Virus record (IMG/VR): IMGVR_UViG_3300020450_001133
Origin: a virus
Lineage: Duplodnaviria > Caudoviricetes
Reading direction: 5' to 3' (one strand)
DNA: 64,000 nucleotides
Shown here: one piece after another, positions 1-64,000 of the stretch
How positions within the stretch are numbered: position 1 is the first letter of the stretch
Layout of the letters: each line of letters begins with the position of its first letter
Program-made: the position numbers and the translations under genes
Notes under the pieces: model-generated
The model's input: only the letters and a program-made list of their open reading frames with translations
The model's database searches: none
Told to the model about the DNA's origin: nothing

Positions 1-238
1 ATTGTCTAAGAGTGGTTAAGATTTGATTTGCTGTTTCTGGTAATACTATATGTTCAATAATTACAGATTTAGTTGTGCCATCAACAATACTGTAAATACC
101 GTTTTTGTCTCTTGATTTAAAAAATATACCTTTCTTAGAAACATTCGCAACACTAGACTCTAACTTTTTTGCTAGTTCTTGCTGTTTCTTTTTAGATAAT
201 TTCTTTTTGCGGGTATGCTTTGTATTTCGGTTGACCAT
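1..238 (-). CDS. hypothetical protein, partial (runs off window start)
   Basis: Manually read ORF from ATG at 238 (MVNRNTKHTRKKKLSKKKQQELAKKLESSVANV...) open to position 1; not in the ORF track. Confidence 0.6.
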   Translation of the reverse strand, partial: MVNRNTKHTRKKKLSKKKQQELAKKLESSVANVSKKGIFFKSRDKNGIYSIVDGTTKSVIIEHIVLPETANQILTTLRQ

Positions 239-410
239 TATCATTAATTCTGAGAACTAATCCTCTCTTTCTCAATTCCTTTGCTGTGTGTACTTCATTT
301 TCTGTAAGTTCATACTCATATATACCTTTTTCGCTACGCAACTTGTCAAAGAAGTGAAACTCTTTACTGCTAACGAATGTGGAACCATGTTTATTTTTTA
401 GAACTTTCAT
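192..410 (-). CDS. hypothetical protein, 72 aa (small winged-helix-like: ELRKRGLVLR)
   Basis: ORF track; ATGA overlap with upstream ORF. Confidence 0.65.
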   Translation of the reverse strand: MKVLKNKHGSTFVSSKEFHFFDKLRSEKGIYEYELTENEVHTAKELRKRGLVLRINDNGQPKYKAYPQKEII

Positions 411-604
411 CGTTTTATTATAGAACTCTTTAATTTCTTTTTAGGACCTGGCTTCTTGTGTGCATGTTTTGTCTTTTTAGGCTTTTTAGGTCTTTGGACA
501 ACACGTTGTACATCATTTGCAATTGGTTTTACAACTGTGGCAACTGCACCTGCACTCATGCCTCCTACTGATGCTGTCTCTTGAATTATTTCATGTATCT
601 TCAT
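407..604 (-). CDS. small basic late protein, putative internal head protein (65 aa)
   Basis: Start moved to ATG 604 (MKIHEIIQE), 5 nt after late promoter GATAAATA; TASVGGMSAGAVATV motif; Lys-rich tail. Confidence 0.7.
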   Translation of the reverse strand: MKIHEIIQETASVGGMSAGAVATVVKPIANDVQRVVQRPKKPKKTKHAHKKPGPKKKLKSSIIKR

Positions 605-609
605 GCTAG

Positions 610-617
610 TATTTATC
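610..617 (-). promoter_or_regulatory. T4-type late promoter (GATAAATA), leaderless spacing
   Basis: GATAAATA-ctagc-ATG(604). Confidence 0.7.
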
Positions 618-2520
618 CTTTTTTCTTGCCGGCTTTCATATTTGCACACCAGTGATACATTTTTCCTTTCTCACCACTGTACTTTTTTGCTTTTGCACGA
701 AGACTACTCACTGAGCCTTTACAACTAGCACCTGCTTTTTTTACTCTACCAGGTCTGCTTTTGCCTTTCTTTTTACCGTCAGCAAAGTTTTCATCTACAA
801 TCTCTGCTGGTATTACATCTCTGCCAACACGTTTTGCTTGATACACTCTGTGAAAGCCATCAAGTATTGTTTTGCCATCTTTGTCTATCAGTATCGGGTC
901 GTCTAAATCAACACCTACATCTGGATCAGTATCTATTACTCTGCCAAAACGGTCATCAATTGCTTCGTCATCTAAGTCTGCTACTTTAACTTTAATTAAT
1001 TTTGTCTTTTTGTCTTTAACATAATCTTTTACAGCAGGATTTAGATTTCTTTCATTAACATTCTTATAAACACTATACAACACAGGATTATTACCACAAC
1101 CAAGTTCATCGTTTGCTACACCTCTTATAAGTGCTTTTTGTCCTTGTCTGCTATCAAAGTCTCTATAAACATCTGCATAAACATCATCTATAGAATTATC
1201 GTCATGCCCATCATTACATTCATCTGTAAATCCTTCGTAGTGTACTATGTAATCTCCAACAGTATCTCTACCTACATCTGTGGGTACTAATTTATTTACA
1301 AACTCATCTACTTCTTTTGGTAAAGGCTTTTTATATCTATCTGGATCAAATACAGAACCTTTTGAATGTGCTAATGGATTGTATTCTGCTTTTTTATCAT
1401 GTGCTTTTTTATATTCTTTAGCACCTTGTTTTAAATCATCAAGTGCTTTTTTTAAAACACTTTTCATATCTTCTGTAACTCTTTTCTTTTTAGGCTTTTT
1501 TCTGCATTTCCAAACTTTGTCTGTGCTACAAAAATACTTACCATGTTTACAATTACTAGCATCTTCTGATGTGAGCATTGTTGTAAGTTTATTTTGCAAA
1601 CTGTCCATTACTGCTTGGTCACTAACTTTATGTGAAAAATGTTTCATTAATTCTTCAATGTCAGCATCTACAATAATTGCTTTTACTTTATCTATGCCTA
1701 ATATGTTTGCGGCATCAAATCTATGATGACCATTTACAAGATATCCTTTTTTATCTATTATAAAAGGTCTGTAATCTCCATCAAAGAACATGTTCTCTGC
1801 TCTTTTACTTAATCCATCTACTCTTTGACTTTGTACAGGTTTAATTTTGTCTAATGTAATAGTGCCTTGTTTAAAACTAAATGGTGAATCTTTAATGTCT
1901 CTTTTTCTTATTTGGGGTAATTGATTTCTATTAAAGTGCTTGTCGCTAACATGTCTTTCATATTCTTCTTCTATACCTTGTCTTAGTCTAATAACACCAC
2001 AACCTAATCTATCTCCAGCATTACCTGTTTTAAGACTTTCTTCATCTCCGCCTTTACCTAAATCATCTCTGCCGGCGTGTACAACAACTGCTCTACCAAC
2101 TACACTTCTATCACCACTTAAATCTACACGTCTGGCAACAATTTTAAATCTTGCTTCACCTTGTTCATTTGCTGTGACATTACCTAAATCTCCAACATGC
2201 CCACCATCTATGTCACCATGGTCAACTCCGTCTGGATTATAATGACCACCTGCACTAGCACAGCCATCACTTAAATCGCCAAATTCGTGTATGTGGAATC
2301 CATGTTCGCCTGGCTCTAATCCTTTTATAAGTCCTCTAATTATTGTAGGCTTGCCTGGTTCTTGTTTCATTTTAATGATGCCTTGCACATCACCTTCTGT
2401 ATGCTCAAAATTTACAAGTGCTTTTATAGTTTCTTCTGCTTCATTAAATGTATGCAAAGATTCACATTGGCATTGTGTTTCTCTAGTTCTAGGACATTTG
2501 TTTAAATCATTTGCCCTCAT
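613..2520 (-). CDS. sodC: Cu/Zn superoxide dismutase fused to two ParB/sulfiredoxin-like domains and basic Cys/His modules (635 aa)
   Basis: All SOD1 ligands present: H76,H78,H93,H101,H108,D111,H148, R171, C87/C174 (FHIHEFGD...GGHYNP...GHVGDLGN...VVVH...TGNAGDRLGCGVI); ParB-like NGHHR (aa ~263) and DGFHR (aa ~554). Confidence 0.9.
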   Translation of the reverse strand: MRANDLNKCPRTRETQCQCESLHTFNEAEETIKALVNFEHTEGDVQGIIKMKQEPGKPTIIRGLIKGLEPGEHGFHIHEFGDLSDGCASAGGHYNPDGVDHGDIDGGHVGDLGNVTANEQGEARFKIVARRVDLSGDRSVVGRAVVVHAGRDDLGKGGDEESLKTGNAGDRLGCGVIRLRQGIEEEYERHVSDKHFNRNQLPQIRKRDIKDSPFSFKQGTITLDKIKPVQSQRVDGLSKRAENMFFDGDYRPFIIDKKGYLVNGHHRFDAANILGIDKVKAIIVDADIEELMKHFSHKVSDQAVMDSLQNKLTTMLTSEDASNCKHGKYFCSTDKVWKCRKKPKKKRVTEDMKSVLKKALDDLKQGAKEYKKAHDKKAEYNPLAHSKGSVFDPDRYKKPLPKEVDEFVNKLVPTDVGRDTVGDYIVHYEGFTDECNDGHDDNSIDDVYADVYRDFDSRQGQKALIRGVANDELGCGNNPVLYSVYKNVNERNLNPAVKDYVKDKKTKLIKVKVADLDDEAIDDRFGRVIDTDPDVGVDLDDPILIDKDGKTILDGFHRVYQAKRVGRDVIPAEIVDENFADGKKKGKSRPGRVKKAGASCKGSVSSLRAKAKKYSGEKGKMYHWCANMKAGKKKG

Positions 2521-5500
2521 TATACTGTTCCTTTCTTAAGACTTAATTGTGCCCATTGTTCTCTACCAGCACCAGCCTGTGTAGGTATAATACTAATAGA
2601 GGTAGCCATTGCATGTCCACTACGTCTAAATGCAATTAAGTCATTTTCATTTTTAATCATTGCAGTTTTTTGGTTAGGAATACTAATTAAAAGTAAAGCA
2701 TCAAAATCATCTCTGTCTTTATACCATAAGAAGTTTTGTCTTAGATATGCATTTTCAATATTTTCTGCACTTGCATCTTTGGCTATTACATCACATATAG
2801 GAAGTGCAAATTCTTCCATATCCATTCTAAATAAATCTTCTGCAATTTGTCTTCTTAATTTTTGATTGTTAGGATCTGTTGGAGGTAAATCTGCATTAAG
2901 TCCATTAATAAATTTTGTAAATCCTAAACTTCCGCCTACACCACCAATTGCACCCATAACTGTTGGAATTCTTTCTGCATACTTTTCTATTACTGCCTGT
3001 TTAGCCTTTTGGCTTCCGCCACCGTAACCTATTCTTCCACCAGTGCTACTTGTAGCCGCTTTTAGTTCTACTTTACCTATGCCTTCTATTTCTAAGTCAC
3101 CTTCACCAGATGCAAGTTTTATTTTATTACTTAAACATGCTAGTCCGTATTCTCCAGGTCCTTTTTGATTAACACCAACACCATATGACGTTAATGCTCT
3201 AAAGGCTTTTGTGCTAATATCGTCACCAAATACATTTGCAAATGTGTTTAGTGGTTTGTCTAATTCTCCTATATTAACAACTGTTCCTGTTTTTTCTAAT
3301 CTTTCTATAAACTGACTCATTGTTGCATAGTCACTATCAAGTGTACTGATAATTCTAGTAATGTCTTGTATTACTTTTTCTTTTTGTTTATCTGAAAAAG
3401 GTTCGTCCATTAATGGATAACTAAATGCTTTGTCTAATGTTTTTCCTATATCTTCGCTGTTTAATAATTTATATATTCTATCTAATAGGTCTGCATGTTC
3501 TTCATTTGTAGCATCTAAACCACTAATAGTTTTTATGATGTTGTCTTTTTCAGCACCAATATCTTTATATTCTTTAAGCAGTTTAGCAACATGTTGTTTG
3601 CTCCACTCATTTAAATCTATTTTTTCTTTCATGTGGTCTGGTAGTGCATTTACAAAATGTCTTACAATACCTCTAGCACATGCATCTTTACCGCCTTGTG
3701 CTGTTAATTCTCTAAATGCGTTTAACATTTCAGGCATAGGTATAGCCTGGAATGCCAACATTTGTTTTTTAAGGTCGCCTACAGGAAAATGGTCTGCTAA
3801 TATTTTGTTTATAATTTCTATTCTATCAAAGTCATTTGTAGATTCATCTAAACCTTCTTTAGCCATTTTGGTTGCTGTTGCATACATAACTGCTTTGGCA
3901 TCTTTGCCATAACGTTTCTCAAAATCGCCTTTGGACTTTTTCATGCCTTTAACATACTTTTCTTTATCGCTCTTTTCACCTTTTGTCAAAGGTCTTTCAT
4001 TCATCTTTTCAGTTTTCTTTTTCATTTGATTAATGAATGTTCTATATACAGCCGCGGCTGATTTTTTACCTGCCGCTTTGGCACGTTGTTCCATAGCAAC
4101 TGCCGCCTGTATTTTGTGAGCATGTTTTTTACCTGAACTTCTTATCTTACTAACACTAGCCTTTGCGTCTTTCACAGTAGCAAATTTTAATCCTTTAATA
4201 GTGCCTTTGGGATTTTCATCTGTGTACAAGTCACTATGTTTTTTACTTCCTGCTGGTTGTCCTTTTTTACGTGGTATTCTTTTGCCTTCATTTTTCTTTT
4301 TGCCTGCACAATGAGCCTTTTGACTAAAGCCTTTTGGATTACTGCAATTTATACTGTCTTTGTATTTCTTACTCCACTTTTCTAATACTGTGGATTCATT
4401 TATAATAAGCAACTGTTCTTCTAAAGGTAATTTATCGAACCTGTCAAACACACTTTCATTCTGAGCTAGGTATTGTCTACCTTTGGCTAATGCATCTTGG
4501 AAAGTTCTTGGCAGTTGACTATTTGCTTCTTCTTTGTCTATTAATAGTTTTCTCATGACAGCCTTTTTGAAATCTTCGTCATTTCTTGGATTTTTTAAGA
4601 ATCCAACTAAATCGCTTACTTCTGGTCTCAAAATATGATATCCTATGCCATCTTGCATCATAGTATTAAATTCTATATACTTTTCACGCATATCTGCATA
4701 ATCTTGTTCAGTTACTTCGTCAGTTGAAAGATATGTGATACCTACACCATCTGCTTCGTCGTCTGCTCTTCCTCTTCTACTTGGTGGTGGAGCAGAACCT
4801 GAATCACCGTAAATAGAACCTACATCATCTCCAGGACTGCCGTCAGGATTTTTTCTAAAGTAGTTGCCAGCACTTACCATGTAATTCATTTTTATATATT
4901 CTGCGGCGGCTTTTACACTTGCTACCCATCTTTCCATACCAACAACATTTGGTTCTGGTTCTGGTCTCCATTCATGATTACCATCAAAGTTTCTAGCAAC
5001 TTTTTCTAATATGTTTGGACCTTGATTGTCTACACCTCTTTCTATTTTAAAGAAGTCTGCTAAGTTGGTCCAATTTACTGCATCTTGAATAGTGTTAGAT
5101 GCATCGCCTTGCATGTGTTCGACGCCACCTGCATCAATAATTCTTTTATTATCTATTACCCTTATGCCTTTGGGTGTTTGTTCCATTACAGTTTGAATTG
5201 CTTTGTAAAAACCCATGCCTTTGTTTATGACTAAATCATTAACTTTATTTTTAATTTTGTCTGCATCTTTACCGTGATATTTTACCCAATCATATGCCGA
5301 AGAAAGTTTATCATCGTTTTGTATTGTCCAACTGGCGGCACTACTTCTGTTTAAAGGCTCACCTGAATATTTATTTTTTAGTTCTTCGGTAGGTATAAGT
5401 TCTTCAACATCTCCCATACCTGCTCTGCCATCTAACTTTCCAGTAAATTCAATCCTAAATGATTTTGATATTTTTCTTCTATCCTCTCCATCTAATGATA

Positions 5501-8500
5501 CATATTTGTCTGGGTTGTTTAAAGTTTTAAAATCTATTCCATACACAGAAGCAAACTTTTCAAACAACTTACCATAGTTTACTGCTCTCCAGTTTTGACT
5601 CATATTGCCAACTTTTTGATAAATTTGTAATAATTCACTTCCACTCACAGCATCTTCTAATGGTCCCCAATGAGCCGAAGGAACAACAAAAAACATGCCA
5701 GGTCTAGAACCTTTGTTTACCTTTGTTGCACCATCCACAACATCTTGCAACAATGTACGATTAGGCATCATAGGTGCACCTGAATCATCTTTTTGGTCTC
5801 CGTACTCATCTATCCATTCCATTATATTATCATAATCTGATTTTCTCATGTATGTAAAAGAATGTCCAGGTATGTTTATGGTAGCATACGAACTGTTACG
5901 AATTGTTTTCTTAAAGTTATCTCTGTCTTTGGTCAGTTGTTGCTTACGTTTAATTGAACTGTCTTGACTTGCAAATCCATTATCAACAAATATTTTATCT
6001 ATGCCTCTCATAAAGTCACTTAGACCTTTGAATCTGGATTTCAAAAGATTTTTTATTTCTTTAAATTTATAATAAGCCGGATAACGTTCTTTGTTTCTAT
6101 AATATGCACCTAAACATTCTCTAACTGTATCAGTAACAAAATCTTCTAGATTTGTAATTGTTCTTTTTGTTACATCACCTTGTACAATATCATCTAATAC
6201 ATTTTGAATGTTTTCATATTTGTAACTTCTAATACCAAGAAATGTTTGGTCATCTGTTTCCCCAAGCATATCCATAAAGTTTTCTTTGTCTTCATCTGAC
6301 ATGTTGGGTAAATCTTTTACTTCTTCTGGATCTATTCCAAATATATCTGCAAACTCAGTTCCTCCGTCTTCTGATTTATTTGTTTCATAAAATTTTTCAA
6401 TCAAAGGTACCATTAATTTTAGACTTTCTGTTGTTTTTGATTGGTCTGTGGCAAATTGTTGCTCAAGAAAATCAAATCTTCTTCTCAACAACATTGTATA
6501 TTTGCTTAATGCAACATCTTCATAACTGTCATCATCATATATGTTTGGATTGTGATTTCTATTTACAGGTTCACTGTAAGATTCAAACTGTTTTACAAAT
6601 TTTATAAAATTATTAAAACCTTCTTTGTTATAAATCATTCCTGGTTGTACAAAGAAAGGTCTGCTGTTGTATCCTTCAGTTGTTAAGTGATTATAAAAAT
6701 CATTAAACTGTCTCTTGCTACTTGCATCTTTGAAAAGATTTTTCATATTCTCTATGATTTCTTTCATATCGGCTTTTGAATCTTTGCCTGTGCGAACATC
6801 TATACCAAGTGTTGTAAGTTCTTTAAGTACAGTAGGATTAAAATCTTTATTGTTCATTACATTCCACATGCCTTTGACTGCAGATTCAACTTCAGGTGCA
6901 GAGATAAAGTCTGGTCTTGAAATTACTTCTCTTTGCAACATTTTGTTCAAACCTTCTCTCACCATTTCAATTCTGTTTTGAATTGTGAGATTTGCATCCA
7001 TTTGTAAATCATCTAACACTAATTTAATATTGTTGTCTAATTCTTTATCAGAGATACTTTCTTTTTTCATAAAGGTTCTTAAAGCACCGATACTTTTTGC
7101 ATTTGGTTGTTGTCTTGCAGTTCCTTTAGCAACATCTACAGCAACCATTCCAAGTGCTTCACTAAATTCTTTTACAGCCTCTCTTCTCATAGCACCAGCC
7201 TCTTTACTGGGCTGAGACGTTGATGGTTGGAAGTATGCTTTAATTGACCTACCGCTTCTTGCTCGATTTACTTTATCGATAATATCATCTTCTTCTTTGA
7301 CTTTGCCTCTTTTGGAGTATTTAATGCTGTTTAATGCTCTTTTTAAAGAACTATCATAATCATCTAAACTAGCATTTGTGTTTTCAATGAATTCCATCCA
7401 TTGTTTTTTCCATTTGATGTCTGCTTTAGGTTCTAATGATTGTCTAGCCTGTTTTAATTTTTCCATTGAATGTAGCATTTTTCTAGAAAAGTCTAAATAT
7501 TTTTTAGAACTAATCATTGCTTTTGTTATATCCAATATTGGATCGCTGGCAACATCTTCAAATTGGCCTTTGAGTTCATCTACTTCTTCTACATCACCTT
7601 GTGCAACGTCATTTGCTTTACGCAATAGTTTGGACAATGCTTTTACATAATCGCCTTCATATTGGTCTGTATGCCCAGCAATCATTGTGGTGGCATATCT
7701 TACTACTGCTTTGAATACTTTGTCGAAGTCTGTTTCGTAATCTTCTCCACCACCTATTCTAAACTCTATTAGATCCGTCATAGTTTTTCTATCCATTTGA
7801 CCTTTAAAATGTATTGCACGGAATTTGTCATCACTGATAGCCTTATCTAAGAATGCTTCTGCTTTTTTGATACCTTCAGTACCTGATTCTTGTTTAAGGT
7901 CACCAATTGCATTTTGTAATTCTTTGTATTGACTTTTGGTGTAAGTGTTACTGCCTCTTAAAAATTCATTTAATAAGTATTGGTCTCCTAACAACACAGC
8001 CATTTTAACTCTGTTCACTCCATTTTTACCAAGCCATTCATTGGCTTCCTCACCTTGTGCATCGTAACTCATTGTGACATGCAATCCAGTACTGTTGTTT
8101 GTTGATGCTCCTTCGCTTTGCAGGAACTCAAAAAACTTTTTCATTTCTGCTAACATTCTTCTTGGAGTACTAAACACTGGTGATATAATTTCTGCACCTG
8201 TTCCATATCCGTCAATACTGCTGTCTGACTCTACCGCATATTGTATTGTACTGCCACTGGTGTTACCATAGTCGCCACTTTCCACATGATCATCTGAAAA
8301 AGCACTATTTTCTCTGACAAATTTTGAAACAAGTTCGGCAACTTCACCTAAGTTGTTTCCATAACTGTAATCTATGCCCATGTCATCACAGAATGAACTC
8401 ATGCTGTACCATTGGTCATTGATCCAATCGTCATAATCATAATTACTTTCTGCATCTTCGTATGCACTTTGTCTTACATCATCGTCGTCTGCGGCTTGTT

Positions 8501-9518
8501 CTCCCAACCAGTCTCTCAAATCACCTTCACGTTCCATTTCTACATATTCTCTTGCCCAATTTTCATCTTCGTATCCATATAATTCGGAAAGTTCATCTAT
8601 GTCTTCATCATCAACTCTTTCACCGTATTCGCTTCTTAGTACTTCTTCTCTATAATCAGCCCAATCACTTTCGCTGATACCTGCATCATCTATAAAGTCA
8701 TTGATAACATCTTCATCATCTATGCGATTGTTTACCCAATCATCTATAGCATCTTCCATATATTCTTCTACTTTGTATTCATATAGCCAATCTGTATAAC
8801 TTTCACTAATACTATCCCAATCAACTCCACCATATTGGTCATCTATTTCACTTAATGTTAGATTGTCAACATCATCAGTATCACCTTCTATGTTTTCCCA
8901 AATAGTTTCTGCCTCCCAACCACAACGTATTTGTGCATCAAGAGAACTGTTTACAACTTCTTTTCTATTAAAGTTTATTTCAAATAATTTTTGTTCTGAT
9001 TCTTTTAAACCAAGTTTGGCTAATCTTTTAATTTTTTTCCTGCTATCTTTGATGTGTGCTTTAACTTTGTTTGCTGATTTTTGAGATAGTTTTTTAACTT
9101 TTTCACTTTCTTCTAAATCAACAAATACATCATCTTTAGGATCTACAATCTTGTATTCTCCTTTAGGATCCTGCACAACTACTTTGTCTGGTTGTGGTCT
9201 GTCACCTAGTTTGCTTACTACTTTACCTGCAACTTCACCTTTGTCATCTTTGAATTCTGCATCTACATCTAGTTCACCTGCCTTTTTGGCAACTGGTTGA
9301 GGTGTTTCGGGTTGTTCTGGTTCTACTTTGAGTCCTGGACTTGTTGTAGGACTGCCTAAATCTTTTTTAGGAGTTGTTTTTTGAGTTGTTGGACTAGTCT
9401 TTTTGTTTGCTTTTGCACTAGCACCTGTTTGTTGTGCAGATGTTGGTGTACTGGCACCTGATGACATGCCATATTCCAGTAGTACACTTTCTAACGTTCT
9501 AACATCTTTTGCTTTCAT
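2520..9518 (-). CDS. giant modular protein (2332 aa): amidoligase-2 (COOH-NH2 ligase) domain, basic modules, C-terminal PD-(D/E)xK-like nuclease domain; putative virion internal protein
   Basis: GWEAE...SDSSID...AEIISP...TGLHVT...IEFRIGGG amidoligase motifs; GPGE...GDL...VELK nuclease-like motif near C-terminus; basic modules KWSKKYKDSINCSNPKGFSQKAHC and KRYGKDAKAVMYATATKMAK. Confidence 0.75.
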   Translation of the reverse strand: MKAKDVRTLESVLLEYGMSSGASTPTSAQQTGASAKANKKTSPTTQKTTPKKDLGSPTTSPGLKVEPEQPETPQPVAKKAGELDVDAEFKDDKGEVAGKVVSKLGDRPQPDKVVVQDPKGEYKIVDPKDDVFVDLEESEKVKKLSQKSANKVKAHIKDSRKKIKRLAKLGLKESEQKLFEINFNRKEVVNSSLDAQIRCGWEAETIWENIEGDTDDVDNLTLSEIDDQYGGVDWDSISESYTDWLYEYKVEEYMEDAIDDWVNNRIDDEDVINDFIDDAGISESDWADYREEVLRSEYGERVDDEDIDELSELYGYEDENWAREYVEMEREGDLRDWLGEQAADDDDVRQSAYEDAESNYDYDDWINDQWYSMSSFCDDMGIDYSYGNNLGEVAELVSKFVRENSAFSDDHVESGDYGNTSGSTIQYAVESDSSIDGYGTGAEIISPVFSTPRRMLAEMKKFFEFLQSEGASTNNSTGLHVTMSYDAQGEEANEWLGKNGVNRVKMAVLLGDQYLLNEFLRGSNTYTKSQYKELQNAIGDLKQESGTEGIKKAEAFLDKAISDDKFRAIHFKGQMDRKTMTDLIEFRIGGGEDYETDFDKVFKAVVRYATTMIAGHTDQYEGDYVKALSKLLRKANDVAQGDVEEVDELKGQFEDVASDPILDITKAMISSKKYLDFSRKMLHSMEKLKQARQSLEPKADIKWKKQWMEFIENTNASLDDYDSSLKRALNSIKYSKRGKVKEEDDIIDKVNRARSGRSIKAYFQPSTSQPSKEAGAMRREAVKEFSEALGMVAVDVAKGTARQQPNAKSIGALRTFMKKESISDKELDNNIKLVLDDLQMDANLTIQNRIEMVREGLNKMLQREVISRPDFISAPEVESAVKGMWNVMNNKDFNPTVLKELTTLGIDVRTGKDSKADMKEIIENMKNLFKDASSKRQFNDFYNHLTTEGYNSRPFFVQPGMIYNKEGFNNFIKFVKQFESYSEPVNRNHNPNIYDDDSYEDVALSKYTMLLRRRFDFLEQQFATDQSKTTESLKLMVPLIEKFYETNKSEDGGTEFADIFGIDPEEVKDLPNMSDEDKENFMDMLGETDDQTFLGIRSYKYENIQNVLDDIVQGDVTKRTITNLEDFVTDTVRECLGAYYRNKERYPAYYKFKEIKNLLKSRFKGLSDFMRGIDKIFVDNGFASQDSSIKRKQQLTKDRDNFKKTIRNSSYATINIPGHSFTYMRKSDYDNIMEWIDEYGDQKDDSGAPMMPNRTLLQDVVDGATKVNKGSRPGMFFVVPSAHWGPLEDAVSGSELLQIYQKVGNMSQNWRAVNYGKLFEKFASVYGIDFKTLNNPDKYVSLDGEDRRKISKSFRIEFTGKLDGRAGMGDVEELIPTEELKNKYSGEPLNRSSAASWTIQNDDKLSSAYDWVKYHGKDADKIKNKVNDLVINKGMGFYKAIQTVMEQTPKGIRVIDNKRIIDAGGVEHMQGDASNTIQDAVNWTNLADFFKIERGVDNQGPNILEKVARNFDGNHEWRPEPEPNVVGMERWVASVKAAAEYIKMNYMVSAGNYFRKNPDGSPGDDVGSIYGDSGSAPPPSRRGRADDEADGVGITYLSTDEVTEQDYADMREKYIEFNTMMQDGIGYHILRPEVSDLVGFLKNPRNDEDFKKAVMRKLLIDKEEANSQLPRTFQDALAKGRQYLAQNESVFDRFDKLPLEEQLLIINESTVLEKWSKKYKDSINCSNPKGFSQKAHCAGKKKNEGKRIPRKKGQPAGSKKHSDLYTDENPKGTIKGLKFATVKDAKASVSKIRSSGKKHAHKIQAAVAMEQRAKAAGKKSAAAVYRTFINQMKKKTEKMNERPLTKGEKSDKEKYVKGMKKSKGDFEKRYGKDAKAVMYATATKMAKEGLDESTNDFDRIEIINKILADHFPVGDLKKQMLAFQAIPMPEMLNAFRELTAQGGKDACARGIVRHFVNALPDHMKEKIDLNEWSKQHVAKLLKEYKDIGAEKDNIIKTISGLDATNEEHADLLDRIYKLLNSEDIGKTLDKAFSYPLMDEPFSDKQKEKVIQDITRIISTLDSDYATMSQFIERLEKTGTVVNIGELDKPLNTFANVFGDDISTKAFRALTSYGVGVNQKGPGEYGLACLSNKIKLASGEGDLEIEGIGKVELKAATSSTGGRIGYGGGSQKAKQAVIEKYAERIPTVMGAIGGVGGSLGFTKFINGLNADLPPTDPNNQKLRRQIAEDLFRMDMEEFALPICDVIAKDASAENIENAYLRQNFLWYKDRDDFDALLLISIPNQKTAMIKNENDLIAFRRSGHAMATSISIIPTQAGAGREQWAQLSLKKGTV

Positions 9519-9522
9519 ACGT

Positions 9523-9804
9523 TTATCTTCTATTAAGTTGTCTTAATCTTCTAGCCGCTGGATTCATTCTTTTAGTTCTTTGGCTAATTCTACTAAGACG
9601 TTTACCCATTCTGGCTTTAGTTCTTTTTAGTACCATACGTTTTTTCATATTAATAGGTGCAGTACATTGTGATGGTTTACTCACAACTCTACCTTTACGC
9701 CTACCGCTTGTACAACGAACAGCACGTTTAATTTTTTTACCCATTCTACGCCAGACCATTCTGGCTTCGGTAATTTGTTCTTCTGTTATATCACTAATTA
9801 ACAT
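9523..9804 (-). CDS. very basic 93-aa protein, putative DNA-binding internal head protein
   Basis: MLISDITEE N-terminus then Arg/Lys-rich body with two Cys. Confidence 0.7.
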   Translation of the reverse strand: MLISDITEEQITEARMVWRRMGKKIKRAVRCTSGRRKGRVVSKPSQCTAPINMKKRMVLKRTKARMGKRLSRISQRTKRMNPAARRLRQLNRR

Positions 9805-9805
9805 T

Positions 9806-10054
9806 TTATCCCATCATGTTTACTAATAAACCAACAACCAGTGCAATCAAAGTAGTAAAACTTGTTCCTACAATAGCAATAAGCCAATTTTCCATTTTGT
9901 CTAAACGTCTTTTTGTATCATCTTTGAATTCACGTAATTCAGTAGTAATACTTTCAATACGCAACATGTCAGCAATTATGTGTGCTTCTAAATTATTAGA
10001 TTCTGCATACACCTGCTTTTCAACTGGTTTCTTTTCTGGTTCAGGTTTCTTCAT
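9806..10054 (-). CDS. small coiled-coil protein with C-terminal transmembrane helix (holin/XhlA-like architecture, function unknown)
   Basis: Coiled coil (ITTELREFKDDTKRRLDKMEN) followed by WLIAIVGTSFTTLIALVVGLLV. Confidence 0.55.
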   Translation of the reverse strand: MKKPEPEKKPVEKQVYAESNNLEAHIIADMLRIESITTELREFKDDTKRRLDKMENWLIAIVGTSFTTLIALVVGLLVNMMG

Positions 10055-10055
10055 C

Positions 10056-10460
10056 TTATAATAAATCCTGTTTAGTAAATTCCATATTTATGGAACCTGT
10101 AGTATCTATGGTGCCTGCATTAAGCACTACACCATTTAATTCATCTTTAAGTGTGTCTACTGTATGGGCATTAGGAGTTTCTGTAGCAAATTTAAAAATA
10201 AAACCTGCTCCAGTTAATGTAGGTGCACCAAAATTTTCTAATTTGTTTGTACCTACTCCATTTAGTTGTACTGGATTATTCATCACAGTTGGCATTGCCC
10301 TCATTCCTATTACTTGTACAACACTTTCGAAATCTTTTTGACTGTTATCTGCAAAATTTCCAGATGCTGTTATGTCTAAAGTAGTGAACAAAGTAAAAAA
10401 CTCAATGTTACCTGTTAATACTTCTACGGATGCCATTGCTCCGCTTCTTGTTCCCACCAT
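10056..10460 (-). CDS. putative virion structural protein (134 aa), possible paralog of 10569-10901
   Basis: Start moved to 10460: late promoter at 10487-10494 and SD AGGAG lie inside the ORF-track N-terminus. Confidence 0.65.
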   Translation of the reverse strand: MVGTRSGAMASVEVLTGNIEFFTLFTTLDITASGNFADNSQKDFESVVQVIGMRAMPTVMNNPVQLNGVGTNKLENFGAPTLTGAGFIFKFATETPNAHTVDTLKDELNGVVLNAGTIDTTGSINMEFTKQDLL

Positions 10461-10486
10461 ACTGTCTCCTGTGTATGTAATAACTG

Positions 10487-10494
10487 TATTTATC
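10487..10494 (-). promoter_or_regulatory. late promoter GATAAATA with SD leader
   Basis: GATAAATA...CAGGAGACAGT-ATG(10460). Confidence 0.65.
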
Positions 10495-10516
10495 ACTTTG
10501 TACAGATTAATAAGTC

Positions 10517-10548
10517 AAAAAAAATCCCCACACAAGGCGGGGATTTTT
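10517..10548 (-). terminator. intrinsic terminator after 110-aa structural gene
   Basis: AAAAATCCCC-gccttgtgt-GGGGATTTTTTTT on minus strand. Confidence 0.85.
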
Positions 10549-10568
10549 CAAAGTTTAAAACTTTTAGG

Positions 10569-10901
10569 TTACACTACTCTGTATTCACCTGCAGTTACCG
10601 TTGCGTTTGCTCCGTTACCTGTAAGCATTGGTTGAATAGCCGCTAGTAATCTAGCCGCGGTAGGTGAACCTTCAACACCAACATGCATTACTGTCGCAGA
10701 AATGCTGTTAATAAGTACTGGAGTACAAATTGTTGATATACCTTGAACAACTAATTCACCTTTTTGAGCCGCTCCACCTGAGAACCCAAATTGGCTAATG
10801 TTGTCAGTACCATCTACTTCATCAATAATGAAGTGACTTAAAGTACCAACCATAAGTTGACTGTTATCAAGAACTGCACCATTCACTCTTGTTTGTGCCA
10901 T
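10569..10901 (-). CDS. putative high-copy virion structural/decoration protein (110 aa)
   Basis: Own late promoter, hairpin leader, SD AGGAGA and own terminator; small Ala/Gly/Val-rich protein. Confidence 0.65.
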   Translation of the reverse strand: MAQTRVNGAVLDNSQLMVGTLSHFIIDEVDGTDNISQFGFSGGAAQKGELVVQGISTICTPVLINSISATVMHVGVEGSPTAARLLAAIQPMLTGNGANATVTAGEYRVV

Positions 10902-10978
10902 GATAGTCTCCTACTGTTTTTTTACATGTTCGTGGTCTCTAAACCACCACCGTTTTAAGAACATGCTTTGGATACAAG

Positions 10979-10986
10979 TATTTATC
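10979..10986 (-). promoter_or_regulatory. late promoter GATAAATA with 77-nt structured leader
   Basis: Motif match; leader contains CATGTTC/GAACATG and GTGGT/ACCAC stems. Confidence 0.65.
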
Positions 10987-11025
10987 GATTATTTTTGGAA
11001 TTTAAAGTATAGTAAAAATGTAATA

Positions 11026-11622
11026 CTATTTGCCTTTTCTTGTAAAGTTAAAAGATTTTTTAGTTTGAGGTGCTAAATCTCTAATCTTTTTAACTGCACC
11101 AGAAATATCATCTATAGTATCTCTTGTTGCTTTTGCAACTTTGCCAGGACTTTTAAGTTTTCTCAAAGGTCCTATATCTTTGAAACGTTTTGCTATGCCG
11201 ACTTTGTCTTTTTTGGGTTTGGCTTCTGGTTCTACAGTTGTACCATAGTATCTGTCGTGTTTTAGGCTTCTACCAATAGCATCTTTTCTACTTCTAGAAT
11301 CATCATCTGAATCTTTTGTTGATGAAGATTTCATTTTATCAGGGTCAATTCCAGGTGTACTGCGTTTAAATCCAAACTCTGATTTCATTCTATCTTTTAA
11401 TTCTGGATGTAATTCTTCAATAGCCAAATCCACAGCCAAACCTGGTGTCATACTTGGTCCACCTGTTGTGTATAAACCTTTTGCTTTTTGTACTACTCTG
11501 GGTGTGTCTACATTTTCCCAGCCAGGTCTTCTTCTGCCCACAGGTCCAATTTTGTCTTCAATTTCTTGCATGACAATATCGTTTACATTTTGTTCGACTA
11601 TGACTATATCTGCTATTTTCAT
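11026..11622 (-). CDS. basic late hypothetical protein (198 aa), putative internal protein
   Basis: MKIADIVIVE N-terminus; late promoter 5 nt upstream. Confidence 0.7.
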   Translation of the reverse strand: MKIADIVIVEQNVNDIVMQEIEDKIGPVGRRRPGWENVDTPRVVQKAKGLYTTGGPSMTPGLAVDLAIEELHPELKDRMKSEFGFKRSTPGIDPDKMKSSSTKDSDDDSRSRKDAIGRSLKHDRYYGTTVEPEAKPKKDKVGIAKRFKDIGPLRKLKSPGKVAKATRDTIDDISGAVKKIRDLAPQTKKSFNFTRKGK

Positions 11623-11627
11623 GTTAA

Positions 11628-11635
11628 TATTTATC
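11628..11635 (-). promoter_or_regulatory. late promoter GATAAATA, leaderless spacing
   Basis: GATAAATA-ttaac-ATG(11622). Confidence 0.7.
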
Positions 11636-12402
11636 TATAATTTTTTTCTACCACTTGCCCAATAACCTGCTATTGCGCCAATTCCTGCACCTGTTTTAGA
11701 ACCTAACTTTCCTTTGGTAAGTTTTGGTAATACTTTACTTCCTACATAAGCACCACCAACTGTTGCGGCGGCTCTTTTCAATGTATCTGATTTACGTTTA
11801 GGCTCTTTGTATGCTCTTGTAGTTTTCATTGCCACTATGTGTTGGAAAACTTCACTAGGTCTGGCTTTTATTCTCATGCGTTGCATAATTTTTGCCACTA
11901 CCATTTGCTTTTGTGCATACTTTAAATCACTCCAATCAACAATTAAACGTCTAAATAATCTATATTGTGATTCTTTAATATCTAATTGACGTTCTAGTCT
12001 TATTAAAAATGAACTAATTTCACTTCTACTTGGAGTTGTTTGTCCTAACTTTCTTAAAAAATTAAAATGCTGTCTATTGTTAAATTGCAATTTGTCTAAG
12101 AACTTTCTATCTTTTCCACTTATTTTTAAACTTGTATTGTCTGAATACTTTATTGCATAAGCCAACATGTAGATATCTGTTGCATGTGTTCTAAACAAAG
12201 CATAAGGTCCATATGCAGTACTCTTTCTAGCATAAGCAACACCGTAATCCTGTTGTTCTTTATCTTTTGTAAACATTATTACACTTAATGTTTGCAGATA
12301 TAATAAGTCAGCAATATCTCTACCTGAAAGTCGTGCAAAGTTTCCTGTGTATCTATACAGTTTGCTTTCACTTAAATCTTGGTCTATTAATTGAAAATCC
12401 AT
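11635..12402 (-). CDS. hypothetical protein (255 aa) with C-terminal glycine-zipper-like segment
   Basis: ORF track; AAATVGGAYVG...TGAGIGAIAGYWA. Confidence 0.75.
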   Translation of the reverse strand: MDFQLIDQDLSESKLYRYTGNFARLSGRDIADLLYLQTLSVIMFTKDKEQQDYGVAYARKSTAYGPYALFRTHATDIYMLAYAIKYSDNTSLKISGKDRKFLDKLQFNNRQHFNFLRKLGQTTPSRSEISSFLIRLERQLDIKESQYRLFRRLIVDWSDLKYAQKQMVVAKIMQRMRIKARPSEVFQHIVAMKTTRAYKEPKRKSDTLKRAAATVGGAYVGSKVLPKLTKGKLGSKTGAGIGAIAGYWASGRKKL

Positions 12403-13697
12403 TATGCTCCTGGCATTCCTGTTTGGAAATTTTGCCTACTAAATTCTAATCTGTCTACTAATTTTAATGCATTACCTAATCTGTCTACTGCAACAAAACC
12501 TTCTTCTCCTGTTACTTCGTAACCCTTTTCGCTTTTAATAAAAGTAGGTATTTGTTGTAACGTTCCTAGTTTATTTAACAATTTAACTTTTGCTTCTATA
12601 ATTTTAAGATATAAATCATATACTGCTACAATACCTTCAACATGCTCTTTGATAAATCTTACACCTTGAACCATAAGGTCTGTTTTTTTATCTTTAGTTG
12701 CTTGAGTTTTTACTTTGTCTATTTCTTTTGTCATAAAGTCTATGTATTTTTGTACAAAACTTTGTGCAAACTTTGTAGGGTTTTGTTCAAACCCGCCTGC
12801 TCTTATGGCATTGTTTACATGTGCTTTTAATTGTTGTAAGAAATCTTTGCCAATTAAATCGTTGCCTTTTTCAAGCCAACTAAATGTTTCATTGTCTATG
12901 CTTTTTAAGTATGTGTCTGCATCTTTAATTGCTTGTAATACATCTGCACTTTCATCACTTGTAAGTGTAACTGTACCACTTAAATCTTTTATTGTGGCGT
13001 CTCTGTGCCACACACCGTTTGCTTGTCCTAACACACTACTGTCAAAACCAAATTTAGCAGTTGTGTCTGCAAGTGTAGGTCCTCCTACATATTCTGTATG
13101 CCACACAATACCAAAACTTGCACTTGAAATTTGTTTTTCTAAATCGCTGTCTTTTGGTATTGCATAAGTTATTGTGTTAGGTTTGAATGCAATATAGTTA
13201 TCTCCGTCTATTGCAACTGATTCTATATCTTCTGGTCCTGCAAACAACATGTCTCCTTGTGCAACTGTATTCCAATTTAATTTACTTAGATAGTTTAATG
13301 CAAGTTTAAGTTTCTTTCTTAATCCACTACCGTCTTTATCACCTACATCTGCATGATTAATATCTATGTCTTTTTCAGTAAAATTTATTTTTGCCTTTTT
13401 GGCAAATACACCTTTTGTACCTACAAAAAATTTACCTGTTTCAGGATCTTTACCTGCCACAATGGCTGGTGCTCCATCCCATTTTGTTGTCATGCTTACT
13501 GATTCTTTTGAACTGCCTTCTAGCATTTGATGTAAACTGTAAAGATAGTTTACTGCTTCTTTGGCTCCTGCAAAACCTTTATTAAAAATATTATCTTCTA
13601 AATGTTCTAGATGAGTATTTTTACCTTCTGCTTCAAGTATTAAACTTTCAGAAAGTATTTGTGTTATTAGAGGTTTTGATATTTCTAAAAATTTCAT
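12402..13697 (-). CDS. DUF6267-like protein; RNA/DNA-ligase-type nucleotidyltransferase fold (431 aa)
   Basis: KNTHLEHLED start motif; ligase motifs I KWDG, III QGDMLF, IV EGFV, V LKLV. Confidence 0.7.
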   Translation of the reverse strand: MKFLEISKPLITQILSESLILEAEGKNTHLEHLEDNIFNKGFAGAKEAVNYLYSLHQMLEGSSKESVSMTTKWDGAPAIVAGKDPETGKFFVGTKGVFAKKAKINFTEKDIDINHADVGDKDGSGLRKKLKLALNYLSKLNWNTVAQGDMLFAGPEDIESVAIDGDNYIAFKPNTITYAIPKDSDLEKQISSASFGIVWHTEYVGGPTLADTTAKFGFDSSVLGQANGVWHRDATIKDLSGTVTLTSDESADVLQAIKDADTYLKSIDNETFSWLEKGNDLIGKDFLQQLKAHVNNAIRAGGFEQNPTKFAQSFVQKYIDFMTKEIDKVKTQATKDKKTDLMVQGVRFIKEHVEGIVAVYDLYLKIIEAKVKLLNKLGTLQQIPTFIKSEKGYEVTGEEGFVAVDRLGNALKLVDRLEFSRQNFQTGMPGA

Positions 13698-16600
13698 TAT
13701 ACACCGGCTAACTCTCTAATCCTTTGTAATCCTGCAGGGATTAGATATACATATTCTGTTTCTTCTTCTAATATTATAACATCATAACCTATATCTTGCC
13801 AAGTTAAATTTACAGATTCTAATATGCTATTCATAAATTGATATGCCTCAGAACGCATTCCTCTGGCTACTTTTGCCGCTGTTCCTTGAATACCTACTTT
13901 CTTCTGTACAGCATTCAATGAACTAGCATAGTCTGAAACGTCTGTGCCTTGGTCTTTGTATGCACTTAATTTATCTGCAATTTTCCTTGCAATTTTTGGA
14001 TCTTTAGTTTGCGCCAGTGCGGCTAAATCATTTCTTATTAATTGATGGTCTTGTGGAGTAATTGCACCTCTTTGTGCTTTACTCTGTGCAACTGCATCTT
14101 TTCTTGCGGCAATATCATCTGCCTGTGCATCTGCCTGAGCGGCACCTTTACCACCTGTTGCTGGTTGTTGCTGAATAGGTTGTCCGGTTGCATCATCTTT
14201 GCCATCTTTGTTTGCATCTTTTTGTTGTTGTTTTAGTTTTGCTCTTCTGTCACGTTGATATTTTGCACTATCAGTATCACTTACTTGACCTTTTACTTTG
14301 CCTCCAGTCTTTTGTTTCTTAACTGGCTTTTTAGTAACATCATTCTTGCCGTCACCATCTGCATCTACTTCTGCACCAGTTTTATCATCAACACCGTCTT
14401 TGTTTTTATCAACTGGTGGTGTTTGTGGTCCTTTTGGAGGAGTTGTTCCGCCTTGTGGTCCTTTTGGAGGAGTTGTTCCGCCTTGTGGTCCTTTTGGAGG
14501 AGTTGTTCCGCCTTGTGGTCCTTTTGGAGGTGTAGGTGTTTGAGTTGTACCACCTGGTGTTGTACCACCTGGCTGTTTCTTTCCATCATCACCTTTAAGT
14601 CCAGCACCTAATCCGCCTATTGCCTGACCAGCCATTTTAAATGCTCCGCCAAGTGCTCTGCCCGCCAATGCACCTGTTACTGCGGCACCTTTTTGTAACA
14701 TGCCTGCGTTAGGATCATTTCTTGTTGCTGTTGCTAACCCGCCGCCTACTGCTTGTTTTATTCCTTGTCCTATTTTAGAAACTATACCTTGTTTCTTGCC
14801 TGTTGCTGGATCTATCTTTGGATCTTGTCCAGTTGGGTTTGCTTGTGTCTGTTTTATTCTTTTTGCTTGTAAACTATCTGGAGCAAGTGGATCTGCACCT
14901 GCTATAGGTTTTCCACCTTTATCAGTTTGTATTAAATTACCTGTTTCAGGATCTGTTTTATAGAAAGTATCATTAACAGGGTCTCTAACTACACCTGCAG
15001 TTTTCTTCGGATCACCGCCATCTATGTTTGGATTTTTTGGATCAGGAATTGTTTCGCCACCTTGTTGTCCGCCTGTAGCACCACCTTTTGGTTGTTGTCC
15101 ACCTTGTGGTTGTTGTCCGCCTTGTGGTTGTTCTCCTGGTTTAGGTTCTTCTCCTGGTTGTGGCTGTGTTCCTGGTTTAGGTTCTTCACCACCTTCTGGA
15201 GGTGTTTCGCCACCTGGTCCTTTTGGAGGAGTATCTCCTCCTTCTGGAGGAGTAGGTTCATCATCTGGTGTTTCTTCTGGTGCTTGTGCTTCTACACCTG
15301 CTCCTTTAAATGCGGCATCAACTTCACTTTTTGTTGCACCTGAATTTTTAATTAAGAATTTACCAACTTCATCTGAATCTGTTGGTGAACCTGCACCTTC
15401 ATAATCTGTTTGTAGTTTAGCAGGATCTATTGCACCCTGCATACCAACTGCTTGTTGTATTTTGTTTAAGAATCCTTTTACTGGAGCACTATTTAAAACA
15501 GGTTTAATTAAAACGTTCATAGCACCACCGGCTACTGCTTTTGCTCCTTTGCCCACAGCCGCTGTTGCTTTGTTATATGCTGAACCAACTTTTTTGGCTA
15601 TACCGGCTAAGCCTCCGCCTTTTGCTGGTTGGTCACCTGGTGCTTCTTTGATTGTTTGTTCTATATTTTCTATTAATCTATGTTCTTGTAAATGATTTAA
15701 TCCTTCAATTACAATAGTATTTTCTTTTACCCAACGGTTATACCATTCTAACATGGCAAATACTGCCACTTGTTCGCCTACTTGTTCTACTAGGTCATCA
15801 AAATCTTTACCAATTTCTTCTGATAAGACGTTTTTCCATTCTGGATGTACATATCCCATCTCCAGATCCATTCTGTCTCTAGAGGCCTTTATTCTATCAG
15901 CCGCAGTCGCATTTGGATCTACAGGAACAATGTCATCGCCAAATGCATCTTTTGTAGGATCGTCATCATCAAACCAGTCTGTATCATCTGCACCACCCAT
16001 TTCTGCTTCAATTTCTGCCTTTGTAGCCGCAAAAGCCGATTCGCCATTGCCATAATCTGTTGGTTCAGGTGGACCATCGGGCCACATTTCGTAATCCCAA
16101 TCTTCTCCATTACTGTCCATCCAATTTTTTAAATTGTCACGAAATGCATCTAATTTTACTGTGTTAGCGGCGGATTCGGCATTGAATTTATTAAATGTAT
16201 CTATTTTTGGAAACTTTTCTTTGACAAAATCTGCGGAATCCATTTGAATGGCTCCTTCAACAGATCCTGGATTTGCTCTTGCATCGTCCATCATCTGTTT
16301 TAATTTAGGGCCTATTGTGGCTTCTGCTTTAATAGGTAATTCTTTTTCTGCCGCAACTAAATCATCACCTTGTTGTTTTAATGTCGCTTCTATTTCTGCA
16401 GGAGTGTCATCTGGTGAAACTGCTACTTCTTTAGGAGCATTTGCTTCGTATTTTGTTATAGCCTCTTGTGCCTGTTTTTCTACTTCAGGAGTTATAGGTG
16501 CAACTTCCTGTGGTGCATTTGGATCTTCTGCTGGTGGTTCACCAACTTCTTGTGGTGCATTTGGATCTTCTGCAGGTACTTCGCCTACTTCACTTGCTCC

Positions 16601-18094
16601 ACCAAAATCATTATTAGTAGGGCTTTCACTTCTAAGACCTAAAACTTTACCATCAGGATCTTTAAGTGTTTGTGTATAACCGTCTGCAACATCTGGATCA
16701 TCGAAGTCTGCTGAAACTCTTACTTCAACTGTATTACCGTTTGGCATTTGTGTTGTATATGTACCTGGTTTTAATTCATCTAAATTTGTTACGTTTCCTT
16801 GTGCATCGAATTCTGCTGGTACTGGCATTTCAGGTGGTTGTATAACTTCTGTAGAGCCATCTGCACCTGTAACTGTTATTGTTCCGTCTGGGCTCATTAT
16901 CTGTGTGCCACCATCCGGAGTTGCTATTGCTTCACCTGGTCCTAATGCATCTGTGGGTACACCACCTGCACCAACGCCGGCTTCTTGAGCAATTTGATTT
17001 CTAAATGCTGTTGCTTCTTCTGAGAAGTAACCATCCATGCCGCCACCATTGTCTGCAACTATGCTATTGTACTGAGCAAATTCTTCTTCAGTAAACAAAA
17101 CACCCATTGAACTACCACCATTGAAATTGGATTCGATACCGTTCATAGTTCCAACTGTATTGTTTTGTAATATTTCCTGATATTTTTCAGCATATTCAGG
17201 ACCAACATTTATTTGTTTTAAAAAGTTATTTGTTGCTTGGTCTAGTTCAGGGCCAGAAAAAAGTTCGTTTGAGAGACTTGGATCTGATTCCATGTTTGCT
17301 AAGAATTGGTCAATTTCTTCTGGAGTCATGTCAGGCATTGCGTCTTGTAATTCACTTGCTGGTAATGTCATTCCACTTTTAAAAGTGGATAAATTTTCAT
17401 CACCAGTAACTTCTACACCATCTAATATTCCATCTAATGCCGCACCAGCCAGACCTGCAAGAGCACCTTTGGCTAATCCACTAGCCGCCGCTTTTCCAAC
17501 ATCTGCAACTGTTCCGCCAGCCGCCGCCTTAATAGCACTATCTACAACTGTTCTGAATATTGCCGCACTTCCTATAACACCTAACAATGCTGGGCCACCA
17601 ACTCCTGCGGCACCCATACCAATTGTTATAACTGTTAAAATTAATCCTTTAAATGCCGCAACGTCTTGGTCATTTTCTATTGCTTGAGCACCTTTTTCAA
17701 TTTGCCCTACAATAGCACTTGCTTTAGAACCTGCTGGTTCTGGTAAACCTGCAACCATCTTTTTAATACCATTAATAGGTACTGCATTACCAACTTTAGA
17801 TAGTAAGCCTTTTAGTTTAGGATTTCCTGTAATTTTAGCAAATAAAGGTGTTAATTGTGTTTGAACTTTCTTTGCAATTTTTTGAGTATCTCCACCTTCG
17901 CCTCTATTGGCAACCATTTGTTGAAATACTGTTTGAATTTGTGCTGGTTGTAAAGGAGCCTCATCCAATCTTTGCATTTCTGCAATAATTGTATTAAGGT
18001 CATCTCTAACTTCACGTGGAAGTGTTTGCCATGCTTCATTGATAGCAATACTTTCTGTGATTAAATTTATGTCGTTACGAATTTGAATGGACAT
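13697..18094 (-). CDS. 1465-aa low-complexity protein with hydrophobic Gly/Ala-rich segments and Pro/Gln/Gly repeats; putative internal/ejection protein
   Basis: FKGLILTVITIGMGAAGVGGPALLGVIGSAAIF segment; PPKGPQGGTT, PAEDPNAPQEV and QPQGG repeats; C-terminal IRELAGV. Confidence 0.75.
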   Translation of the reverse strand: MSIQIRNDINLITESIAINEAWQTLPREVRDDLNTIIAEMQRLDEAPLQPAQIQTVFQQMVANRGEGGDTQKIAKKVQTQLTPLFAKITGNPKLKGLLSKVGNAVPINGIKKMVAGLPEPAGSKASAIVGQIEKGAQAIENDQDVAAFKGLILTVITIGMGAAGVGGPALLGVIGSAAIFRTVVDSAIKAAAGGTVADVGKAAASGLAKGALAGLAGAALDGILDGVEVTGDENLSTFKSGMTLPASELQDAMPDMTPEEIDQFLANMESDPSLSNELFSGPELDQATNNFLKQINVGPEYAEKYQEILQNNTVGTMNGIESNFNGGSSMGVLFTEEEFAQYNSIVADNGGGMDGYFSEEATAFRNQIAQEAGVGAGGVPTDALGPGEAIATPDGGTQIMSPDGTITVTGADGSTEVIQPPEMPVPAEFDAQGNVTNLDELKPGTYTTQMPNGNTVEVRVSADFDDPDVADGYTQTLKDPDGKVLGLRSESPTNNDFGGASEVGEVPAEDPNAPQEVGEPPAEDPNAPQEVAPITPEVEKQAQEAITKYEANAPKEVAVSPDDTPAEIEATLKQQGDDLVAAEKELPIKAEATIGPKLKQMMDDARANPGSVEGAIQMDSADFVKEKFPKIDTFNKFNAESAANTVKLDAFRDNLKNWMDSNGEDWDYEMWPDGPPEPTDYGNGESAFAATKAEIEAEMGGADDTDWFDDDDPTKDAFGDDIVPVDPNATAADRIKASRDRMDLEMGYVHPEWKNVLSEEIGKDFDDLVEQVGEQVAVFAMLEWYNRWVKENTIVIEGLNHLQEHRLIENIEQTIKEAPGDQPAKGGGLAGIAKKVGSAYNKATAAVGKGAKAVAGGAMNVLIKPVLNSAPVKGFLNKIQQAVGMQGAIDPAKLQTDYEGAGSPTDSDEVGKFLIKNSGATKSEVDAAFKGAGVEAQAPEETPDDEPTPPEGGDTPPKGPGGETPPEGGEEPKPGTQPQPGEEPKPGEQPQGGQQPQGGQQPKGGATGGQQGGETIPDPKNPNIDGGDPKKTAGVVRDPVNDTFYKTDPETGNLIQTDKGGKPIAGADPLAPDSLQAKRIKQTQANPTGQDPKIDPATGKKQGIVSKIGQGIKQAVGGGLATATRNDPNAGMLQKGAAVTGALAGRALGGAFKMAGQAIGGLGAGLKGDDGKKQPGGTTPGGTTQTPTPPKGPQGGTTPPKGPQGGTTPPKGPQGGTTPPKGPQTPPVDKNKDGVDDKTGAEVDADGDGKNDVTKKPVKKQKTGGKVKGQVSDTDSAKYQRDRRAKLKQQQKDANKDGKDDATGQPIQQQPATGGKGAAQADAQADDIAARKDAVAQSKAQRGAITPQDHQLIRNDLAALAQTKDPKIARKIADKLSAYKDQGTDVSDYASSLNAVQKKVGIQGTAAKVARGMRSEAYQFMNSILESVNLTWQDIGYDVIILEEETEYVYLIPAGLQRIRELAGV
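14423..14530. repeat. coding tandem repeat, 30-nt unit x3 plus 18-nt partial (PPKGPQGGTT)
   Basis: TTGTGGTCCTTTTGGAGGAGTTGTTCCGCC repeated perfectly at 14423, 14453, 14483. Confidence 0.95.
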
Positions 18095-18347
18095 CGTGGC
18101 TCTCTTTTATAACTTTTTTTATGCCACGTGAGAATTTTTTAGAATCACCGCTTTTAAGACTGTTTATCATTCTACGTTCTAAGTCTAATGCAGTAGATTC
18201 ATCATACGTTTCTCTTAGAATTTTCTTAACATTTTCAACACCACTAACCAAATGTTCTACTCTATTTTCAAGTACATGATGTTTATTTCTATCAACACTG
18301 ATAGAGTTAAGTTCTTCTAAAATTGTTCTAGTTTTACCTTGTGACAT
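18075..18347 (-). CDS. hypothetical late protein (90 aa)
   Basis: ORF track; late promoter at 18371-18378. Confidence 0.75.
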   Translation of the reverse strand: MSQGKTRTILEELNSISVDRNKHHVLENRVEHLVSGVENVKKILRETYDESTALDLERRMINSLKSGDSKKFSRGIKKVIKESHDVHSNS

Positions 18348-18370
18348 ATAATTTTATTTCCTATTAAGCA

Positions 18371-18378
18371 TATTTATC
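18371..18378 (-). promoter_or_regulatory. late promoter GATAAATA heading the internal-protein cluster
   Basis: Motif 23 nt upstream of ATG 18347 with AGGAAA in the leader. Confidence 0.65.
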
Positions 18379-18380
18379 AT

Positions 18381-19763
18381 TTATATGTCATTTTTCTTCA
18401 TAAACTCACGCATGTTTAAAGCAGTATTGATTGTGCTCTTGTTATCATCGTCTTCTGCTTTAATACTGTTACCTCTTTTTAGTTGGTCTATTAGGTTAGA
18501 AGATTGCATTGTCATTGCTTCTTCCTCATCTTCATCTAAGTCTTCTACTCTCAATGTATCAGGATTAAACTTCAAGTCTACTTTACTGCCAACACCACTA
18601 CTAGAACGTGTTTTCATAAACTGTATTTGATATCTACCACGTTCTCTCATAGCATTACTGGTAAATATGCCCACAACATTGTCAGCAGTTTGTATTTTAC
18701 TAATACCACCTGCAATATGGTGGTGGTCAAATTCTATTTCTTCTACTGCACCTCTGTTCAACTGCGATGCAGTTACAAACAATGTGCCTGTTTCCATTGC
18801 TAAATTACGCAATTCTTCGGACACATACTTGTCTTTAATAAACAAATCACCTGGACTTACTCTTGCACTAATAGGACTCATTAAATCCAAGTAGTCTACA
18901 AGTATTGCATCTACTTTAACTTCTGTGTTTATTTCATATTCTCTAACAAATGCCCTTATATCGTTAGCAGTTACACCACTAGCCATTTGTTTTACCCTAA
19001 ACTTACCAGCACCTTTACCTTTCATACGCACTTTTAAGTCCACATCATCCATGTTTCTCATAATCTCTTTTGTGCTATATTCACTAACCATAGCATCAAG
19101 ACGCATACTAATTAATTGTTCACTTAATTCTAAACTAATATAAACTACATTAAGTCCTGCTAAACTCCAGTTCACACCTAAGTTTTGTAAGAATAAACTT
19201 TTACCTGCACCACTACCACCAGCAAAGATTGTAATCTCTCCTCTGTTTAGTCCACCATACAGTTTTTGGTCAAACTTTTTCCAACCTGTGCTTACTGCAC
19301 CTGCTTGACTCTTAATGTATTGTAATCTTTCTTTTGGATTTTCAAAATACTCTAGTCCTAAGTCTTTGACTAAACTTACTTGACTTGCATCTTTAATTTT
19401 ATTTTCAACTGCACCATAATCTGCTTTTTCTAACAAGTCTGTGCTATCAAGTATTGCCTTTTCCAATGCTTTGTGTCTACAAAATCTTTCAAAACTATCT
19501 AAAAACCATTCTGTATGATTTTCAGTTATGCCTTCAATACGTTCTAGTTCAACACCTGTTGTTGCAGTTATTTGGTCAATAGTAGGAATACTGCTATACT
19601 CAGTACTATGTTGTTTTAAAAATGTAACTGTGTCTTGATATTTTCTATTAAACATGTAAGGTTCAACAATATTGTTTACCCTAACAAACAGTTCAGGGTC
19701 AGAAACAAGAAACTTCAAGAACATTTCTTGTATTTCTTCTGTGTATTCTGTAATATTATCCAT
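18381..19763 (-). CDS. gp41: DnaB-like replicative helicase (T4 gp41 family)
   Basis: Walker A GGSGAGKS, ISLELSE, LVDYLDL, TASQLNR, KTR motifs. Confidence 0.93.
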   Translation of the reverse strand: MDNITEYTEEIQEMFLKFLVSDPELFVRVNNIVEPYMFNRKYQDTVTFLKQHSTEYSSIPTIDQITATTGVELERIEGITENHTEWFLDSFERFCRHKALEKAILDSTDLLEKADYGAVENKIKDASQVSLVKDLGLEYFENPKERLQYIKSQAGAVSTGWKKFDQKLYGGLNRGEITIFAGGSGAGKSLFLQNLGVNWSLAGLNVVYISLELSEQLISMRLDAMVSEYSTKEIMRNMDDVDLKVRMKGKGAGKFRVKQMASGVTANDIRAFVREYEINTEVKVDAILVDYLDLMSPISARVSPGDLFIKDKYVSEELRNLAMETGTLFVTASQLNRGAVEEIEFDHHHIAGGISKIQTADNVVGIFTSNAMRERGRYQIQFMKTRSSSGVGSKVDLKFNPDTLRVEDLDEDEEEAMTMQSSNLIDQLKRGNSIKAEDDDNKSTINTALNMREFMKKNDI

Positions 19764-19768
19764 GCTTA

Positions 19769-20629
19769 CTAATTATCCTCTAATAATTCTCTGTTTACAA
19801 TTTCTTTGTACAGTTCTGTTGCAATACGTTTATGTCCTTTATCGTTTGGGTGCATATCATCTGCACTAACAACATTTCCTGCCATCATGGCACTGAATGG
19901 GTACATAGTCCATCTTTTTCTGTCTATCATATCTCTTAATTGTATTAAAAATGTATTTGGTTTTGTGTTTAATACATTCCACACATGGTCAATACCTCCT
20001 GTAGGTCTTCCCATATGACATATACTAGACATTGATGAAAACAAATATGGTATATTTTTATTACTTAAAAAGTTTTGTATTAACAAAATGTCTTTACAAT
20101 AATTAACCATAGTTTGATGATGATTCATCAAATATGCTTGATACATCTGCGATGCTACTTTAATATTTTTATAATATTCTGTTTGATAACCAAATTTTTC
20201 TGTAATAGTTTTATCGCCATGAGCTTCTCTGGCTTCATGTGGTATCCATACAAGTGGGTGACCAAATTCATCTAATGCCGTGTCTTGTGTTCTTGCTTGG
20301 GCATCATTAACTGAATTTGTAGGTACAAGTCCAAAATACTGACTCCAGTCATCATTCCAAAATTCATATCTAAATGGTGATGTCCATTGTATAACAACTA
20401 AGTCTGGATTATGTTTTCTAACACCTTCTATTGTGGTTCTTGCTATTCTATTGTTACTGCCTCCGCCAAAGCCATAATTAATTGTTTCAATTTTTCCATC
20501 AAAAAGTTCTTCTAGCCTAAAGGGCCAAACATATGGTTGAGGTGGATTAGTTTCTCCTGTGAGGTAATTTTGTACCTCACCGTGTCCATGTGTAAAACTA
20601 CATCCATTTACTAAAACTTTTTTAGTCAT
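19769..20629 (-). CDS. SGNH/GDSL-hydrolase-like protein
   Basis: NGCSFT (block I), GGGSNN, DxHP-like DMHPNDKGH at C-terminus. Confidence 0.65.
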   Translation of the reverse strand: MTKKVLVNGCSFTHGHGEVQNYLTGETNPPQPYVWPFRLEELFDGKIETINYGFGGGSNNRIARTTIEGVRKHNPDLVVIQWTSPFRYEFWNDDWSQYFGLVPTNSVNDAQARTQDTALDEFGHPLVWIPHEAREAHGDKTITEKFGYQTEYYKNIKVASQMYQAYLMNHHQTMVNYCKDILLIQNFLSNKNIPYLFSSMSSICHMGRPTGGIDHVWNVLNTKPNTFLIQLRDMIDRKRWTMYPFSAMMAGNVVSADDMHPNDKGHKRIATELYKEIVNRELLEDN

Positions 20630-21603
20630 AACATTTTTGCCTTAACTTGATTCTTTATTTTATTATCACTTGCAAATTTAACAATACTTGCAAGTGTCAG
20701 TAACTTACCATATTTATTCACTGCATCAGCGGCATCTTTACATTCATTGCTCCAAGGTGGAAAACTTATTTCCCAGCCTAATTCTATTGCTTGGTCAATT
20801 AAGTCTTTACCAGCACTATCTCTATCAGGACATAATATAACACGTTTGTTAAGTTTGTCTATTAGATGTGCTTGTTCTGGTGTAACACCATTTCCTAAAA
20901 CACTTATACCATCTATAAGTATTGCATCAAATACACCTTCAACTACAACAACGAAATCTCTGTCGTTGTCTACAAATTTGTCTATGTTAAACACATAACC
21001 ACTTTGCATATTTAACAAATATTTTGCAGTTTCTTTGTTAGGTGGATTTATATGTCTGCCTGTCCAACCAACAAGTTCATTGTTATATAAAAACGGAACA
21101 ACCAATCTTGCATTGTACATACTATTATTAATATGCAATAGAGGGTAGTTGCCAAACAATCCACGTTCAATTGCATACTGTTTAACTTTGTGGTCGTCGG
21201 GTAAATTATCTACAAATTGTGTGTCCTCTGGCAAATCAACTTTTTTAAAGTTTGCCGCACTATACACATAATCATCTGTTTCACTTCTGTCTAATGCATC
21301 ACCATGTTTCATCAGATTCAAGACAACTTTGTGTATATCACTAGTGGATACACCCAACGACTCTACAAGTTTTTTGTATTTGCCGCCTAGTTTAGGGGAC
21401 GGTGCCCAGCCTGTTGTATAACCGCAATTAAAACAATGATAACTTATTTTAGAATTGCTTTGTATTACACCACCACGTTTTCTTTTATCACTACATACTG
21501 GACAATTAAATGTAGTCCAGCCACTAGGAGTTTTGCCTGCATTGATAGGCAAATTGTCCATTAGTAATCTGTGTACTTCGTCAACTAGTTCATGATGATG
21601 CAT
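20626..21603 (-). CDS. gp61: DNA primase (T4 gp61 family)
   Basis: Zn finger CPVC...CFNC; Toprim EGVFDA and PDRD. Confidence 0.9.
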   Translation of the reverse strand: MHHHELVDEVHRLLMDNLPINAGKTPSGWTTFNCPVCSDKRKRGGVIQSNSKISYHCFNCGYTTGWAPSPKLGGKYKKLVESLGVSTSDIHKVVLNLMKHGDALDRSETDDYVYSAANFKKVDLPEDTQFVDNLPDDHKVKQYAIERGLFGNYPLLHINNSMYNARLVVPFLYNNELVGWTGRHINPPNKETAKYLLNMQSGYVFNIDKFVDNDRDFVVVVEGVFDAILIDGISVLGNGVTPEQAHLIDKLNKRVILCPDRDSAGKDLIDQAIELGWEISFPPWSNECKDAADAVNKYGKLLTLASIVKFASDNKIKNQVKAKML

Positions 21604-21611
21604 AACAACTA

Positions 21612-21640
21612 ATTATAACATCCTAATGAAATAAAGTCAA
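21612..21640 (-). promoter_or_regulatory. sigma70-type promoter for primase-helicase operon
   Basis: TTGACT-N17-TATAAT, 8 nt before ATG 21603. Confidence 0.8.
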
Positions 21641-22453
21641 CTAGTTTCTTAATAAAACTTTGTCTAAAGTACCAGCAGAATTATCCTCATATTTTACTCT
21701 AATCCAATTAGTGTTAATAGTAAAATTAAAAGGATCTATGCCTGTAAAGGTTGTGAAAGGTAATTTAGATTCTGCACCATCTCCAGAAGGATTAATATCA
21801 TACCAATCACTTGGTTGTGTTGGTGTACTTTCCAATGCACTACCTTGTATTGTGACATTACCTGTAAAGCCTGTCATGTAAAATGCAATAGTGTGTCTAC
21901 TATGTCTAAAATTCTTATCTTGATTTCCATACATAGCACTACTTACATATACATTAGAACCTTCTTCTGTAAATGATACCTGACTTTGTGAAGCAACTGG
22001 TTCATGTTCCAAACTGCTTTTTACTTCTAGGTCTGTTATAATTCTGTCGTTCTGATTTGCATACAATGGGAACATAGTTACACCGCTATCAGAACTTTCT
22101 GTTACTGCTAATTGATAAATTCCAGGTTCTAAATCGCTAAGGTCACCAGGTACAAGACTCAATTTTGCTTCACCTGTTGTACCACTACTAACTAATGTTA
22201 ATGGTTTGTACATTACCCTTCTTCTAGTATTAGGATTTAACACACTAGCATATAATGTTTTATTACTGATATTTTGTAATGCTCTATCTCTATTTCGCAC
22301 AAAAAAGTTCAATTGATTGTCAAAACCTTTGTGTACTACTAATCTTTGTTGATTCATAGGTCTATTATCCACTTTTATTCCATCCGCAGTCAAAACCAAG
22401 TCTACGGACTGGTAATTTAATATATATAATGTTTTACTACTTGCATACGACAT
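21641..22453 (-). CDS. putative virion structural protein (beta-rich, Ig-like)
   Basis: Late promoter at 22477-22484; beta-strand-rich sequence. Confidence 0.6.
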   Translation of the reverse strand: MSYASSKTLYILNYQSVDLVLTADGIKVDNRPMNQQRLVVHKGFDNQLNFFVRNRDRALQNISNKTLYASVLNPNTRRRVMYKPLTLVSSGTTGEAKLSLVPGDLSDLEPGIYQLAVTESSDSGVTMFPLYANQNDRIITDLEVKSSLEHEPVASQSQVSFTEEGSNVYVSSAMYGNQDKNFRHSRHTIAFYMTGFTGNVTIQGSALESTPTQPSDWYDINPSGDGAESKLPFTTFTGIDPFNFTINTNWIRVKYEDNSAGTLDKVLLRN

Positions 22454-22476
22454 AAATTAATACCATCTTTGTCTAG

Positions 22477-22501
22477 TATTTATCATATGTGTTTATAAAT
22501 A
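22477..22501. promoter_or_regulatory. back-to-back divergent late promoters
   Basis: GATAAATA (minus, 22484-22477) and TATAAATA (plus, 22494-22501, 6 nt before ATG 22508). Confidence 0.7.
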
Positions 22502-22507
22502 TCTTAG

Positions 22508-22879
22508 ATGACTAAACATGAAGAACTACAAGAAAAGTTTCCTTTCCTCACAGGTATAGAATTTTCACAAGAAGAATTTGTAGGTATAGTACAAAATAAA
22601 GACGCACAAATATTAAGTTTTTACGATATAGAGAAGTGTAGAAACGATGAGGAAAAGAAAGTATTATTAGAATTAGGTGATTTATGGTGGTGGGAAAGTA
22701 ACAGATTATTACCCATAGATGTTTTTTTATTTCAAGAAATGCAAGAATTTAGACATTGTTTAAGAACTTTTGTACTAAAAGAGACTGAAGTATTGTTTGG
22801 TCCTGTAACAAGTATGCAAAACATACTTAAGAAAAGAATAAAAAGAAGAACAGTACAACTAGTTAAAAAAATAGATTAA
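22508..22879 (+). CDS. hypothetical late protein (123 aa)
   Basis: ORF track; WWWESNRLLPI motif; leaderless late promoter. Confidence 0.75.
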   Translation: MTKHEELQEKFPFLTGIEFSQEEFVGIVQNKDAQILSFYDIEKCRNDEEKKVLLELGDLWWWESNRLLPIDVFLFQEMQEFRHCLRTFVLKETEVLFGPVTSMQNILKKRIKRRTVQLVKKID

Positions 22880-23445
22880 CCTAATTTTTCAACCATTAAA
22901 TTTAATTGAACACAAATTGCAGTAGCATAGCCAATAGCATGACTGCGTTTAAAGAAGTAATCATCTGTTTTTGTCCAAACATCTTTTTCTACTTCCTCCC
23001 AACTCTTTCCAACCAAATATCTTTTACCTGGTCTAATCATTGCTAATATCATTGCTAACTGTTCTACACTTGTAGGCTTGTATTGTTTAACAATATCATA
23101 ATGATTGTTTATATGGAATAGTTTTTCTACTACTTCTTTGTGTTCAAATAGTTCCCATAAAGGTTCTGTTGCTAACAGTTTATCAAGATGTGTTTCATTT
23201 TTGATACCTTCATATATGTGATTATTTAGAAAGTCAACTTTAAAATAACCCATCTCTTCTGCTTCTTTATGGTCTATTGTGCTGTATCCTTCAATTGGAA
23301 AACTTGGAATAGGTTGAAAGTAGACACCAGTATTGTGTTTATCAAACACATCTTCTTTTTTAATACTCGCAGGTATATGCTCAACAAGTTCTAAAAACTT
23401 GTTTCTGTCTGCCATATCTATGTCTACGTCAAAATTAATCTTCAT
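22876..23445 (-). CDS. minimal DNA polymerase III alpha (DnaE, C-family)-like protein, 189 aa
   Basis: FDVDID, HNTGVY, YFKVDFL, IRPG, FKRSHAIGYA correspond in order to DnaE PDxDxD, HAAG, KxDFLG, RPG, FNKSHAxxY. Confidence 0.8.
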   Translation of the reverse strand: MKINFDVDIDMADRNKFLELVEHIPASIKKEDVFDKHNTGVYFQPIPSFPIEGYSTIDHKEAEEMGYFKVDFLNNHIYEGIKNETHLDKLLATEPLWELFEHKEVVEKLFHINNHYDIVKQYKPTSVEQLAMILAMIRPGKRYLVGKSWEEVEKDVWTKTDDYFFKRSHAIGYATAICVQLNLMVEKLG

Positions 23446-23475
23446 TTTTTTAATAGTATTCTAATACAGGTAATT

Positions 23476-23504
23476 ATTATACCTCCAAATACAAACCATG
23501 TCAA
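23476..23504 (-). promoter_or_regulatory. consensus sigma70 promoter for mini-DnaE
   Basis: TTGACA-N17-TATAAT. Confidence 0.85.
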
Positions 23505-23524
23505 GAAGTTATACCACCATTCAG

Positions 23525-24193
23525 TCAAATGTCTTTTCCTTTAAACTCTTCTGCTAACGGAAATATTTTAGCAATAACATCTGCAACTGCATGAGCAATA
23601 TCAATATGTTCTTGTTGTGTACCATTAGCACCACGTAATTCTATATAATGTATCCAACTTCTTAACGTGCCATTTACATACATTCTGCTGAGTGTATTAC
23701 CTTCTGGCAATACTGCTCTTGCTTGTTCTTTGGCAATACCATTTTCTACTGCCCAAAAGTATGCCGCTCTTGCAGTTCTAATTACATCTTCTTGTGTTTT
23801 TCTCCAAGTGTCAATAATTTCATAGTCTGTGTCACTGTCTGCTGGAATACTGTTTTGTCTATTTTTAGGATCTTGAAATCTTGCTTCTCTAACTTCAAAG
23901 TCTAAATTGTTTGTTGGGTCTGCATAACGTTGGCTGAACTCTTGGAAACTAAAACTTCTGTGTCTTAATATTTGTCTAGCAATATCTCTAGTGGTTTCAA
24001 TTTCTAAACATGCACTTACCATTTCGAGCGGTGACCAATGTTTGTGTTTCATCAAATACTTTACAAGTTTTTCACTTGTTTCTTTATTGTTTTGGTTAGT
24101 AGGATTACTTACCCTGGCACAATATGCCACTAAATCTAATGCTGACTCGTTAAAGTCTGGTGCTTGTGAATGACTTATTAGTTTAACTTTCAC
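23525..24193 (-). CDS. thyX: FAD-dependent thymidylate synthase
   Basis: RHRSFSFQEFSQRY ThyX motif; HWSPLE; ARAVLP. Confidence 0.95.
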   Translation of the reverse strand: MKVKLISHSQAPDFNESALDLVAYCARVSNPTNQNNKETSEKLVKYLMKHKHWSPLEMVSACLEIETTRDIARQILRHRSFSFQEFSQRYADPTNNLDFEVREARFQDPKNRQNSIPADSDTDYEIIDTWRKTQEDVIRTARAAYFWAVENGIAKEQARAVLPEGNTLSRMYVNGTLRSWIHYIELRGANGTQQEHIDIAHAVADVIAKIFPLAEEFKGKDI

Positions 24194-25100
24194 TTATCCA
24201 ATCTCCTTGTGTTTTTATAAATGTTTCTGCAATTTTTTCGTGCAGTTCTTTTGTGTAATGTGATTTAATTGCGTTAAGATTTTGTTCCTGTCTTATTTTT
24301 AGTAATGCTTCATGCGAACCAAATACATCTTTACTCATATCCCATGTGTCAAACATCTTTAAATTTTTTGCAAGTGTATTCAAAGACGTTAATTCAGGCA
24401 TGTGATGTACAAATTTTAATTTTATATTTTTTTCATCACACACTTTTTGTATTAATGCAAGTGTTCCAAAGAACCTCATAACATGACTGTATATTGGCAG
24501 TCTAAATACTTCTTCTAAATCATTTGGGCCTGCAGTATAATTTGCCCATGAGTCATATTTGTCAAATTTGTATATACGTTCTTTTTTATATCCACGTGGT
24601 TTTGCTTTATCATCTGCACCTAACATAGATACCCAAACCAAATTACCTTGTCTTGCATTTTCTTTAGAAGTATTAGGTAGCCATTTTAAAAACCAATCAT
24701 CAAATTCTTGTTCAGCAGTTGGTTTGGCGAACAAAGCCTCCATGCCAGGTATGTTGTCATACTCTGATTGATAATGACTTTTAAACCATTCTTCTGTGTA
24801 TTTAATTTTTTGATTACCATTTTGAATATCTTCTGGTAATGCAGGTAATTGTTCTTGGTCTATATTATTATCGTGTAAATGTAAGTGTGTTGCTCTTGTG
24901 ACATAGTATAAACAATGTGTAATACTAGGATCTTCCATAATTCTTCCTATTGTTACATACCCATTTGCTTGTACATCACTAAAAGGAATACCTTCTAGTT
25001 TACATTTAAGACCAAAATGTTCAGCAATTATTTCACCATGATGTTTATGTTCAGGATCTGCAACTGCATAACTATCACCTGCAAACATTATTGTATTCAT
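24183..25100 (-). CDS. hypothetical protein with SGNH-like ends (305 aa)
   Basis: N-terminal FAGDSYA; C-terminal SHYTKELHEKIAE. Confidence 0.55.
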   Translation of the reverse strand: MNTIMFAGDSYAVADPEHKHHGEIIAEHFGLKCKLEGIPFSDVQANGYVTIGRIMEDPSITHCLYYVTRATHLHLHDNNIDQEQLPALPEDIQNGNQKIKYTEEWFKSHYQSEYDNIPGMEALFAKPTAEQEFDDWFLKWLPNTSKENARQGNLVWVSMLGADDKAKPRGYKKERIYKFDKYDSWANYTAGPNDLEEVFRLPIYSHVMRFFGTLALIQKVCDEKNIKLKFVHHMPELTSLNTLAKNLKMFDTWDMSKDVFGSHEALLKIRQEQNLNAIKSHYTKELHEKIAETFIKTQGDWISES

Positions 25101-25765
25101 AAGTTTGCCTCTTTACATGCTTGTTTTATTTCTCTTACTTCTTCTTTGTTGTTTGCAAATAGTTTCATCCAAAACGGAGGATCTATAAAATCTTTTATCA
25201 TTGCTACTTGCTCATCATTAAATTTTTGCAATAATAAATCTCCTGTTTGACTAAGATATATTACCCACGGACTAATTTTTGCACTTCTTATATCATGTAC
25301 TGCTCTACTAGGAGATACAACTTCAAAATAAGACTGCCAATCTTTTTCTGTTTCTTCACTCCATTTGGAAAGATATACAACTGTTCTTTCTAATGCTCTA
25401 AGTCCTGTTTCTTTTCTCACAAAGTCTTGTATGTATGTGTTGTAAGATTTATCTGCTGTCCATTGTTTTAATTTTACACCTTTAGTGATTAACCACTCTG
25501 TGTACTTTTCTGGTTCTAGCCATTCATTAACTTGACATGCCCTACCATACTTTACAAATGCTTCATAATATGGACTCATTATAAATTCTTCTATTGTCTT
25601 TGGATTCTTTGCACTAGTGTTTATTTCATAAAACATCTGAAATGCTCTGTGGCTTAAACGTATGTGGCTCATATCTCTATCAGTCCAACGTCTTTTCTTT
25701 ACACACATATGAACTGCAAGTGTGCTTTCACTTCTGAACTCTTTGCCACACCATTTGCATTTCAT
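25097..25765 (-). CDS. hypothetical protein with N-terminal C2H2-type zinc finger
   Basis: CKWCGKEFRSESTLAVHMC. Confidence 0.7.
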   Translation of the reverse strand: MKCKWCGKEFRSESTLAVHMCVKKRRWTDRDMSHIRLSHRAFQMFYEINTSAKNPKTIEEFIMSPYYEAFVKYGRACQVNEWLEPEKYTEWLITKGVKLKQWTADKSYNTYIQDFVRKETGLRALERTVVYLSKWSEETEKDWQSYFEVVSPSRAVHDIRSAKISPWVIYLSQTGDLLLQKFNDEQVAMIKDFIDPPFWMKLFANNKEEVREIKQACKEANL

Positions 25766-26229
25766 TTCTTAAATATTTCCTTTATTCTTTTGTCGTCTAT
25801 ACCAAAGTCTTTTGCCATTTGTTTAAGGTCATCATCACTGTTTATACTTAACAACAAGTCAATTTCATCTTGTTTCAAATGTGGCAAAATTTCATTTATA
25901 AAGTCTACTCTTTTGCTTTTCTTTTTTCTAGCATTTGGCGGCTTTATGTAAGGGTGATGTTGCACTTTACCACTACCAGCCGCTGTCATTAATAACCATT
26001 GCAACTCTGGGTGTTTACTAACATCACTAAACTTGTGATTAATTAATTCATTTACCATCCATATATAGTCAGGTGCTTGTGCGCCTTGCACACTACTTGC
26101 ATACCTCATCATCATCCAAGGACTGAATGCTTTCTTTTGTTCAGCAGTTAATTTATTATACCAGTTACGATCCTTTTTGTCTATGGCTTTCATAACTTCT
26201 GCTAAAGGTAATTGAGCCTTTCTAGCCAT
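25762..26229 (-). CDS. gp62: clamp-loader small subunit (T4 gp62-like)
   Basis: KKAFSPWMMMRYASS...VNE...HPELQWLL pattern typical of gp62-like proteins; size 155 aa. Confidence 0.6.
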   Translation of the reverse strand: MARKAQLPLAEVMKAIDKKDRNWYNKLTAEQKKAFSPWMMMRYASSVQGAQAPDYIWMVNELINHKFSDVSKHPELQWLLMTAAGSGKVQHHPYIKPPNARKKKSKRVDFINEILPHLKQDEIDLLLSINSDDDLKQMAKDFGIDDKRIKEIFKK

Positions 26230-26782
26230 TGTAATTATCCAAATATGTATTCATATAAAATTGTTCACCATCTGCTACTGTTTCGTGCCAATCTTTACTA
26301 GCATTTTCATCTGCTTGGTCACTCACATACTTATAACATTTAAAATCTACGTTTGCTAATTTACATGCCTTTGCTATTGCATAGGCTTCCATCTCTACCA
26401 CATCCGCGATAATACCCAAATCTGCATCACCACTAACAAAATTATCACCGCTACTACAACACATATCATCTATTGGGTCTCCAAAACTTATTATGCCGTC
26501 TGACTCAAAAGGAGTCTGTCCTATACCGAATCCTAATTCACTACACAACATATCACGTTGTACAAAATTTTTCATCTCATGTATTCCACTGCTTACACTG
26601 ATACCACCAGCAGTACCAAAGTTCCAAACAACTTTAGGTTGATATTTTTCAATCAATTTACCAGCAGTAATACCTGCGTTTACTTTTCCAACGCCTGTAA
26701 AAAATACATTACCCCATTTAGCCATGTTGGGTGCTTCTTGCTCTAATGCAATTAAAATTATATTGTCAAATTCATTCTTCAT
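26222..26782 (-). CDS. mtnN: MTA/SAH nucleosidase (PNP/UDP family)
   Basis: ALEQE, GVGKVNAG, FGTAGG, EMEAYAIA, YVSD motifs. Confidence 0.85.
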   Translation of the reverse strand: MKNEFDNIILIALEQEAPNMAKWGNVFFTGVGKVNAGITAGKLIEKYQPKVVWNFGTAGGISVSSGIHEMKNFVQRDMLCSELGFGIGQTPFESDGIISFGDPIDDMCCSSGDNFVSGDADLGIIADVVEMEAYAIAKACKLANVDFKCYKYVSDQADENASKDWHETVADGEQFYMNTYLDNYNG

Positions 26783-27302
26783 ATGATATCACACTAAAAG
26801 TATCCATACCACAATACTCTTGCAGTTTAGCACTTCCTTGTAAGAATGTCAAGTCAATTACACATGCATAATGTAAAGGCTGGCATTTAAAGTTTTGTAG
26901 CAGTTCGAATATAGCACTTGCAGTACCACCCGTAGCATTAACATCATCTATAATACAAACGTTGCTGTCTGGCCCTAATTTTGCGTCTTGCTTTATGTTT
27001 AAGTTGGTTTCAGCATACTCATATGTAAAGTGATGTTCATATGTTGGTGGTGGTAACTTACCAGGCTTACGAACTATGTGCAAAGGTATTTCCATATCCA
27101 ATGCCACTGGAGCACCCCATAAAAATCCTCTGGCATCTGGTGCCACAATGTCTGTAATTTTATTACGCAAACAATAATCAGTTAATTTAGTTACAGTATA
27201 TTGAAATGCTTTTGGTTGTGTAAGAATACTTGTAACGTCTTTATATTGTATTCCTTTAACAGGAAAATCAGGTACAGTAGTTATAAGTTTTTTAAGATCC
27301 AT
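26772..27302 (-). CDS. apt: adenine phosphoribosyltransferase
   Basis: VPDFPVKGIQYKDVT, DARGF, RKPGKLP, PRPP motif IIDDVNATGGT; start placed at MDLKK. Confidence 0.92.
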   Translation of the reverse strand: MDLKKLITTVPDFPVKGIQYKDVTSILTQPKAFQYTVTKLTDYCLRNKITDIVAPDARGFLWGAPVALDMEIPLHIVRKPGKLPPPTYEHHFTYEYAETNLNIKQDAKLGPDSNVCIIDDVNATGGTASAIFELLQNFKCQPLHYACVIDLTFLQGSAKLQEYCGMDTFSVISYEE

Positions 27303-28035
27303 CTTCTTCCATTTCTGCGTCATAATCTTCCCAATATTCAGATAAGTCTGCTTCTTCTGGATCTACATAAGGGTCTCTCCATTTGTCTGTTATCCAACCA
27401 ACAGCGGCTTCATAACTCTTGCCCATTGAATCTGAGTAGTCATAATCTACATCTAGTAGTTGTTTGTCATACCAAACATCTTCTACAAATTCACCTAAAT
27501 GTGTTTCTACAATACTGTAAACCAACTTGTTAGGATCAAAAGGTTCATCTGTTTCCACAAACCAAACACCAAATTGTCCTTTTTCTGCACTATGAAATAA
27601 TAAGACAGGTGTACAGCCTTCTGGTGTTTCACCTTCTGTATCTGTACTGATGTATGCTCCTTCTCTGCCTTTTAAACAGTAACCGTCAGTTGATATTTCT
27701 TCTTCATCATATGCATAGTCGTCTGATTCATCTGTGGGGACTGAACTAATATAAAATCCACCATCTGCGTAAGCATTGTTTATGTGTTCAATATCATCTA
27801 GTTCATACCACCCAGATATTTCATTACTCTCTTCTAGTATTGCAGGAGCATTACTGTCGATATCTTCATCATCGTCCCATTCGCTTAATGAAAGGACATG
27901 TGGAATAAAAGTATCATATGCACCGTCTTCTTCAATTATAGGTGCCCAATATTTAACAAACTCATTTGTTACAGAACCAACTGCAAGTTCGCCTCCATAT
28001 CTACCACCTTCTATTCTATATCTATATTTTGCCAT
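27292..28035 (-). CDS. highly acidic hypothetical protein (247 aa)
   Basis: ORF track; D/E- and aromatic-rich. Confidence 0.75.
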   Translation of the reverse strand: MAKYRYRIEGGRYGGELAVGSVTNEFVKYWAPIIEEDGAYDTFIPHVLSLSEWDDDEDIDSNAPAILEESNEISGWYELDDIEHINNAYADGGFYISSVPTDESDDYAYDEEEISTDGYCLKGREGAYISTDTEGETPEGCTPVLLFHSAEKGQFGVWFVETDEPFDPNKLVYSIVETHLGEFVEDVWYDKQLLDVDYDYSDSMGKSYEAAVGWITDKWRDPYVDPEEADLSEYWEDYDAEMEEDGS

Positions 28036-28043
28036 AATTCCTC

Positions 28044-28547
28044 CTAGTCTAACAAATATCCAATATCAATCTCTGCTGGAATTTTGTTTGCTTCTTTAAC
28101 AAACATAGCACATCTAGGATCTGCTTTATCTTCCAACGGAGCAAGTAACATGTGTCCATTTTTTAATTTTGGAAAAAACCATTTTACATCTTGAAAAATG
28201 TTAGTAATTTTTACTTCATGGCATTCCAATATTTTACCACTCAAAGGATTTAATGTTGCAGTTAAAAATCCTCTATTGTTTAAACTAGTCAAAGGTATTA
28301 CTTCTATACCTGTTAAATCTTCATCTGTAATTGCTATACTCCAGTCCATAGGCATTTGTATATTGTGTTCGCCTATTTGTAAGCATATTGCAGGTGCGTA
28401 AAAACTCTCTAAAAATATTAGAGGTAAAAAATAGTAATCCATCCACTCAGGATCACTGGTATCGAAAACTCCAAATCTAATGTCATCTACTTCATCAGGT
28501 ACCTGGTCTATTTCATAAACTTCGTTTTCTACTGTTAAAATTTTCAT
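28044..28547 (-). CDS. hypothetical protein downstream of uvsW (167 aa)
   Basis: ORF track; ATGA-type overlap with uvsW. Confidence 0.75.
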   Translation of the reverse strand: MKILTVENEVYEIDQVPDEVDDIRFGVFDTSDPEWMDYYFLPLIFLESFYAPAICLQIGEHNIQMPMDWSIAITDEDLTGIEVIPLTSLNNRGFLTATLNPLSGKILECHEVKITNIFQDVKWFFPKLKNGHMLLAPLEDKADPRCAMFVKEANKIPAEIDIGYLLD

Positions 28548-30001
28548 TTATACTCCACTTTTGTTACTGTAAACGGAAATCCTTGTTCTTTGTAAAATGC
28601 TTTCCTTTTTGTCAAATGCCTTTTACTGTATTTCAAATTACTTGTAATATCTACAACATGTAGATAATCTTTATCTTCTGCTTTACGAATACCTCTTCCA
28701 ATACTTTGTATAACCCTAACAAAACTTTTGCCAGGCTCAATAAGTACCAAATTAAATATTCTTGGTATGTTAATACCTACTGCCGCCACACCATATGTAG
28801 CAACAATTACTTTGTTATCTGCTTCTGATATTTCAGCATACTCAGACTGTCTGTCTTTAACTTTCATATCTCCGCTGATAAACACCCATTCAGGATTTTT
28901 GTCTACCAGTAACTCACCAGTTGCTAATCTATCAATTAACACCAGTGTATTACCACTACCGCTCAAACCTTTGATGATATCGCTAATGTGACTAACTCTA
29001 TCGTCATCTGTTACAAGCCATTTCAATTCTTGTGCATAGTTATTAAAACCTAATACGCCGTCTTGTAGTTGAAAAATATTAATGTCTAGTTCTGCTAATA
29101 CGCCTCTATCTTGTAATTCTTTACTACTTAGATTTCCTATTACAGGACCTAAACTACATATACAGCCAATTGCTTCATGTTCTTCTTTTGGTATTGTTCC
29201 AGTTAGACCCCAACGTATTGGAACATGTCTAAAAGGACCACTTAAAAGATTTCTTAGCACATCTGCTTTGGCTTTATGTACTTCGTCAACCATAATGCAC
29301 ACAACACCATCGATGAATTCATCAAGTGGAAAATCTGCTTCATAGTTTTTACTTTTCTTTTCTAAAATACTAAGACTTTGCCAAGTACATATTGTATGAG
29401 TTTTGTCATACTCTTTTCTGTCACCAAACAACACACCTACATCAAGACCCAAATTCTTATAGTCTCTTTCAGTTTGTACTACCAAGTCTTTGTTAGGAAC
29501 AATAACAATACTTCTACCATACTGTTCACACATATCGCTTAAGGCGGCGGTTATGAGCGTCTTACCGGCGCCTGTAGCCACCTCCTGTAAACTTTGTGGG
29601 TTCTTTAAAAACTCATTAATAACCTGAACTTGATAGTCCCTTAATATTACAGGCTCTCCTTCAGCAGGATGACCTTTGGGCCACATTGTGTTTTCATATC
29701 TAGTATCAGTTATAGTAGGAAAGTTAAAATTGTAAGGCTGACGTTTGTCATCTATTTCAATTTCATATCCTGCTTTTTGCACAATAGGTATCAGTTTGTC
29801 CAATATGTTCATGTAAGTTCTTCCGCCTATATCACAATACCTAACACAACCATCCCATCTGCCTAATTTATAAGCAGGCATATGATATGCATAAGGTAAG
29901 AAATATTTGGCTTGGTCAGATATTGCACGTCTTGTCTTGACGTCTAAGCCAACGAATTTTACGTTTACTTCATCTCTTATTTCAAGAACACATTTAGCCA
30001 T
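28544..30001 (-). CDS. uvsW: UvsW-like SF2 DNA helicase
   Basis: LRDYQ, ATGAGKT, DEVH, GLTGT, QSIGRGIR. Confidence 0.93.
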   Translation of the reverse strand: MAKCVLEIRDEVNVKFVGLDVKTRRAISDQAKYFLPYAYHMPAYKLGRWDGCVRYCDIGGRTYMNILDKLIPIVQKAGYEIEIDDKRQPYNFNFPTITDTRYENTMWPKGHPAEGEPVILRDYQVQVINEFLKNPQSLQEVATGAGKTLITAALSDMCEQYGRSIVIVPNKDLVVQTERDYKNLGLDVGVLFGDRKEYDKTHTICTWQSLSILEKKSKNYEADFPLDEFIDGVVCIMVDEVHKAKADVLRNLLSGPFRHVPIRWGLTGTIPKEEHEAIGCICSLGPVIGNLSSKELQDRGVLAELDINIFQLQDGVLGFNNYAQELKWLVTDDDRVSHISDIIKGLSGSGNTLVLIDRLATGELLVDKNPEWVFISGDMKVKDRQSEYAEISEADNKVIVATYGVAAVGINIPRIFNLVLIEPGKSFVRVIQSIGRGIRKAEDKDYLHVVDITSNLKYSKRHLTKRKAFYKEQGFPFTVTKVEYK

Positions 30002-30006
30002 ACTGT

Positions 30007-30036
30007 ATTATACTACCATTTCCTTTGAATTGTCAA
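30007..30036 (-). promoter_or_regulatory. sigma70 promoter for uvsW embedded in 3' end of the TonB gene; leaderless spacing
   Basis: TTGACA-N18-TATAAT-acagt-ATG(30001). Confidence 0.7.
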
Positions 30037-31728
30037 CATAATTTGTCTTCCACGATTGTTATAACCTGGAAGTACTTCTACTTCTTCATCTAAGATGTTG
30101 TCTATTGTTAATGCTAAGTCAACATCATTAGCAAAAGTTTTAATGTATCTAAAAGACAAGTTTTGCAAGTCCTCTAATTCTGCTCCGTCATATGGACCAG
30201 GTATTCTTTCAAAATTACCTCTATAGGTAATATCAAATTCATGACTACCAAAGGCTTGATTCCATTTAACAACACCAACATACTTAGGCACTCTTGCTTG
30301 TTCTGTATCTGTATATTTCAGTGTAAGCATAAAGTTACCAAACCATTGCGAGTATCTAATACCTAGTGTGTCGTATGCACCAGTATTGTAATACTTTGCA
30401 TTGTAGTATTCTGTTGTGGTTGTTGTAATTGCATTACCATCTTCATCATAAGTTACAGTTGTAACATCATTACTTCCACCTGGTGCATATTCTATTGCTT
30501 CTTCAAAGTCATATTTGAAAATACTTAACACACCAAATCCTATTTCGTAACCAACACCTTCTTCAGGCAATAAGTCTAGATTTGCATCAACCCAACTATC
30601 ACCATGTAATTCATAAAGTGTAGGTCTTCTATAACTGTTACCAACATTTAAAAAGAATGGACCACTTTCTAAACCAAATCTTAATGCGTTTTGGTCTTCA
30701 TTTCCAACTCTAAAACCAAAGTTGTATTTCATGGCAAAGTCGGCATTAATATTTAAGTATGCACCGTAATTGTCTCTGCTATGTTCTTCATTGTTTAGAC
30801 TTTGATACTTCTCATGACTTGCGTCTACACCATATGCGATTTGCAATTTGTTAGATAGGTTAGTTTGGTCACCAACTCTCAAATAGTCTGTGCTACTTTC
30901 GTTAGCATATGACATCCATTCGCCTGTGTAATAATCTGCTTTGTCATGTGTTCTACCCAATGTAAAATATTCATTGTTTAATGCAATATTATATTTTTCA
31001 CCATCTTGTTCACAATTATTAGACTGATTAAAACTAGAATCATAACAGTTGTCATAATCATAACTGTAATCAGTGTAGTCCATTGTTATCCTAAAATCTT
31101 GTACATCAAAATTTAACTTTGCGTTTCTATTTGTGTACCAGTCACTTTCAGTATTATCATTTCTTACACTATCTTGGTTTATTTCCATTGCAGTATATTG
31201 AAACCATTTTGCAGGTGCAACACTAACCATTTTATGATCCTGTGAACCTAAGATTGCAGTAACACCTTGTTCAATGTTATCTTTAATCAATATAGTACCA
31301 GCAATACTACCACTACCATACACAACACTATTAGCACCAGAAATAATTTTAACTTCTTGCCCTGTTGCTAGTTCATTACCAAAATCATACCATGCACTAC
31401 CAGGCAAGTTTGCTGGTATGCCGTTTTTGTAAACAGCGGTATGTACATTTTGTGCACCACGTTCGTTATATCCTTGGAAAGCACCATAACCACCAGCAGT
31501 CCATGTATGACCGGGTAGTAATGCTCTTATAAAGGAATTACCTTTTAGTGGGTCTGCTTTTATAGTTGTGCTTTGTTGTCCCACTACCACAACTTCTTCT
31601 ATCTCCTCTGCCTGTGCTTTTGGACTTAAACATACTGCTACTGAGAACAATATCATCCATACAAAAGCCGCATACATAGGAGAAAAATTGATATGGAAGT
31701 TCCAATCAATCTTACTTCTATTACTCAT
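30013..31728 (-). CDS. TonB-dependent outer-membrane receptor, BtuB-like (571 aa)
   Basis: Signal peptide ending AQA; TonB box EEVVVVG; plug RGAQNVHTAVYKNG...SVVYGSGSIAGTI; C-terminus NILDEEVEVLPGYNNRGRQIMLTIQRKW. Confidence 0.85.
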   Translation of the reverse strand: MSNRSKIDWNFHINFSPMYAAFVWMILFSVAVCLSPKAQAEEIEEVVVVGQQSTTIKADPLKGNSFIRALLPGHTWTAGGYGAFQGYNERGAQNVHTAVYKNGIPANLPGSAWYDFGNELATGQEVKIISGANSVVYGSGSIAGTILIKDNIEQGVTAILGSQDHKMVSVAPAKWFQYTAMEINQDSVRNDNTESDWYTNRNAKLNFDVQDFRITMDYTDYSYDYDNCYDSSFNQSNNCEQDGEKYNIALNNEYFTLGRTHDKADYYTGEWMSYANESSTDYLRVGDQTNLSNKLQIAYGVDASHEKYQSLNNEEHSRDNYGAYLNINADFAMKYNFGFRVGNEDQNALRFGLESGPFFLNVGNSYRRPTLYELHGDSWVDANLDLLPEEGVGYEIGFGVLSIFKYDFEEAIEYAPGGSNDVTTVTYDEDGNAITTTTTEYYNAKYYNTGAYDTLGIRYSQWFGNFMLTLKYTDTEQARVPKYVGVVKWNQAFGSHEFDITYRGNFERIPGPYDGAELEDLQNLSFRYIKTFANDVDLALTIDNILDEEVEVLPGYNNRGRQIMLTIQRKW

Positions 31729-31757
31729 TCTGTCTCCAGGTTATTAGTTCTATTATA

Positions 31758-31785
31758 ATTATACGTCTTATTGTGGAAAAGTCAA
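31758..31785 (-). promoter_or_regulatory. sigma70 promoter for TonB receptor
   Basis: TTGACT-N16-TATAAT; SD GGAG before ATG 31728. Confidence 0.7.
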
Positions 31786-31796
31786 GTTAAAAATGT

Positions 31797-31829
31797 AATA
31801 AAGTGACGCCCGGAAGAACTCCGGGCGTC
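31797..31829 (-). terminator. intrinsic terminator
   Basis: GACGCCCGGA-gttct-TCCGGGCGTC followed by ACTTTATT. Confidence 0.8.
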
Positions 31830-31832
31830 TAA

Positions 31833-31882
31833 GGTGCTCTCTTGGGGGATGACTAACGTTTGAGCACCAGGGAACCGTTAGC
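31833..31882 (-). ncRNA. candidate H-type pseudoknot RNA element
   Basis: GCTAACG/CGTTAGT and GGTGCTC/GAGCACC crossing 7-bp stems. Confidence 0.45.
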
Positions 31883-31896
31883 AATATATATTTATT

Positions 31897-32925
31897 TTAT
31901 ATTGCACCCTTCATGCAAGTTGTTCTGGCTAATGACTGCCAATTTTTAGGCTCCATCTTCTTAAGGTCTGAAATCTTAAGAACCATACGCAAACTAACTT
32001 CACGAAGTCTATCTGCGTTATCAAGCATGAAGTCGATTACTTCTTTTTCGCCTTCTTTACCGAACTTGTATTCTTCAAGCATACCGTCCCTGACAATTTG
32101 CTTGATTCGGATAAATTTATCCTTAATACTGTTCATTGTAAGATCCAAGTAGTGGCACCTAGACATAAGTGCTTCTAAGTGATCCTTAATCTTCTTACTA
32201 CGAACGTTTTCAAAATCAACGTTAGTAATAAAGATACAACCACCTTTAAACTCAAACCTATCAGGTATACCTTCTCTACGAAGTGCTTGGGACTCTGACT
32301 TCCAAGTAATGTATCTTTTCTTACCTGAATCAAGTGTAGCCTTAAGCATGTTCAAACATACTTCATCAAACAACACACTATCACAGTCATCAAATACTAA
32401 TATGTTACCAGGTGCAGAGTTGTTAAACAATGTCTGGAACAAACCAATTGGTGTTACAGAACCTTTTACAACTTCAGTCCTTGCAGGTTTACCAGCAACC
32501 TGAGTAAGCATGTCGTATTCTTCAAGAACAGTTTCAACACCAAACGACTTACCAACTCCTGGAGGGCCACTTACAATCATACCCCTTACAGTACCTTCTG
32601 CTACTGCATGAGTCATTCTATCAAGAATATCAAATCTTTCTTTGATTCTCTCAATAGCATCTTTTTCACTCTCTTCTTCTTTTGGAGTGTTGTCGATTTT
32701 AGCCTGCTCGGCGTATATTGCCGGAGTAACATATTCAAGGTCCTTAGTAGGATCTTCAATTAGCACTCGGATTTTATCGAACTTATCACCAAGAACTTCA
32801 CTTCCATTTACAGTAATGAAAGCACCTTTCTTGCCAATGTTTAAAGGTTTCAATACAGGGAAAACCATGTTTTCAATGGTATTCTTTCTGTAAGTACCGT
32901 GTTTTATTTTTACAAAGTTAGTCAT
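31897..32925 (-). CDS. AAA+ family ATPase (342 aa)
   Basis: GPPGVGKS, LVFDDCD, SRCHYL; start moved to MTNFVK using SD GGGAG. Confidence 0.8.
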   Translation of the reverse strand: MTNFVKIKHGTYRKNTIENMVFPVLKPLNIGKKGAFITVNGSEVLGDKFDKIRVLIEDPTKDLEYVTPAIYAEQAKIDNTPKEEESEKDAIERIKERFDILDRMTHAVAEGTVRGMIVSGPPGVGKSFGVETVLEEYDMLTQVAGKPARTEVVKGSVTPIGLFQTLFNNSAPGNILVFDDCDSVLFDEVCLNMLKATLDSGKKRYITWKSESQALRREGIPDRFEFKGGCIFITNVDFENVRSKKIKDHLEALMSRCHYLDLTMNSIKDKFIRIKQIVRDGMLEEYKFGKEGEKEVIDFMLDNADRLREVSLRMVLKISDLKKMEPKNWQSLARTTCMKGAI

Positions 32926-32958
32926 CTTTACTCCCGTTTTGTTTAACTTATACATACT

Positions 32959-32986
32959 ATTATACTTCTTTAGCGAGTAAAGTCAA
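32959..32986 (-). promoter_or_regulatory. sigma70 promoter
   Basis: AGG-TTGACT-N16-TATAAT. Confidence 0.7.
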
Positions 32987-33015
32987 CCTTTTTGCCACTT
33001 TTTTTGGTAATTTTT

Positions 33016-33555
33016 TTAAGATTTTTTGATATCTAGCATGAAAAAGCAGGTTTGTAAGCATTTTGCCTGCCATTTTGCATCATCTACAGCACTATGTAAG
33101 TCCTCTTGAATGCCTTTTCTGGGGTCAACTTCCATCATACTGAATACAGTTCTACTGTCTCTGATTTGCCAATATGCCCAATTTGTGTGGGTATTAAGCA
33201 TTTTATATAGATTCTCAATAATGACCATATCAAATTGTGGGCCTTGACACCAAATTTGGTCACAACCTACTAGCCACTTATTAAGTGATTTTGTGAATTC
33301 TGTTAGTTTAGTTCTGCCTTCTTCTGCAAAGGCAATTTCCTGAATATGCTTTGGTTGTTTTGCCCACCATTGCATTGTGCCATCATCTATATCCCTAGAC
33401 AATGCTGTTTGCTCATCAATGTCTAATTTCATATCAATGAAGGAATGTGGCTCTTCATTTGTGTAAGGATCGAACTTTACACCACCCACACTCAAGATAA
33501 CTGCTTCAGGCGATGTTGCCAAAGTCTCAATATCTATCATTGCGTGAGTGGTCAT
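33016..33555 (-). CDS. dexA: DEDD 3'-5' exonuclease (DexA/Rv2179c-like)
   Basis: MIDIETL, WCQGPQFD, RDSRT, HSAVDDA. Confidence 0.85.
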   Translation of the reverse strand: MTTHAMIDIETLATSPEAVILSVGGVKFDPYTNEEPHSFIDMKLDIDEQTALSRDIDDGTMQWWAKQPKHIQEIAFAEEGRTKLTEFTKSLNKWLVGCDQIWCQGPQFDMVIIENLYKMLNTHTNWAYWQIRDSRTVFSMMEVDPRKGIQEDLHSAVDDAKWQAKCLQTCFFMLDIKKS

Positions 33556-33564
33556 AAGTATTCC

Positions 33565-33729
33565 TTAATTTGTTATTGATACGTCATACATACCTGCAAA
33601 AACAAGTTTTGCTTCTTCAAGTGTGTATTGTCTTTCATTCCAAGCAGAACGTTCTCTACAATTCATGTCATACCAGACTGTAAAGTTTTGCTCATAACTT
33701 ATGCTTTCATCGTATTCAAATACTTCCAT
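33565..33729 (-). CDS. small hypothetical protein, 54 aa (not in ORF track)
   Basis: MEVFEYDESISYEQNFTVWYDMNCRERSAWNERQYTLEEAKLVFAGMYDVSITN; SD AGGAG; consensus promoter upstream. Confidence 0.8.
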   Translation of the reverse strand: MEVFEYDESISYEQNFTVWYDMNCRERSAWNERQYTLEEAKLVFAGMYDVSITN

Positions 33730-33758
33730 ATTTTACTCCTAAATTAAAAAGTAAATAT

Positions 33759-33787
33759 ATTATACCGAAATTTGTGGTGAATGTCAA
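33759..33787 (-). promoter_or_regulatory. perfect consensus sigma70 promoter
   Basis: AGG-TTGACA-N17-TATAAT. Confidence 0.9.
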
Positions 33788-33792
33788 CCTAA

Positions 33793-34218
33793 TTATGCAT
33801 TAAGTTTTTCGAAGTATTTTTCGTAAAGACGTTTTTCCCAATAATATGCTTCACGTTCCCAAGGTTGTTTACTGTATGGAACTTTAGTATAATCACCTTT
33901 TTTCCATCTTGCAGTAGTTGGAGATAATTCACCTGAAATAAATTGTTTAGCATGTATCAATTCATGTGTTAGATTTATAAGCATTTCTTCTCTAGTAAAT
34001 TTTATACCTTCACTAGTTCTGGCAATTTCAATATCAATTGTATCTCTATCTCCCCAACAAAATCCACCTGCTTGTTCCTCTAAAACATTGTGTATCCACA
34101 CATCAATATTTACAGGTCTACGGATATTTGTAGGCAGTATATTCTCTACCAAAAGTTCAGATATATTTTCTACTAATTTTTTATTTTTGAATTGCCCATA
34201 AAGATTAACATGGACCAT
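33793..34218 (-). CDS. HExxH zinc metallopeptidase-like protein (141 aa)
   Basis: LTHELIHAKQ...PWEREAY; start at MVHVN with SD AGGAG; promoter TTGACA-N16-TAATAT at 34280. Confidence 0.7.
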   Translation of the reverse strand: MVHVNLYGQFKNKKLVENISELLVENILPTNIRRPVNIDVWIHNVLEEQAGGFCWGDRDTIDIEIARTSEGIKFTREEMLINLTHELIHAKQFISGELSPTTARWKKGDYTKVPYSKQPWEREAYYWEKRLYEKYFEKLNA

Positions 34219-34310
34219 ATCTTGGCTCCTACACCAGTTTTCAATATCGCTTATATTAGCATCATTAGACGTATTGTCAACCTTTTTGTAAGTGCTTGAT
34301 TTGGAAGAAG

Positions 34311-34772
34311 TTAATCTATTACTATGTCTTCCATTCCGGCTGTTCTTAGCCTTGTGATGTGTCCTATTTGCCATTGCTTTGTATCTAAGCCTTTCATAAT
34401 GCCCAAATACTTGTTTCTAAGTAGAGCATATTGGTTGCAAAGATGTGTTAGGTTGATAACACTATCTTCACTGTCAACGAATTTTTCTGCGTCTCTACTA
34501 CTTAACTGTCTGTTATAGGATTCGAGATATTTTCTGAACGTTGTACTTCTCTCCTTACGAAGTTCAATATTCAGATGTTCTAGTATTGCTTCAATCTCTT
34601 GAAGTTGATTGAAACGATGTTCTGTTATGCCAGGTAGGGCGGCACTGGATTTCTCCAGGCTACCCTTTATACTGCATTCGTATTTGGCTTGTTGTAGTTC
34701 ATTTTCGTAATGCTCAATAGATTGAACTATCTTACTTAAATCTTCTACAACTGAATTATACCAACCTGCCAT
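34311..34772 (-). CDS. uvsY: recombination mediator UvsY-like
   Basis: Helical protein with YLESYNRQLSSRDAEKFVD motif, in uvsX operon; start at MAGWY (TAATG overlap). Confidence 0.75.
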   Translation of the reverse strand: MAGWYNSVVEDLSKIVQSIEHYENELQQAKYECSIKGSLEKSSAALPGITEHRFNQLQEIEAILEHLNIELRKERSTTFRKYLESYNRQLSSRDAEKFVDSEDSVINLTHLCNQYALLRNKYLGIMKGLDTKQWQIGHITRLRTAGMEDIVID

Positions 34773-35005
34773 TAGTAATCCCAATCATCGTCTTCTTCAT
34801 CTTCCTCGCCAAAACCATAGTGACCAATCACTGCGGCTTTTAAGGCAGAATCAAAAGTATGTGCTTCATCTTCCACTCCGGCCATATCACATTCTTCATC
34901 AAATACGCGAACTAAATGTTCTGCGGCTTCGACTCTGTCTTTCTTAGCGATGTAGTTTTTCAGAGTGTCCCAAGTACTAATAAGTAATTGTAAATCAGGG
35001 TTCAT
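34772..35005 (-). CDS. hypothetical protein (77 aa)
   Basis: ORF track, between uvsX and uvsY. Confidence 0.75.
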   Translation of the reverse strand: MNPDLQLLISTWDTLKNYIAKKDRVEAAEHLVRVFDEECDMAGVEDEAHTFDSALKAAVIGHYGFGEEDEEDDDWDY

Positions 35006-35007
35006 TA

Positions 35008-36105
35008 CTAAACCTCCTCCATTTCATCTGTTGAATCGATGTCAGATGCGTTTTCATAATCAGCATTTACATCAGCATTTGGATTTTGTCCAAATTCATT
35101 GATAATTACCTGAAGTTTATCTCCGGTCCAGCCTTTTCTGAACTCTTTGATTTCTTCACCTGTAATTGGCGATACATATGAAAGTTTATTTCCAACTTTT
35201 TCTACAATACCTTTGGATTCAAACATCTCTAGGAGCCCACTATATGGGTCCATACCTGTTTCGTATGGGATCTTTACTTGAACACTTTCAAAAGGTTTAC
35301 TGTATCTAGTTTTCATAACTTTACATGCCGCCCTAATGCCTTGTACTGTAGACACTTTGTTGCCTGCCTCATCTTCCTTAAGTTTAAGTTTTCTAAGTGC
35401 GACAACAATACTACTAGCATATATAAAACCTTGTCCGCCTGATATTTTATCATCAGGATCAAACATGTCTTGCGATGCATAAGTATGATTAGTTGCAACA
35501 AGTCCGATAGGATGCGGTGCTAATTGATTAACCGTGTTTCTAACTAAAGCAGTTAGAGCCTTAGGTTTTCTACCTAAATCGCCTTTTAAGTCACCTTTAT
35601 TAAATTGGTCAACGTCAGTAGGCGATAGTAACATACCTAAACTATCTATTACAAATAGCACTTTAGGTTGTTCTTCATAAGGTAGGTCACCATAGTTATC
35701 TTTATAGTCACTAATAAATGTGCTTAATGTTTTTGCTACATCATCAATCATAGACACACCAAATTTTAATAATTTATCGGGGTCGGTGCTAACATTTAAT
35801 GCGTGTAGCCATTCTTCATCAAGAGCATTCTCAGAGTCAAATATAATAACTTGACAGCCTTGTTCTTGTGCGTTTCTTACTAAGTTTCCAGCACAGATAA
35901 AACTCTTACCTGAGCCAGACTCACCGGCAAATACACTAACTTTACCCAGTGGAATACCTTTATTAAAGTCTCCACTAATAAGATAATTTAATGTATGATT
36001 ACCAGTTGATATCCAGTCCTGCGGATCATGGAAGCCAGCACTGATGCCAGTAATAGATTTACTGATACCAGTTCTGAACTTTGTTAAGTCAAATGGTTTC
36101 TGCAT
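35008..36105 (-). CDS. uvsX: RecA-like recombinase UvsX
   Basis: GESGSGKS, FDSENA, VIDSLG, SGGQGFIYASS, KTRY. Confidence 0.95.
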   Translation of the reverse strand: MQKPFDLTKFRTGISKSITGISAGFHDPQDWISTGNHTLNYLISGDFNKGIPLGKVSVFAGESGSGKSFICAGNLVRNAQEQGCQVIIFDSENALDEEWLHALNVSTDPDKLLKFGVSMIDDVAKTLSTFISDYKDNYGDLPYEEQPKVLFVIDSLGMLLSPTDVDQFNKGDLKGDLGRKPKALTALVRNTVNQLAPHPIGLVATNHTYASQDMFDPDDKISGGQGFIYASSIVVALRKLKLKEDEAGNKVSTVQGIRAACKVMKTRYSKPFESVQVKIPYETGMDPYSGLLEMFESKGIVEKVGNKLSYVSPITGEEIKEFRKGWTGDKLQVIINEFGQNPNADVNADYENASDIDSTDEMEEV

Positions 36106-36116
36106 GATGTATCTCC

Positions 36117-37106
36117 TTATGACCTGTTACGGATCATGTTTAAAATATCATCTGCACTAGGTTTTTCACCACTTGCTTGTTGTTCTACAGGAGCACTTTC
36201 TTCTGCTTTTGCTTCAGGCTCAGCAGGTGCTGGTGCAGGCTCTTTTACTTCTGCAACAGGTTCAGTTGTTACTGTTGGAGCAGGTTGAGCCGCTGGTGTA
36301 GTTGATTGAGTTTTAGGAACATCTACGCCATATGGCTTGTAGAAGTTGCCCCATCTCTCAACATCGTATAATTCACCATCAACCGATGCTTGGAACATTT
36401 CAGCGATTGCTTGTAGTTCTTCTGCGCCAGGCTTTTTAGGTAAAAAGTCATTTAAGTTATACAAACCATTAGAATCAATAGCCGCTAATTCTTCTTCATT
36501 TAAGCCACGTTCTTTACGAGCCCATTTTGAAGTAGAGTAGTCTGCATACTGTCCTTTGGTTGTTTTTGTTACCCTAAAGTCTGTACCATTTACATAATCA
36601 GTAGGAATGTTTTCCATGTCTGGGTCCATCAATGCTGATTTGATAATGTTAAAGATTTGTGGGGAAATGACAAAACGTCTGATTGGATTTTCAGGTGTTT
36701 CTTCATTTAACGGATTTTCAGTTACAAATCCTTGGAAAATGTAACTTCTTTTTTTCCAGTACTTACGACCCATGTCTTCTAGACTTGCGTCTTTAAACCA
36801 AGGACGAACCTCAGTTAATACTGGACAAGTTTCGCCGTACATTTCGTTACACGGAACTTGTACTGTAACAGGTTTTGCGTCACCGCCTTTCACACCTGGA
36901 AATGATAACCTAATCATTTGTCTTTCTACCCAGAAAAACGTGTTGTTAGGATCTTCATCAGGAAGGAATCTAAGTGTACAACTTGTACCTTCGTCGATGT
37001 TCCAATGTGGGAAAATGGCGTTGTCTCCGCCTGTTGATGATTGGCTAGAACTCTTGTTGTTCTCCATGCTTGCCAATTTAGCCCTTATTTCTGCCAAAGA
37101 TGCCAT
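36117..37106 (-). CDS. gp32: single-stranded DNA-binding protein (T4 gp32 family)
   Basis: MASLAEIRAKL start, LRFLP, CPV, KYWKKRSY, YADYSTSKW, acidic/Pro linker, ADDILNMIRNR end. Confidence 0.92.
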   Translation of the reverse strand: MASLAEIRAKLASMENNKSSSQSSTGGDNAIFPHWNIDEGTSCTLRFLPDEDPNNTFFWVERQMIRLSFPGVKGGDAKPVTVQVPCNEMYGETCPVLTEVRPWFKDASLEDMGRKYWKKRSYIFQGFVTENPLNEETPENPIRRFVISPQIFNIIKSALMDPDMENIPTDYVNGTDFRVTKTTKGQYADYSTSKWARKERGLNEEELAAIDSNGLYNLNDFLPKKPGAEELQAIAEMFQASVDGELYDVERWGNFYKPYGVDVPKTQSTTPAAQPAPTVTTEPVAEVKEPAPAPAEPEAKAEESAPVEQQASGEKPSADDILNMIRNRS

Positions 37107-37120
37107 AATAATATCTCCTA

Positions 37121-37187
37121 TGTATGTGCCATGTTTGTAATCTGTGATTACTGTATGTGCCTAAGTTTACTTTCTTTGTGCCATGTT
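37121..37187 (-). repeat. three imperfect GGCACA-core direct repeats in gp32 leader/promoter
   Basis: AACATGGCACA (37187-37177), GGCACATACA (37161-37152), AACATGGCACATACA (37135-37121). Confidence 0.7.
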
Positions 37188-37192
37188 GTCAA
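37164..37192 (-). promoter_or_regulatory. sigma70 promoter for gp32-uvsX-uvsY
   Basis: AAGG-TTGACA-N17-TAAACT. Confidence 0.8.
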
Positions 37193-37236
37193 CCTTTTTT
37201 TGTCTTTCGACAATAACCGTTGTCTTGTTATAATAG

Positions 37237-37244
37237 TATTTATA
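37237..37244 (-). promoter_or_regulatory. late promoter TATAAATA upstream of gp32
   Basis: Exact T4 late consensus. Confidence 0.65.
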
Positions 37245-38913
37245 TTTCTATATCGAAACTCTCTATGAATAATTGGTATTCTCTGCTTTCTGCAAGGGAC
37301 ATTTCAGTTGCCATTACATTTTGCTGTGGTCTTTGTGCTGATAATAAAGAAGCCTTAACTGCTCTATATTCCATTGCATCTAATTGACCGCCTGTTGATA
37401 GTTTATTTCCAATTCCGCCTAAGTAGTTTGCTAACTTACTGTCTTTAACACAACCACTTAATTGTCCAACTTGATAACCTAATCTTTGATGTGCATTTTC
37501 AAACTCAATCGGTTCTTCTTGTATAAGTTCTTTTGCGTTTGCAAAATTTTCATTTTCAATAGCATTCATTATATATTGTTCAAATGCATTTTTTCTGTTT
37601 ACAAGTTTTGATAATGTTTCATGTGCATTACCAACTTTGTCATCAAAGTGTGTTTCTGTAAAGTGGTCTTCCAAGTTTACTTCTGTTACGATATCTATAT
37701 TCGACTCATCTGTTATACTTTCTACTGCTTTACTGTATGTTTTTACTCCAGCAACTCTTTTAAATGATGTTCTTATGTTATCCATTTGTTGTCTTGCAAG
37801 TGTTACATACTCTTGGTTATCTTCATTTATTAAACCTTTTTTATTGACGTAACGAATAAATTCTTTAAGTGTGCCAAAGTCTTTACACATTTGCACAATG
37901 CTTTCTCCAATTGAGTCATGCATTACACCACCATTGTATATGTGTCTTGCCATTGCTCTTGCACCTTGTAAATTTTTACTAGGGAAATAAAAACGTTCTT
38001 CATTTGCTTGAATAAAAATTTTGCTGATGTTTCTACTTCTAGCACCGCGTATTTCTTCGTTTACAGGTTTAGAATGTTTTACAATTAGTTTTACATTATC
38101 CAATGGTTGATAACTTGTTTTTAGTGAACCATGTACAGCACCTAAAGTTGCTTCTTTAATTGATTCACCTTGCATTACGTTTACACCTGGAAGTTCACCG
38201 GCTTCGTATTCTTCTTTTATATCTTCTTTCTTTATCATATCAATTATATCTTCTAATCCTGTTTCACCTTCAGAACCGTATTTTTTAAAAAAGTCATCTG
38301 GTAAATCTGCAAATACTTTTTCTGCCTTAGGATCATTTGTTTCTATTCCTTTAGGATCATATCCACCTGCTTTTCCACCAGTTACCCTGGAATCATAATA
38401 AATTCTAAAGTACTTGCCGTCTCCATAAAACACTTTTAAGTATTGACTGTAATCCTGGTCATCAGCCTTTGCTCTATATTTGTGTCCGTCTTTTGTGGAG
38501 CCTTTAAAAGAATCTATATCATCTTTTTCTTCTAAAGGAAGTCCTGCTAGTTTTCTCAATTCATTTGTTTCTTTCATGTTGGTCTCTTTTGCTACGTCTG
38601 TTGATTCACTGCTTGGTTTTAATGTTCTCCCAAATACTCTAAAATCTAAATTCATCAAATAGTCTTTACTTAGATTTTCTAATTGTTTTCTTAGTTTATC
38701 AGTTTCTTCAGTATTTTTACTAATACTTAATCTTATTTCTTCATCAGGTACATTAAGAGTAACTAACAAATTTGGATCTTCTACAAAAAATCTAATTGCA
38801 TCTGCAGGATCGCCAACTACCTCTCCTACTTTATTAAAAGTATCAATTTGGTATCCATAACCTTTTAAAAGATTATATGTTTTGTCTGCTACTGTTTTTA
38901 TACTGATTGCCAT
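37240..38913 (-). CDS. late hypothetical protein downstream of terminase (557 aa), putative head-associated
   Basis: Leaderless late promoter at 38919-38926; contains NELRKLAGL motif. Confidence 0.7.
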   Translation of the reverse strand: MAISIKTVADKTYNLLKGYGYQIDTFNKVGEVVGDPADAIRFFVEDPNLLVTLNVPDEEIRLSISKNTEETDKLRKQLENLSKDYLMNLDFRVFGRTLKPSSESTDVAKETNMKETNELRKLAGLPLEEKDDIDSFKGSTKDGHKYRAKADDQDYSQYLKVFYGDGKYFRIYYDSRVTGGKAGGYDPKGIETNDPKAEKVFADLPDDFFKKYGSEGETGLEDIIDMIKKEDIKEEYEAGELPGVNVMQGESIKEATLGAVHGSLKTSYQPLDNVKLIVKHSKPVNEEIRGARSRNISKIFIQANEERFYFPSKNLQGARAMARHIYNGGVMHDSIGESIVQMCKDFGTLKEFIRYVNKKGLINEDNQEYVTLARQQMDNIRTSFKRVAGVKTYSKAVESITDESNIDIVTEVNLEDHFTETHFDDKVGNAHETLSKLVNRKNAFEQYIMNAIENENFANAKELIQEEPIEFENAHQRLGYQVGQLSGCVKDSKLANYLGGIGNKLSTGGQLDAMEYRAVKASLLSAQRPQQNVMATEMSLAESREYQLFIESFDIEI

Positions 38914-38925
38914 ACTTGTATTTAT

Positions 38926-40521
38926 CTAAAGTAGTCCAATTGGCATAGGTTCGTCATACTCGTCTATAGGCTTGTCATCATCATAATTGTTGTCTCCGCC
39001 TATGTTTTGATTTACAACTTCAAAGATATCATCTTCAAAACTTGCAATATATGTAATCATTCTACAACAAATAATCAAACTCATTACCAAGTCATCAGTT
39101 TCGCCTGGTTGTGCTGAAAAACTATTTCCTCTAGCAACAAAAGTTTTTAATTCTCTAATACATGCATCAGAGAATAGTTTAATTTTGTCTTGTTCTATAA
39201 ATCTTTTTAATGTAATACAGCCGTCCAATTTACTTTTTGAACTTGTATGAAAACCTTTCCTTCCTCTTTTCCCTTGTACTTTAATAGGATCATGTAAAAA
39301 GTTTCCTGGAAAATTTTCTTCTCCTGTATCTCTAATTACAACAAGGGCGGCTTCACCTATGCTATTGTTTTCAACTGTCCAATATATTTCTTTTGCTCCG
39401 TATTGGTCAATCTCTTTTAAAATTTCTCTCATTACTCTTATTTGACCTTCTACTGGAGTCTTATTGTGACACCATTCTGCAACCTGTGTCATTGAAGGTA
39501 ACTCAATTACTTGTATTGCGGCATTATCTCCGCCTGTTCCAGCCGCTGGGTCAAGTGCTAACACATACGTTTTGTCTGCTGTGGGCCTTTTATACCAACG
39601 AACTTCTCCTTGCCTATACAAGACGTCTGTGTACTTTAGAGTAGCCAATTTTAAGGAGTCTATAAGTGTTTCATTGTATATGATAAATTCGCATTCATGC
39701 TCACGTCTAAAACGTTCTTCTCCTATTCTGCCTTGTTCTTCATCTTTCCACTCTTGGTCTCTGTCTGGATGTTGGTCCCATTTTGCCAAATATCCTTTGA
39801 ATCCATTTACACCTACATCAGATGTATTACCATATTCATCTACTGTTTTTACTGCTTGGTGCCAAATTTGTGCAAAGGTATCATCATCGCTGTTTGGAGT
39901 GCTAGTAACAATACATTTACCACCTGTTGCTAATGTTGGTGATAAAGATGTCCAAAATTCTTTGGCTATTCTGGGTGGTACGAATGCAAACTCATCTAAG
40001 TAAACTAAAGTTAGTGACATACCTCTACCAGTATTTTCTGTTGTTGTACTTGCTACTATTCTACTGCCGTTATCAAAACTAATACTCATCTTATTATATT
40101 CAACAACACCTGCTCTTATATGATTAGGAATACTTTCATAAGCATATCTAATACGTTGCATAATTTCTTGTGAGCCAGCCGCCTTATGAGCCGCAACTAA
40201 TATGGTACTGTCTGGTTTAAACATAGCAAACCATAACAAATATCCTGCCGCCACAGTAGTTTTACCCATCTGTCTGCCCAGCATATTAATACTGTACCTG
40301 TTTTCGTTGTAATTTACAATTAAATCTTCTTGATAATCGTATGGTTCAAAAGGAATGCCACCTCTTGTAGGGTGTTGTATGTTCACATACTTTTTCATAA
40401 AGAACATTGGCCCGTCATTTGGATCACAACATTGTTGAAACTCTAATAACATATCAGAGTCGTATTGAACTTTAGTATATGCTTGTTTTACTAACTCAGT
40501 ATTAACTGTTCCTTTAGGCAT
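38926..40521 (-). CDS. gp17: terminase large subunit (T4 gp17 family)
   Basis: YDYQ, GRQMGKT, GRG, YLDEFAF, TSTP, nuclease LALDPAAG...DDLVMS. Confidence 0.95.
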   Translation of the reverse strand: MPKGTVNTELVKQAYTKVQYDSDMLLEFQQCCDPNDGPMFFMKKYVNIQHPTRGGIPFEPYDYQEDLIVNYNENRYSINMLGRQMGKTTVAAGYLLWFAMFKPDSTILVAAHKAAGSQEIMQRIRYAYESIPNHIRAGVVEYNKMSISFDNGSRIVASTTTENTGRGMSLTLVYLDEFAFVPPRIAKEFWTSLSPTLATGGKCIVTSTPNSDDDTFAQIWHQAVKTVDEYGNTSDVGVNGFKGYLAKWDQHPDRDQEWKDEEQGRIGEERFRREHECEFIIYNETLIDSLKLATLKYTDVLYRQGEVRWYKRPTADKTYVLALDPAAGTGGDNAAIQVIELPSMTQVAEWCHNKTPVEGQIRVMREILKEIDQYGAKEIYWTVENNSIGEAALVVIRDTGEENFPGNFLHDPIKVQGKRGRKGFHTSSKSKLDGCITLKRFIEQDKIKLFSDACIRELKTFVARGNSFSAQPGETDDLVMSLIICCRMITYIASFEDDIFEVVNQNIGGDNNYDDDKPIDEYDEPMPIGLL

Positions 40522-40558
40522 AACACTATTTATTAAGTTTTAGAGGGGAAATAAAGTA

Positions 40559-41344
40559 TTATTTGCCGTTACGCAAATAATCTTTTAGTCTATCTTTGAG
40601 GATATTTGTTAAAACTTCTTTGGAATCTGGGTCTACTGCTGTTTTTGGGAAGTCCATAGTTGGTTTATCACCGTCCATTTCTGGTTCCGGACTTAATGAT
40701 ACAATTTTCATAGGTCCTTTATCATCATGGTCATCATCATGGTCATCATCGCCATGTGGTTCGCCACTTGGTAAAGTAATTCCAACTTTTCTTAACAATA
40801 CTTTAAGTTCGTCTATTGAATCTGCACTAGCCTCGACTGATACAGAGCCTGTTTCAGTAGAATGATGTTTTTCATATTTGTGACTTTCTTGTTCTTCTGG
40901 TTCTGGTGGTCCCATATCTTCTGGATCTCCACCGCATGTAGGACATGAATCATCACCACAACCTTCGTTGATATCTTCTTCCATTTCTGGTTCTTCGCCT
41001 TTGTTTATTTTAGCAATATCGTCTGAAGTTGCAGGTCTGTCATCAACTTTGTCCCTAGCACGGTCATCTGGTTTTGGAATCATTAATGCAACTGCTTTGT
41101 CAAACAGTTCATGTGCATCATCTTCATTTTCAAAACCATATTCGTCAGCAAAATCTACTGAACTAGAAGCAAATAAATCATCTAAGTCTAAATCGTTAAT
41201 GCCTTTTAATTTTTCAGCAACTTCTTCTGGAGTTTTACCCAATTCAATGTTTTCATCATTGATAAAAAGTGTAAGTCCGCCATCTTCTGCACCTAAGACA
41301 CCTCTGGATTCAACAATTTTTAAATACTTCTTAATGTCTTCCAT
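40559..41344 (-). CDS. very acidic late protein, putative prohead core/internal protein
   Basis: MEDIKKYLKIVE N-terminus; D/E-rich; C-terminal LKDRLKDYL. Confidence 0.6.
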   Translation of the reverse strand: MEDIKKYLKIVESRGVLGAEDGGLTLFINDENIELGKTPEEVAEKLKGINDLDLDDLFASSSVDFADEYGFENEDDAHELFDKAVALMIPKPDDRARDKVDDRPATSDDIAKINKGEEPEMEEDINEGCGDDSCPTCGGDPEDMGPPEPEEQESHKYEKHHSTETGSVSVEASADSIDELKVLLRKVGITLPSGEPHGDDDHDDDHDDKGPMKIVSLSPEPEMDGDKPTMDFPKTAVDPDSKEVLTNILKDRLKDYLRNGK

Positions 41345-42054
41345 TAGTTTCTTCTTGAACTTTGTGATACAACATCAACATGTTTTGGCTCTGGAGCCTG
41401 TCCACCATGTGCTGTACCTGTGATTTCATCATATTTAGATTTAAGATTGTCTCCCATTAGTTCATCCTTTGTAGGATAACCGTTTAGGAAGTTAGTAAAG
41501 TAATCTTCACCTTTTTCATTCTTAATTTTTTGGAGTTCTGCTAGGAATTTTTCATTGTATGCTTCACCGAAAAGTGCCTCTTGACTAGCATCGACATCAA
41601 CATGCTCGTTATTATAATGGCTCATATCTTCGTTATTTAATACTGCTTCTTCCTGGTCAAACTGTCTGTCGTTATTTCTAACGTTTCTTTCTTGTGCTAA
41701 ATCACTTTCTAGTTTTCTAGGATCTTTAACACCATATGCAAGTACTCTTTCATGGTCCATACCTAAATTTACTGCAAGATATACTTCAAGTACTCTTGAA
41801 TTAACTGGGTATTTCAACACAACGTCTGTGCTACATACTTCAGATGTAAAGTTTGCACCTTTCATTCTTTGAAACTCCATTGGATTTTCTTGAATAGGTG
41901 TACGTTTCCAAGGTGTTGCACTTACAAGGTTGTACTTTTGTAATGCACCTTCTAATTTTGACAAATCTTCCGCGGAGCAATCGGATGCTATTTTAACTCT
42001 ATAGCCATACTCTTTGCTGAAAGATTCGTTAATGATGTCTTTTAATTCTTTCAT
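41344..42054 (-). CDS. late hypothetical protein (236 aa)
   Basis: MKELKDIINE N-terminus; late promoter plus SD AGGAG. Confidence 0.7.
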   Translation of the reverse strand: MKELKDIINESFSKEYGYRVKIASDCSAEDLSKLEGALQKYNLVSATPWKRTPIQENPMEFQRMKGANFTSEVCSTDVVLKYPVNSRVLEVYLAVNLGMDHERVLAYGVKDPRKLESDLAQERNVRNNDRQFDQEEAVLNNEDMSHYNNEHVDVDASQEALFGEAYNEKFLAELQKIKNEKGEDYFTNFLNGYPTKDELMGDNLKSKYDEITGTAHGGQAPEPKHVDVVSQSSRRN

Positions 42055-42076
42055 AGTCTAAAACTCCTGTTACACT

Positions 42077-42091
42077 TATTTATCATAAATA
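42077..42091. promoter_or_regulatory. abutting divergent late promoters
   Basis: TATTTATCATAAATA: GATAAATA (minus) and CATAAATA (plus, 8 nt before ATG 42100). Confidence 0.7.
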
Positions 42092-42099
42092 GTAAAAGT

Positions 42100-42735
42100 A
42101 TGCAGTTTAAAAGAAGTGATAATAAATTCAATACTCAAGGAACTTGGGGTGTAGCCTTAGAAAATCATGTATGCCCACGTCCAGAATTACTAGATAGATT
42201 TGACCAAAGTGGTTATGACCTGTGTGAATTAGAGCAACAATACGCAAAATGTAACTTAGGTGAGCCACAATACATGCGTTATAAAAGATGTGTTAAGCAA
42301 GAGTGGTATTTGCCTTGTAATAACACAACAGGTCCTCATATTAATCATTCAGACTTGTATGAAAGAAAAGGATACCATGGATATGCACTAGAACAACTGT
42401 ATGGTTGGGCACCAGGAAACAATCTTTTATACAAAATGATTAGATTACAACCTAAGTGGGGCATAGATATCAGTATAGATTATGTAGATGACGACAGAAA
42501 TGTTATGGAATTGTTTCATTATGAATGGGACGACCATAATTTAGACTTAGTTTTAGAGAAAAAAGAAATTATAGAAGACATTATAGACAATAATGACTGG
42601 AATGATATTGCAAAAACTAAATTAAGTAGAAAAGATGAATGGCAACATTTAGATTTTGTAGGTCAAAGTGCTTGGACAACAGAATTTTTACAAATACCTG
42701 AAGAACGTTTTAAATTAGTACCTTGGAAAAGTTAA
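42100..42735 (+). CDS. hypothetical protein (211 aa)
   Basis: ORF track; late promoter. Confidence 0.75.
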   Translation: MQFKRSDNKFNTQGTWGVALENHVCPRPELLDRFDQSGYDLCELEQQYAKCNLGEPQYMRYKRCVKQEWYLPCNNTTGPHINHSDLYERKGYHGYALEQLYGWAPGNNLLYKMIRLQPKWGIDISIDYVDDDRNVMELFHYEWDDHNLDLVLEKKEIIEDIIDNNDWNDIAKTKLSRKDEWQHLDFVGQSAWTTEFLQIPEERFKLVPWKS

Positions 42736-43232
42736 TTATCTTTATTATTGATAATTCTTAAGAGTTCGTTTCTATCTAAAGATGTACTGCCAGATGATGA
42801 ACCAGCATCTCCGCTGTTTCCATCAAGCCTTGCTTTTTTAACCATTAAATCTATTTGTTTAAGTTTAGCATTTACTTTACTTTCTTTGGCTTCAAGAGCA
42901 GTTTTTAACATCTTTGATGCACTATCGAATATATGTCCTGCTTCTCTATCTCCAACATTCATACCTAAGTTCATTAATTGTTGGTAACTGTCCATTGCTT
43001 GTTTGCCAATATCATCCATTTCAACATCATGGTCGTCTAAACCTTTAACATTTTGTAATGCTTGGTCTATTTTTTCTGCGTTGCTTAATGCTTTTTCAAC
43101 ATCCTGTACTTCTATAATCTCTGTTGAAGGCTCAGTAGGGTCTTCATACGATGGTGGATCGTAAGAACTTTTCTTTTTCTTTGCTTCTTCAATAGGTGGC
43201 AAGTTGAATTCTTCTTCTAGTTTCTTGGTCAT
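42732..43232 (-). CDS. putative terminase small subunit (helical, 166 aa)
   Basis: Size, helical coiled-coil pattern, leaderless late promoter, near gp17; identity not proven. Confidence 0.4.
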   Translation of the reverse strand: MTKKLEEEFNLPPIEEAKKKKSSYDPPSYEDPTEPSTEIIEVQDVEKALSNAEKIDQALQNVKGLDDHDVEMDDIGKQAMDSYQQLMNLGMNVGDREAGHIFDSASKMLKTALEAKESKVNAKLKQIDLMVKKARLDGNSGDAGSSSGSTSLDRNELLRIINNKDN

Positions 43233-43240
43233 GCTACTAT

Positions 43241-43390
43241 TTATTTCTTAGACTTTCGTTTTTTCTTTAATTTGCGTGTAGGATGTCCAAACATTTGGTC
43301 AAATCTGTGATTTCTAGCATCAATATAGTCCTGTGGTTTGTCATAAACCTTTTTAGGAGTCTTAAATTCTATGATATCACTTATTTTCAT
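43241..43390 (-). CDS. small basic protein, 49 aa (not in ORF track)
   Basis: MKISDIIEFKTPKKVYDKPQDYIDARNHRFDQMFGHPTRKLKKKRKSKK; ATGA overlap with diiron gene stop. Confidence 0.7.
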   Translation of the reverse strand: MKISDIIEFKTPKKVYDKPQDYIDARNHRFDQMFGHPTRKLKKKRKSKK

Positions 43391-44457
43391 TTCAATGGTT
43401 TACTTAATTCTTCCCAACTTGTTTCATAATCACTATCGCCGTCAGCATATCCCATAACACCTAGTTTTTCATACTCTGGTACTAGTTCATCATGCAACAA
43501 TCCTATTTTTTTAAGGTTAGGCATTATCCTACTAAACAATACATCTTGAAATTGTGTTTGAAAAATGTTTTCTTTTTGGTATTCGTCAGTATAATCTAAA
43601 TCCATGCCATACTTTTCCCAAACATCATATGCTCTTAGTCTATTTCTACTCACAGTACAGGCTTCTAAGGCAAATTGTGCCCTATCCAACTTATCTTCTT
43701 CACTTAAAGTAGTTACAAACTCCGTAAGATAGTTAATACCAAACGTAACATGCCTTGCTTCGTCTCTTATAATGTATTCTAGCATTTGTTTATACACAGG
43801 ATCATTAGTTGCTTCTTTGGCGGCGTTAAAGGCGGCTAATGCCAAGCCTTCAATCACTACTTGCATACCAATAAACTTCAAATCCCAACGAGGATCTGTT
43901 AATATTTTGTCTAACAAACCTTTTAATGCTCTACCTATGGGCCAACTGCGTTTTAATCTTTGTTGTAAGTATTTGTTGAATGCTTCAACGTGCCTTGCTT
44001 CGTCAAATGTTTGACTTGCGGCATATAGTTTTGCATTATATGTTGGCGCACAACTGGCTAACTGTGATGCAACCAATAATGCTCCTTGCTCTCCATGTAA
44101 AAATTGACTTGTTGCCCAACTGTTAAGGTCTTTGAAGAATTCTAATCTTGTTTTTTTGTCAAAAGTTTTAAAAACTTTATGGTTGTCCCATTGATTGTTT
44201 TCAAAATCAAATTCTTCATCACTGATACCTACAAAGTTAGGTGTCCAATCTACATCAACCTCTACATTCCAATTTAATTGTTTGCCTAATTCATATAATT
44301 TTTTTATTCTGTTGTCTTGTACTGTATAGTCCCAATTAAATGAACCAGTTAAAGGTGTTTGAAAAATCTCTACAACATCGGTAGGATCTAAATTAGCCGG
44401 AACATCATCGTCAAACTCGATTACGTCCCTTGGAGTTTTTGTATATTCTATTTTCAT
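43387..44457 (-). CDS. ferritin-like diiron enzyme (AurF-type oxygenase/desaturase fold)
   Basis: GEQGAL...DEARH and IEGLAL...DEARH diiron ligand pairs; late promoter 44464-44471. Confidence 0.8.
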   Translation of the reverse strand: MKIEYTKTPRDVIEFDDDVPANLDPTDVVEIFQTPLTGSFNWDYTVQDNRIKKLYELGKQLNWNVEVDVDWTPNFVGISDEEFDFENNQWDNHKVFKTFDKKTRLEFFKDLNSWATSQFLHGEQGALLVASQLASCAPTYNAKLYAASQTFDEARHVEAFNKYLQQRLKRSWPIGRALKGLLDKILTDPRWDLKFIGMQVVIEGLALAAFNAAKEATNDPVYKQMLEYIIRDEARHVTFGINYLTEFVTTLSEEDKLDRAQFALEACTVSRNRLRAYDVWEKYGMDLDYTDEYQKENIFQTQFQDVLFSRIMPNLKKIGLLHDELVPEYEKLGVMGYADGDSDYETSWEELSKPLK

Positions 44458-44469
44458 TTTTTATATTTA

Positions 44470-44922
44470 TTATGACCTTTTTGTCTTTCTGCCTGTTTGC
44501 TTTCGGAAAATCTGATCCTCTGTAATAACTTTAAAATGTAAACCTTTTGCCTTGCACCAGGCTTGAGCGGCTTCCCACTTTACAGCATTTACTTGTATGG
44601 ATGCTTTATCATATTTGTCTCTTGCTTTTTCTTGTAGTGTTTGTGCTTTGGGTTTGATTTCAATTAAATCAACTCGTGTCTTTCCTGTTTTATCTGTGTA
44701 TTGTACCATAAAGTCAGGAACATAGTTTGTAATTTTTCCTGTAAACGGATGTCTATAAGGTATTTTTACATTTTCACTTGCCCATTTAGTAATGTTAGGA
44801 TGACTATCACAGAATCTCATGAATGCCATTTCCCAACTGCTACGAGCAAATGGTTGTTTTTGTCCTACGAATTTTTCTGGATTTTGGACGGAGTAGTTGC
44901 CTTGTGAATATCTACTAGACAT
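44470..44922 (-). CDS. gp4: head completion nuclease (T4 gp4/TnsA-like)
   Basis: RSSWE...WASE...IPY...YVPDF...IEIKP...KWEAAQAWC...FKVITE. Confidence 0.88.
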   Translation of the reverse strand: MSSRYSQGNYSVQNPEKFVGQKQPFARSSWEMAFMRFCDSHPNITKWASENVKIPYRHPFTGKITNYVPDFMVQYTDKTGKTRVDLIEIKPKAQTLQEKARDKYDKASIQVNAVKWEAAQAWCKAKGLHFKVITEDQIFRKQTGRKTKRS

Positions 44923-44931
44923 CTGTGGCTC

Positions 44932-45366
44932 CTACGGTCTAATTTTGTTTGCTATTTTAGATTTATTGTTTTTTGTAGAAATTTTAAGACCTATTTTATT
45001 TCCAGTAGGTCTTAATTCATTAATTGCTTTGTAAGTATTCTCTGCAAGTAGTATTGAATCCTCATTTATTTCAAAATATGATATAGGATGTACTCCTTGT
45101 GTTTCTGCTACTCTAATTAATGCTACTGCTAATGCTCTTGCATTAGATTTTGCAAACCCTATGCTTGTTAATCTGTTAAAAACTATGTCTAACTTGTCAG
45201 AAGATATACCTCTGTCATCAACATTTATCATGTTGACTAATATTTCTAAACTTGCTTCAGGTAAAGGAAAGTTAATTGTATTGTTTTCTAAAAACTTAAC
45301 AAGTTTGTCTCTACGGATTTCGTAACTTATTTCATTACCAAAGGTTGTGTATAAACTTTCACTCAT
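44932..45366 (-). CDS. hypothetical protein (144 aa)
   Basis: ORF track; in tail operon. Confidence 0.7.
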   Translation of the reverse strand: MSESLYTTFGNEISYEIRRDKLVKFLENNTINFPLPEASLEILVNMINVDDRGISSDKLDIVFNRLTSIGFAKSNARALAVALIRVAETQGVHPISYFEINEDSILLAENTYKAINELRPTGNKIGLKISTKNNKSKIANKIRP

Positions 45367-46544
45367 TAAATTGCTCTACCTATAAGGTCACGTTGTCCAT
45401 CTTTGCCTTGTGGTTGTGAATCGTCTTGTTCTTTACTAGTATCTTTCTTTTCACTTTCTTCTTTAGCATTTTCTTTGCCACCAGTTTCACCTGCTGTACT
45501 ATTATTCACAAAGTTACCGAGCCAATCATTTTGTTTGCCTCTATTAACACCTTGTGTAAACGTTTCACCTCTTGCATCTAATCTTAAAGGTCTGCTGTTT
45601 GCTCTGCTACCACCTGGTATTTCATCTGTGTTAGGATCACCATCTCTTAATCTACTCCAGTGTCCTCTATTGAAGTCTGAAAATCTTTGCAAATCTCCTT
45701 CACTGATAAATTCATTTATAACAGGTTGCATAGCAAAGTTTTCATAAGTTATATCTATTGTAATTAAATTTGCTTCACTTGAACTGTGGTCTATACCATC
45801 TATTTCAAAACCTGTAATCATTGGTCTGAACAAAGTGTACTTAATACATTTTTGTCCGTGATATTGTACTATGTCAATGCTGTCTATAAAGTTTCTAAGT
45901 GCTTGTGGTTGTAACCTTAGTCCCATAAAGTTACTGTCAAAGCCTTCATTAAAAGACGCAAATCCATTTCCATCTCCACTTGGTACTTCTCCAGGCACTA
46001 TGTCGTGTGGAGTTGGTACAGGCAACATTGGATCGCCTGCCTGAGAACCAGGTTGAAATTTTCCTGATGGATTCATAAACAGATGTTGATAGGCTTGCAT
46101 CAATACACTTACCCACATAGAATCAACTGTGTCATACGCAACCATTTGTATTGGTTTAAATTCTGTATGAGTTACAGTTATTCTCTTTCTGTTATATTGG
46201 TTCTTTACGTCCGTTTGAATTTCAGCACTTGGAATTCCAGACTGCCTAATTAAACTACTTAATGTAAGTTGGTCGTCTAAGCCATTTTCTATAACGGTCG
46301 GTAAGTCAACTTCCGGATTGAAGTGGAAGTTGACATAACCGTTAAACTTTTGACGAACTGGTGTGTTCTTTGGCTTGAACCGTTCTGCGTTTTTAAAGTC
46401 TCGCATGTAATGGTTTTTAATTGGTTCACCATTAGTACCATGTGAGTCTTCTACCCTTTGGCCATTGAACATATCAAAGCCGCCGGCTCGCATCAGAAAG
46501 TATCTACCATAACCTCTTATTTTATTTTTGTCTAAAAAAGCCAT
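45366..46544 (-). CDS. tail-tube-like protein (possible gp48/gp54-type tube initiator)
   Basis: Follows tail tube; RKRITVT...PIQMVAYD...ITIDITYE resembles tube-fold pattern. Confidence 0.5.
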   Translation of the reverse strand: MAFLDKNKIRGYGRYFLMRAGGFDMFNGQRVEDSHGTNGEPIKNHYMRDFKNAERFKPKNTPVRQKFNGYVNFHFNPEVDLPTVIENGLDDQLTLSSLIRQSGIPSAEIQTDVKNQYNRKRITVTHTEFKPIQMVAYDTVDSMWVSVLMQAYQHLFMNPSGKFQPGSQAGDPMLPVPTPHDIVPGEVPSGDGNGFASFNEGFDSNFMGLRLQPQALRNFIDSIDIVQYHGQKCIKYTLFRPMITGFEIDGIDHSSSEANLITIDITYENFAMQPVINEFISEGDLQRFSDFNRGHWSRLRDGDPNTDEIPGGSRANSRPLRLDARGETFTQGVNRGKQNDWLGNFVNNSTAGETGGKENAKEESEKKDTSKEQDDSQPQGKDGQRDLIGRAI

Positions 46545-46581
46545 TGTTTATACTCTCTTAAATCTGATAATCTTAAAAAGA

Positions 46582-47220
46582 TTATGCAGATTCGTTGTCA
46601 GTTGTGCCAGGTACTATTGAACTATCAAATGGGTTACCTGCTTCAACATTAGAAACAATACCACTAGGTCCTTGACTGTGTATAGCATTGTCATATCTAA
46701 TTGTTAGAGAAACAGTAACAGGTTCATTTGTAGCATAGTCTGAGTCACTGTAATCAACGTTAGTTAAGAAACATCCTTCTAAGTTCCAAACTTCCATTGC
46801 GTCTGCAGTACTACCATCTAACACCTCAATTTGCATGTTAAATTTGTAATCTTCACCAGCAATTGGAGAAGTTTGTTCAAAGTGGTTTAATTGTCTTTGA
46901 TTCTGAGCACCAACAAGTCTTGCAACACTATTAGAAATATCATCACGTAATTGTACTGTGATTGGATCCCAAGCATGTTTACCTTGTACATACACTTTTG
47001 AATTGTAAGAATCAATTACAACCTCTTCATAATTAACTTTAGGACGAGTAACGTTCATAACATTTTGTGTGAACCTTCTAGTGGATTGGTCTCCACCAAA
47101 ACCGTCAAGCATACTAACCCTAAATCTGAATTTCAGTTTAGGCATCAAAATACCTTGTTCACCAGCGACTACTGGAACACCAAATTTGTTCTTTGTTTTA
47201 TCAACTGTTGGACTTGCCAT
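46582..47220 (-). CDS. gp19: tail tube protein (gp19-like)
   Basis: Directly downstream of sheath; MPKLKFRFRV, RPKVNYEEV, WDPITVQLRDD, GCFLTNVDYSD, VSLTIRYDNA. Confidence 0.85.
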   Translation of the reverse strand: MASPTVDKTKNKFGVPVVAGEQGILMPKLKFRFRVSMLDGFGGDQSTRRFTQNVMNVTRPKVNYEEVVIDSYNSKVYVQGKHAWDPITVQLRDDISNSVARLVGAQNQRQLNHFEQTSPIAGEDYKFNMQIEVLDGSTADAMEVWNLEGCFLTNVDYSDSDYATNEPVTVSLTIRYDNAIHSQGPSGIVSNVEAGNPFDSSIVPGTTDNESA

Positions 47221-47280
47221 TTCATTATCTCCTAATACCCATAAACCCCTTGATATTGTTTATGGGTTTATCGTTACAGT

Positions 47281-47288
47281 TATTTATC
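47281..47288 (-). promoter_or_regulatory. late promoter for tail tube with hairpin leader and SD
   Basis: GATAAATA; ACCCATAAAC/GTTTATGGGT stem (47237-47267); AGGAG at 47229-47233. Confidence 0.7.
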
Positions 47289-47331
47289 AATTATTGGCTA
47301 AAAATATTAACTACTGTTTTAATCAGACAAT

Positions 47332-47360
47332 AAAAAAGGGGCCTAAAAAGACCCCTTTTT
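47332..47360 (-). terminator. intrinsic terminator after sheath gene
   Basis: AAAAAGGGGTC-ttttta-GGCCCCTTTTTT. Confidence 0.8.
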
Positions 47361-47378
47361 ATGTTAAATTTAATTAAC

Positions 47379-50171
47379 TTATGATGTTGAACCCAAAGTG
47401 TTTTGAATTCTAATCGGTATGTAAATAAACTCAACTGCTTTGACTGGCTGTATCGCTATGTCAATGTAAAGTTCATTTCTATCAATTCGAGCCGCTGTAT
47501 TGTTTGTTGCGTCACAAACAGTTACAAAGTCGAATAGACCTCTTTGAATAACTAACTGACTTAAGAATCCATCAACAACGGATTTTGCATTTGCTCTTGT
47601 CAACTCATCGTTTGGTTCAAACAAGAAAGGCTTAACTGCATCGTCAAGTTGCTCTCTTATGTAAACTAACAATCTTGCAACATTAACTCTATCTAATGCA
47701 CTTGAATTTGGATTCAATGTTTTTTGTCCAAATACTGCAAGTCCTCTTCCTGGGAATTGGGCAATAGGGTTAATTTTGTTTGAGTACAATGTGTCTCTCT
47801 GACCTTCGTTTAATGTAACTGCGTTAAATTCGCCGTCGGCCGGATTAACAAATCCTACTGATGTTGCGTTCTGTACAAGACCTCTTTGGAATCCTGCTGG
47901 TGCAAACCAAGGGAAAGCAACCTGGTCATTAAATGCAAATGTTCTTAAAGCAACATGACTTGGCGGAACAACTACGTTAGTTCCATCTAAGTTTGTTGTT
48001 AAAGCACTTGGATAGTAAACTGCGGCATATGGAGAACTTGAAATTAGTCCGTCTTCACCGTTTTCACTAGCATTGTTGGCGTTTGTTGCCCAGTTTTTAG
48101 TGCTTGTTGCGTCTGCTTTAAGTCTAAATGGTGTATCAGCAATAACAAAAGCAGTATTTCTTCTGTCTGTGCTTAATGCTACCATTTCATCTAGCATTTC
48201 AGGGAAACCAGGAGCGGCTATTAAGTTGAATGAATTAGTTTCTGCTCTAATGTCATCATTAGAAACAATAGCGGCTTGCATCTTAGTTTTTACTAAGTTG
48301 TGAACTGCTTTTCTTAATCCAAACATTTTACCGTCCGTTTTGTTACCACTTGCGTCTACCCAAACATTACCAATGTTTGTTGATGCAGGAGTATAGTTAA
48401 TCTTATACTCTTTGACGTTACCTGCTGAAGCACGTTTGTTCCATCCAAGCATACCTGCTGGGTAGGCTGTTTGTGCAGGAGCATCAGCATCTAAACTTGA
48501 AGTTTTAGACTGTCTGAAGTCTGCATAAATGATACCTTCTGAAGTAACTTGGTCTGTACCATCAACTTTAACCCATGCAGTACCACTCCACTTGTAAAGA
48601 CAAGGGAAGTTTTCAGTATCGTCTGAGTCTAACCAAACATCACCTGCCACTAGAGCAGTTCCGTCTGATTGTGTTGTTGGAGCAGAAGCAGATACGTTTA
48701 AGTCTTTAGACAATGTCTGCCATCCTGCTGATGCGTCATTTTCTAAGATGTCTACGTTTGCTTTTGCTACTGTGGCATTAAACCAGTAAGTTCCTTCTGC
48801 AAGAGTACCTGTTATGGAAGTTTTACTTGCTTCGTAACTTAAATCTGCAAAGTTAGAGAATGTAATGTTAGCAGTTGCGGCACCTGAACCAAAACCAATT
48901 GTACTTGGTCCGAAGTCTGAGTGTAAACTATTAACTTGAATATCTCTACCGTCGCTTGATGTTAATACGATGTTATCGCTAGAACCTAGGCTTGCTGAGA
49001 CTTTAGTGATTGAAGCACCTGCTAGTGCTTGGTTAAAGTCAAATACAGCATCTTCCGCCGTTGAGTTAGTTGCGTTACCACTAATAGTGTTACTAAATGG
49101 AACTGTTACTGATGTGCCACCGTACACGATTTGTACGTTTGCGTTACCAGAAACATTAACACCAGCAGAAATATTACTACCTTCTGCTACTACTGTTGAA
49201 TTTCCATTATGTCTTTTTAACACAACTGTTGCTTCTTCTGGATCTACATTATCAAACAATCCTACTAAGTTACCAACACTTACATTTGCAGTACCAATTG
49301 CGGAATAAGCCGCATCAGTATTTGCGTAGAATGGTGCGGCAACTGTTGAGAATGCCTTAGTTGCTGAACTGAAAAGTTTAACTTTAAAGTCTGCACCTTG
49401 GTTAGGTGTGCTTGTTTGAATGAAAATATCTCCAGCGGATAGTGAACTAACACCATCGCTCTTAAGTGCTGGTACTGTTGTATGGCTTGCCCATTGGAAG
49501 TCTCCGCTTGTAGCAGATGCCCAACTTGTGCTACCAATTAGGTACCAGTCGTCACTGAATTTTTCGTAATACTTAACATTTGCGGCTGTTCCACCTGCAT
49601 TTGTATTTGCCACAACGGCATAATCGCCGTTAAGACCAAATGCTCTCTTAGGTCCGCCTGTGCCAGCATCTATATTGATTGCGTCTACAACGGATACGTC
49701 TTTCTTAACCCATGCTGATCCACTATACTCTCTTAGTCCGTAAACTGAAGATGTAAGGTCTAACCAGTAACTTCCATTAGCAATAGCACCTGTTGGTGCG
49801 GCTGAGGAAGCCTCTAATTGACCTAGGTCAATGTCTGCTCTTAGAACAAATGCTCTATTTGCCAGACCTAAGAATGAGTGGGCCGCTAGTAAGCCGTATT
49901 CATTGAGATCATAACCATGCAACTGATTACTACCTGATTTGTAAAATAAAGGATTACCAAACTGTTGTAGTAATTCACGTTGACTTGTAATTAGTTGTAA
50001 TTTTCCTGCGTTAGCCTTAGAAGTAAAAGCCGCCGTGCCTGAACCGTCTGGACTACTCTTATCCTGAGCAGTTGCGACGATTAGTAACGGAACTGTACCA
50101 GCACCAGCCGAGGCGTAAAACGATTCGTCTGATACACTAATACTAACTCCAGGTGATACTAATGTTGCCAT
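47379..50171 (-). CDS. gp18: tail sheath protein (gp18-like, 930 aa)
   Basis: SPGVSISVSDES start; NLIAAPG, FPWFAPAG, KINPI, FGQKT, DRVNVARL, FLFEPND, PVKAVEFIYIPI. Confidence 0.95.
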   Translation of the reverse strand: MATLVSPGVSISVSDESFYASAGAGTVPLLIVATAQDKSSPDGSGTAAFTSKANAGKLQLITSQRELLQQFGNPLFYKSGSNQLHGYDLNEYGLLAAHSFLGLANRAFVLRADIDLGQLEASSAAPTGAIANGSYWLDLTSSVYGLREYSGSAWVKKDVSVVDAINIDAGTGGPKRAFGLNGDYAVVANTNAGGTAANVKYYEKFSDDWYLIGSTSWASATSGDFQWASHTTVPALKSDGVSSLSAGDIFIQTSTPNQGADFKVKLFSSATKAFSTVAAPFYANTDAAYSAIGTANVSVGNLVGLFDNVDPEEATVVLKRHNGNSTVVAEGSNISAGVNVSGNANVQIVYGGTSVTVPFSNTISGNATNSTAEDAVFDFNQALAGASITKVSASLGSSDNIVLTSSDGRDIQVNSLHSDFGPSTIGFGSGAATANITFSNFADLSYEASKTSITGTLAEGTYWFNATVAKANVDILENDASAGWQTLSKDLNVSASAPTTQSDGTALVAGDVWLDSDDTENFPCLYKWSGTAWVKVDGTDQVTSEGIIYADFRQSKTSSLDADAPAQTAYPAGMLGWNKRASAGNVKEYKINYTPASTNIGNVWVDASGNKTDGKMFGLRKAVHNLVKTKMQAAIVSNDDIRAETNSFNLIAAPGFPEMLDEMVALSTDRRNTAFVIADTPFRLKADATSTKNWATNANNASENGEDGLISSSPYAAVYYPSALTTNLDGTNVVVPPSHVALRTFAFNDQVAFPWFAPAGFQRGLVQNATSVGFVNPADGEFNAVTLNEGQRDTLYSNKINPIAQFPGRGLAVFGQKTLNPNSSALDRVNVARLLVYIREQLDDAVKPFLFEPNDELTRANAKSVVDGFLSQLVIQRGLFDFVTVCDATNNTAARIDRNELYIDIAIQPVKAVEFIYIPIRIQNTLGSTS

Positions 50172-50200
50172 AATTAATCTCCTTTGAATTATTATACGAA

Positions 50201-50208
50201 TATTTATC
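50201..50208 (-). promoter_or_regulatory. late promoter for sheath with SD leader
   Basis: GATAAATA, 29-nt leader with AGGAG. Confidence 0.7.
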
Positions 50209-50308
50209 TAAAATACTAGAAAATAGGTATTATACAAACCGGGGGTACAGTGGTTTTTTAGGTTTTGGATAAATATAGAAATTTTTTAATATTTAAGGGG
50301 ATTTGGTA

Positions 50309-51013
50309 TTATTTGTCTCTGTCAACAATATTTACCACATTGTCGTCATTAAGTGCGTATTTTAATTTAGACTTTCTGTTTTTCATATCTGCATACACTG
50401 AATCTACTTCTGCTTGTAATTCTTCTAGTGTACCTGAGTTTTGAATTACAAAATCAAAATCATAACCTACCCATTTCCATTCACTAGCATGTACTTTTGC
50501 AAAACGTGTTTCCATAGTGTGCTTTGCAGGGACACTTCCCTTGTTTGCATGGACGGCAGTTTCATACCATTCAGGTAATTCATCTCTAATAACATGTATT
50601 ACAATACCATTAAGTTTTTTAATTAAGTCTAGTTCATTTTTAAATCTACAATCACTAACAACAACCATTGTGTCTTGTTGTTCATTTTTTCTTATACGAT
50701 ATTCTAAACTGTCTAACCAAATGTCTTGATTGAAATGAGTACGCATTATTTCAGTTCCAAGTAACTGTAATGCAAGTCTAGGAGTAAATTGGTCAATGCC
50801 TAACTTTCTAGTCCAGTACATGTCTGGTGTTTCTCTAAAGTCTCTGCTTTCGATTGTGTCACCTTGTAACATATCTCTGGGCCAGCCAAAAACACTTGCA
50901 CATAAATCTTTTAATGGTGATGCAAAACTGTCTTGTACTGCACCTTTTTCAACTAGCATTTTTGCTACTGTATCTTTGCCACTGCCTATAAATCCTGTTA
51001 TGCCTACTATCAT
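50309..51013 (-). CDS. gp1: deoxynucleoside monophosphate kinase (T4 gp1-like)
   Basis: GFIGSGKDT, FASPLKD, TPRLALQLLGTE, VSDCRFKNE, HASE. Confidence 0.9.
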   Translation of the reverse strand: MIVGITGFIGSGKDTVAKMLVEKGAVQDSFASPLKDLCASVFGWPRDMLQGDTIESRDFRETPDMYWTRKLGIDQFTPRLALQLLGTEIMRTHFNQDIWLDSLEYRIRKNEQQDTMVVVSDCRFKNELDLIKKLNGIVIHVIRDELPEWYETAVHANKGSVPAKHTMETRFAKVHASEWKWVGYDFDFVIQNSGTLEELQAEVDSVYADMKNRKSKLKYALNDDNVVNIVDRDK

Positions 51014-51021
51014 TGTTATCC

Positions 51022-51840
51022 TTATCTATATATAAACGGGTCTTCTTCTCTTATTTGATTTATTCTTTCTTTTAATAATCTTTCATCTCTTAAATGATTT
51101 TTATAAACTTCAGTCTTGTCTATTAAAAAGTAAATGAATCCACTTGTAAAACTTTTTTTGTTTAGTTTTTTACGAACATTGTCGCTTGTACTATCTGTAC
51201 TTATACTCGAGGTTACCAGTTGTACATTTTTTTCTGCACATATATCTTTTACTTGTTCTAGTGTAACTGTTTGTTCAAACGGATTATAAAACTGGTCCTT
51301 GAACCAACTTTCCCTTTGTTTTTCATCTTTAATATATTGTGTCATGCCTGTAAATATATCATACCAAGTATGTGTTGGAAATTGGTCAAACCATTCAAAC
51401 ATTGTATCTCTACTTTCTTTGTGATACAATCCTATAAAAGAATATTTGTTTGCACAATCAATTGCTTTACTGATTGTTTGTTTCATTGTGAAATCTGGTA
51501 TGTGATGTAATGCACCAATGCTAACAGTTAAATCTGCTGTTCTATCATTTGTCATTATATCTTGTTCAAAAAAATCTGCTGTAAAAACTTCATCAGAAGT
51601 TTGTTTTGCATAGTCTATATTTCCAGGTACAATGTCTAAACCTGTTACAGATAAACTAGGATAATTTTGTGCAATTCTGTTACTTAACCACCCGTTACCA
51701 CAACCAAGTTCTAAAACATTAGAAATGTCTTTGGTATCTAAAAGTGTTTCTAAAATGGGTAAAGGTAACTCTTCTGAGTTTACTTTTTCTTGGGGAGTGT
51801 TAAATTGTATTTCCGAATAGTATTGTTTTACAAGATCCAT
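51022..51840 (-). CDS. class I SAM-dependent methyltransferase
   Basis: VLELGCGNG, GLD, GALHH; promoter TTGACA-N17-TACATT 5 nt before ATG. Confidence 0.85.
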   Translation of the reverse strand: MDLVKQYYSEIQFNTPQEKVNSEELPLPILETLLDTKDISNVLELGCGNGWLSNRIAQNYPSLSVTGLDIVPGNIDYAKQTSDEVFTADFFEQDIMTNDRTADLTVSIGALHHIPDFTMKQTISKAIDCANKYSFIGLYHKESRDTMFEWFDQFPTHTWYDIFTGMTQYIKDEKQRESWFKDQFYNPFEQTVTLEQVKDICAEKNVQLVTSSISTDSTSDNVRKKLNKKSFTSGFIYFLIDKTEVYKNHLRDERLLKERINQIREEDPFIYR

Positions 51841-51845
51841 AATGT

Positions 51846-51874
51846 AATGTACTATAAATTAATTTGTTTGTCAA
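51846..51874 (-). promoter_or_regulatory. sigma70 promoter, leaderless spacing
   Basis: TTGACA-N17-TACATT-acatt-ATG(51840). Confidence 0.65.
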
Positions 51875-51880
51875 TCAAAA

Positions 51881-52648
51881 TTAACCAATAATGAATCCTA
51901 AAGGTGCATTGCCTTCTTCCATATTGTGTAAACCTGCAATCAATTGTTCCATTTCAGTTAATGCTTCTGATTTGAGAGCATCACCGTTCAATGTTGTAGC
52001 ACCGCCAGGCCCAGGAAGTCCTCCAGGGAATTTGCTTCTTGCTTCACCTAACATCATTTTACTTTGTGCTAGTGCGTATGCACTTAACCATTCAGCGGCA
52101 TAAACATCTTTTATTAAAACACTTTCTGGAATAAAGTTATTAACACCTATTGCAATATCTTCTTCATGATTAACATTTCTTAAAATAGTTAGTTCTTTTG
52201 TATTTCTATTAAATGTAAAGTTGTATTCACTACCAAATATACGACCAATAGTTTCTTTGTATTGTGCAAATGCATCAAATACTGCAAGTCCACCAATTTG
52301 TCCTGCTTGTAGCATATACATATTATTGAATGCAACATCAAATGGATCAAAATTAGTACCGCCACCACTGTTGGTACCAATACCACGTCTATATAATCTT
52401 CTAACGTCTATAACTTCATCAGGTAAAGTATATTTTGTTACACCTGCTTGAGTTTGTATGAATATAACTGCTTCTTCAACACTTCCTGAACTCAACTGCC
52501 TATACTTTTGTATAGATTTATTGATTGCAATATCGTAATGGTCTCTGTCTAATTCAACATCTACCATGCCATCAGCAAGACGTAATTGAATCTCTTCAAT
52601 TATTTCGTTTCTACTGCCATATCCTATCTGGTCTATCTTAGTTGCCAT
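51881..52648 (-). CDS. gp13: neck protein (gp13-like head-tail adaptor)
   Basis: LADGMVDVEL, YTLPDEVIDVRRLYR, LGEARSKF..LPGPGG..TLNG; start moved to MATKI by late promoter at 52654-52661. Confidence 0.8.
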   Translation of the reverse strand: MATKIDQIGYGSRNEIIEEIQLRLADGMVDVELDRDHYDIAINKSIQKYRQLSSGSVEEAVIFIQTQAGVTKYTLPDEVIDVRRLYRRGIGTNSGGGTNFDPFDVAFNNMYMLQAGQIGGLAVFDAFAQYKETIGRIFGSEYNFTFNRNTKELTILRNVNHEEDIAIGVNNFIPESVLIKDVYAAEWLSAYALAQSKMMLGEARSKFPGGLPGPGGATTLNGDALKSEALTEMEQLIAGLHNMEEGNAPLGFIIG

Positions 52649-52705
52649 ACTACTATTTATCACTTTTTGGGTTTTAACCAAAAAATATATGTATGGTTTG
52701 AAGGT

Positions 52706-53866
52706 TTAAAATACTTGTAAAAGTATGATTGAATCGTTAATTCTGCCTGTTAATTTAGTAGGCGTTGTTTTTACTTCGTCAAATGCTTTTGCAAATTTTG
52801 TTTTTGCTCTGCCAGTCCAGTTGTTTATTTGTTCTGCAGGCTTTCTTAAAGTTTTTTGCACACTAGTTTCTTCGTTAAAGTCTTGTATAGTAGTTCCTTT
52901 AACCATTAGACCTGCACCTTGTCTTTGTAATCCACGTGGGTCTTTGTCTTTTGCGTGGTAAACTCCTACTTTACGGGTCTTTGTATTGTACACCCATAGT
53001 TCATTGGCGTAGACGACGTCTGTGGGCGATATAGATGCTATTCCTAATGCTCCATCATTAAGTTGAAACTTTAACTTTTTGATAATTACATCTTTACTTC
53101 TTGCTCTCGGTTTACGTTGTTTTCTACTTGCTTTACCTGTAAGTATAATTGCATCACAGGCGGCATTTATTTTTTCAAAGAAAGCAACATAGTCTTTCTT
53201 CATTTTCTTATCCATAAAACTGTATGCTTCTTTTAATTGCTCACATGTTCCTGCTAAATTTTCTAATGCTTCTGCATGTATGCCTTCGTATTGTTCTTTT
53301 ACTATTTTAGCATGTGCAGGTTTTATAAGTCCACCACCATAAACTTTCATATCTTTTTCTGGATCAAACTTTTTAAGGTCAAACTTTTCTTTCTCAATAA
53401 ATTTATCTAGCATGTCGTCCCAATCACCACAAAGTTCTGTTACTTGTTCTAGCATTCTTTCTTGAATAGAAATTTTTGGTTTTGCATCTTTTTTCTTTTC
53501 TTGTTGTACTTCAACAACTTCTTTTCCAGTTTCTAAAAGAGCCTCTTTTCTACTGTCATAAAACTTTGCAAAACATTCTGGCATGTATCCTAACTTATCC
53601 CAACACCAAGCATACTTGGCACTACTGCTAAATCGCCAATCAGGATTTTTCAATATTATTTTTATTTCTTCTTTATCCCAACCACTTGCATCTTTTACCC
53701 ACTTACGATATTTGGCTACTGCATCTTTTGTTGAGATTTCAGAATGCACAAAATAGTCAACTGACCTGAATGCTTTCTCTTGTTGCTCAGGATCAGTTAT
53801 ACCCCTGTACTGTTTCCAGTCAGGTTCTTTTGTTACATATACTGTTCTTTGTTTTCGTTTTGCCAT
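52706..53866 (-). CDS. early hypothetical protein (386 aa)
   Basis: ORF track; LWVYNTKTRK and VKGTTI...QKTLRKP motifs; consensus promoter upstream. Confidence 0.75.
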   Translation of the reverse strand: MAKRKQRTVYVTKEPDWKQYRGITDPEQQEKAFRSVDYFVHSEISTKDAVAKYRKWVKDASGWDKEEIKIILKNPDWRFSSSAKYAWCWDKLGYMPECFAKFYDSRKEALLETGKEVVEVQQEKKKDAKPKISIQERMLEQVTELCGDWDDMLDKFIEKEKFDLKKFDPEKDMKVYGGGLIKPAHAKIVKEQYEGIHAEALENLAGTCEQLKEAYSFMDKKMKKDYVAFFEKINAACDAIILTGKASRKQRKPRARSKDVIIKKLKFQLNDGALGIASISPTDVVYANELWVYNTKTRKVGVYHAKDKDPRGLQRQGAGLMVKGTTIQDFNEETSVQKTLRKPAEQINNWTGRAKTKFAKAFDEVKTTPTKLTGRINDSIILLQVF

Positions 53867-53898
53867 CTTTTGTTTTTCACCAAAATATAGTGCTAGTT

Positions 53899-53927
53899 AG
53901 TATAACTTCAAAAAATTTTTATGTCAA
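53899..53927 (-). promoter_or_regulatory. sigma70 promoter
   Basis: TTGACA-N17-TATACT. Confidence 0.8.
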
Positions 53928-53957
53928 TTGGTAAATTTTGAACTAAAAGGAAGGTTT

Positions 53958-54380
53958 TTACAGTTTTTTGGCTGTTAAACCAATTGTTGCAGATGCTACA
54001 CGATTTTCGCCATCAAATACTTTGCAGTCATAAAAAATATGATTTAATTTACGTCTGGTAAGTTTGGCTTCAAGTCTTAATCTTGTTCCAGGGAATACAG
54101 GAAATCTAAATTTACATTTGTCTACACTTGTTACAAAAGTGACATAGTCCTCATGTTTGAGTTCGCCTTGTTCCTTTCCTGCTAAATGAAGTGCATGGAG
54201 ACCAGCACATTGATTCATACCTTCTATTATGTAAACACCGGGCCAAATTTTTACATGTGGGAAGTGTCCTTCTAATACTGGATGTGCATTATGTACCATA
54301 TATGTTGCTTCAATTTCTTCATCGCTAATAATACGGTGTTCGTCAATTAATGCTATCGGATGTCTGTGTGGTAGTTCCAT
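53958..54380 (-). CDS. fabZ: 3-hydroxyacyl-ACP dehydratase (FabZ/FabA hot-dog fold)
   Basis: LPHRHP, GHFP..KIWPGVYIIEGMNQ, FRFPVFPG. Confidence 0.85.
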   Translation of the reverse strand: MELPHRHPIALIDEHRIISDEEIEATYMVHNAHPVLEGHFPHVKIWPGVYIIEGMNQCAGLHALHLAGKEQGELKHEDYVTFVTSVDKCKFRFPVFPGTRLRLEAKLTRRKLNHIFYDCKVFDGENRVASATIGLTAKKL

Positions 54381-54405
54381 ATATGCTATTTACTTTGCTA
54401 TGGAT

Positions 54406-56217
54406 TTATTTTGTTAAAAGTTTGGTTATGTACCAATTTATTTTTTGTATTTCTATATTGTTAATCTCATCAATAGTTTTTGGATTGTATTCATCAAAGT
54501 CTTCTCGTTTGATGCCATTCATTGTATAAGGCATGCCAAAAGATTTATTAAGCAAATTGTGTGTTAATTTTCCAAATTTTAAAAGTCTATTATTTAAGTT
54601 GCCTGAATATTTCATTGCATCTAGAAGTCCAACACCATTTCTGTTTTTGTATATAAACTCATTTGAAAAAATATCTTTAACTTGTTGAGGTATAGGTTGT
54701 CCATTCATGTAATGGTCTGTAGGCTCATACCCATAGTCTTTCCAATTCCTTTGAAACTCACTGTCTGTTCTTGCATCGTATCCTTCTGGTCTAATACCTA
54801 ATGCTCTCATGTTAGTTCCTATCATTGGGTTTTGGTCTGATACTAAAAAGTTAGCCATTTCTTTTAAACTTTCTTTTGTGTCGCTTGGTAGTCCTGCAAT
54901 AAAGCCACTAGCCATATCAACATCTTTCCAAACATCTGCTTTTAGTTCTCTCATATATTCGAACTGCAACATAGGATTCAAGCCTTTACCTATATCTTTT
55001 GCACTATCAGGATTTGTTGTTTCTACTCCAAACTGAACATGGACTATCCCAGCATCTGCAATCACTTGTGCTTGACTTGGTGTTTTGTTTCTATTTGCAT
55101 ACAATAAATCTAATCTAATATAACAAGCAAACTTTAATTTAAAAGGTAATGATTTAGACATCTCCATAAAGTCAACCATTTTTTGATGGTCATCATTAAA
55201 TGTGTCATCAACAATCCAATAACATTCAACACCAAATTTTTCATAATTATGAATTAACTCTTGTTTAATTAAATCCATATCTCTTATTGCTTCACCTTTT
55301 TCTTTTCCGTTTAAAGCAAAAGAACAAAATTTACATTTAAAAATACAACCTCTACTAACTTCTATAGATAATACTTCGCCTGGATATACTAAGTCATCAT
55401 CATGCCATTTCATTGTTGAATGTTTTACATCTTGTCTGCTTAATACATCTTCTTTGTATGGCATGCCTTCAAAATTTACAGGTAAATCTAAAGGATCTCC
55501 ACCTTTTAGTTCGTTTAAAATTTCAGGTGCTGTTTCTTCTCCGTATCCTATATTAACAATGTCTACGTTTCTATATTTAGAACCTCTATTTGTAAATGCT
55601 CCACCCTTAATAAATTTAACATTAGAATTTTTTTGTTTTACATAATCAACAAACAAATCGTCTATCTCTTCACCGTGCGGTAGAAAGCCTTGATAAAAAT
55701 CTTCTTTAAAAGCATTTTCATCTATGTAATGTTTATTTTTGATTTCAGCACCATAAAACGGATCTAGATTCCAACTAGACGGCTTAATGTTCATTCTATT
55801 TGGAATTTTAAGTAGGAAAGTGTTACTAATACCAACTGCTAAAGTATTGTCTCCTATATATTTGTCTACAATAAGTCTTAATGTTGCTATGTCCAATTGT
55901 GTAACAAAGTCAACTACTTGAACTGTAAATCCACTTTCTCTACATTCGTGGGCAAGTTTATAGGCACCTAATGCTCTATTGCCTACAAAAGAAAATTTAT
56001 CAAACCAACCACGTTGCCATAAATGTTGATTCATTTTAACAGGATCATCTTTTATGTCTTTAAAATGTGAAGAAAGACTTGCCCTGTTATCTAATAGGTA
56101 TGTGCCATAACCTGCGTGTTCATGCATACCCCAAAAAACGTTATCTGTAAATATAACGAATTCAACAGGAGTATGTTCCACTTCAATAAATCTGTGGGGG
56201 TTAATGATACCTTTCAT
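54406..56217 (-). CDS. B12-binding-domain radical SAM enzyme (603 aa)
   Basis: EVSRGCIFKCKFC (CxxxCxxC); N-terminal GAYKLA...VQVVD...VGIS...GG...GYGE cobalamin-domain pattern; DDTF; QFGVET. Confidence 0.85.
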   Translation of the reverse strand: MKGIINPHRFIEVEHTPVEFVIFTDNVFWGMHEHAGYGTYLLDNRASLSSHFKDIKDDPVKMNQHLWQRGWFDKFSFVGNRALGAYKLAHECRESGFTVQVVDFVTQLDIATLRLIVDKYIGDNTLAVGISNTFLLKIPNRMNIKPSSWNLDPFYGAEIKNKHYIDENAFKEDFYQGFLPHGEEIDDLFVDYVKQKNSNVKFIKGGAFTNRGSKYRNVDIVNIGYGEETAPEILNELKGGDPLDLPVNFEGMPYKEDVLSRQDVKHSTMKWHDDDLVYPGEVLSIEVSRGCIFKCKFCSFALNGKEKGEAIRDMDLIKQELIHNYEKFGVECYWIVDDTFNDDHQKMVDFMEMSKSLPFKLKFACYIRLDLLYANRNKTPSQAQVIADAGIVHVQFGVETTNPDSAKDIGKGLNPMLQFEYMRELKADVWKDVDMASGFIAGLPSDTKESLKEMANFLVSDQNPMIGTNMRALGIRPEGYDARTDSEFQRNWKDYGYEPTDHYMNGQPIPQQVKDIFSNEFIYKNRNGVGLLDAMKYSGNLNNRLLKFGKLTHNLLNKSFGMPYTMNGIKREDFDEYNPKTIDEINNIEIQKINWYITKLLTK

Positions 56218-56236
56218 AATGTAGTATTTATTAATT

Positions 56237-56313
56237 TGGTCCGCCCGGCAGGACTCGAACCTGCAACCTACGGTTTAGAAGACCGTTGTTCTATCCAGTT
56301 GAACTACGGGCGG
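56237..56313 (-). tRNA. tRNA-Arg(TCT)
   Basis: Cloverleaf CCGCCCG/CGGGCGG, anticodon loop CTTCTAA, TTCGAGT T-loop, encoded CCA. Confidence 0.95.
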
Positions 56314-56319
56314 TAAATT

Positions 56320-57036
56320 TTAATCTACAAATGCCCTTTCTAGAACAAAGTCTCCTGGTTCACCCAAGTTTCCTTCTTGGAAACCTAAGTTTTCAAAATA
56401 GTCCCTGCACTCATAATTCATGTCTGGACCTCCACACACCATAACTCTGTCAGTTTCTTTGTTAAAGCCACCGTTAGTAAAGTTATCAATGTGTTCCCAA
56501 AAACGACCTTTACGCACATAATCTTCCTGTGTGCAAGTGTCGTAATATGTTAAAGGAAATGTATTGCACATTTCTTGTATAACATCTGTGTAAGTGTGTT
56601 CTGCATGTGTTCTTGTGGTATGACAAAGTATAACACTTTTAAACTTTTCGTATGTTGCTGGGTCTCTTATAATACTCATAAAAGGTGCTATACCTGTTCC
56701 TGTTGACAGCAAATATAAATTATCTGCTTGAGTTACGTTATCAATCGTTAAAGTGCCTGTACACTTAGGGTTTACTAAAACTTCGTCTCCAACTTTTAAA
56801 TGCTGTAAACGACTTGTAAGAGGTCCGTCTGGTACCTTTATGCTTAAGAACTCTAACTCATCTTCATAGTTTGCACTAGCAATACTGTATGCTCTTAATA
56901 AAGGTTTGTCATTTACCTTTAATCCAATCATAGCAAACTCTCCGTTTGCAAAACGAAAAGATTGATTTCTTGTGGTTTTAAAACTGAATGTTTTATCTGT
57001 CCAGTGATGAACCCATGTAACTGTTTCTATGTTCAA
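56320..57036 (-). CDS. fpr: ferredoxin(flavodoxin)-NADP+ reductase
   Basis: VHHWTD, RAYSIAS, GPLTSRL, TGTGIAPF, VCG, ERAFV. Confidence 0.93.
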   Translation of the reverse strand: MNIETVTWVHHWTDKTFSFKTTRNQSFRFANGEFAMIGLKVNDKPLLRAYSIASANYEDELEFLSIKVPDGPLTSRLQHLKVGDEVLVNPKCTGTLTIDNVTQADNLYLLSTGTGIAPFMSIIRDPATYEKFKSVILCHTTRTHAEHTYTDVIQEMCNTFPLTYYDTCTQEDYVRKGRFWEHIDNFTNGGFNKETDRVMVCGGPDMNYECRDYFENLGFQEGNLGEPGDFVLERAFVD

Positions 57037-57290
57037 TGTTTAGTCGCCTTAAATGATTCAATCATAGCATTTCGAACTTCTGGATCTTTAAGTTTTTCTA
57101 TAAACTCTTTGTTTATTTCAAAAGTTATACCTTTTTCCATCTGCGATAACAAACTTAAATCATCAACGCCTAGCATAACACACACTTCTTCAAATGTCAA
57201 TAAGTTTAAGCCTTTTTCTTTTGCTTCTAATAACAATTCGAAGATTGCATCTGTTATTAAATCTTCTAAATCTTTATACTTCTCAGTCAT
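57033..57290 (-). CDS. hypothetical protein (85 aa)
   Basis: ORF track; GGTGAG SD-like; ATGA overlap with fpr. Confidence 0.7.
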   Translation of the reverse strand: MTEKYKDLEDLITDAIFELLLEAKEKGLNLLTFEEVCVMLGVDDLSLLSQMEKGITFEINKEFIEKLKDPEVRNAMIESFKATKH

Positions 57291-57301
57291 TTCTCACCAC
57301 A

Positions 57302-57377
57302 TGGTGGAGCGGACAGGGGTCGAACCTGCGACCTTCTGGATGCAAACCAGACGCTCTCCCAACTGAGCTACCGCCCC
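57302..57377 (-). tRNA. tRNA-Ala(TGC)
   Basis: GGGGCGG/CCGCTCC acceptor with G3:U70, loop TTTGCAT, CCA. Confidence 0.95.
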
Positions 57378-57403
57378 TAGTGTTCATATTTACCAGAAAA
57401 ATC

Positions 57404-57493
57404 TGGCGGAGAGGGAGAGATTCGAACTCTCGGTACAGTTACCCGTACTCTTCCTTAGCAGGGAAGTGCTTTAAGCCACTCAGCCACCTCTCC
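57404..57493 (-). tRNA. tRNA-Ser(GCT)
   Basis: GGAGAGG/CCTCTCC acceptor, loop CTGCTAA, long variable arm, CCA. Confidence 0.95.
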
Positions 57494-57503
57494 AATTTAT
57501 TGT

Positions 57504-57531
57504 ATTATACTTTATTTAAAGGGAATGTCAA
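57504..57531 (-). promoter_or_regulatory. sigma70 promoter for tRNA/fpr operon
   Basis: TTGACA-N16-TATAAT, 10 nt before tRNA-Ser. Confidence 0.8.
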
Positions 57532-58144
57532 GTCTAATTGTAAGACCTAATTTAGATTCACAGGTCATTTTGCCTGTTGCATGTATGCTTTTAGCATCGA
57601 ACTTTAACAAACTTCCAGGTTTAAATGGATATGCAGTACCACTTAAACTAAACCATGCTTCTTTGGGTTGATGGCTTAAATGCTCATAAAGATTTTCATC
57701 TATATCTTTTTCAGTTGCATTTAAAATATCATAATCACATGGTCTGCCTAATAATTCTTTGTTTGCTTGAAATCTTGCTGATTTGTTATTAAAAGTCCAT
57801 GTATTGCCACTACTATTCCAGTACTGGTCAAATATTACTAAGTGTGGTTTTGAATCATCTGCTACTTCAAGTGGCATAACAATATTTGTTATTTCTTTAT
57901 CATGATAGTCTGTGTGAGGATATAAAGGTTCTGTGTGTTTGTAAAAATGTGCTGTTGTAATATTTTCAACAGCCACATCTATTAAATTAGCAATAAACTC
58001 AAGATGCTCTGGCAATCTTATACTAATCATATTATTAGGAAGTTTTGCTTTGCTAAAAGGTTCTTTATAAAAGATACTTTTTAAATATTCTATACTGTCT
58101 TTGTCTATTGCGTTTTCTAAGTACACAGGTTCTAGTGTTGTCAT
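57512..58144 (-). CDS. putative 2OG-Fe(II) dioxygenase-like protein (210 aa)
   Basis: PHTD...NIVMPL...FDAKSIHAT...TIR (HxD...H...R); start at MTTLE, 5 nt after TATAAATA (58157-58150). Confidence 0.55.
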   Translation of the reverse strand: MTTLEPVYLENAIDKDSIEYLKSIFYKEPFSKAKLPNNMISIRLPEHLEFIANLIDVAVENITTAHFYKHTEPLYPHTDYHDKEITNIVMPLEVADDSKPHLVIFDQYWNSSGNTWTFNNKSARFQANKELLGRPCDYDILNATEKDIDENLYEHLSHQPKEAWFSLSGTAYPFKPGSLLKFDAKSIHATGKMTCESKLGLTIRLDIPFK

Positions 58145-58188
58145 GCATATATTTATAATCACTACCTGTTGCCCGAATATCCAAAAGT

Positions 58189-58196
58189 GATAAATA
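58189..58196 (+). promoter_or_regulatory. late promoter for gp14-gp15-NUDIX block
   Basis: GATAAATA-ctacatt-ATG(58204). Confidence 0.7.
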
Positions 58197-58203
58197 CTAC
58201 ATT

Positions 58204-59232
58204 ATGCCAAGATTACAACTGTGGAACAAGTTCAAAAAGAATGACTATGACTTCATAGACAGAATAACTGCCGAATTTATTAATGCAGGTGGTACAGGTG
58301 TTTTTGTTCACAAATACATTGGGACATATCAAGATGATACCACTGCTAGTATAGGGTCAGATGAACTTTATATACAAGATGTGCTGTTTTTAGAAAACAG
58401 AGATAGAAAGTATGATACTGATATTTACGAATTAAGGGGTTCATATACACCTGCAGATCCAGATTTTGATTTAACACAATTTGGTTTATTTGTAAACAAT
58501 GATAATATTTTTATGACTTTCCACATGAATACATGTGCAAGTTTACTTGGCAGACGTTTAATGGCAGGTGATGTTGTTGAATTGCCACATCTAAGAGATG
58601 ATTTATTATTAGGTGGTGGTGATGCTGTAAACAGATTCTTTGTTGTAAGTGATTCAGGCAGACCAGCAGAAGGATATGATCCTAGATGGTGGCCTCACTT
58701 ATGGAGAGTCAAACTTACAAACATTACTGATAGTCCAGAATACAGAGATATATTAGGAACAGGCGATACTGCTACTGACCTTAGAAATACATTAAGTACT
58801 TACAGTACTGAACTTGCTATTTCAGATAAGGTTATGGAACTTGCCAATGCTGATGTAAAATATGACACAGGTTACTTTGAAGGTGGACATTTATACATAG
58901 ATGAAAACAGTCAAGATAAACCAGGTGTACATTTTTCAGGCGATGGTACTCCTCCAAATGGTATAAGTATTGTTGGCAGTGGTACAAGTTTCCCTGCAAG
59001 TTGTGAAAACGGAGATTATTTCTTGAGAACAGATTTTGAACCAAACAGATTATTTAAAAAGAACGGATCTAGATGGAGTAAAGTAAGTGACGATACCACT
59101 AGAAAATGGTCAGCCGCAAACAAACTGCTTACAACATTTGTTAATAATAGTAACATTACCACAAACAGTGATGGTACTACACAGGCAGAAAAAACTAATT
59201 TAAGTAAAGCGGTAAAACCAAAGGCAGATTAA
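58204..59232 (+). CDS. gp14: neck/head-closure protein (gp14-like)
   Basis: DVLFLENRDRKY, DLTQFGLF, GDVVELPH; immediately precedes gp15-like gene. Confidence 0.7.
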   Translation: MPRLQLWNKFKKNDYDFIDRITAEFINAGGTGVFVHKYIGTYQDDTTASIGSDELYIQDVLFLENRDRKYDTDIYELRGSYTPADPDFDLTQFGLFVNNDNIFMTFHMNTCASLLGRRLMAGDVVELPHLRDDLLLGGGDAVNRFFVVSDSGRPAEGYDPRWWPHLWRVKLTNITDSPEYRDILGTGDTATDLRNTLSTYSTELAISDKVMELANADVKYDTGYFEGGHLYIDENSQDKPGVHFSGDGTPPNGISIVGSGTSFPASCENGDYFLRTDFEPNRLFKKNGSRWSKVSDDTTRKWSAANKLLTTFVNNSNITTNSDGTTQAEKTNLSKAVKPKAD

Positions 59233-59233
59233 T

Positions 59234-60649
59234 ATGAGTAGCAATATGGATTACTGGTATGATGCTCAAATACGAAGATATTTGACACAGTTCATGCGAA
59301 TTTTTAGTGGCTTTAAAGTTAATGAAGGTGTGCGTGATGGCGCAACATACTTTAATAGAGTGCCTGTAAGATATGCAGATATGCAAAGAATGGTGGCTCA
59401 CATACTAAAGAAAGGTAGTGAGAATATGGTAAACAGTACACCGTTTATTGCATGTAGTATTGGAAGTTTGCTTATTGCTAGAGACAGAGTACATGAGCCT
59501 ATGCTAGTTGATAAATTACAAATTGCTGAAAGACAATTTGATTCTAGTGCTAATGCATACTCATCAAGCGGTAATGCAAGTACAAGACCAGGTAACTTAT
59601 ACAGTACGGATAGATATATGCCTGTGCCATATAATTTAACTATGCAAGTTGATATATGGAGTGGTAATACAGACCAAAAATTACAACTATTAGAACAAAT
59701 TTTAATCTTGTTTAATCCAAGTATTCAGTTACAACAAAACACTAACCCATTAGATTGGACTAGTGTATTTGAAGTTGAACTTACTGATATGCAATGGAGT
59801 AACAGAAGTATTCCTGCTGGTGTTGATGAAACTATAGATGTTTCTACATTAACATTTACTTTGCCTATTTGGTTAAGTCCTCCAGCAAAAGTTAAAAGAC
59901 AAAAAATTATTAATAATATTGTAAACAACATTTATGATACTAGTAGTATTAGTAATTTAGGATATGATGAAGACATATATGACTTCTTTAGAACATTAGA
60001 TGATGAATTTGAATTACACACAATTATTCCTAATAACTATGAAGTTAAAATAGAAGGCACAGATGCACAACTTTTAAAAGATGGATCTAGTTTAGCAAAT
60101 TGGAATGACCTATTAGAAATATTGTCACCACAAGGAAGCCAAGGTAGTCTAGCAAATTCAAGTGTGTCTATTGCAGATATTCCTTTAACAACAGGAAGTA
60201 CATTACAACTTAATATATCAAACGATGTTGATGCTTCAACTAATTTAATCTCAGGATATGTAACTAGAAATAGTTTAGATCCTTCTAAATTAGTTTTTAC
60301 ATTAGATGCTGATACATTGCCTAGCACTACATTAACAGACGTGACAAGAATTGTTGATGCTAGTGTAAACTATCCAGGAGATGGAACATTAGATGCGGCG
60401 GCAGTAGGACAACGATATTTGCTTACAGGTGAAATACAAGGAAACCAATGGGGCATAACTGCTGATGCAAACGACATTATAGAATATAGCGGTAGTGCAT
60501 GGAGTAAAGTTTTTGATGCCAGCACAATTACAGCAGTTCACTATGTTAAGAATTTATACACAAACAAACAGTTCAAATGGGAAAACAATATATGGACAAG
60601 CACTTACGAAGGTCAGTACAATCCAGGGTTTTGGAGACTCAACATATAA
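59234..60649 (+). CDS. gp15: tail terminator/sheath stabilizer (gp15-like)
   Basis: YWYDAQIRRY...VPVRY...PVPYNLTMQVDIW...QLLEQILILFNP. Confidence 0.85.
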   Translation: MSSNMDYWYDAQIRRYLTQFMRIFSGFKVNEGVRDGATYFNRVPVRYADMQRMVAHILKKGSENMVNSTPFIACSIGSLLIARDRVHEPMLVDKLQIAERQFDSSANAYSSSGNASTRPGNLYSTDRYMPVPYNLTMQVDIWSGNTDQKLQLLEQILILFNPSIQLQQNTNPLDWTSVFEVELTDMQWSNRSIPAGVDETIDVSTLTFTLPIWLSPPAKVKRQKIINNIVNNIYDTSSISNLGYDEDIYDFFRTLDDEFELHTIIPNNYEVKIEGTDAQLLKDGSSLANWNDLLEILSPQGSQGSLANSSVSIADIPLTTGSTLQLNISNDVDASTNLISGYVTRNSLDPSKLVFTLDADTLPSTTLTDVTRIVDASVNYPGDGTLDAAAVGQRYLLTGEIQGNQWGITADANDIIEYSGSAWSKVFDASTITAVHYVKNLYTNKQFKWENNIWTSTYEGQYNPGFWRLNI

Positions 60650-61122
60650 GTATTTTAGATAAAATAAATCCTTTAACAAATCTAAGAAAGCACAAAGGCG
60701 TTACCGGTGCAGGTGTATTATTTTTAGCACTAGACACAGGCAGATGCTTATTCCAATTAAGAAACAGTGATAAACGTCATAAAAACACTTGGGGTTTTTG
60801 GGGAGGCATGTTAGAAGGTAACGAAACTCCATATGAATGTATTCAACGTGAACTAGATGAAGAAATAGGTTTTGTACCAGAACTTAAAAAATTAAATCCA
60901 ATAGACACATACCAAAGTAAAGATAAAAACTTTATGTATTACAGTTTTGTGTATGTAATAGACAAAGAATTTATTCCAAAACTTAACGGAGAAACTTGTG
61001 GTTATGCTTGGGTAGACATAGGCAAGTGGCCCAAACCATTGCATGACGGAGCAAGAAGCACATTAGGAAGAAATAAAGGTGTAGGTAAACTGCACACTAT
61101 TTTACAAATCAATTCTAAATAA
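60577..61122 (+). CDS. NUDIX hydrolase (start uncertain)
   Basis: Nudix box GGMLEGNETPYECIQRELDEEIG; AGVLF and WGFWGG. Confidence 0.88.
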   Translation: MGKQYMDKHLRRSVQSRVLETQHISILDKINPLTNLRKHKGVTGAGVLFLALDTGRCLFQLRNSDKRHKNTWGFWGGMLEGNETPYECIQRELDEEIGFVPELKKLNPIDTYQSKDKNFMYYSFVYVIDKEFIPKLNGETCGYAWVDIGKWPKPLHDGARSTLGRNKGVGKLHTILQINSK

Positions 61123-61130
61123 ATACTAGC

Positions 61131-61760
61131 ATGTCAAAAGATATTATAAATTTTGATGCTATTCGTTTGACGACTGAACTAAACAAATATCAGCGACATA
61201 AGGAAATACCTAATAGTTTTTTAGACGGCACATTCACAATACTAGATGTAAAAGAAATTTTACCCACACTAAACAGAAAACACCAAATTATTGCTAACAA
61301 ACTTATTAAACAATATGACGTAGATGTCAAACAAAGTAAAGATGGTTTACTTAAAGTTTTCTTAAACGAATACAGGTCATTCTTAAACAACCAACAAACA
61401 AGAAATGAACGTTGGGTGTTTCCTAACGTCATGAAAAAATATCGTTACAATATTAATCCTGTTAGAGCATTAACATATGATGTTAGAGAAATGGCTTACT
61501 CATTTAATCCAGATAATGACCATCATATTTGGCTACAAGAATTAGTAACAGATCCAAATTTCTATCACAGAATAATTCAAGACATAATTAAAGATAGAAA
61601 AAAAGTTGATAAAATTATTAACTATTATGTTCCTTTATTTAATACTGCTAATATTAATTTTGAAGAGCCACTAGAAATGAAACATCTAAGGACTTTAAGA
61701 ACAGATTTATTAGAGTATGCAAACTTGTTTACACAATTCAGAAAATACTACCCAGAGTAA
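61131..61760 (+). CDS. late hypothetical protein (209 aa)
   Basis: AATAAATA-ctagc-ATG. Confidence 0.75.
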   Translation: MSKDIINFDAIRLTTELNKYQRHKEIPNSFLDGTFTILDVKEILPTLNRKHQIIANKLIKQYDVDVKQSKDGLLKVFLNEYRSFLNNQQTRNERWVFPNVMKKYRYNINPVRALTYDVREMAYSFNPDNDHHIWLQELVTDPNFYHRIIQDIIKDRKKVDKIINYYVPLFNTANINFEEPLEMKHLRTLRTDLLEYANLFTQFRKYYPE

Positions 61761-61812
61761 AAGTTATAAACAAATAACTTGAATATAACTTTTTTGTATA
61801 TAAATATCTTTC

Positions 61813-62046
61813 ATGACACAACCAAAACATGTAAAAGAATATTACAACAATATAACATATCCTGAATATACCGAAGAAGATAAAAAACGTGGTATGAACA
61901 ACAAAGACTTAGATTTCATGACTGACGGAAACAACGGCATGTACTATTCTGTTTTCCTTCCATCGTTAATGGCAATTGGTATGGGTATTCTTCCTTTTAT
62001 AGTGATGTTTATATTTTTTGAAAAGCCAGAGTTTTTAAAACCGTAA
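61813..62046 (+). CDS. small membrane protein (77 aa)
   Basis: TATAAATA 6 nt upstream; hydrophobic VFLPSLMAIGMGILPFIVMFIFF. Confidence 0.7.
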   Translation: MTQPKHVKEYYNNITYPEYTEEDKKRGMNNKDLDFMTDGNNGMYYSVFLPSLMAIGMGILPFIVMFIFFEKPEFLKP

Positions 62047-63924
62047 TTACTTGTAAAGTAATCTTTTAGCAGATTCGCCGTTTATTAATGGTGCATATAT
62101 TTTAATTGGATCTTCTTTTCCTTTAACAGTTACCGAGCCTAAGTTTTCATAAACTTGTCCAGTATCTCTAAAACTGTTTAAAGTAAATTCACTATACAAT
62201 ATAGGAGTGTCTTGTTTTCTAGTTTCTGCTTCTAATCTAGCCGCTAAATTTACAGCATCGCCTATAACACTATAATCTAATCTACTTTCACTGCCCATAT
62301 TACCAACAATGCATGTGCCTGTGTTTATTCCTGTGCCAAATTTTACTCTAGGTAGTCCTAGTTTTTCCATTTCTTTTTCTAGTTCATCACCTAACAATTC
62401 AATTTCTATTGCACTTTTAAGAGCCATGTCAGCATGATTATCACAAGGTATTGGAGCATTCCAAAATGCCATTATACAGTCGCCCATATACTTGTCGATT
62501 GTTCCACCATTGGCAAGTATAATTTTTGTCATTCTATCTAAGAAACTGTTAATTAATTCTACTAGTCCTTCGGGGTCATCTTGCTTCATGAACTTTTCTG
62601 ATATAGGTGTAAAGCCTACAATGTCTGCAAATAGGAAACTCATTTCTCTTCTTTCGCCACCTAACTTCATTAAACTTGGATCTTTTACTAACATATCAAC
62701 ATAGTCTGGTGATATGTACTTGCTAAATTGTCCTTTTATTTGCTGTCTTAGTCTATATTGCTTGTAAAAATTGTTAAATGCACTATGAGTAAACACCAAA
62801 AATCCACTCAAAACTGGAAAAGTTGCATCAATTAACATCAATTTATTGGTGTAAAACCACACACTTGCATAGGCTTCTGTACCCAAAATCAGCATGGAAA
62901 TTGGTGCTGTCCACACTAAAGGTAACTTATAAACAGCAAAACCTATCAAAACCATGCCCATAAAAGCAACTAGAAGCTCTATAAAGGGCGATAATTCATT
63001 TCGTGTTATGTTACTACCATCTACAAAGTTTTGTAGCATATGGCCCTGTATTTGCTGTGGATACATATTGCCTTTTGGAGTAGGAACAGGATTTTGTATG
63101 CCTTCTGCACTAACTCCTACTATAACAAATTTACCTTTTAGGTCTGGTAGGCTGTTTATGTCCACATATTCTACTTCTTCAAATGTATTATTAAATCTTA
63201 TAAATGCTGTTCCATCAGTTTGTGTAACAATAGGTTCAAAAGGTGGAACTGCAAATTCTTGTATTCCTAGTTCAGATGTTTTTAACATATAACTTGGCTT
63301 TTGTGTATATGTTCTAAGAAGTTCAATAGCAAGACTTGGGTAAATTTTACCCTCAACTCCTATTGCTAATGGATAAGTTCTTGTGACTAAATCAGGTTGT
63401 GGTGCTGATGCAAGTACACCTATGCCTTCTGCATGTTCTTCAAGTGTCGGAATGTTTGTTACTAGGTTGGGCCAACTTAATAGGAAGTCCTGTGCTGGTA
63501 AAGGGCCTATCGTCCCTGTGCCAATGTGCGGACCTGTACTCCTTACTCCTTTGGTACTTGGGGTCTGGGATAAAATCACTCCGTTCCCTTTTATCCAACT
63601 CGCTAGGACTTCGTCCCCTCCGAAACGATCCGCCTCCGGAAACATCACGGTCAATCCAATCATACCACCATTGTTCTGTCTGATATCGTGGATTAGTTGT
63701 GCAAAATTCTGTCTGGGCCATGGCCATTGTCCCCATTGTTGTAAACTTTTTTCACCTATGTTTATTATTACAACTTCATCACTTTGTTTTACTTCATCTA
63801 AGTTTTGTAATGCATCAAAGGTTTGTAATCTTAAACTTTGTAGTGGCGTTGGGTCAAATATTTTTATTGTTGTTAGTAAACATATTGTTACCACAACTGC
63901 CCATCCACTGTAAAACCATTTCAT
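62047..63924 (-). CDS. membrane class III adenylate cyclase with CHASE2 sensor domain (625 aa)
   Basis: N-terminal TM, CHASE2 (GQWPWPR), three TM helices, FADIVGFT, DKYMGD, GDAVNLAARLE. Confidence 0.92.
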   Translation of the reverse strand: MKWFYSGWAVVVTICLLTTIKIFDPTPLQSLRLQTFDALQNLDEVKQSDEVVIINIGEKSLQQWGQWPWPRQNFAQLIHDIRQNNGGMIGLTVMFPEADRFGGDEVLASWIKGNGVILSQTPSTKGVRSTGPHIGTGTIGPLPAQDFLLSWPNLVTNIPTLEEHAEGIGVLASAPQPDLVTRTYPLAIGVEGKIYPSLAIELLRTYTQKPSYMLKTSELGIQEFAVPPFEPIVTQTDGTAFIRFNNTFEEVEYVDINSLPDLKGKFVIVGVSAEGIQNPVPTPKGNMYPQQIQGHMLQNFVDGSNITRNELSPFIELLVAFMGMVLIGFAVYKLPLVWTAPISMLILGTEAYASVWFYTNKLMLIDATFPVLSGFLVFTHSAFNNFYKQYRLRQQIKGQFSKYISPDYVDMLVKDPSLMKLGGERREMSFLFADIVGFTPISEKFMKQDDPEGLVELINSFLDRMTKIILANGGTIDKYMGDCIMAFWNAPIPCDNHADMALKSAIEIELLGDELEKEMEKLGLPRVKFGTGINTGTCIVGNMGSESRLDYSVIGDAVNLAARLEAETRKQDTPILYSEFTLNSFRDTGQVYENLGSVTVKGKEDPIKIYAPLINGESAKRLLYK

Positions 63925-63929
63925 GTATG

Positions 63930-63937
63930 TATTTATT
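63930..63937 (-). promoter_or_regulatory. late promoter for adenylate cyclase, leaderless spacing
   Basis: AATAAATA-catac-ATG(63924). Confidence 0.65.
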
Positions 63938-63947
63938 TGCTAAGAGT

Positions 63948-64000
63948 CTAGTCTTGAGTTATTGTGATTGAACAACCACCAGCAGTTTGACATGTTTGAT
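63948..64000 (-). CDS. 3' end of an ORF entering from beyond the window (…QTCQTAGGCSITITQD*)
   Basis: Open frame ending at TAG 63948-63950; Cys pair and alternating beta pattern suggest an exported beta-rich protein. Confidence 0.45.
   Translation of the reverse strand, partial: QTCQTAGGCSITITQD

Follow-up and report, generated by a model that had tools for sequence, protein, structure and literature searches.

Genes and lineage of the island

The window, which is the whole 64,000-nucleotide stretch of viral DNA analysed here, carries an island of ~18 kb (407-18347) that adjoins replication genes (helicase, primase) and whose genes all lie on the minus strand (Table 1). The N-termini quoted in the first-pass annotation were all confirmed, on that strand and with the starts it had given; the ORF list had used GTG 649 for the 65-aa protein in place of the ATG where MKIHEIIQE begins. 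For the ~134-aa protein, GTG 10496 was ruled out as a start by stop codons upstream in homologues.

Table 1. Features of the island and of leader-bearing genes outside it (positions in the window; φ, hydrophobic residue; ↓, boundary after glutamate)
Feature	Position	Strand	Remark
65-aa basic protein	407..604	-	pI 11; true start ATG 604
Leader MKIHEIIQE↓T of 65-aa protein	578-604	-	homologue in G001: MKIHDIIGE↓T
635-aa multi-module protein	613..2520	-	
Leader of 635-aa protein, residues 1-27	2440-2520	-	ends FNE↓A; conserved in 4 homologues
Sod_Cu, residues 45-177 of 635-aa protein	1990-2388	-	Pfam E 2e-44
ParB-like, residues 236-300 of 635-aa protein	1621-1815	-	generic ParB-like PHROG matches
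Cys/basic module, ~321-350 of 635-aa protein		-	
LPKEV module, residues 400-490 of 635-aa protein		-	
Second ParB-like, ~537-579 of 635-aa protein	784-912	-	
Basic C-terminal module NFADG..., residues 578-635	616-789	-	
2332-aa modular giant protein	2520..9518	-	
Leader of 2332-aa protein	9474-9518	-	invariant [LI]-x-E15↓YG
N-terminal region 1-173 of 2332-aa protein	9000-9518	-	ends at conserved LKE173↓SE
Acidic stretch, ~200-370 of 2332-aa protein		-	
Amidoligase_2-like, ~385-660 of 2332-aa protein	7539-8366	-	
WSKKYK Cys/basic module, 1714-1746 of 2332-aa protein	4281-4379	-	
RIPRK module, 1747-1841 of 2332-aa protein	3996-4280	-	
Basic module, 1842-1892 of 2332-aa protein		-	
Conserved C-terminal domain, 1893-2332 of 2332-aa protein	2523-3842	-	
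93-aa very basic protein	9523..9804	-	pI 12; 13-aa leader MLISDITEEQITE↓ARMVWRR
82-aa protein	9806..10054	-	N-terminus variable and rich in K/P/E, followed by conserved N-[LIM]-E↓AHIIADML
~134-aa acidic protein	10056..10460	-	no leader; conserved start ATG 10460 (MVGTRSGAM...)
110-aa acidic protein	10569..10901	-	conserved, leaderless
198-aa basic protein	11026..11622	-	leader MKIADIVIVE↓Q at 11593-11622
255-aa basic protein	11635..12402	-	first 12 residues end invariant φ-[S/C/A]-E↓[S/A][R/K]L[Y/F]R
431-aa DUF6267 protein	12402..13697	-	Pfam E 4e-101
22-aa leader MKFLEIS...ILE↓AEG of 431-aa protein	13632-13697	-	in front of conserved KNTHLEHLED domain
1465-aa acidic low-complexity protein	13697..18094	-	N-terminus ends ITE↓S and INE↓A
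90-aa protein	18075..18347	-	PHROG 11854 ('virion structural protein')
Two proteins beside terminase gene, outside island	40559..42054	-	starts MKELKDIINE↓S and MEDIKKYLKIVE↓S
49-aa basic ORF near terminase gene, outside island	43241..43390	-	leader MKISDIIE↓F

The source phage is a marine jumbo phage of the T4 supergroup, and its T4-like lineage is supported. The terminase shares 56% identity with its counterpart in PA5oct, a jumbo phage of the T4 supergroup, and sheath, tube, UvsX and gp32-like genes were found in the window. No head module lies within these 64 kb, and a 39-mer taken from the window had no exact match in IMG/VR. A 340-kb relative, G001, encodes portal and major capsid protein in one head module that also includes a small core protein (66 aa, start MRLNEFYE), a prohead protease of the T4 gp21 type (PF03420, Peptidase S77; E 5.8e-25) and a scaffold-like protein (start MAVNFKDLIE↓S). 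The window belongs to an uncultured clade of marine, T4-like jumbo phages of 320-340 kb. ATAAATA, a late-promoter-like motif, stands in front of five island genes at a distance of 12-37 nt (12 nt before those for the 65-aa and 198-aa proteins, 30 nt before that for the 90-aa protein, and 37 nt before that for the 82-aa protein) and also precedes structural genes, while it was not found before the window's replication genes; a promoter-like motif at 10493 precedes the gene for the ~134-aa protein.

Disparate domains share single polypeptides, with Sod_Cu joined to ParB-like modules in the 635-aa protein and an Amidoligase_2-like region joined to basic modules in the 2332-aa protein. The SOD that had been predicted for the island was recovered as a full-length match to PF00080 (151.7 bits vs a gathering score of 28.9, profile 1-133 of 133). 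Sequence searches against the PDB gave no match for the amidoligase-like region, the C-terminal domain of the 2332-aa protein or the DUF6267 protein, and the AF2 models of that C-terminal domain (pLDDT 73) and of the DUF6267 protein (pLDDT 63; KWDG motif in the sequence) had no significant Foldseek or VIA match. Ligases ranked 31 and 40 for the DUF6267 model, and ligases and two restriction enzymes, HinP1I and MspI, gave only weak, non-significant rows in the fold comparison; the earlier labels 'ligase-like' and 'nuclease' are therefore unconfirmed. A full-text search found no paper mentioning DUF6267. Conservation of the 1465-aa protein is limited to its last ~100 residues, and relatives encode at its position proteins of 191-1540 aa that often start MRLYE-, MKIYEV-, MLINEI- or MRLEQIEE↓A; the 90-aa protein has a conserved [ST]-I-[LI]-E-E-L-N near its N-terminus. 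A giant gene that appears split in a closer relative of 321 kb from ENA looks like the product of frameshifts in a polished long-read assembly and not like natural fission, and it was left out of the evidence.

A shared N-terminal leader

The first-pass annotation had pointed to one N-terminal pattern in many of these proteins, and the pattern is indeed concentrated in the island. The regular expression ^M[KRL][ILVFYAM].[DE][ILVF] matched 6/13 island genes vs 1/55 others in the window, with a p value (1e-4) that is post hoc because the expression was fitted to island genes. Applied to G001, it matched 7/21 island genes vs 3/370 others (Fisher p=4.8e-8); about one match per 391 genes was expected from composition and 10 were observed genome-wide, seven of them within one 15-kb island. 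A looser test, φ-x-E-[ASGTQ] within 30 residues of the start, failed to set the island apart in G001 (p=0.14), and the background frequency of φ-x-E is 0.029 per position.

The leaders are kept at the protein level across 80 IMG/VR loci, with conservative substitutions (K/R, D/E, I/V/F). They differ in sequence and length, yet end near-invariantly in φ-x-E followed by A, S or N, and the terminal φ-x-E is maintained at a variable distance from the start. In the 93-aa family, the leader sequence itself varies among 117 database homologues while φ-x-E directly precedes [A/S/N/T]-RMVWR in 115 of them. An end of this kind is also kept in the 255-, 431- and 635-aa families, the invariant site of the 255-aa family being based on 76 loci. 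In the DUF6267 family, the leader varies in length (it is short in HTVC008M and Melnitz and missing in cyanophage P-HM2) and where present always ends φ-x-E↓[A/S]; the AF2 model shows disorder over residues 1-33. For the 2332-aa protein, the glutamate first taken as the leader end (E10, in MKAKDVRTLE) is K, Q or D in homologues, and the invariant site lies at E15.

The leader is portable. It precedes the non-homologous Cu/Zn SOD of the window and Fe/Mn SOD of G001 (by Pfam), and it also stands in front of a ParB module and several small basic modules. Outside the island, the MKELKDIINE protein belongs to PHROG 14802 ('virion structural protein') and its N-terminus is conserved in G001. Most island products carry a putative N-terminal propeptide of ~9-27 residues, with the form M-[K/R]-φ-x-[D/E]-φ ... 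φ-x-E↓[A/S/N]. Cultured cyanophages carry the same leaders and modules, among them Bellamy (gp122, gp123), S-CAM9 (a 696-aa protein, with a neighbouring gene that starts MKSFNQFLSE), S-SM2, P-TIM68 and S-SM1 (SSM1_190).

Modules and their junctions

Modules move between separate genes and fusions, and the ParB, 400-490 and C-terminal modules of the 635-aa protein are separate genes elsewhere. Six of eight module types occur either as a stand-alone gene behind a leader or within a giant protein behind φ-x-E, whereas the remaining two (RIPRK and LPKEV) have no φ-x-E upstream and their stand-alone forms start leaderless. The NFADG module, for example, is preceded by IVDE↓ inside the 635-aa protein and forms a gene of its own starting MKIVEITE↓NFADG. 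The WSKKYK module stands alone in Bellamy gp122 (MKSFKQFQE↓SWSNKYK) and is present in 2,302 protein clusters at 50% identity. Among the best 150 of these clusters, it was N-terminal in 47, of which 34 matched the leader expression, and internal in 103, where E preceded it in every case (103/103) and φ-x-E in 91/103, often as part of a double-site linker, ES[VI][AE]E-[DE]QLDE-K. Among 50,697 phage records, the module was limited to T4-like cyanomyoviruses.

Counting sites gave a different picture. The 2332-aa protein contains 77 φ-x-E sites. The density of φ-x-E in the window's large proteins was not above that of shuffles (0.9-1.3x), and in the 2332-aa family E within φ-x-E was no better conserved than other E (0.41 vs 0.38). 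Among the 150 WSKKYK representatives, φ-x-E was enriched 1.5x but φ-x-Q likewise 1.47x; the enrichment reflects shared linkers and was not counted as independent evidence. Most φ-x-E sites are chance occurrences, and the signal thus lies in the leader and junction positions and not in site number. Of the module boundaries proposed in the first pass, VDE↓NFADG, VLE↓KWSKK, MNE↓RPL, LDE↓ST, LNE↓W, VNE↓R and FNE↓AEE each match a break in homology or a stand-alone version, whereas VDE↓F falls inside the module that starts at LPKEV, residue 400. A φ-x-E before a module could also belong to the module's own fold, which speaks against cleavage.

Proposed head-internal cargo, its alternatives and known systems

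The reading I favour, with a probability of roughly 0.55, is that the island is a hypervariable late cluster encoding tagged head-internal (ejection) cargo, part of which is cut into modules. Targeting, cleavage, packaging and injection of the island proteins are steps that I infer from their sequences. By analogy with the capsid-targeting sequence (CTS) of T4, the leader would dock its protein on the prohead's scaffolding core, after which the prohead protease of gp21 type (Peptidase S77) would remove the leader. The 635- and 2332-aa proteins are strings of independent modules, and modules freed by cuts at φ-x-E inside the head would be delivered with the DNA. Because many junctions carry φ-x-E, at least some large proteins are probably cut into separate modules. 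A cargo system of this kind had been proposed in the first pass, and the proposal holds in part: the leader, its portability, the lineage, the late-promoter-like motifs and a leader-bearing virion enzyme of phage S-SM1 speak for it, while the VDE↓F boundary and the E10 site did not stand and the fold labels were not confirmed. Mass spectrometry found the S-SM1 enzyme, a cytidylyltransferase (T4-GC190), in virions (PMC3037559). It starts MKKFSAFLNE↓A and adjoins the DUF6267 homologue in a syntenic cluster; the DUF6267 homologue of cyanophages (T4-GC71) itself carries no virion-protein flag, which counts against the cargo reading.

The proteins might be packaged and lose their leader while the large ones stay whole, like N4 vRNAP, with the φ-x-E of modules as part of the module or linker. 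Glutamates conserved no better than others, the lack of site enrichment in the window's proteins, two module types without φ-x-E and polyvalent proteins that are in some cases delivered unprocessed (PMC5512222) all fit this alternative; I nevertheless consider it unlikely, as a module's first residue is identical after a leader or after another module, the two-site linker recurs in many unrelated upstream contexts, and modules move freely between genes and fusions. A somewhat less probable alternative is that the island proteins are intracellular and never packaged, acting in host takeover or anti-defence, with an N-terminal amphipathic helix that serves another role, such as binding of a common partner or chaperone, regulated proteolysis or localisation. 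The adjoining helicase and primase genes, the absence of the DUF6267 homologue from the listed cyanophage virion proteins and the unusual nature of SOD and amidoligase as capsid contents favour it, but late-promoter-like motifs occur in the island, two proteins fall into virion-structural PHROGs, the leader-bearing S-SM1 neighbour was detected in virions, the leader is close to the T4 CTS and to T4 gp24 and gp22, and T4-like phages are the only isolates with the module.

The pattern might, finally, arise from A+T-rich codon use, selection on translation initiation (AAA, ATT after ATG) and chance φ-x-E. A G+C content of ~34%, the commonness of MK starts in the window and the background frequency of φ-x-E are in its favour, yet the tenfold excess of matches in G001, mostly within one island, the conservative substitutions at the protein level and a φ-x-E end that is held while its distance from the start varies make it very improbable, and the G001 enrichment and conserved leader ends largely refute it.

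If the cargo reading is true, the T4 targeting and prohead-protease mechanism would not be peculiar to coliphages but would load a very large and fast-evolving injected pool in abundant ocean phages, hundreds of 'hypothetical' multi-module cyanophage proteins would be explained, and leader plus φ-x-E junction would provide a sequence rule that predicts virion cargo and mature ends. The packaged activities would be unexpected ones: an amidoligase, ParB-like NTPase/nuclease domains and, at one and the same locus, SODs of two unrelated families. A broader and more tentative version, which I rate a little short of even, is that marine T4-like phages (the uncultured jumbo clade and cyanomyoviruses) use a portable ~10-residue tag to load shuffled strings of mini-domains and enzymes, SOD among them, which the protease cuts into many peptides for injection; injected effectors would then include a large combinatorial class that has gone unrecognised, one module of which alone accounts for >2,300 clusters.

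The closest known system is that of the T4 internal proteins IPI, IPII, IPIII and Alt, in which the prohead protease gp21 cuts the CTS (Mullaney & Black 1996; PMC9026906, PMC3012670). The T4 CTS is MKTYQEFIAE, with residues 4 and 7 for targeting and 8 and 10 for processing. Changing E to D in T4 stops processing and leaves targeting intact. The likeness to this sequence that had been noted for the leader is borne out, and extends to T4's own gp21 substrates: gp24 starts MAKINELLRE↓S, gp22 MLKEQLIAE↓A and gp21 MNEPQLLIE↓T, and the cut in gp23 falls at FLTE↓A. In both systems a short leader at the N-terminus, its hydrophobic residues spaced three positions apart and its end formed by φ-x-E, is portable between unrelated proteins; the cargo is small, basic and hypervariable and comes with an enzyme (Alt in T4), and the lineage encodes a protease of gp21 type. 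The island differs in its consensus M-[K/R]-φ-x-[D/E]-φ, in leaders of up to ~27 residues and in a predicted cargo that includes module strings of 635-2332 aa clustered in 18 kb; no island protein matched the IPI, IPII, IPIII or Alt families in Pfam and PHROG scans. A full-text search found no paper linking the CTS to cyanophages.

Polyvalent proteins (Iyer et al. 2017, PMC5512222) likewise combine several unrelated domains, ParB-like ones included, in one polypeptide, in a late or virion-related context, and are predicted to be delivered with the DNA and processed into units. They often, though not universally, carry a zincin (MPTase) processing domain. The island is without one (no HExxH motif in any island protein and no peptidase family in the Pfam scan), and its proteins are predicted to be processed in trans, with the prohead protease acting on φ-x-E junctions; a word search of PMC5512222 did not find SOD or small Cys/basic modules. 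The head and ejection proteins of phiKZ, 201phi2-1 and SPN3US (gp175/gp245 protease; PMC5694885, PMC10052503) are similar in that jumbo phages package many proteins whose propeptides, thought to target them, are cleaved off behind Glu, in many cases at several sites per protein, but their motif is [S/A/G]-x-E, most propeptides exceed 100 residues, the lineage is separate and the cargo is not made up of small modules strung together. In the Dar system of phage P1 (DarA, DarB, DdrB, Hdf; PMC9024508, PMC12810830), large head-packaged enzymes, including the ParB-like DdrB, are also loaded during head morphogenesis, but with an ordered incorporation dependency, another signal, no T4-type CTS and no homology to island proteins. 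The island would combine a T4-type capsid-targeting sequence with polyvalent proteins, both of them already known.

Phage lineage and layout of the island

All window genes from 1 to ~57 kb are carried on the minus strand, and the G+C content is ~34%. Its large terminase shares 56% identity with the one of the Pseudomonas jumbo phage PA5oct and is kin to other T4-supergroup terminases; a T4-type tail sheath, tube, UvsX, gp32-like SSB, DnaB-type helicase and primase are also encoded. With the DUF6267 gene as query, 80 syntenic IMG/VR loci from marine metagenomes were found, one of which (L021) sits in G001, a 339,794-bp contig with an estimated completeness of 91%, and the contigs bearing database homologues measure 320-336 kb. 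The window was therefore assigned to an abundant, uncultured clade of marine jumbo phages.

Relatives keep the gene order helicase, 90-aa, variable large protein, DUF6267, 255-aa, variable genes, followed by the 110-, 146-, 82- and 93-aa proteins, the giant protein and the SOD/ParB protein. Where the window has the 1465-aa gene, relatives carry genes of 191-1540 aa whose only common part is the last ~100 residues, and giant proteins (2332 aa in the window) range from 720 to ~2300 aa. In the 1465-aa protein, hydrophobic stretches rich in Gly/Ala occur together with a very acidic central part and with perfect tandem repeats of PKGPQGGTTP and of EEPKPG type.

The 635-aa protein contains a complete Cu/Zn SOD (Pfam, E 2e-44) and ParB-like segments (PHROGs), and DUF6267 was matched at E 4e-101 (Pfam). 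A likeness to Amidoligase_2 in protein-language-model features was seen for residues 385-660 of the 2332-aa protein (score 0.96, 98/100 hits); this is a lead towards a putative amidoligase. DUF6267 has a KWDG motif resembling ligase motif I, and HxGH-type nucleotidyltransferases adjoin it in marine T4-like phages; no known fold was matched significantly by its AF2 model (pLDDT 63). For the 65-aa protein, homologues support a start at the ATG at 604, and the longest-ORF GTG at 649 is probably wrong; so is the GTG at 10496 of the 146-aa ORF, for which the ATG at 10460 is preferred because homologues have stop codons upstream. In a close relative (L110, a 321-kb ENA contig from a polished long-read assembly) a succession of overlapping ORFs (residues 1-277, 280-711, 777-983 and onwards) stands in place of the giant gene, most likely owing to frameshift errors.

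Coordinates of genes, domains and ATAAATA heptamers (window positions unless a contig or locus is named)
Feature	Location	Strand
65-aa protein, longest ORF	407-649	minus
635-aa SOD/ParB protein	613-2520	minus
Cu/Zn SOD domain	1990-2388	minus
2332-aa giant protein	2520-9518	minus
146-aa protein, longest ORF	10056-10496	minus
DUF6267 protein (431 aa)	12402-13697	minus
1465-aa protein	13697-18094	minus
ATAAATA, before island genes	610-616, 10085-10091, 10487-10493, 11628-11634, 18371-18377	minus
ATAAATA, rest of window	38919-38925, 40527-40533, 56225-56231, 63930-63936	minus
ATAAATA	58190-58196, 61119-61125	plus
Fe/Mn SOD	L092:14765-15304 (G001 194765-195304)	
PTOX/alternative-oxidase-like gene	G001 194165-194752	
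Module strings	L082:2659-4515; L108:2267-4357	
Giant gene split into ORFs	L110:3287-6257	

N-terminal leaders

The first-pass annotation had quoted a series of similar N-termini as a shared targeting signal, and every one of them was found in the window translation. A regular expression built from the island genes (^M[KRL][ILVFYAM].[DE][ILVF]) matched 6/13 of them against 1/55 other window genes (p=1e-4), a comparison that is circular since the expression was fitted to these genes. G001 served as a fairer test set: 10 of 391 called genes matched, with ~1 expected from composition, and the matches lay mostly in the syntenic island (7/21 genes vs 3/370 elsewhere; Fisher p=4.8e-8). Of the three remaining matches, one (66 aa) is encoded between the portal and prohead protease genes. 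A loose N-terminal test in G001 showed no island enrichment (p=0.14).

Across the 80 loci, leaders changed in sequence and length while keeping their character and ending in hydrophobic-any-Glu (φ-x-E) followed by a small residue. In the 93-aa family the leader ends …φ-x-E↓[A/G/S]RMVWR (the arrow marks the candidate gp21-type cut); φ-x-E occupied P3-P1 in 115/117 representatives (90% clusters), with A (93), S (14), N (7) or T (1) at P1'. Leaders of the 255-aa family end φ-[S/C/A]-E↓[S/A], those of the 635-aa family are 27 residues long, contain Cys and end φ-x-E↓[A/S], and DUF6267 proteins start M-[K/R]-F-x-[E/D]-[I/F]-[S/T] and end φ-x-E↓[A/S] directly before KNTHLEHLED. For the 2332-aa protein, the proposed site at E10 is not conserved, homologues having TIK, TFQ or TID there; the invariant site is [L/I]-x-E15↓YG.

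Leaders are portable, standing on unrelated proteins as well. The Cu/Zn SOD lies behind a leader, and in the same place G001 encodes an Fe/Mn SOD starting MKLHDFLTE↓D, a fold unrelated to Cu/Zn SOD as confirmed by Pfam. The two constitute a non-orthologous replacement at one locus, both leader-tagged; a PTOX/alternative-oxidase-like gene lies beside the Fe/Mn SOD.

Shuffled modules and their junctions

In the 635-aa protein the basic C-terminal module is joined on at IVDE↓NFADG; in G001 and the related locus L019 it has a 65-aa gene of its own, starting MKIVEITE↓NFADG. Other loci encode the ParB module on its own, with MRISEILTE↓A or MKLFE↓V as the start. Some modules of the 635-aa protein also occur inside the giant protein of two loci (L055, L018), so both proteins share one module pool. 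The junction ahead of the WSKKYK…CSNPKGFSQKAHC module reads VLE↓K in the window, and short relatives have LDE↓A or LNE↓A there; the cultured cyanophage Bellamy encodes the module on its own as gp122 (51 aa, starting MKSFKQFQE↓S), with the terminase gene and a 618-aa module string as neighbours.

An exhaustive HMMER search with this 37-residue module (E≤0.001, 50% identity clusters) found it in 2,302 clusters, and position and upstream residues were scored on the best 150. It was N-terminal in 47 of these, and 34/47 such copies were preceded by a 9-10-residue leader matching the expression (MRYAELTE↓K, MKAKEFVIE↓K, MRISEIITE↓K). Internal copies in the best 150 had Glu just before the module in 103/103 cases (φ-x-E 91, x-φ-E 10); many followed a two-site linker, …ES[V/I][A/E]E-[D/E]QLDE-K, behind varied upstream modules, and 18/91 complete proteins with an internal copy carried their own leader ahead of other modules. 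Across 50,697 phage records, only T4-like cyanomyoviruses had the module, and in S-CAM9 a 696-aa string of such modules adjoins a gene starting MKSFNQFLSE↓S. These strings form a large family, annotated hypothetical throughout, of small Cys-containing basic modules (WSKKYK…KGFSQKAHC, KDACYHKVKSRY…, LRxWFKxKW…, KCWKGY…, DUF6321) and acidic linkers; DUF192 also occurs in Bellamy gp123.

Homology breakpoints of the 2332-aa family cluster at ~170-175, 690-705, 777-786, 1401-1414, 1578-1598, 1684-1689, 1708-1718, 1742-1749, 1833-1838, 1881-1902 and 1965-1987, and short relatives consist of no more than the first ~170 residues, a handful of small modules and the C-terminal domain. Conserved φ-x-E sites in a 16-sequence alignment were LLE15↓Y, LEE137↓S, LKE173↓SE (the exact end of the N-terminal region), LFE180, ISE239 and LNE1971↓W, plus two within the amidoligase-like domain. 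The earlier claim that modules begin at φ-x-E stood in part: 6/8 module types with at least two upstream contexts were always or nearly always behind φ-x-E, while RIPRK and LPKEV were not, and in their stand-alone forms just MSNP and MN stand before the module, with no leader. VDE↓F, one of the boundaries proposed, falls within the LPKEV module and is thus no boundary.

Possible late expression, and proposed packaging and cleavage

The 65-, 82-, 146-, 198- and 90-aa genes each have ATAAATA 12-37 nt before their start, and the motif also precedes terminase, sheath and other structural genes; it was not found before the helicase, primase and other replication genes of the window. This late-promoter-like heptamer favours two distances before start codons, 12-15 nt and 29-37 nt, and at the shorter spacing the 5' leader of late mRNAs would shrink to almost nothing, too short to hold a Shine-Dalgarno sequence. 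PHROGs named 'virion structural protein' take in the 90-aa protein and the protein starting MKELKDIINE.

The synteny extends to T4-like marine isolates (helicase, variable protein, DUF6267, nucleotidyltransferase). The 'cytidylyltransferase' T4-GC190, found in purified S-SM1 virions (Sullivan et al. 2010, PMC3037559), starts MKKFSAFLNE↓A, ~85 residues before its enzyme domain. The DUF6267 homologue T4-GC71 has no virion-protein flag in the gene table of that study (PMC3037559); the P-HM2 homologue begins MSKNTHLEH with the leader absent, and those of HTVC008M (MYNDLLVE↓D) and Melnitz (…KYITE↓D) have short leaders. This fits leader-dependent loading, but is no proof of it.

The observation of leaders and junctions thus holds and extends well past the window, and head cargo is a coherent and plausible interpretation of it. 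I put at roughly 55% the probability that the proteins are packaged and lose their leader, the large ones being at least partly cut as well. The 2332-aa protein has 77 φ-x-E sites, their Glu was not more conserved in its family than other Glu (0.41 vs 0.38), and site density in the window's large proteins equalled that of shuffles (0.9-1.3x). Given these null results and that of the loose N-terminal test, most φ-x-E sites are ascribed to chance, and the case stands on the leader and a limited set of junctions. Packaging without internal cleavage was judged rather unlikely.

For packaging with cleavage, the island proteins would be cut in trans by the prohead protease. G001 encodes a Peptidase S77 (PF03420, the T4 gp21 family; E 5.8e-25, above cut-off) in a T4-like head module ordered portal, small MRLNEFYE protein, acidic protein, protease, scaffold-like protein (MAVNFKDLIE↓S) and capsid protein (LLE↓G, VLE↓N and LQE↓S in its N-terminus). 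T4 substrates (NC_000866) look alike: gp24 MAKINELLRE↓S, gp22 MLKEQLIAE↓A, gp21 MNEPQLLIE↓T, gp67 MEGLIE↓A and gp23 …FLTE↓AEIGG. Full-text literature searches returned no paper linking the capsid-targeting sequence (CTS) to cyanophages and none describing DUF6267.

The T4 CTS and gp21 are the model for the proposed mechanism. In the CTS, MKTYQEFIAE (PMC8442874), targeting depends on residues 4 and 7, and processing on residues 8 and 10 (PMC9026906); Y4-Q-E6-F7-I8-A-E10 aligns with the island leader φ3-x-[D/E]5-φ6 … φ-x-E with a one-residue shift. The large island proteins also resemble in architecture the polyvalent proteins, in which ParB-like domains occur in late-gene contexts and which are predicted to be injected and processed (Iyer et al. 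2017, PMC5512222). Unlike these, the island is without a zincin domain, and no HExxH motif was found in any island protein. For many head proteins being cut after Glu, phiKZ and SPN3US provide the precedent.

Follow-up and report, generated by a model that had tools for sequence, protein, structure and literature searches.

Given that 16 genes in the 64-kb stretch of viral DNA analysed here (the window) open directly behind a short A/T-rich box, we wondered whether these boxes are late promoters whose transcripts begin at the ATG itself, or whether their position reflects genome compaction or a role in translation. At all 16 sites, an (N)ATAAATA or GTAAATA box lies 5 to 8 nt upstream of an ORF-opening ATG (16/16 start codons), and an SD-like run is absent from every spacer, as the initial annotation had described, including the nine sites with a spacing of exactly 5 nt (Table 1). 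These box-fused genes account for approximately 25% of the genes in the window. The box is invariant across the 16 sites, while upstream positions are unconserved except for a weak G preceding it, and there is no conserved −35 element, leaving an A/T-rich −10-like box. Three of the starts (604, 52648, and 58144) lie inside longer frames that open with GTG or TTG, in spite of which they are plausible as real starts. The bare ATAAATA 7-mer is not enriched in the window (28 copies versus 31 expected), and TATAAATA occurs only four times; ATAAATA-N5-8-ATG was observed 15 times versus 2.7 expected, a count reached in 0 of 100 shuffles of the window. Furthermore, 25 of the 28 ATAAATA copies fall within the non-coding 3.6% of the window, on the same strand as the gene that follows. 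Since the 7-mer itself is not enriched and its copies are placed in non-coding DNA, the signal resides in its position.

Table 1. Late boxes and host-type promoters in the window, with the start codons they precede (Nx, x nt between box and ATG).
Coordinates	Strand	Box or promoter	Spacer	ATG	Gene product	Context
Leaderless-spaced late boxes
602..616	-	ATAAATA	N5	604	65-aa ORF	TAA within box is stop codon of upstream 635-aa gene
11620..11634	-	ATAAATA	N5	11622	198 aa	box immediately after upstream stop
22495..22510	+	TATAAATA	N6	22508	123 aa, phrog_11637	divergent from leadered promoter 22477-22483; common 54-bp gap (22454-22507)
38911..38925	-	ATAAATA	N5	38913	557-aa virion structural protein	
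40519..40533	-	ATAAATA	N5	40521	large terminase (TerL)	
42085..42102	+	ATAAATA	N8	42100	211 aa	back to back with leadered 42054 promoter; 45-bp gap (42055-42099)
43230..43244	-	ATAAATA	N5	43232	166 aa, phrog_16202	
44455..44470	-	ATAAATA	N6	44457	356 aa, weak AurF/diiron-like match	
52646..52660	-	ATAAATA	N5	52648	255-aa head-tail adaptor-like, phrog_211	
54378..54393	-	GTAAATA	N6	54380	140-aa FabA/FabZ-like dehydratase	
56215..56231	-	ATAAATA	N7	56217	603-aa radical SAM protein	tRNA-Arg gene ends 5 nt before box
58142..58156	-	TATAAATA	N5	58144	210 aa	divergent pair with 58204; 59-bp gap (58145-58203)
58190..58206	+	ATAAATA	N7	58204	342-aa virion structural protein, phrog_11591	pairs with 58144
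61119..61133	+	ATAAATA	N5	61131	209 aa	
61800..61815	+	TATAAATA	N6	61813	77 aa	
63922..63936	-	ATAAATA	N5	63924	625-aa CHASE2 + adenylate/guanylate cyclase protein	
Leadered late boxes
10458..10493	-	GATAAATA	26 nt, AGGAG	10460	134 aa	
10899..10985	-	ATAAATA	77 nt, AGGAG	10901	110 aa	
18345..18377	-	ATAAATA	23 nt, AGGA	18347	90 aa	
22451..22483	-	late box	23 nt, clear SD absent	22453	270-aa virion structural protein	
42052..42083	-	ATAAATA	22 nt, AGGAG	42054	236-aa virion protein	leadered in every relative compared
47218..47287	-	ATAAATA	60 nt, AGGAG	47220	tail tube	strong terminator 47333-47360 precedes late unit
50169..50207	-	ATAAATA	29 nt, AGGAG	50171	tail sheath	T-A at box positions 5 and 6
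Host-type promoters
21601..21640	-	TTGACT-17-TATAAT	N8	21603	325-aa primase	leaderless or near-leaderless spacing
29999..30036	-	TTGACA-18-TATAAT	N5	30001	485-aa DNA helicase	leaderless-spaced
51838..51874	-	TTGACA-17-TACATT	N5	51840	272-aa methyltransferase-like	leaderless-spaced

In phage T4, late transcription relies on the gp55 sigma factor, the gp33 co-activator, and the gp45 clamp (PMC2988020, PMC7892883); the late box, TATAAATA, spans −13 to −6 (PMC2988020), and the pockets of gp55 contact −12, −9, and −8 (PMC7892883). The boxes in the window agree with this element in their identical −10-like sequence with a free first base, the missing −35, the purine-rich sixth base after the box, and their location ahead of virion and packaging genes. 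They precede TerL, the sheath, the tube, the adaptor, and several virion structural proteins, and metabolic genes as well, of which the radical SAM, FabA-like, and CHASE2-cyclase proteins were confirmed, whereas the diiron (AurF) assignment, also part of the initial annotation, fell under the Pfam cut-off. A box at −13 to −6 places +1 on the sixth nucleotide after it, which at N5 is the A of the ATG. The proposed identity as T4-type late −10 elements in this placement is supported in silico. The difference from T4 lies in the distance: T4 boxes stand 12 to 36 nt before the ATG (mode 28), with none at 5 to 8 nt, whereas 15 of the 28 boxes in the window fall in that 5- to 8-nt range.

No gp55-family sigma was found within the 64-kb window, and the corresponding gene of the source genome presumably lies outside it; looking beyond the window did locate members of this family in relatives, namely, G001 (phrog_12791, E = 1e-91; phrog_234, E = 7e-23), G003, HTVC008M, and PA5oct. 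A Pfam gp45-slide_C match is present in HTVC008M, while G001, G003, and PA5oct gave no match to the Pfam gp45 clamp, and the T4 mechanism of activation may therefore not fully apply. For the Rak2-like jumbo phages CBB/GAP32, ATAAATA has been described as a putative late promoter and a gp55-like sigma annotated, and the CBB authors found neither a gp45 clamp nor gp33 (PMC5259590). The window shares with CBB/GAP32 the identical 7-mer, its placement before structural genes, and a TerL with 43% identity, but in CBB the box-to-ATG distance is 14 to 49 nt, which always leaves room for a leader, with zero cases at 5 to 8 nt.

The distance from ATAAATA to the ATG is bimodal, being either 5 to 8 nt or about 17 nt and more, the latter with an SD. 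In the window, we counted 9, 3, 2, and 1 sites at 5, 6, 7, and 8 nt, zero at 9 to 21 nt, and then sites at 22 to 30 nt; the 340-kb relative G001 has 17, 6, 1, and 2 sites at 5 to 8 nt, almost none at 9 to 15 nt, and a hump at 16 to 32 nt. The surrounding bases carry a further signature. A pyrimidine occupies −1 at 47/48 N5 sites versus 125/262 SD-led starts (p ~1e-12), the SD-led comparison sets being pattern-defined and including some false starts, and NTAAATA-N5 sites that open ORFs use 47 ATG, 2 GTG, and 1 TTG start codons. Among the leadered promoters of the clade, 69% carry a purine at position 6 (the sixth base past the box), with corresponding values of 79% in T4, 81% in PA5oct, and 74% in CBB. 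A pyrimidine-purine step occupies positions 5 and 6 in 58% of the leadered promoters of the clade versus 20 to 36% at neighbouring positions. The −1 pyrimidine, the ATG preference, and this step are consistent with a transcription start site on the ATG. In addition, N5/N6 genes have less structured 5′ regions, whether the first 20 nt (p = 0.003) or the first 45 nt (p = 0.001) are considered.

This arrangement extends to promoters of the host type. Three leaderless-spaced sigma70-type promoters, before the genes at 21603 (N8), 30001 (N5), and 51840 (N5), were found as initially described, and since these TTGACA/TATAAT promoters are ATG-fused as well, leaderless expression would appear to be a general habit of the phage beyond its late genes. 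A fourth look-alike at 32955 was discarded as a mis-called start, the real start being at 32925 with a GGGAG SD.

The window derives from an uncultured marine giant phage. Comparing box spacing across related genomes, a check that had been proposed earlier, we found that the N5 peak recurs among 80 IMG/VR relatives, in each of their identity bands, and is limited to certain phage groups: the sharp 5-nt mode is present in the window, G001, G004, HTVC008M, and the 80 relatives, while ATAAATA at 5 to 8 nt occurs zero times in T4, zero times in CBB, and twice in PA5oct, and Syn9 and S-PM2 have N5 spacing at control level only. Among orthologues, flanks and spacer diverge, and box and spacing are retained. 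TerL carries the box at 5 to 6 nt in 25/30 distinct orthologous upstream regions, the 166-aa gene (43232) carries it at N5 in 25/38, and the gene at 42100 retains N8 in 8/10 relatives. Orthologues of the 557-aa virion protein gene (38913) alternate between N5 and a box plus 17 to 24 nt with an SD, and some lineages have swapped the fused box for an SD or for a box, leader, and SD. The ATG-fused box layout is real, conserved, and confined to certain phage groups. HTVC008M (NC_020484), a cultured SAR11 myophage, resembles the window in its N5 peak (12 ORF-opening TAAATA-N5-ATG sites), its gp55-family and gp45-family genes, and its SD-led capsid gene, but it is a 147-kb Kyanoviridae-type phage distant from the PA5oct-like jumbo clade to which the window belongs. 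In the searchable literature, we found no paper describing an ATG-fused late-promoter layout, including for HTVC008M.

Taken together, these patterns suggest that the late boxes are probably read by a gp55-type sigma to give leaderless mRNAs that start at the ATG, next to a second class with SD leaders. Host RNA polymerase carrying the phage sigma would recognize (N)ATAAATA as a −10-like box, and in the 16 window genes the predicted +1 coincides with the first base of the ATG or precedes it by 1 to 3 nt; the late mRNAs would accordingly open with the AUG at the 5′ end or have no more than 3 nt ahead of it, the N7-N8 sites having a predicted leader of 2 to 3 nt and no true 5′ AUG. Their translation would be SD independent, by direct recognition of the 5′-terminal AUG. 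In the second class, a promoter at least 17 nt upstream would yield a leader containing AGGAG, and the empty zone of about 9 to 16 nt may correspond to leaders that exceed what leaderless initiation tolerates yet cannot accommodate an SD. Such an SD-led class had been noted before with leaders of 22 to 77 nt; the class is indeed present, but these figures are box-to-ATG spacers, and the predicted leaders are about 5 nt shorter. The positions of the 5′ ends, translation without a leader, and any influence on protein levels are inferred here from sequence patterns.

Leaderless expression has phage precedent in cI of lambda, a single repressor gene transcribed from PRM, with the −10 shortly before the ORF. 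Leaderless genes with a −10 at a fixed short distance have been described in Deinococcus deserti (PMC4007540), in mycobacteria (PMC4633059), and as classes in GeneMarkS-2 (PMC6028130), and the window resembles these in its −10 box, short discriminator, predicted AUG at +1, missing SD, and preference for ATG. However, the cellular cases use a housekeeping sigma and the lambda case concerns one repressor gene, whereas in the window a phage late sigma class would be joined to one gene in four, beside SD-led genes, in a T4-type virus.

Whether the two classes serve protein dosage is less certain. The claim that stoichiometry is set by leader type agrees with the SD-led genes for the major capsid protein, sheath, and tube and with leaderless spacing of TerL, adaptor, and enzyme genes, but genes switch class and G001 has exceptions, so that leader type tracks protein abundance as a tendency only. 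It is a serious, if tentative, possibility that the two classes are no dosage device at all, their membership drifting by neutral turnover in a host with efficient translation of leaderless mRNA, in which case the trait would be host linked rather than a designed "two-tier regulon." The class switching among relatives fits such drift, as do the SD-led portal and UDP-glucose dehydrogenase genes and the leaderless-spaced tube-like protein gene of G001, the ATG-fused host-type promoters, and the sharing of the layout by two distant lineages, the jumbo clade and the SAR11 myophage HTVC008M, together with its lack in cultured phages related to them that infect Pseudomonas, enterobacteria, and cyanobacteria. 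However, of the virion proteins checked, the three most abundant ones (capsid, sheath, and tube) are SD-led wherever examined, and the class of several genes is stable across wide divergence.

Alternatively, the boxes may be real late promoters while the fused genes are translated mainly from read-through mRNA by termination-reinitiation or coupling, the stop-to-ATG distance being about 12 nt and the tight spacing a result of compaction that squeezes promoters into minimal gaps. Most leaderless-spaced boxes do immediately follow a same-strand gene with no terminator in between, so that polycistronic read-through transcripts must be made and could supply re-initiation; the box touches or overlaps the stop codon of the preceding gene at 604, 11622, 38913, and 44457, coding sequence makes up 96.4% of the window, and there is only one strong terminator within 36.5 to 56.4 kb. 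We nonetheless consider this unlikely, as compaction predicts neither the sharp 5-nt mode with empty zones at 0 to 4 and 9 to 15 nt nor the near-invariant −1 pyrimidine and ATG-only starts, and T4, CBB, and PA5oct are as compact without such a mode. Moreover, the divergent genes at 22508, 42100, 58144, and 58204 have no upstream same-strand cistron for coupling, and gaps of 45 to 59 bp leave no room for an upstream same-strand start outside the opposing gene. Finally, the box at −12 to −6 is A/U-rich and occupies the usual place of the SD, but that it is a translation element (an S1/enhancer site or a Bacteroidota-like, Kozak-like A-rich context) and no promoter is highly improbable, because the identical 7-mer recurs 17 to 77 nt before other late genes with a canonical AGGAG downstream, the wide use of AGGAG by the phage indicates that the host reads SD sequences, the pyrimidine-purine step at positions 5 and 6 holds even far from the ATG and likewise in T4, whose box has been proven to act as a promoter, and general A-richness does not explain Ts invariant at fixed positions.

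The earlier suggestion that leaderless mRNAs keep being translated under anti-SD or rRNA-cleaving stress found no support. Phages with the N5 peak carry a phage bS21 gene, and so does PA5oct, which is without the peak.

The window is a 64-kb piece of the genome of an uncultured giant marine myophage, with a G+C content of 35%, a coding share of 96% and genes mostly on the minus strand. It carries replication genes (helicases, a primase, an ssDNA-binding protein, a UvsX-like recombinase and thymidylate synthase), virion and packaging genes (TerL, sheath, tube, head closure and adaptor) and three tRNAs, beyond which an Rfam search of the window at the gathering threshold returned nothing. Since megablast of the window against cultured phages gave no DNA-level match, the phage was placed by TerL protein matches, with 56% identity to Pseudomonas phage PA5oct and 43-50% to Atu_ph07 and the Rak2-like phage CBB. 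At least 80 related contigs are present in IMG/VR, their TerL proteins being 56-96% identical to that of the window; relatives used here include G001 (340 kb, 91% complete) and G004, a near-identical 54-kb fragment.

The initial annotation had described 16 late promoters whose T4-type −10-like box, (N)ATAAATA or GTAAATA, lies 5 to 8 nt (N5 to N8) before an ATG without a Shine-Dalgarno (SD) sequence, a layout that we call fused or leaderless-spaced. All 16 sites are present as described, nine of them at exactly 5 nt; none of the 16 spacers holds an SD-like run, and every ATG opens a real ORF. The 7-mer ATAAATA itself is not over-represented in the window (28 copies versus 31 expected), and the full T4 octamer has only four copies. 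Its placement is non-random: the non-coding 3.6% of the window holds 25 of the 28 copies, all facing the next gene, and 15 copies stand 5 to 8 nt before an ATG versus 2.7 expected, a number reached in 0 of 100 shuffles. The N5 spacer, pooled from the window, G001, G004 and the cultured SAR11 myophage HTVC008M, is also non-random, with a consensus of about G/C-T-A-G-Y (e.g., gtagc, gtagt, ctagc), and the spacer ctacatt is shared by the unrelated N7 genes 56217 and 58204 (named, as below, by start-codon position); both features suggest extra discriminator-like constraints.

Across related genomes, the spacing histogram bears out a bimodal layout in the window and G001, with the short mode limited to certain phage groups. 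When ATAAATA-N(d)-ATG sites at the start of ORFs of 60 aa or longer are counted, the window has 9, 3, 2 and 1 sites at d = 5, 6, 7 and 8, none at 9-21 and a second mode at 22-30, and G001 has 17, 6, 1 and 2, almost none at 9-15 and a broad hump at 16-32. T4 and CBB have none at d = 5-8, their sites falling at 12-36 (mode 28) and 14-49, respectively; PA5oct has two, at d = 5, and mostly 16-32. TAAATA sites at d = 5 number 8 in G004 and 12 in HTVC008M, short-spacing counts in the cyanophages Syn9 and S-PM2 match the control level, and the N5 peak is seen in every identity band of 80 relatives. Mechanically, the empty zone would correspond to leaders of ~4-10 nt, too long for 5′-AUG recognition and too short for an SD and its spacer.

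Upstream of TerL, an (A/C/G)TAAATA box with 5-6 nt spacing occurs in 25 of 30 distinct regions, while flanks and spacer sequence are free to diverge among relatives; four of the 30 have an AGGA SD in place of the fused box. Conservation extends to a 166-aa gene (N5 in 25 of 38 upstream regions) and a 211-aa gene (N8 in 8 of 10). Gene 42054 keeps a box, 21-24 nt and an SD in all relatives examined, and ssb, uvsX and tube are likewise SD-led in all of them. A 557-aa virion gene has N5 in 10 regions and a box followed by 17-24 nt and an SD in 13, so that fused and leadered layouts (box at least 17 nt upstream) are alternative, interconvertible solutions for one gene.

In T4, the first T of TATAAATA lies at −13 (PMC2988020), and gp55 pockets hold bases −12, −9 and −8 in a cryo-EM structure (PMC7892883), which places the box at −13 to −6 and +1 at the sixth base after it. 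With an N5 spacer, the T4 start position would coincide with the A of the ATG. Several independent signs point to this ATG as the start site. Bacterial RNA polymerase prefers a pyrimidine at −1 and a purine at +1, and the −1 base is C or T in 47 of 48 distinct N5 sites versus 125 of 262 SD-led starts defined by pattern (Fisher p about 1e-12). The codon after NTAAATA-N5 is ATG in 47 cases, GTG in two and TTG in one, as expected if a 5′-terminal AUG were needed. At leadered promoters, where no ATG constrains the sequence, position 6 after the box is a purine in 69% (T4 79%, PA5oct 81%, CBB 74%), and a pyrimidine-purine step occupies positions 5-6 in 58% versus 20-36% at neighbouring positions; in the window itself, this step is T-A at 7 of the 10 leadered boxes. 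The N5/N6 class is also less structured over the first 20 nt (p = 0.003) and the first 45 nt (p = 0.001). Finally, three divergent promoter pairs sit in gaps of 45-59 bp, so their transcripts cannot start farther upstream except within the opposing gene.

Most fused boxes lie directly behind an upstream gene with no terminator between, so read-through RNAs must exist, and re-initiation on them could contribute to the translation of fused genes; however, it explains neither the precise mode at 5 nt and the empty zones nor the pyrimidine at −1, the restriction to ATG and the divergent pairs. A purely translational role of the box is unlikely, since the identical box farther upstream is followed by a normal SD and bears the start-site signature there.

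The three σ70-type promoters of the initial annotation, host-type and near-consensus, are likewise fused to ATG in the window, and in G001 the pattern TTGACx-17-TATAAT-N5/6-ATG occurs six times, the −1 base being a pyrimidine each time; judged by these predicted promoters, fusion to ATG is not confined to late genes. A generic σ70 consensus scan was not enriched (68 versus 75 in shuffles), and therefore only near-consensus intergenic matches were used. A fourth candidate, at 32955, was rejected as a mis-called start, the true ATG lying behind GGGAG: the PHROG alignment starts at residue 15 of the longest ORF, which fits the downstream start, and the longest-ORF start is probably wrong.

No gp55 homologue was detected within the window, and a direct tblastn search with T4 gp55 gave no match in either G001 or the window. 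Via the PA5oct homologue and PHROG families, a gp55-family sigma was located in G001, G003 (a further relative), HTVC008M and PA5oct. The G001 protein (276 aa) has matches to phrog_12791 ("sigma factor for late transcription", E = 1e-91) and to phrog_234 (the T4 gp55 family, E = 7e-23); synteny with G001 predicts the window genome's own gp55 gene some 38 kb farther on, outside the window. The Pfam gp45 clamp domain was found in HTVC008M only and in none of the jumbo relatives. The full T4 activation system may therefore not hold for this clade, a reservation that the CBB authors also made (PMC5259590).

It had further been proposed that abundant proteins have SD leaders and that leader type sets stoichiometry. 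Capsid (G001, G004, HTVC008M), sheath and tube genes do have SD leaders, and TerL, adaptor, radical SAM, FabA-like and CHASE2-cyclase genes are leaderless-spaced, the last three also confirming metabolic genes in the late class. However, G001 has SD leaders at portal and at a UDP-glucose dehydrogenase gene and leaderless spacing at a tube-like gene; with the class switching between relatives, this makes the split a tendency, not a rule. The cyclase protein (625 aa), which joins a CHASE2 sensor to an adenylate/guanylate cyclase, is kept in G001 (690 aa, same PHROG). We found no support for leaderless translation surviving stress: bS21 genes occur not only in G001 and HTVC008M but in PA5oct as well, where the N5 peak is absent, and a bS21 link to the layout was rejected.

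Two phage lineages that are unrelated to each other share the fused layout, and one of them is represented by a cultured SAR11 phage. It is conceivable, but in our view improbable, that fused promoters form a separate, SD-independent, host-tied translation channel, which would sustain synthesis of low-copy late proteins when capsid, sheath and tube mRNAs saturate SD-dependent translation or when the latter is deliberately altered. If true, it would add a new level to the ways in which phages control gene dosage and takeover, and might help to predict the hosts of uncultured marine phages.

Neither component is new: gp55-type promoters and leaderless initiation have both been described before. 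In CBB and GAP32 the motif was predicted to be a late promoter (PMC5259590), and leaderless genes with an adjoining −10 box are known in Deinococcus (PMC4007540) and mycobacteria (PMC4633059); for AR9 and phiKZ, published work describes long leaders or an absence of leaderless transcripts. In the literature on T4-type/T4-like phages, jumbo phages, cyanophages and pelagiphages, we found no account of start-codon-fused late promoters or leaderless late transcription. The fused layout is well supported in silico; confirmation of the 5′ ends would make this the first group of T4-type phages in which a large part of the late genes, together with some early ones, use leaderless mRNAs, and one 15-nt element would set both promoter choice and translation initiation. 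The layout offers a simple rule by which gene starts and units of late transcription can be called in the thousands of contigs from uncultured marine phages, and it suggests efficient translation of 5′-AUG mRNAs in the hosts, possibly SAR11-like; HTVC008M on Pelagibacter ubique is a cultured system sharing it.

Coordinates of individual features in the window and its relatives
Feature	Genome	Position (strand)	Detail
Sixteenth fused site	window	start 54380	GTAAATA-N6-ATG
Fused σ70-type promoter	window	start 30001	N5
Fused σ70-type promoter	window	start 51840	N5
Fused σ70-type promoter	window	start 21603	N8
Rejected σ70 candidate	window	32925-32955 (−)	TTGACT-16-TATAAT, ~25-nt leader, GGGAG, ATG 32925
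Divergent pair	window	22454-22507	one arm leadered, 23 nt, no clear SD (22453); other fused to ATG
Divergent pair	window	42055-42099	one arm leadered, 22 nt with AGGAG (42054); other fused to ATG
Divergent pair	window	58145-58203	
CHASE2-cyclase gene	window	62047-63924 (−)	behind fused late promoter
gp55-family gene	G001	L096:9181-10008 (−)	
bS21 gene	G001	145827-145979	L156
bS21 gene	HTVC008M	91237-91392	L154
bS21 gene	PA5oct	170985-171143	L155
Candidate small RNA	window	31795-31895 (−)	ATAAATA at 31889-31895
Intergenic GATAAATA box	window	50269-50275 (+)	antisense into dNMP kinase gene (50309-51013, −)
SOD-like/ParB-like protein	window	613-2520 (−)	635 aa
Intrinsic terminator	window	47333-47360 (−)	

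Four further loci deserve mention. Behind one ATAAATA, ~85 nt of GC-rich, ORF-free sequence end in a 10-bp GC hairpin and a T-run (fold z-score −4.1; no Rfam match), which looks like a small late-transcribed RNA just before the σ70-type promoter of gene 31728. The box facing the dNMP kinase gene may drive a late antisense transcript of an early gene; such transcripts are known at some T4 loci. In one protein, an N-terminal region resembling superoxide dismutase is joined to a ParB-like nuclease/partition domain. Between 36.5 and 56.4 kb there is a single strong intrinsic terminator, which stands directly after the sheath gene, before the tube promoter.

Follow-up and report, generated by a model that had tools for sequence, protein, structure and literature searches.

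The intein-split DnaE of cyanobacteria (Ssp and Npu DnaE) is encoded in two pieces, and trans-splicing inteins join its halves into full-length DnaE. A second split was described by Iyer, Anantharaman, Krishnan, Burroughs and Aravind (Iyer et al. 2021, Viruses 13:63; PMC7824862), whose section 3.4.1 sets out a split minimal DNA polymerase III alpha of group 2.2 jumbo phages and likewise proposes an auxiliary role in DNA synthesis. The first-pass annotation of the DNA studied here had supposed that similar short DnaE-like ORFs might already be noted in jumbo phages, and this 2021 computational prediction is such a record. Recent GenBank records annotate the family, as 'DnaE-like DNA polymerase III alpha' for Phosso and PAC2; the unit genes go unmentioned in the PA5oct omics paper.

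Here we analysed a 64,000-nucleotide stretch of a Caudoviricetes virus (IMG/VR record IMGVR_UViG_3300020450_001133; the window) that encodes a 189-aa ORF of this family. This ORF, the C-unit, is very likely the C-terminal half of a two-piece, ~350-residue minimal Pol III alpha-like nucleotidyltransferase, auxiliary to a family-B replicase. The group holding the split enzyme comprises the RaK2 / PA5oct / Atu_ph07-like, T4-related jumbo phages (group 2.2). The C-unit is 39-53% identical to the Phosso, PA5oct-like and RaK2 proteins, with the same length, the same DxD start and the same place beside primase and helicase, and relatives have a distant partner gene, the N-unit; the clade of the present copy is marine, uncultured and highly abundant in ocean metagenomes. 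A fused form of the two units, a strictly conserved convergent 123-aa neighbour and a conserved third acidic residue, D10, go beyond the text of Iyer et al. where it treats the split. The features of the window used below are as follows.

18381-19763: DnaB-type helicase, downstream of the C-unit.
19769-20629, minus strand: DUF6071 / GDSL-like hydrolase gene, 286 aa, between primase and helicase.
20626-21603: Toprim primase, downstream of the C-unit.
22508-22879, plus strand: convergent 123-aa ORF (phrog_11637), its stop overlapping the C-unit stop.
22876-23445, minus strand: C-unit coding sequence, 189 aa, ATG start (ORF call, phrog_11778, profile, AlphaFold2 model).
22924-23034, minus strand: finger motifs, R138-P139 through F165-K-R-S-H169-A-I-G-Y173-A174.
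23233-23241, minus strand: codons K69-V-D71, equivalent to E. coli K553/D555, the latter the third catalytic Asp (HMM alignment to 2hnh).
23416-23430, minus strand: codons D6-V-D8-I-D10; D6/D8 equivalent to E. coli D401/D403, via the fused protein P0211 aligned to DnaE 319-417.
23476-23504, minus strand: sigma-70 promoter TTGACA-17-TATAAT, 12/12 match, its -10 ending 30 nt before the ATG.
30007-30036, 33759-33787 and 57504-57531, minus strand: other perfect promoters.

Genes for a tail sheath and a large terminase are also in the window, and the phage is a T4-related myovirus. Downstream of the C-unit lie, in order, the convergent 123-aa ORF, a 270-aa virion structural protein, the primase, the DUF6071/GDSL-like gene and the helicase; upstream are ThyX, a C2H2 zinc-finger protein, adenine-salvage genes and a UvsW-type helicase. 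Synteny of this replication block (UvsW-primase-helicase) is kept from RaK2 to marine contigs. The DUF6071/GDSL-like gene is present in two tandem copies in the marine relatives L087-L089, and in RaK2 and PAC2 the primase directly adjoins the helicase. Within the block, 30013-31728 (minus strand) encodes a 571-aa outer-membrane-receptor-like protein without a PHROG match, whose counterpart in marine relatives has a weak TonB Plug match. RaK2 ORF117 (L001:733-1554), a DnaQ-like 'DNA polymerase exonuclease subunit', lies 5 kb upstream of the RaK2 C-unit and might proofread for the mini Pol III in the way that epsilon does for alpha; at the corresponding position, the window showed no counterpart. 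A separate B-family replicase had been assumed from the T4-like character of the phage. The 64-kb window contains no family-B polymerase, and an ORF of 825-1013 aa for one was found in all five complete relatives.

All five DnaE motifs that had been read from the letters are present in the translation of the 189 aa in the order given: FDVDID (residues 5-10), HNTG (37-40), KVDFL (69-73), IRPG (137-140) and FKRSHAIGYA (165-174). By profile alignment to DnaE, R138-P139 corresponds to E. coli R639-P640, and FK(K/R)SHAxAYA to F756-NKSHSAAYA-765. Searched as a single sequence, the C-unit matched phrog_11778 ('DNA polymerase', 197 positions) at E 2.8e-68 over residues 3-187 and the full-length DnaE-type phrog_405 at E 4.7e-7. 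The sole Pfam match was a sub-threshold finger domain (E 0.15) and phmmer against the PDB returned nothing, so a family profile was needed. We built alignment A1 from 92 full-length family members, 30-55% identical to the C-unit. Searched against the PDB, its profile matched Pol III alpha chains only (E 1.4e-5 to 1.6e-4).

An AlphaFold2 model of the C-unit made from A1 had a mean pLDDT of 96.4 and a pTM of 0.88, and the top 18 Foldseek matches to it in the PDB were all C-family polymerases. VIA-align superposed 182-187 of the 189 residues on C-family polymerases (rmsd 3.5-3.6 A, Z 9.1-10.0), spanning residues 458-837 of Taq DnaE (3e0d), 397-780 of E. coli DnaE (2hnh), 417-807 of M. tuberculosis DnaE1 and 968-1295 of PolC (3f2c); the best unrelated chain reached Z 3.6. 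The comparison of a model with the DnaE palm, suggested in the first-pass annotation, thus matched C-family polymerases only, at Z 10. The likeness of the C-unit to DnaE is real, not chance. Equivalents of D401, D403, D555 and K553 are common to the C-unit and to DnaE (2hnh, 3e0d, M. tuberculosis 5lew) and PolC (3f2c), and the HxxG turn, the RPG and FNKSHSxAYA finger motifs and the Pol-beta-like palm strands are likewise kept.

The 189 residues cover a 384-residue stretch of DnaE (E. coli 397-780). In the alignments, ~79 residues between the DxD and the HxxG turn have no counterpart in the C-unit, a gap that corresponds to the thumb (residues 433-510 in the domain limits of Lamers et al. 2006). 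The fingers are also short of about 90 (~88) residues, E. coli roughly 642-738, so that the thumb is absent and the fingers are incomplete. The GRGS (hG[GS]) triphosphate-binding loop is absent from the polypeptide, as are the PHP, HhH/beta-clamp-binding and OB domains; the ORF stops at the equivalent of DnaE 780. This agrees with the description first given of it, a drastically reduced C-family palm with partial fingers and without PHP, OB or clamp-binding domains.

Reduction of this extent could point to a catalytically dead remnant, or to a decoy binding host replisome parts, but conservation makes this reading hardly credible. Among the 92 relatives in A1, D6, D8, K69 and D71 are at least 98% conserved and K69, D71 and P139 are invariant; conservation reaches at least 90% at D6, D8, D10, H37, G40, R138, K141, K166 and H169. 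This level is held by catalytic and substrate-side residues in sequences down to ~30% identity. The three catalytic aspartates claimed for the ORF are D6, D8 and D71, which align to D401/D403/D555 and are conserved 98-100%; variable aspartates, which would have marked a pseudogene remnant, were not found across the 92 homologues. When 1.84 billion cluster representatives were searched exhaustively with HMMER, 412 relatives (at most 50% identity) came out at E <=0.001, nearly all complete ones being 185-215 aa long, and a word-indexed search gave 1733 clusters (90% identity) with lengths of 187-198 aa, drawn mainly from ocean metagenomes. A length of ~190 aa is therefore held in hundreds of lineages, and conservation of both catalytic residues and length rules out a decaying remnant. 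As for a decoy, the regions of DnaE that bind the beta-clamp, tau and epsilon are not retained. Judged from these sequences, the C-unit is under selection and is probably an active minimal C-family core.

D10 (codon 23416-23418) is acidic in 96% of the mini-enzyme family, whereas DnaE has a hydrophobic residue there (PDFDVDF); D10 may serve as an additional ligand for metal or substrate. Megablast with a 2.5-kb query found no match among GenBank phages, and a scan of GTDB genomes found no relatives. In an exact-match metagenome scan, only Tara contigs of 25 kb and 7 kb matched.

The first-pass annotation had called the C-unit stand-alone. This did not hold: the GRGS half of the palm is missing from the ORF, and a separate gene of ~170 aa encodes it in every complete relative tested. 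PF07733 gave one above-threshold match each in RaK2, Phosso and PAC2, located 34, 224 and 44 kb, respectively, from the C-unit gene. With that of G007, a complete IMG/VR genome, the PF07733-positive N-unit ORFs are 161-177 aa long and end in GRGSS...EFL(K/N/R). Those of cultured phages have 169-177 aa and the C-terminus ...WG(L/V)GRGSSV(S/A)SY.LFLIG.H.V(D/N)S(L/I).Y.LD..EFL(K/N)(Y), followed by the stop. The DnaE counterpart of this end continues directly into PDFDVDF, where the C-unit starts. N-units finish 3-4 residues after EFL, and the C-unit starts MKINFDVDID, with only 5 residues ahead of the DxD. The end of the N-unit thus meets the start of the C-unit, which makes them exact complements with no room for an intein, and no intein halves were found at the split ends.

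The comparison with Ssp and Npu DnaE is therefore one of arrangement. Both are dnaE-type polymerases encoded as two distant genes, but the phage split lies inside the palm and is without an intein-sized extension, the N-unit stopping at ...EFLK and the C-unit starting with M-x3-FDxD, and its product is a minimal enzyme.

The two units occur together. GenBank phage records include 96 with the C-unit and 101 with the N-unit, and the tallies by genus (C/N) run in parallel: Escherichia 34/34, Erwinia 8/8, Salmonella 8/8, Xanthomonas 4/4, Yersinia 4/4, Klebsiella 11/10 and Pseudomonas 11/13. At least one extra record on the N side is a phage with a full-length dnaE. Three IMG/VR genomes that are 94-100% complete (G007, G011 and G012) each have one of each unit, about 147-180 kb apart, and two less complete ones, G008 (51%) and G010 (71%), have both at about 160 and 183 kb. 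IMG/VR records with one unit missing are fragments, 17-60% complete. It had been noted that no DnaE partner or intein is adjacent to the C-unit, and there is none anywhere in the 64-kb window; tblastn with three N-units gave no N-unit there below E 1, nor was one found in close IMG/VR relatives (fragments of at most 68 kb).

The possibility that missing DnaE domains are encoded as other split subunits, raised at the outset, was borne out for the GRGS half. The other domains searched for in the five complete relatives were PHP (PF02811) and HhH (PF14579), both absent, and the fingers, whose weak matches fall on the C-unit gene alone; no DnaE-like piece beyond the N- and C-units was found in these searches.

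One metagenome contig of 2.4 kb encodes both units as a single protein. P0211 (375 aa; L172:1066-2193) is a natural N+C fusion in one frame with a joint of ~10 residues. It aligns unbroken across the junction to E. coli DnaE 319-417, which identifies DFDID with D401/D403, and the same convergent neighbour follows the fused gene. P0211 is the sole adjacent or fused case among 254 fetched loci, and no relatives of it were found in IMG/VR, so the fusion is known from this single contig. This rare natural fusion may show that the split is reversible in evolution. Two other long relatives appear to be chimeras produced by gene calling or assembly, one with a methyltransferase and the other with an unrelated N-terminus.

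We then considered the predicted fit of the two chains. Co-folding paired the C-unit of the window (A1) with A2, an alignment of N-units headed by that of G007. The pair gave an ipSAE of 0.90, against 0.00 for the best of three controls. Of 80 solved complexes, 58 attain this mark, as do 2 of 110 mismatched pairs. Because a solved DnaE domain is divided between the two chains, the pass may partly stem from their resemblance to DnaE. Runs shared at least 93% of their contacts, and the pLDDT of the partner was at least 79. In the predicted interface, the DxDxD strand of the C-unit (residues 5-12) faces the WGVGRGSS loop of the N-unit (residues 122-135). The co-folded model supports binding of the N- and C-units without proving it.

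These results bear on whether the 189-aa protein could be a self-sufficient minimal nucleotidyltransferase that works with no other piece of DnaE. It has three catalytic Asp, its own promoter, no adjacent partner and a confident fold when modelled alone. However, it misses the GRGS element of the Pol-beta fold, which is encoded elsewhere in complete relatives and fused to it in P0211, and its DxD strand is predicted to pack against the GRGS loop. We consider self-sufficiency very unlikely. In the two-piece enzyme that we favour, the C-unit supplies the DxD metal-ligand beta-strand, the KxD strand with the third Asp and cut-down fingers (RP, FKxSHxxxYA). The N-unit, of about 165-175 aa, supplies helices and the WGVGRGSS loop for binding the triphosphate of the incoming nucleotide. 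The units would join non-covalently, without an intein, to rebuild one Pol-beta-like palm and active site.

The convergent 123-aa ORF stands tail-to-tail with the C-unit in 164 of the 165 related loci that could hold it, from RaK2 to marine phages and at identities as low as 31%; because synteny extends over the entire block, adjacency by itself proves little. WW.ESNR and K(R/K).KR are invariant in it, the second of these motifs in a basic C-terminal tail. Its model (pLDDT 84) shows a small barrel of SH3/Sm-like type, a helical insert and the basic tail. Searches gave no Pfam match, no informative Atlas match and no Foldseek match at E <=0.001; the best VIA-align Z, 4.6, was to small SH3/Sm-type barrels. 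The 123-aa protein could be an accessory nucleic-acid-binding factor.

Transcription of the C-unit gene was considered next. The perfect sigma70 promoter near the primase, reported in the first-pass annotation, was confirmed as a 12/12 match, with the primase gene 1.3 kb away. Perfect TTGACA-N16-18-TATAAT sites number four in the window, all on the minus (coding) strand, against 0.14 expected from shuffles, and they are probably the host-type early promoter class of the phage. Contigs from RNA libraries cover the C-unit gene in four marine metatranscriptome libraries; such contigs show neither strand, level nor true ends and may include DNA carry-over. Those from two studies end at 23450 and 23452, between the -10 and the ATG and close to the latter, which is a weak hint. 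The consensus promoter suggests that the gene is transcribed early by the host RNAP, inside the UvsW / primase / helicase block.

What the assembled pair does in vivo, including its catalysis, substrate and biological role, we infer from the parts that are kept and lost and from the genes around it. Compared with bacterial DnaE, of 1160 aa in one chain, the phage pair has ~350 aa in two chains and is without PHP, thumb, the middle finger segment, HhH/beta-binding, OB and the tau-binding region. With a family-B replicase encoded alongside, it is, unlike DnaE, presumably not the main replicase. With thumb, part of the fingers, HhH and OB gone and a family-B replicase kept, a processive replicase is unlikely. 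In all lineages the gene keeps its position in the UvsW-primase-helicase block, which points instead to auxiliary synthesis at forks or in repair. Auxiliary, distributive DNA synthesis is the likely role, in the form of gap filling, primer handling or repair beside the family-B replicase.

In DnaE, the thumb, fingers, HhH/beta-binding and OB regions all grip DNA. These DNA-gripping parts are missing here, so template-directed synthesis is not assured. The pair might nonetheless be a working template-directed polymerase in which the 123-aa SH3-like protein acts as a DNA-holding third subunit in place of thumb and HhH, a tentative proposal to which we give a low probability. About equally doubtful is that the joined N- and C-units form a Pol-beta-fold nucleotidyltransferase that is not template-directed: a tailing enzyme or terminal transferase, a maker of signalling or modified nucleotides, or an enzyme nucleotidylating proteins or primers. 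Loss of the thumb, middle fingers, HhH and OB that hold primer-template in DnaE would fit such an enzyme, as would the extra conserved acidic D10 outside the DnaE motif and the complete family-B replicase of relatives. The DnaE-specific finger motifs (RP, FKxSHxxxYA) are, however, nearly invariant, the gene stays in the UvsW-primase-helicase block in all lineages and no defence or signalling genes are consistently adjacent.

If the pair does work as a template-directed DNA polymerase, its ~350 residues in two chains would make it the smallest in the C family so far. The mini-enzyme family is very common in ocean viromes and accounts for thousands of database proteins. An active pair would define the catalytic minimum of the family of bacterial replicative polymerases and offer a tractable model of how the C family arose from Pol-beta-like nucleotidyltransferases. 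T4-like giant phages would then run two unrelated polymerase families side by side.
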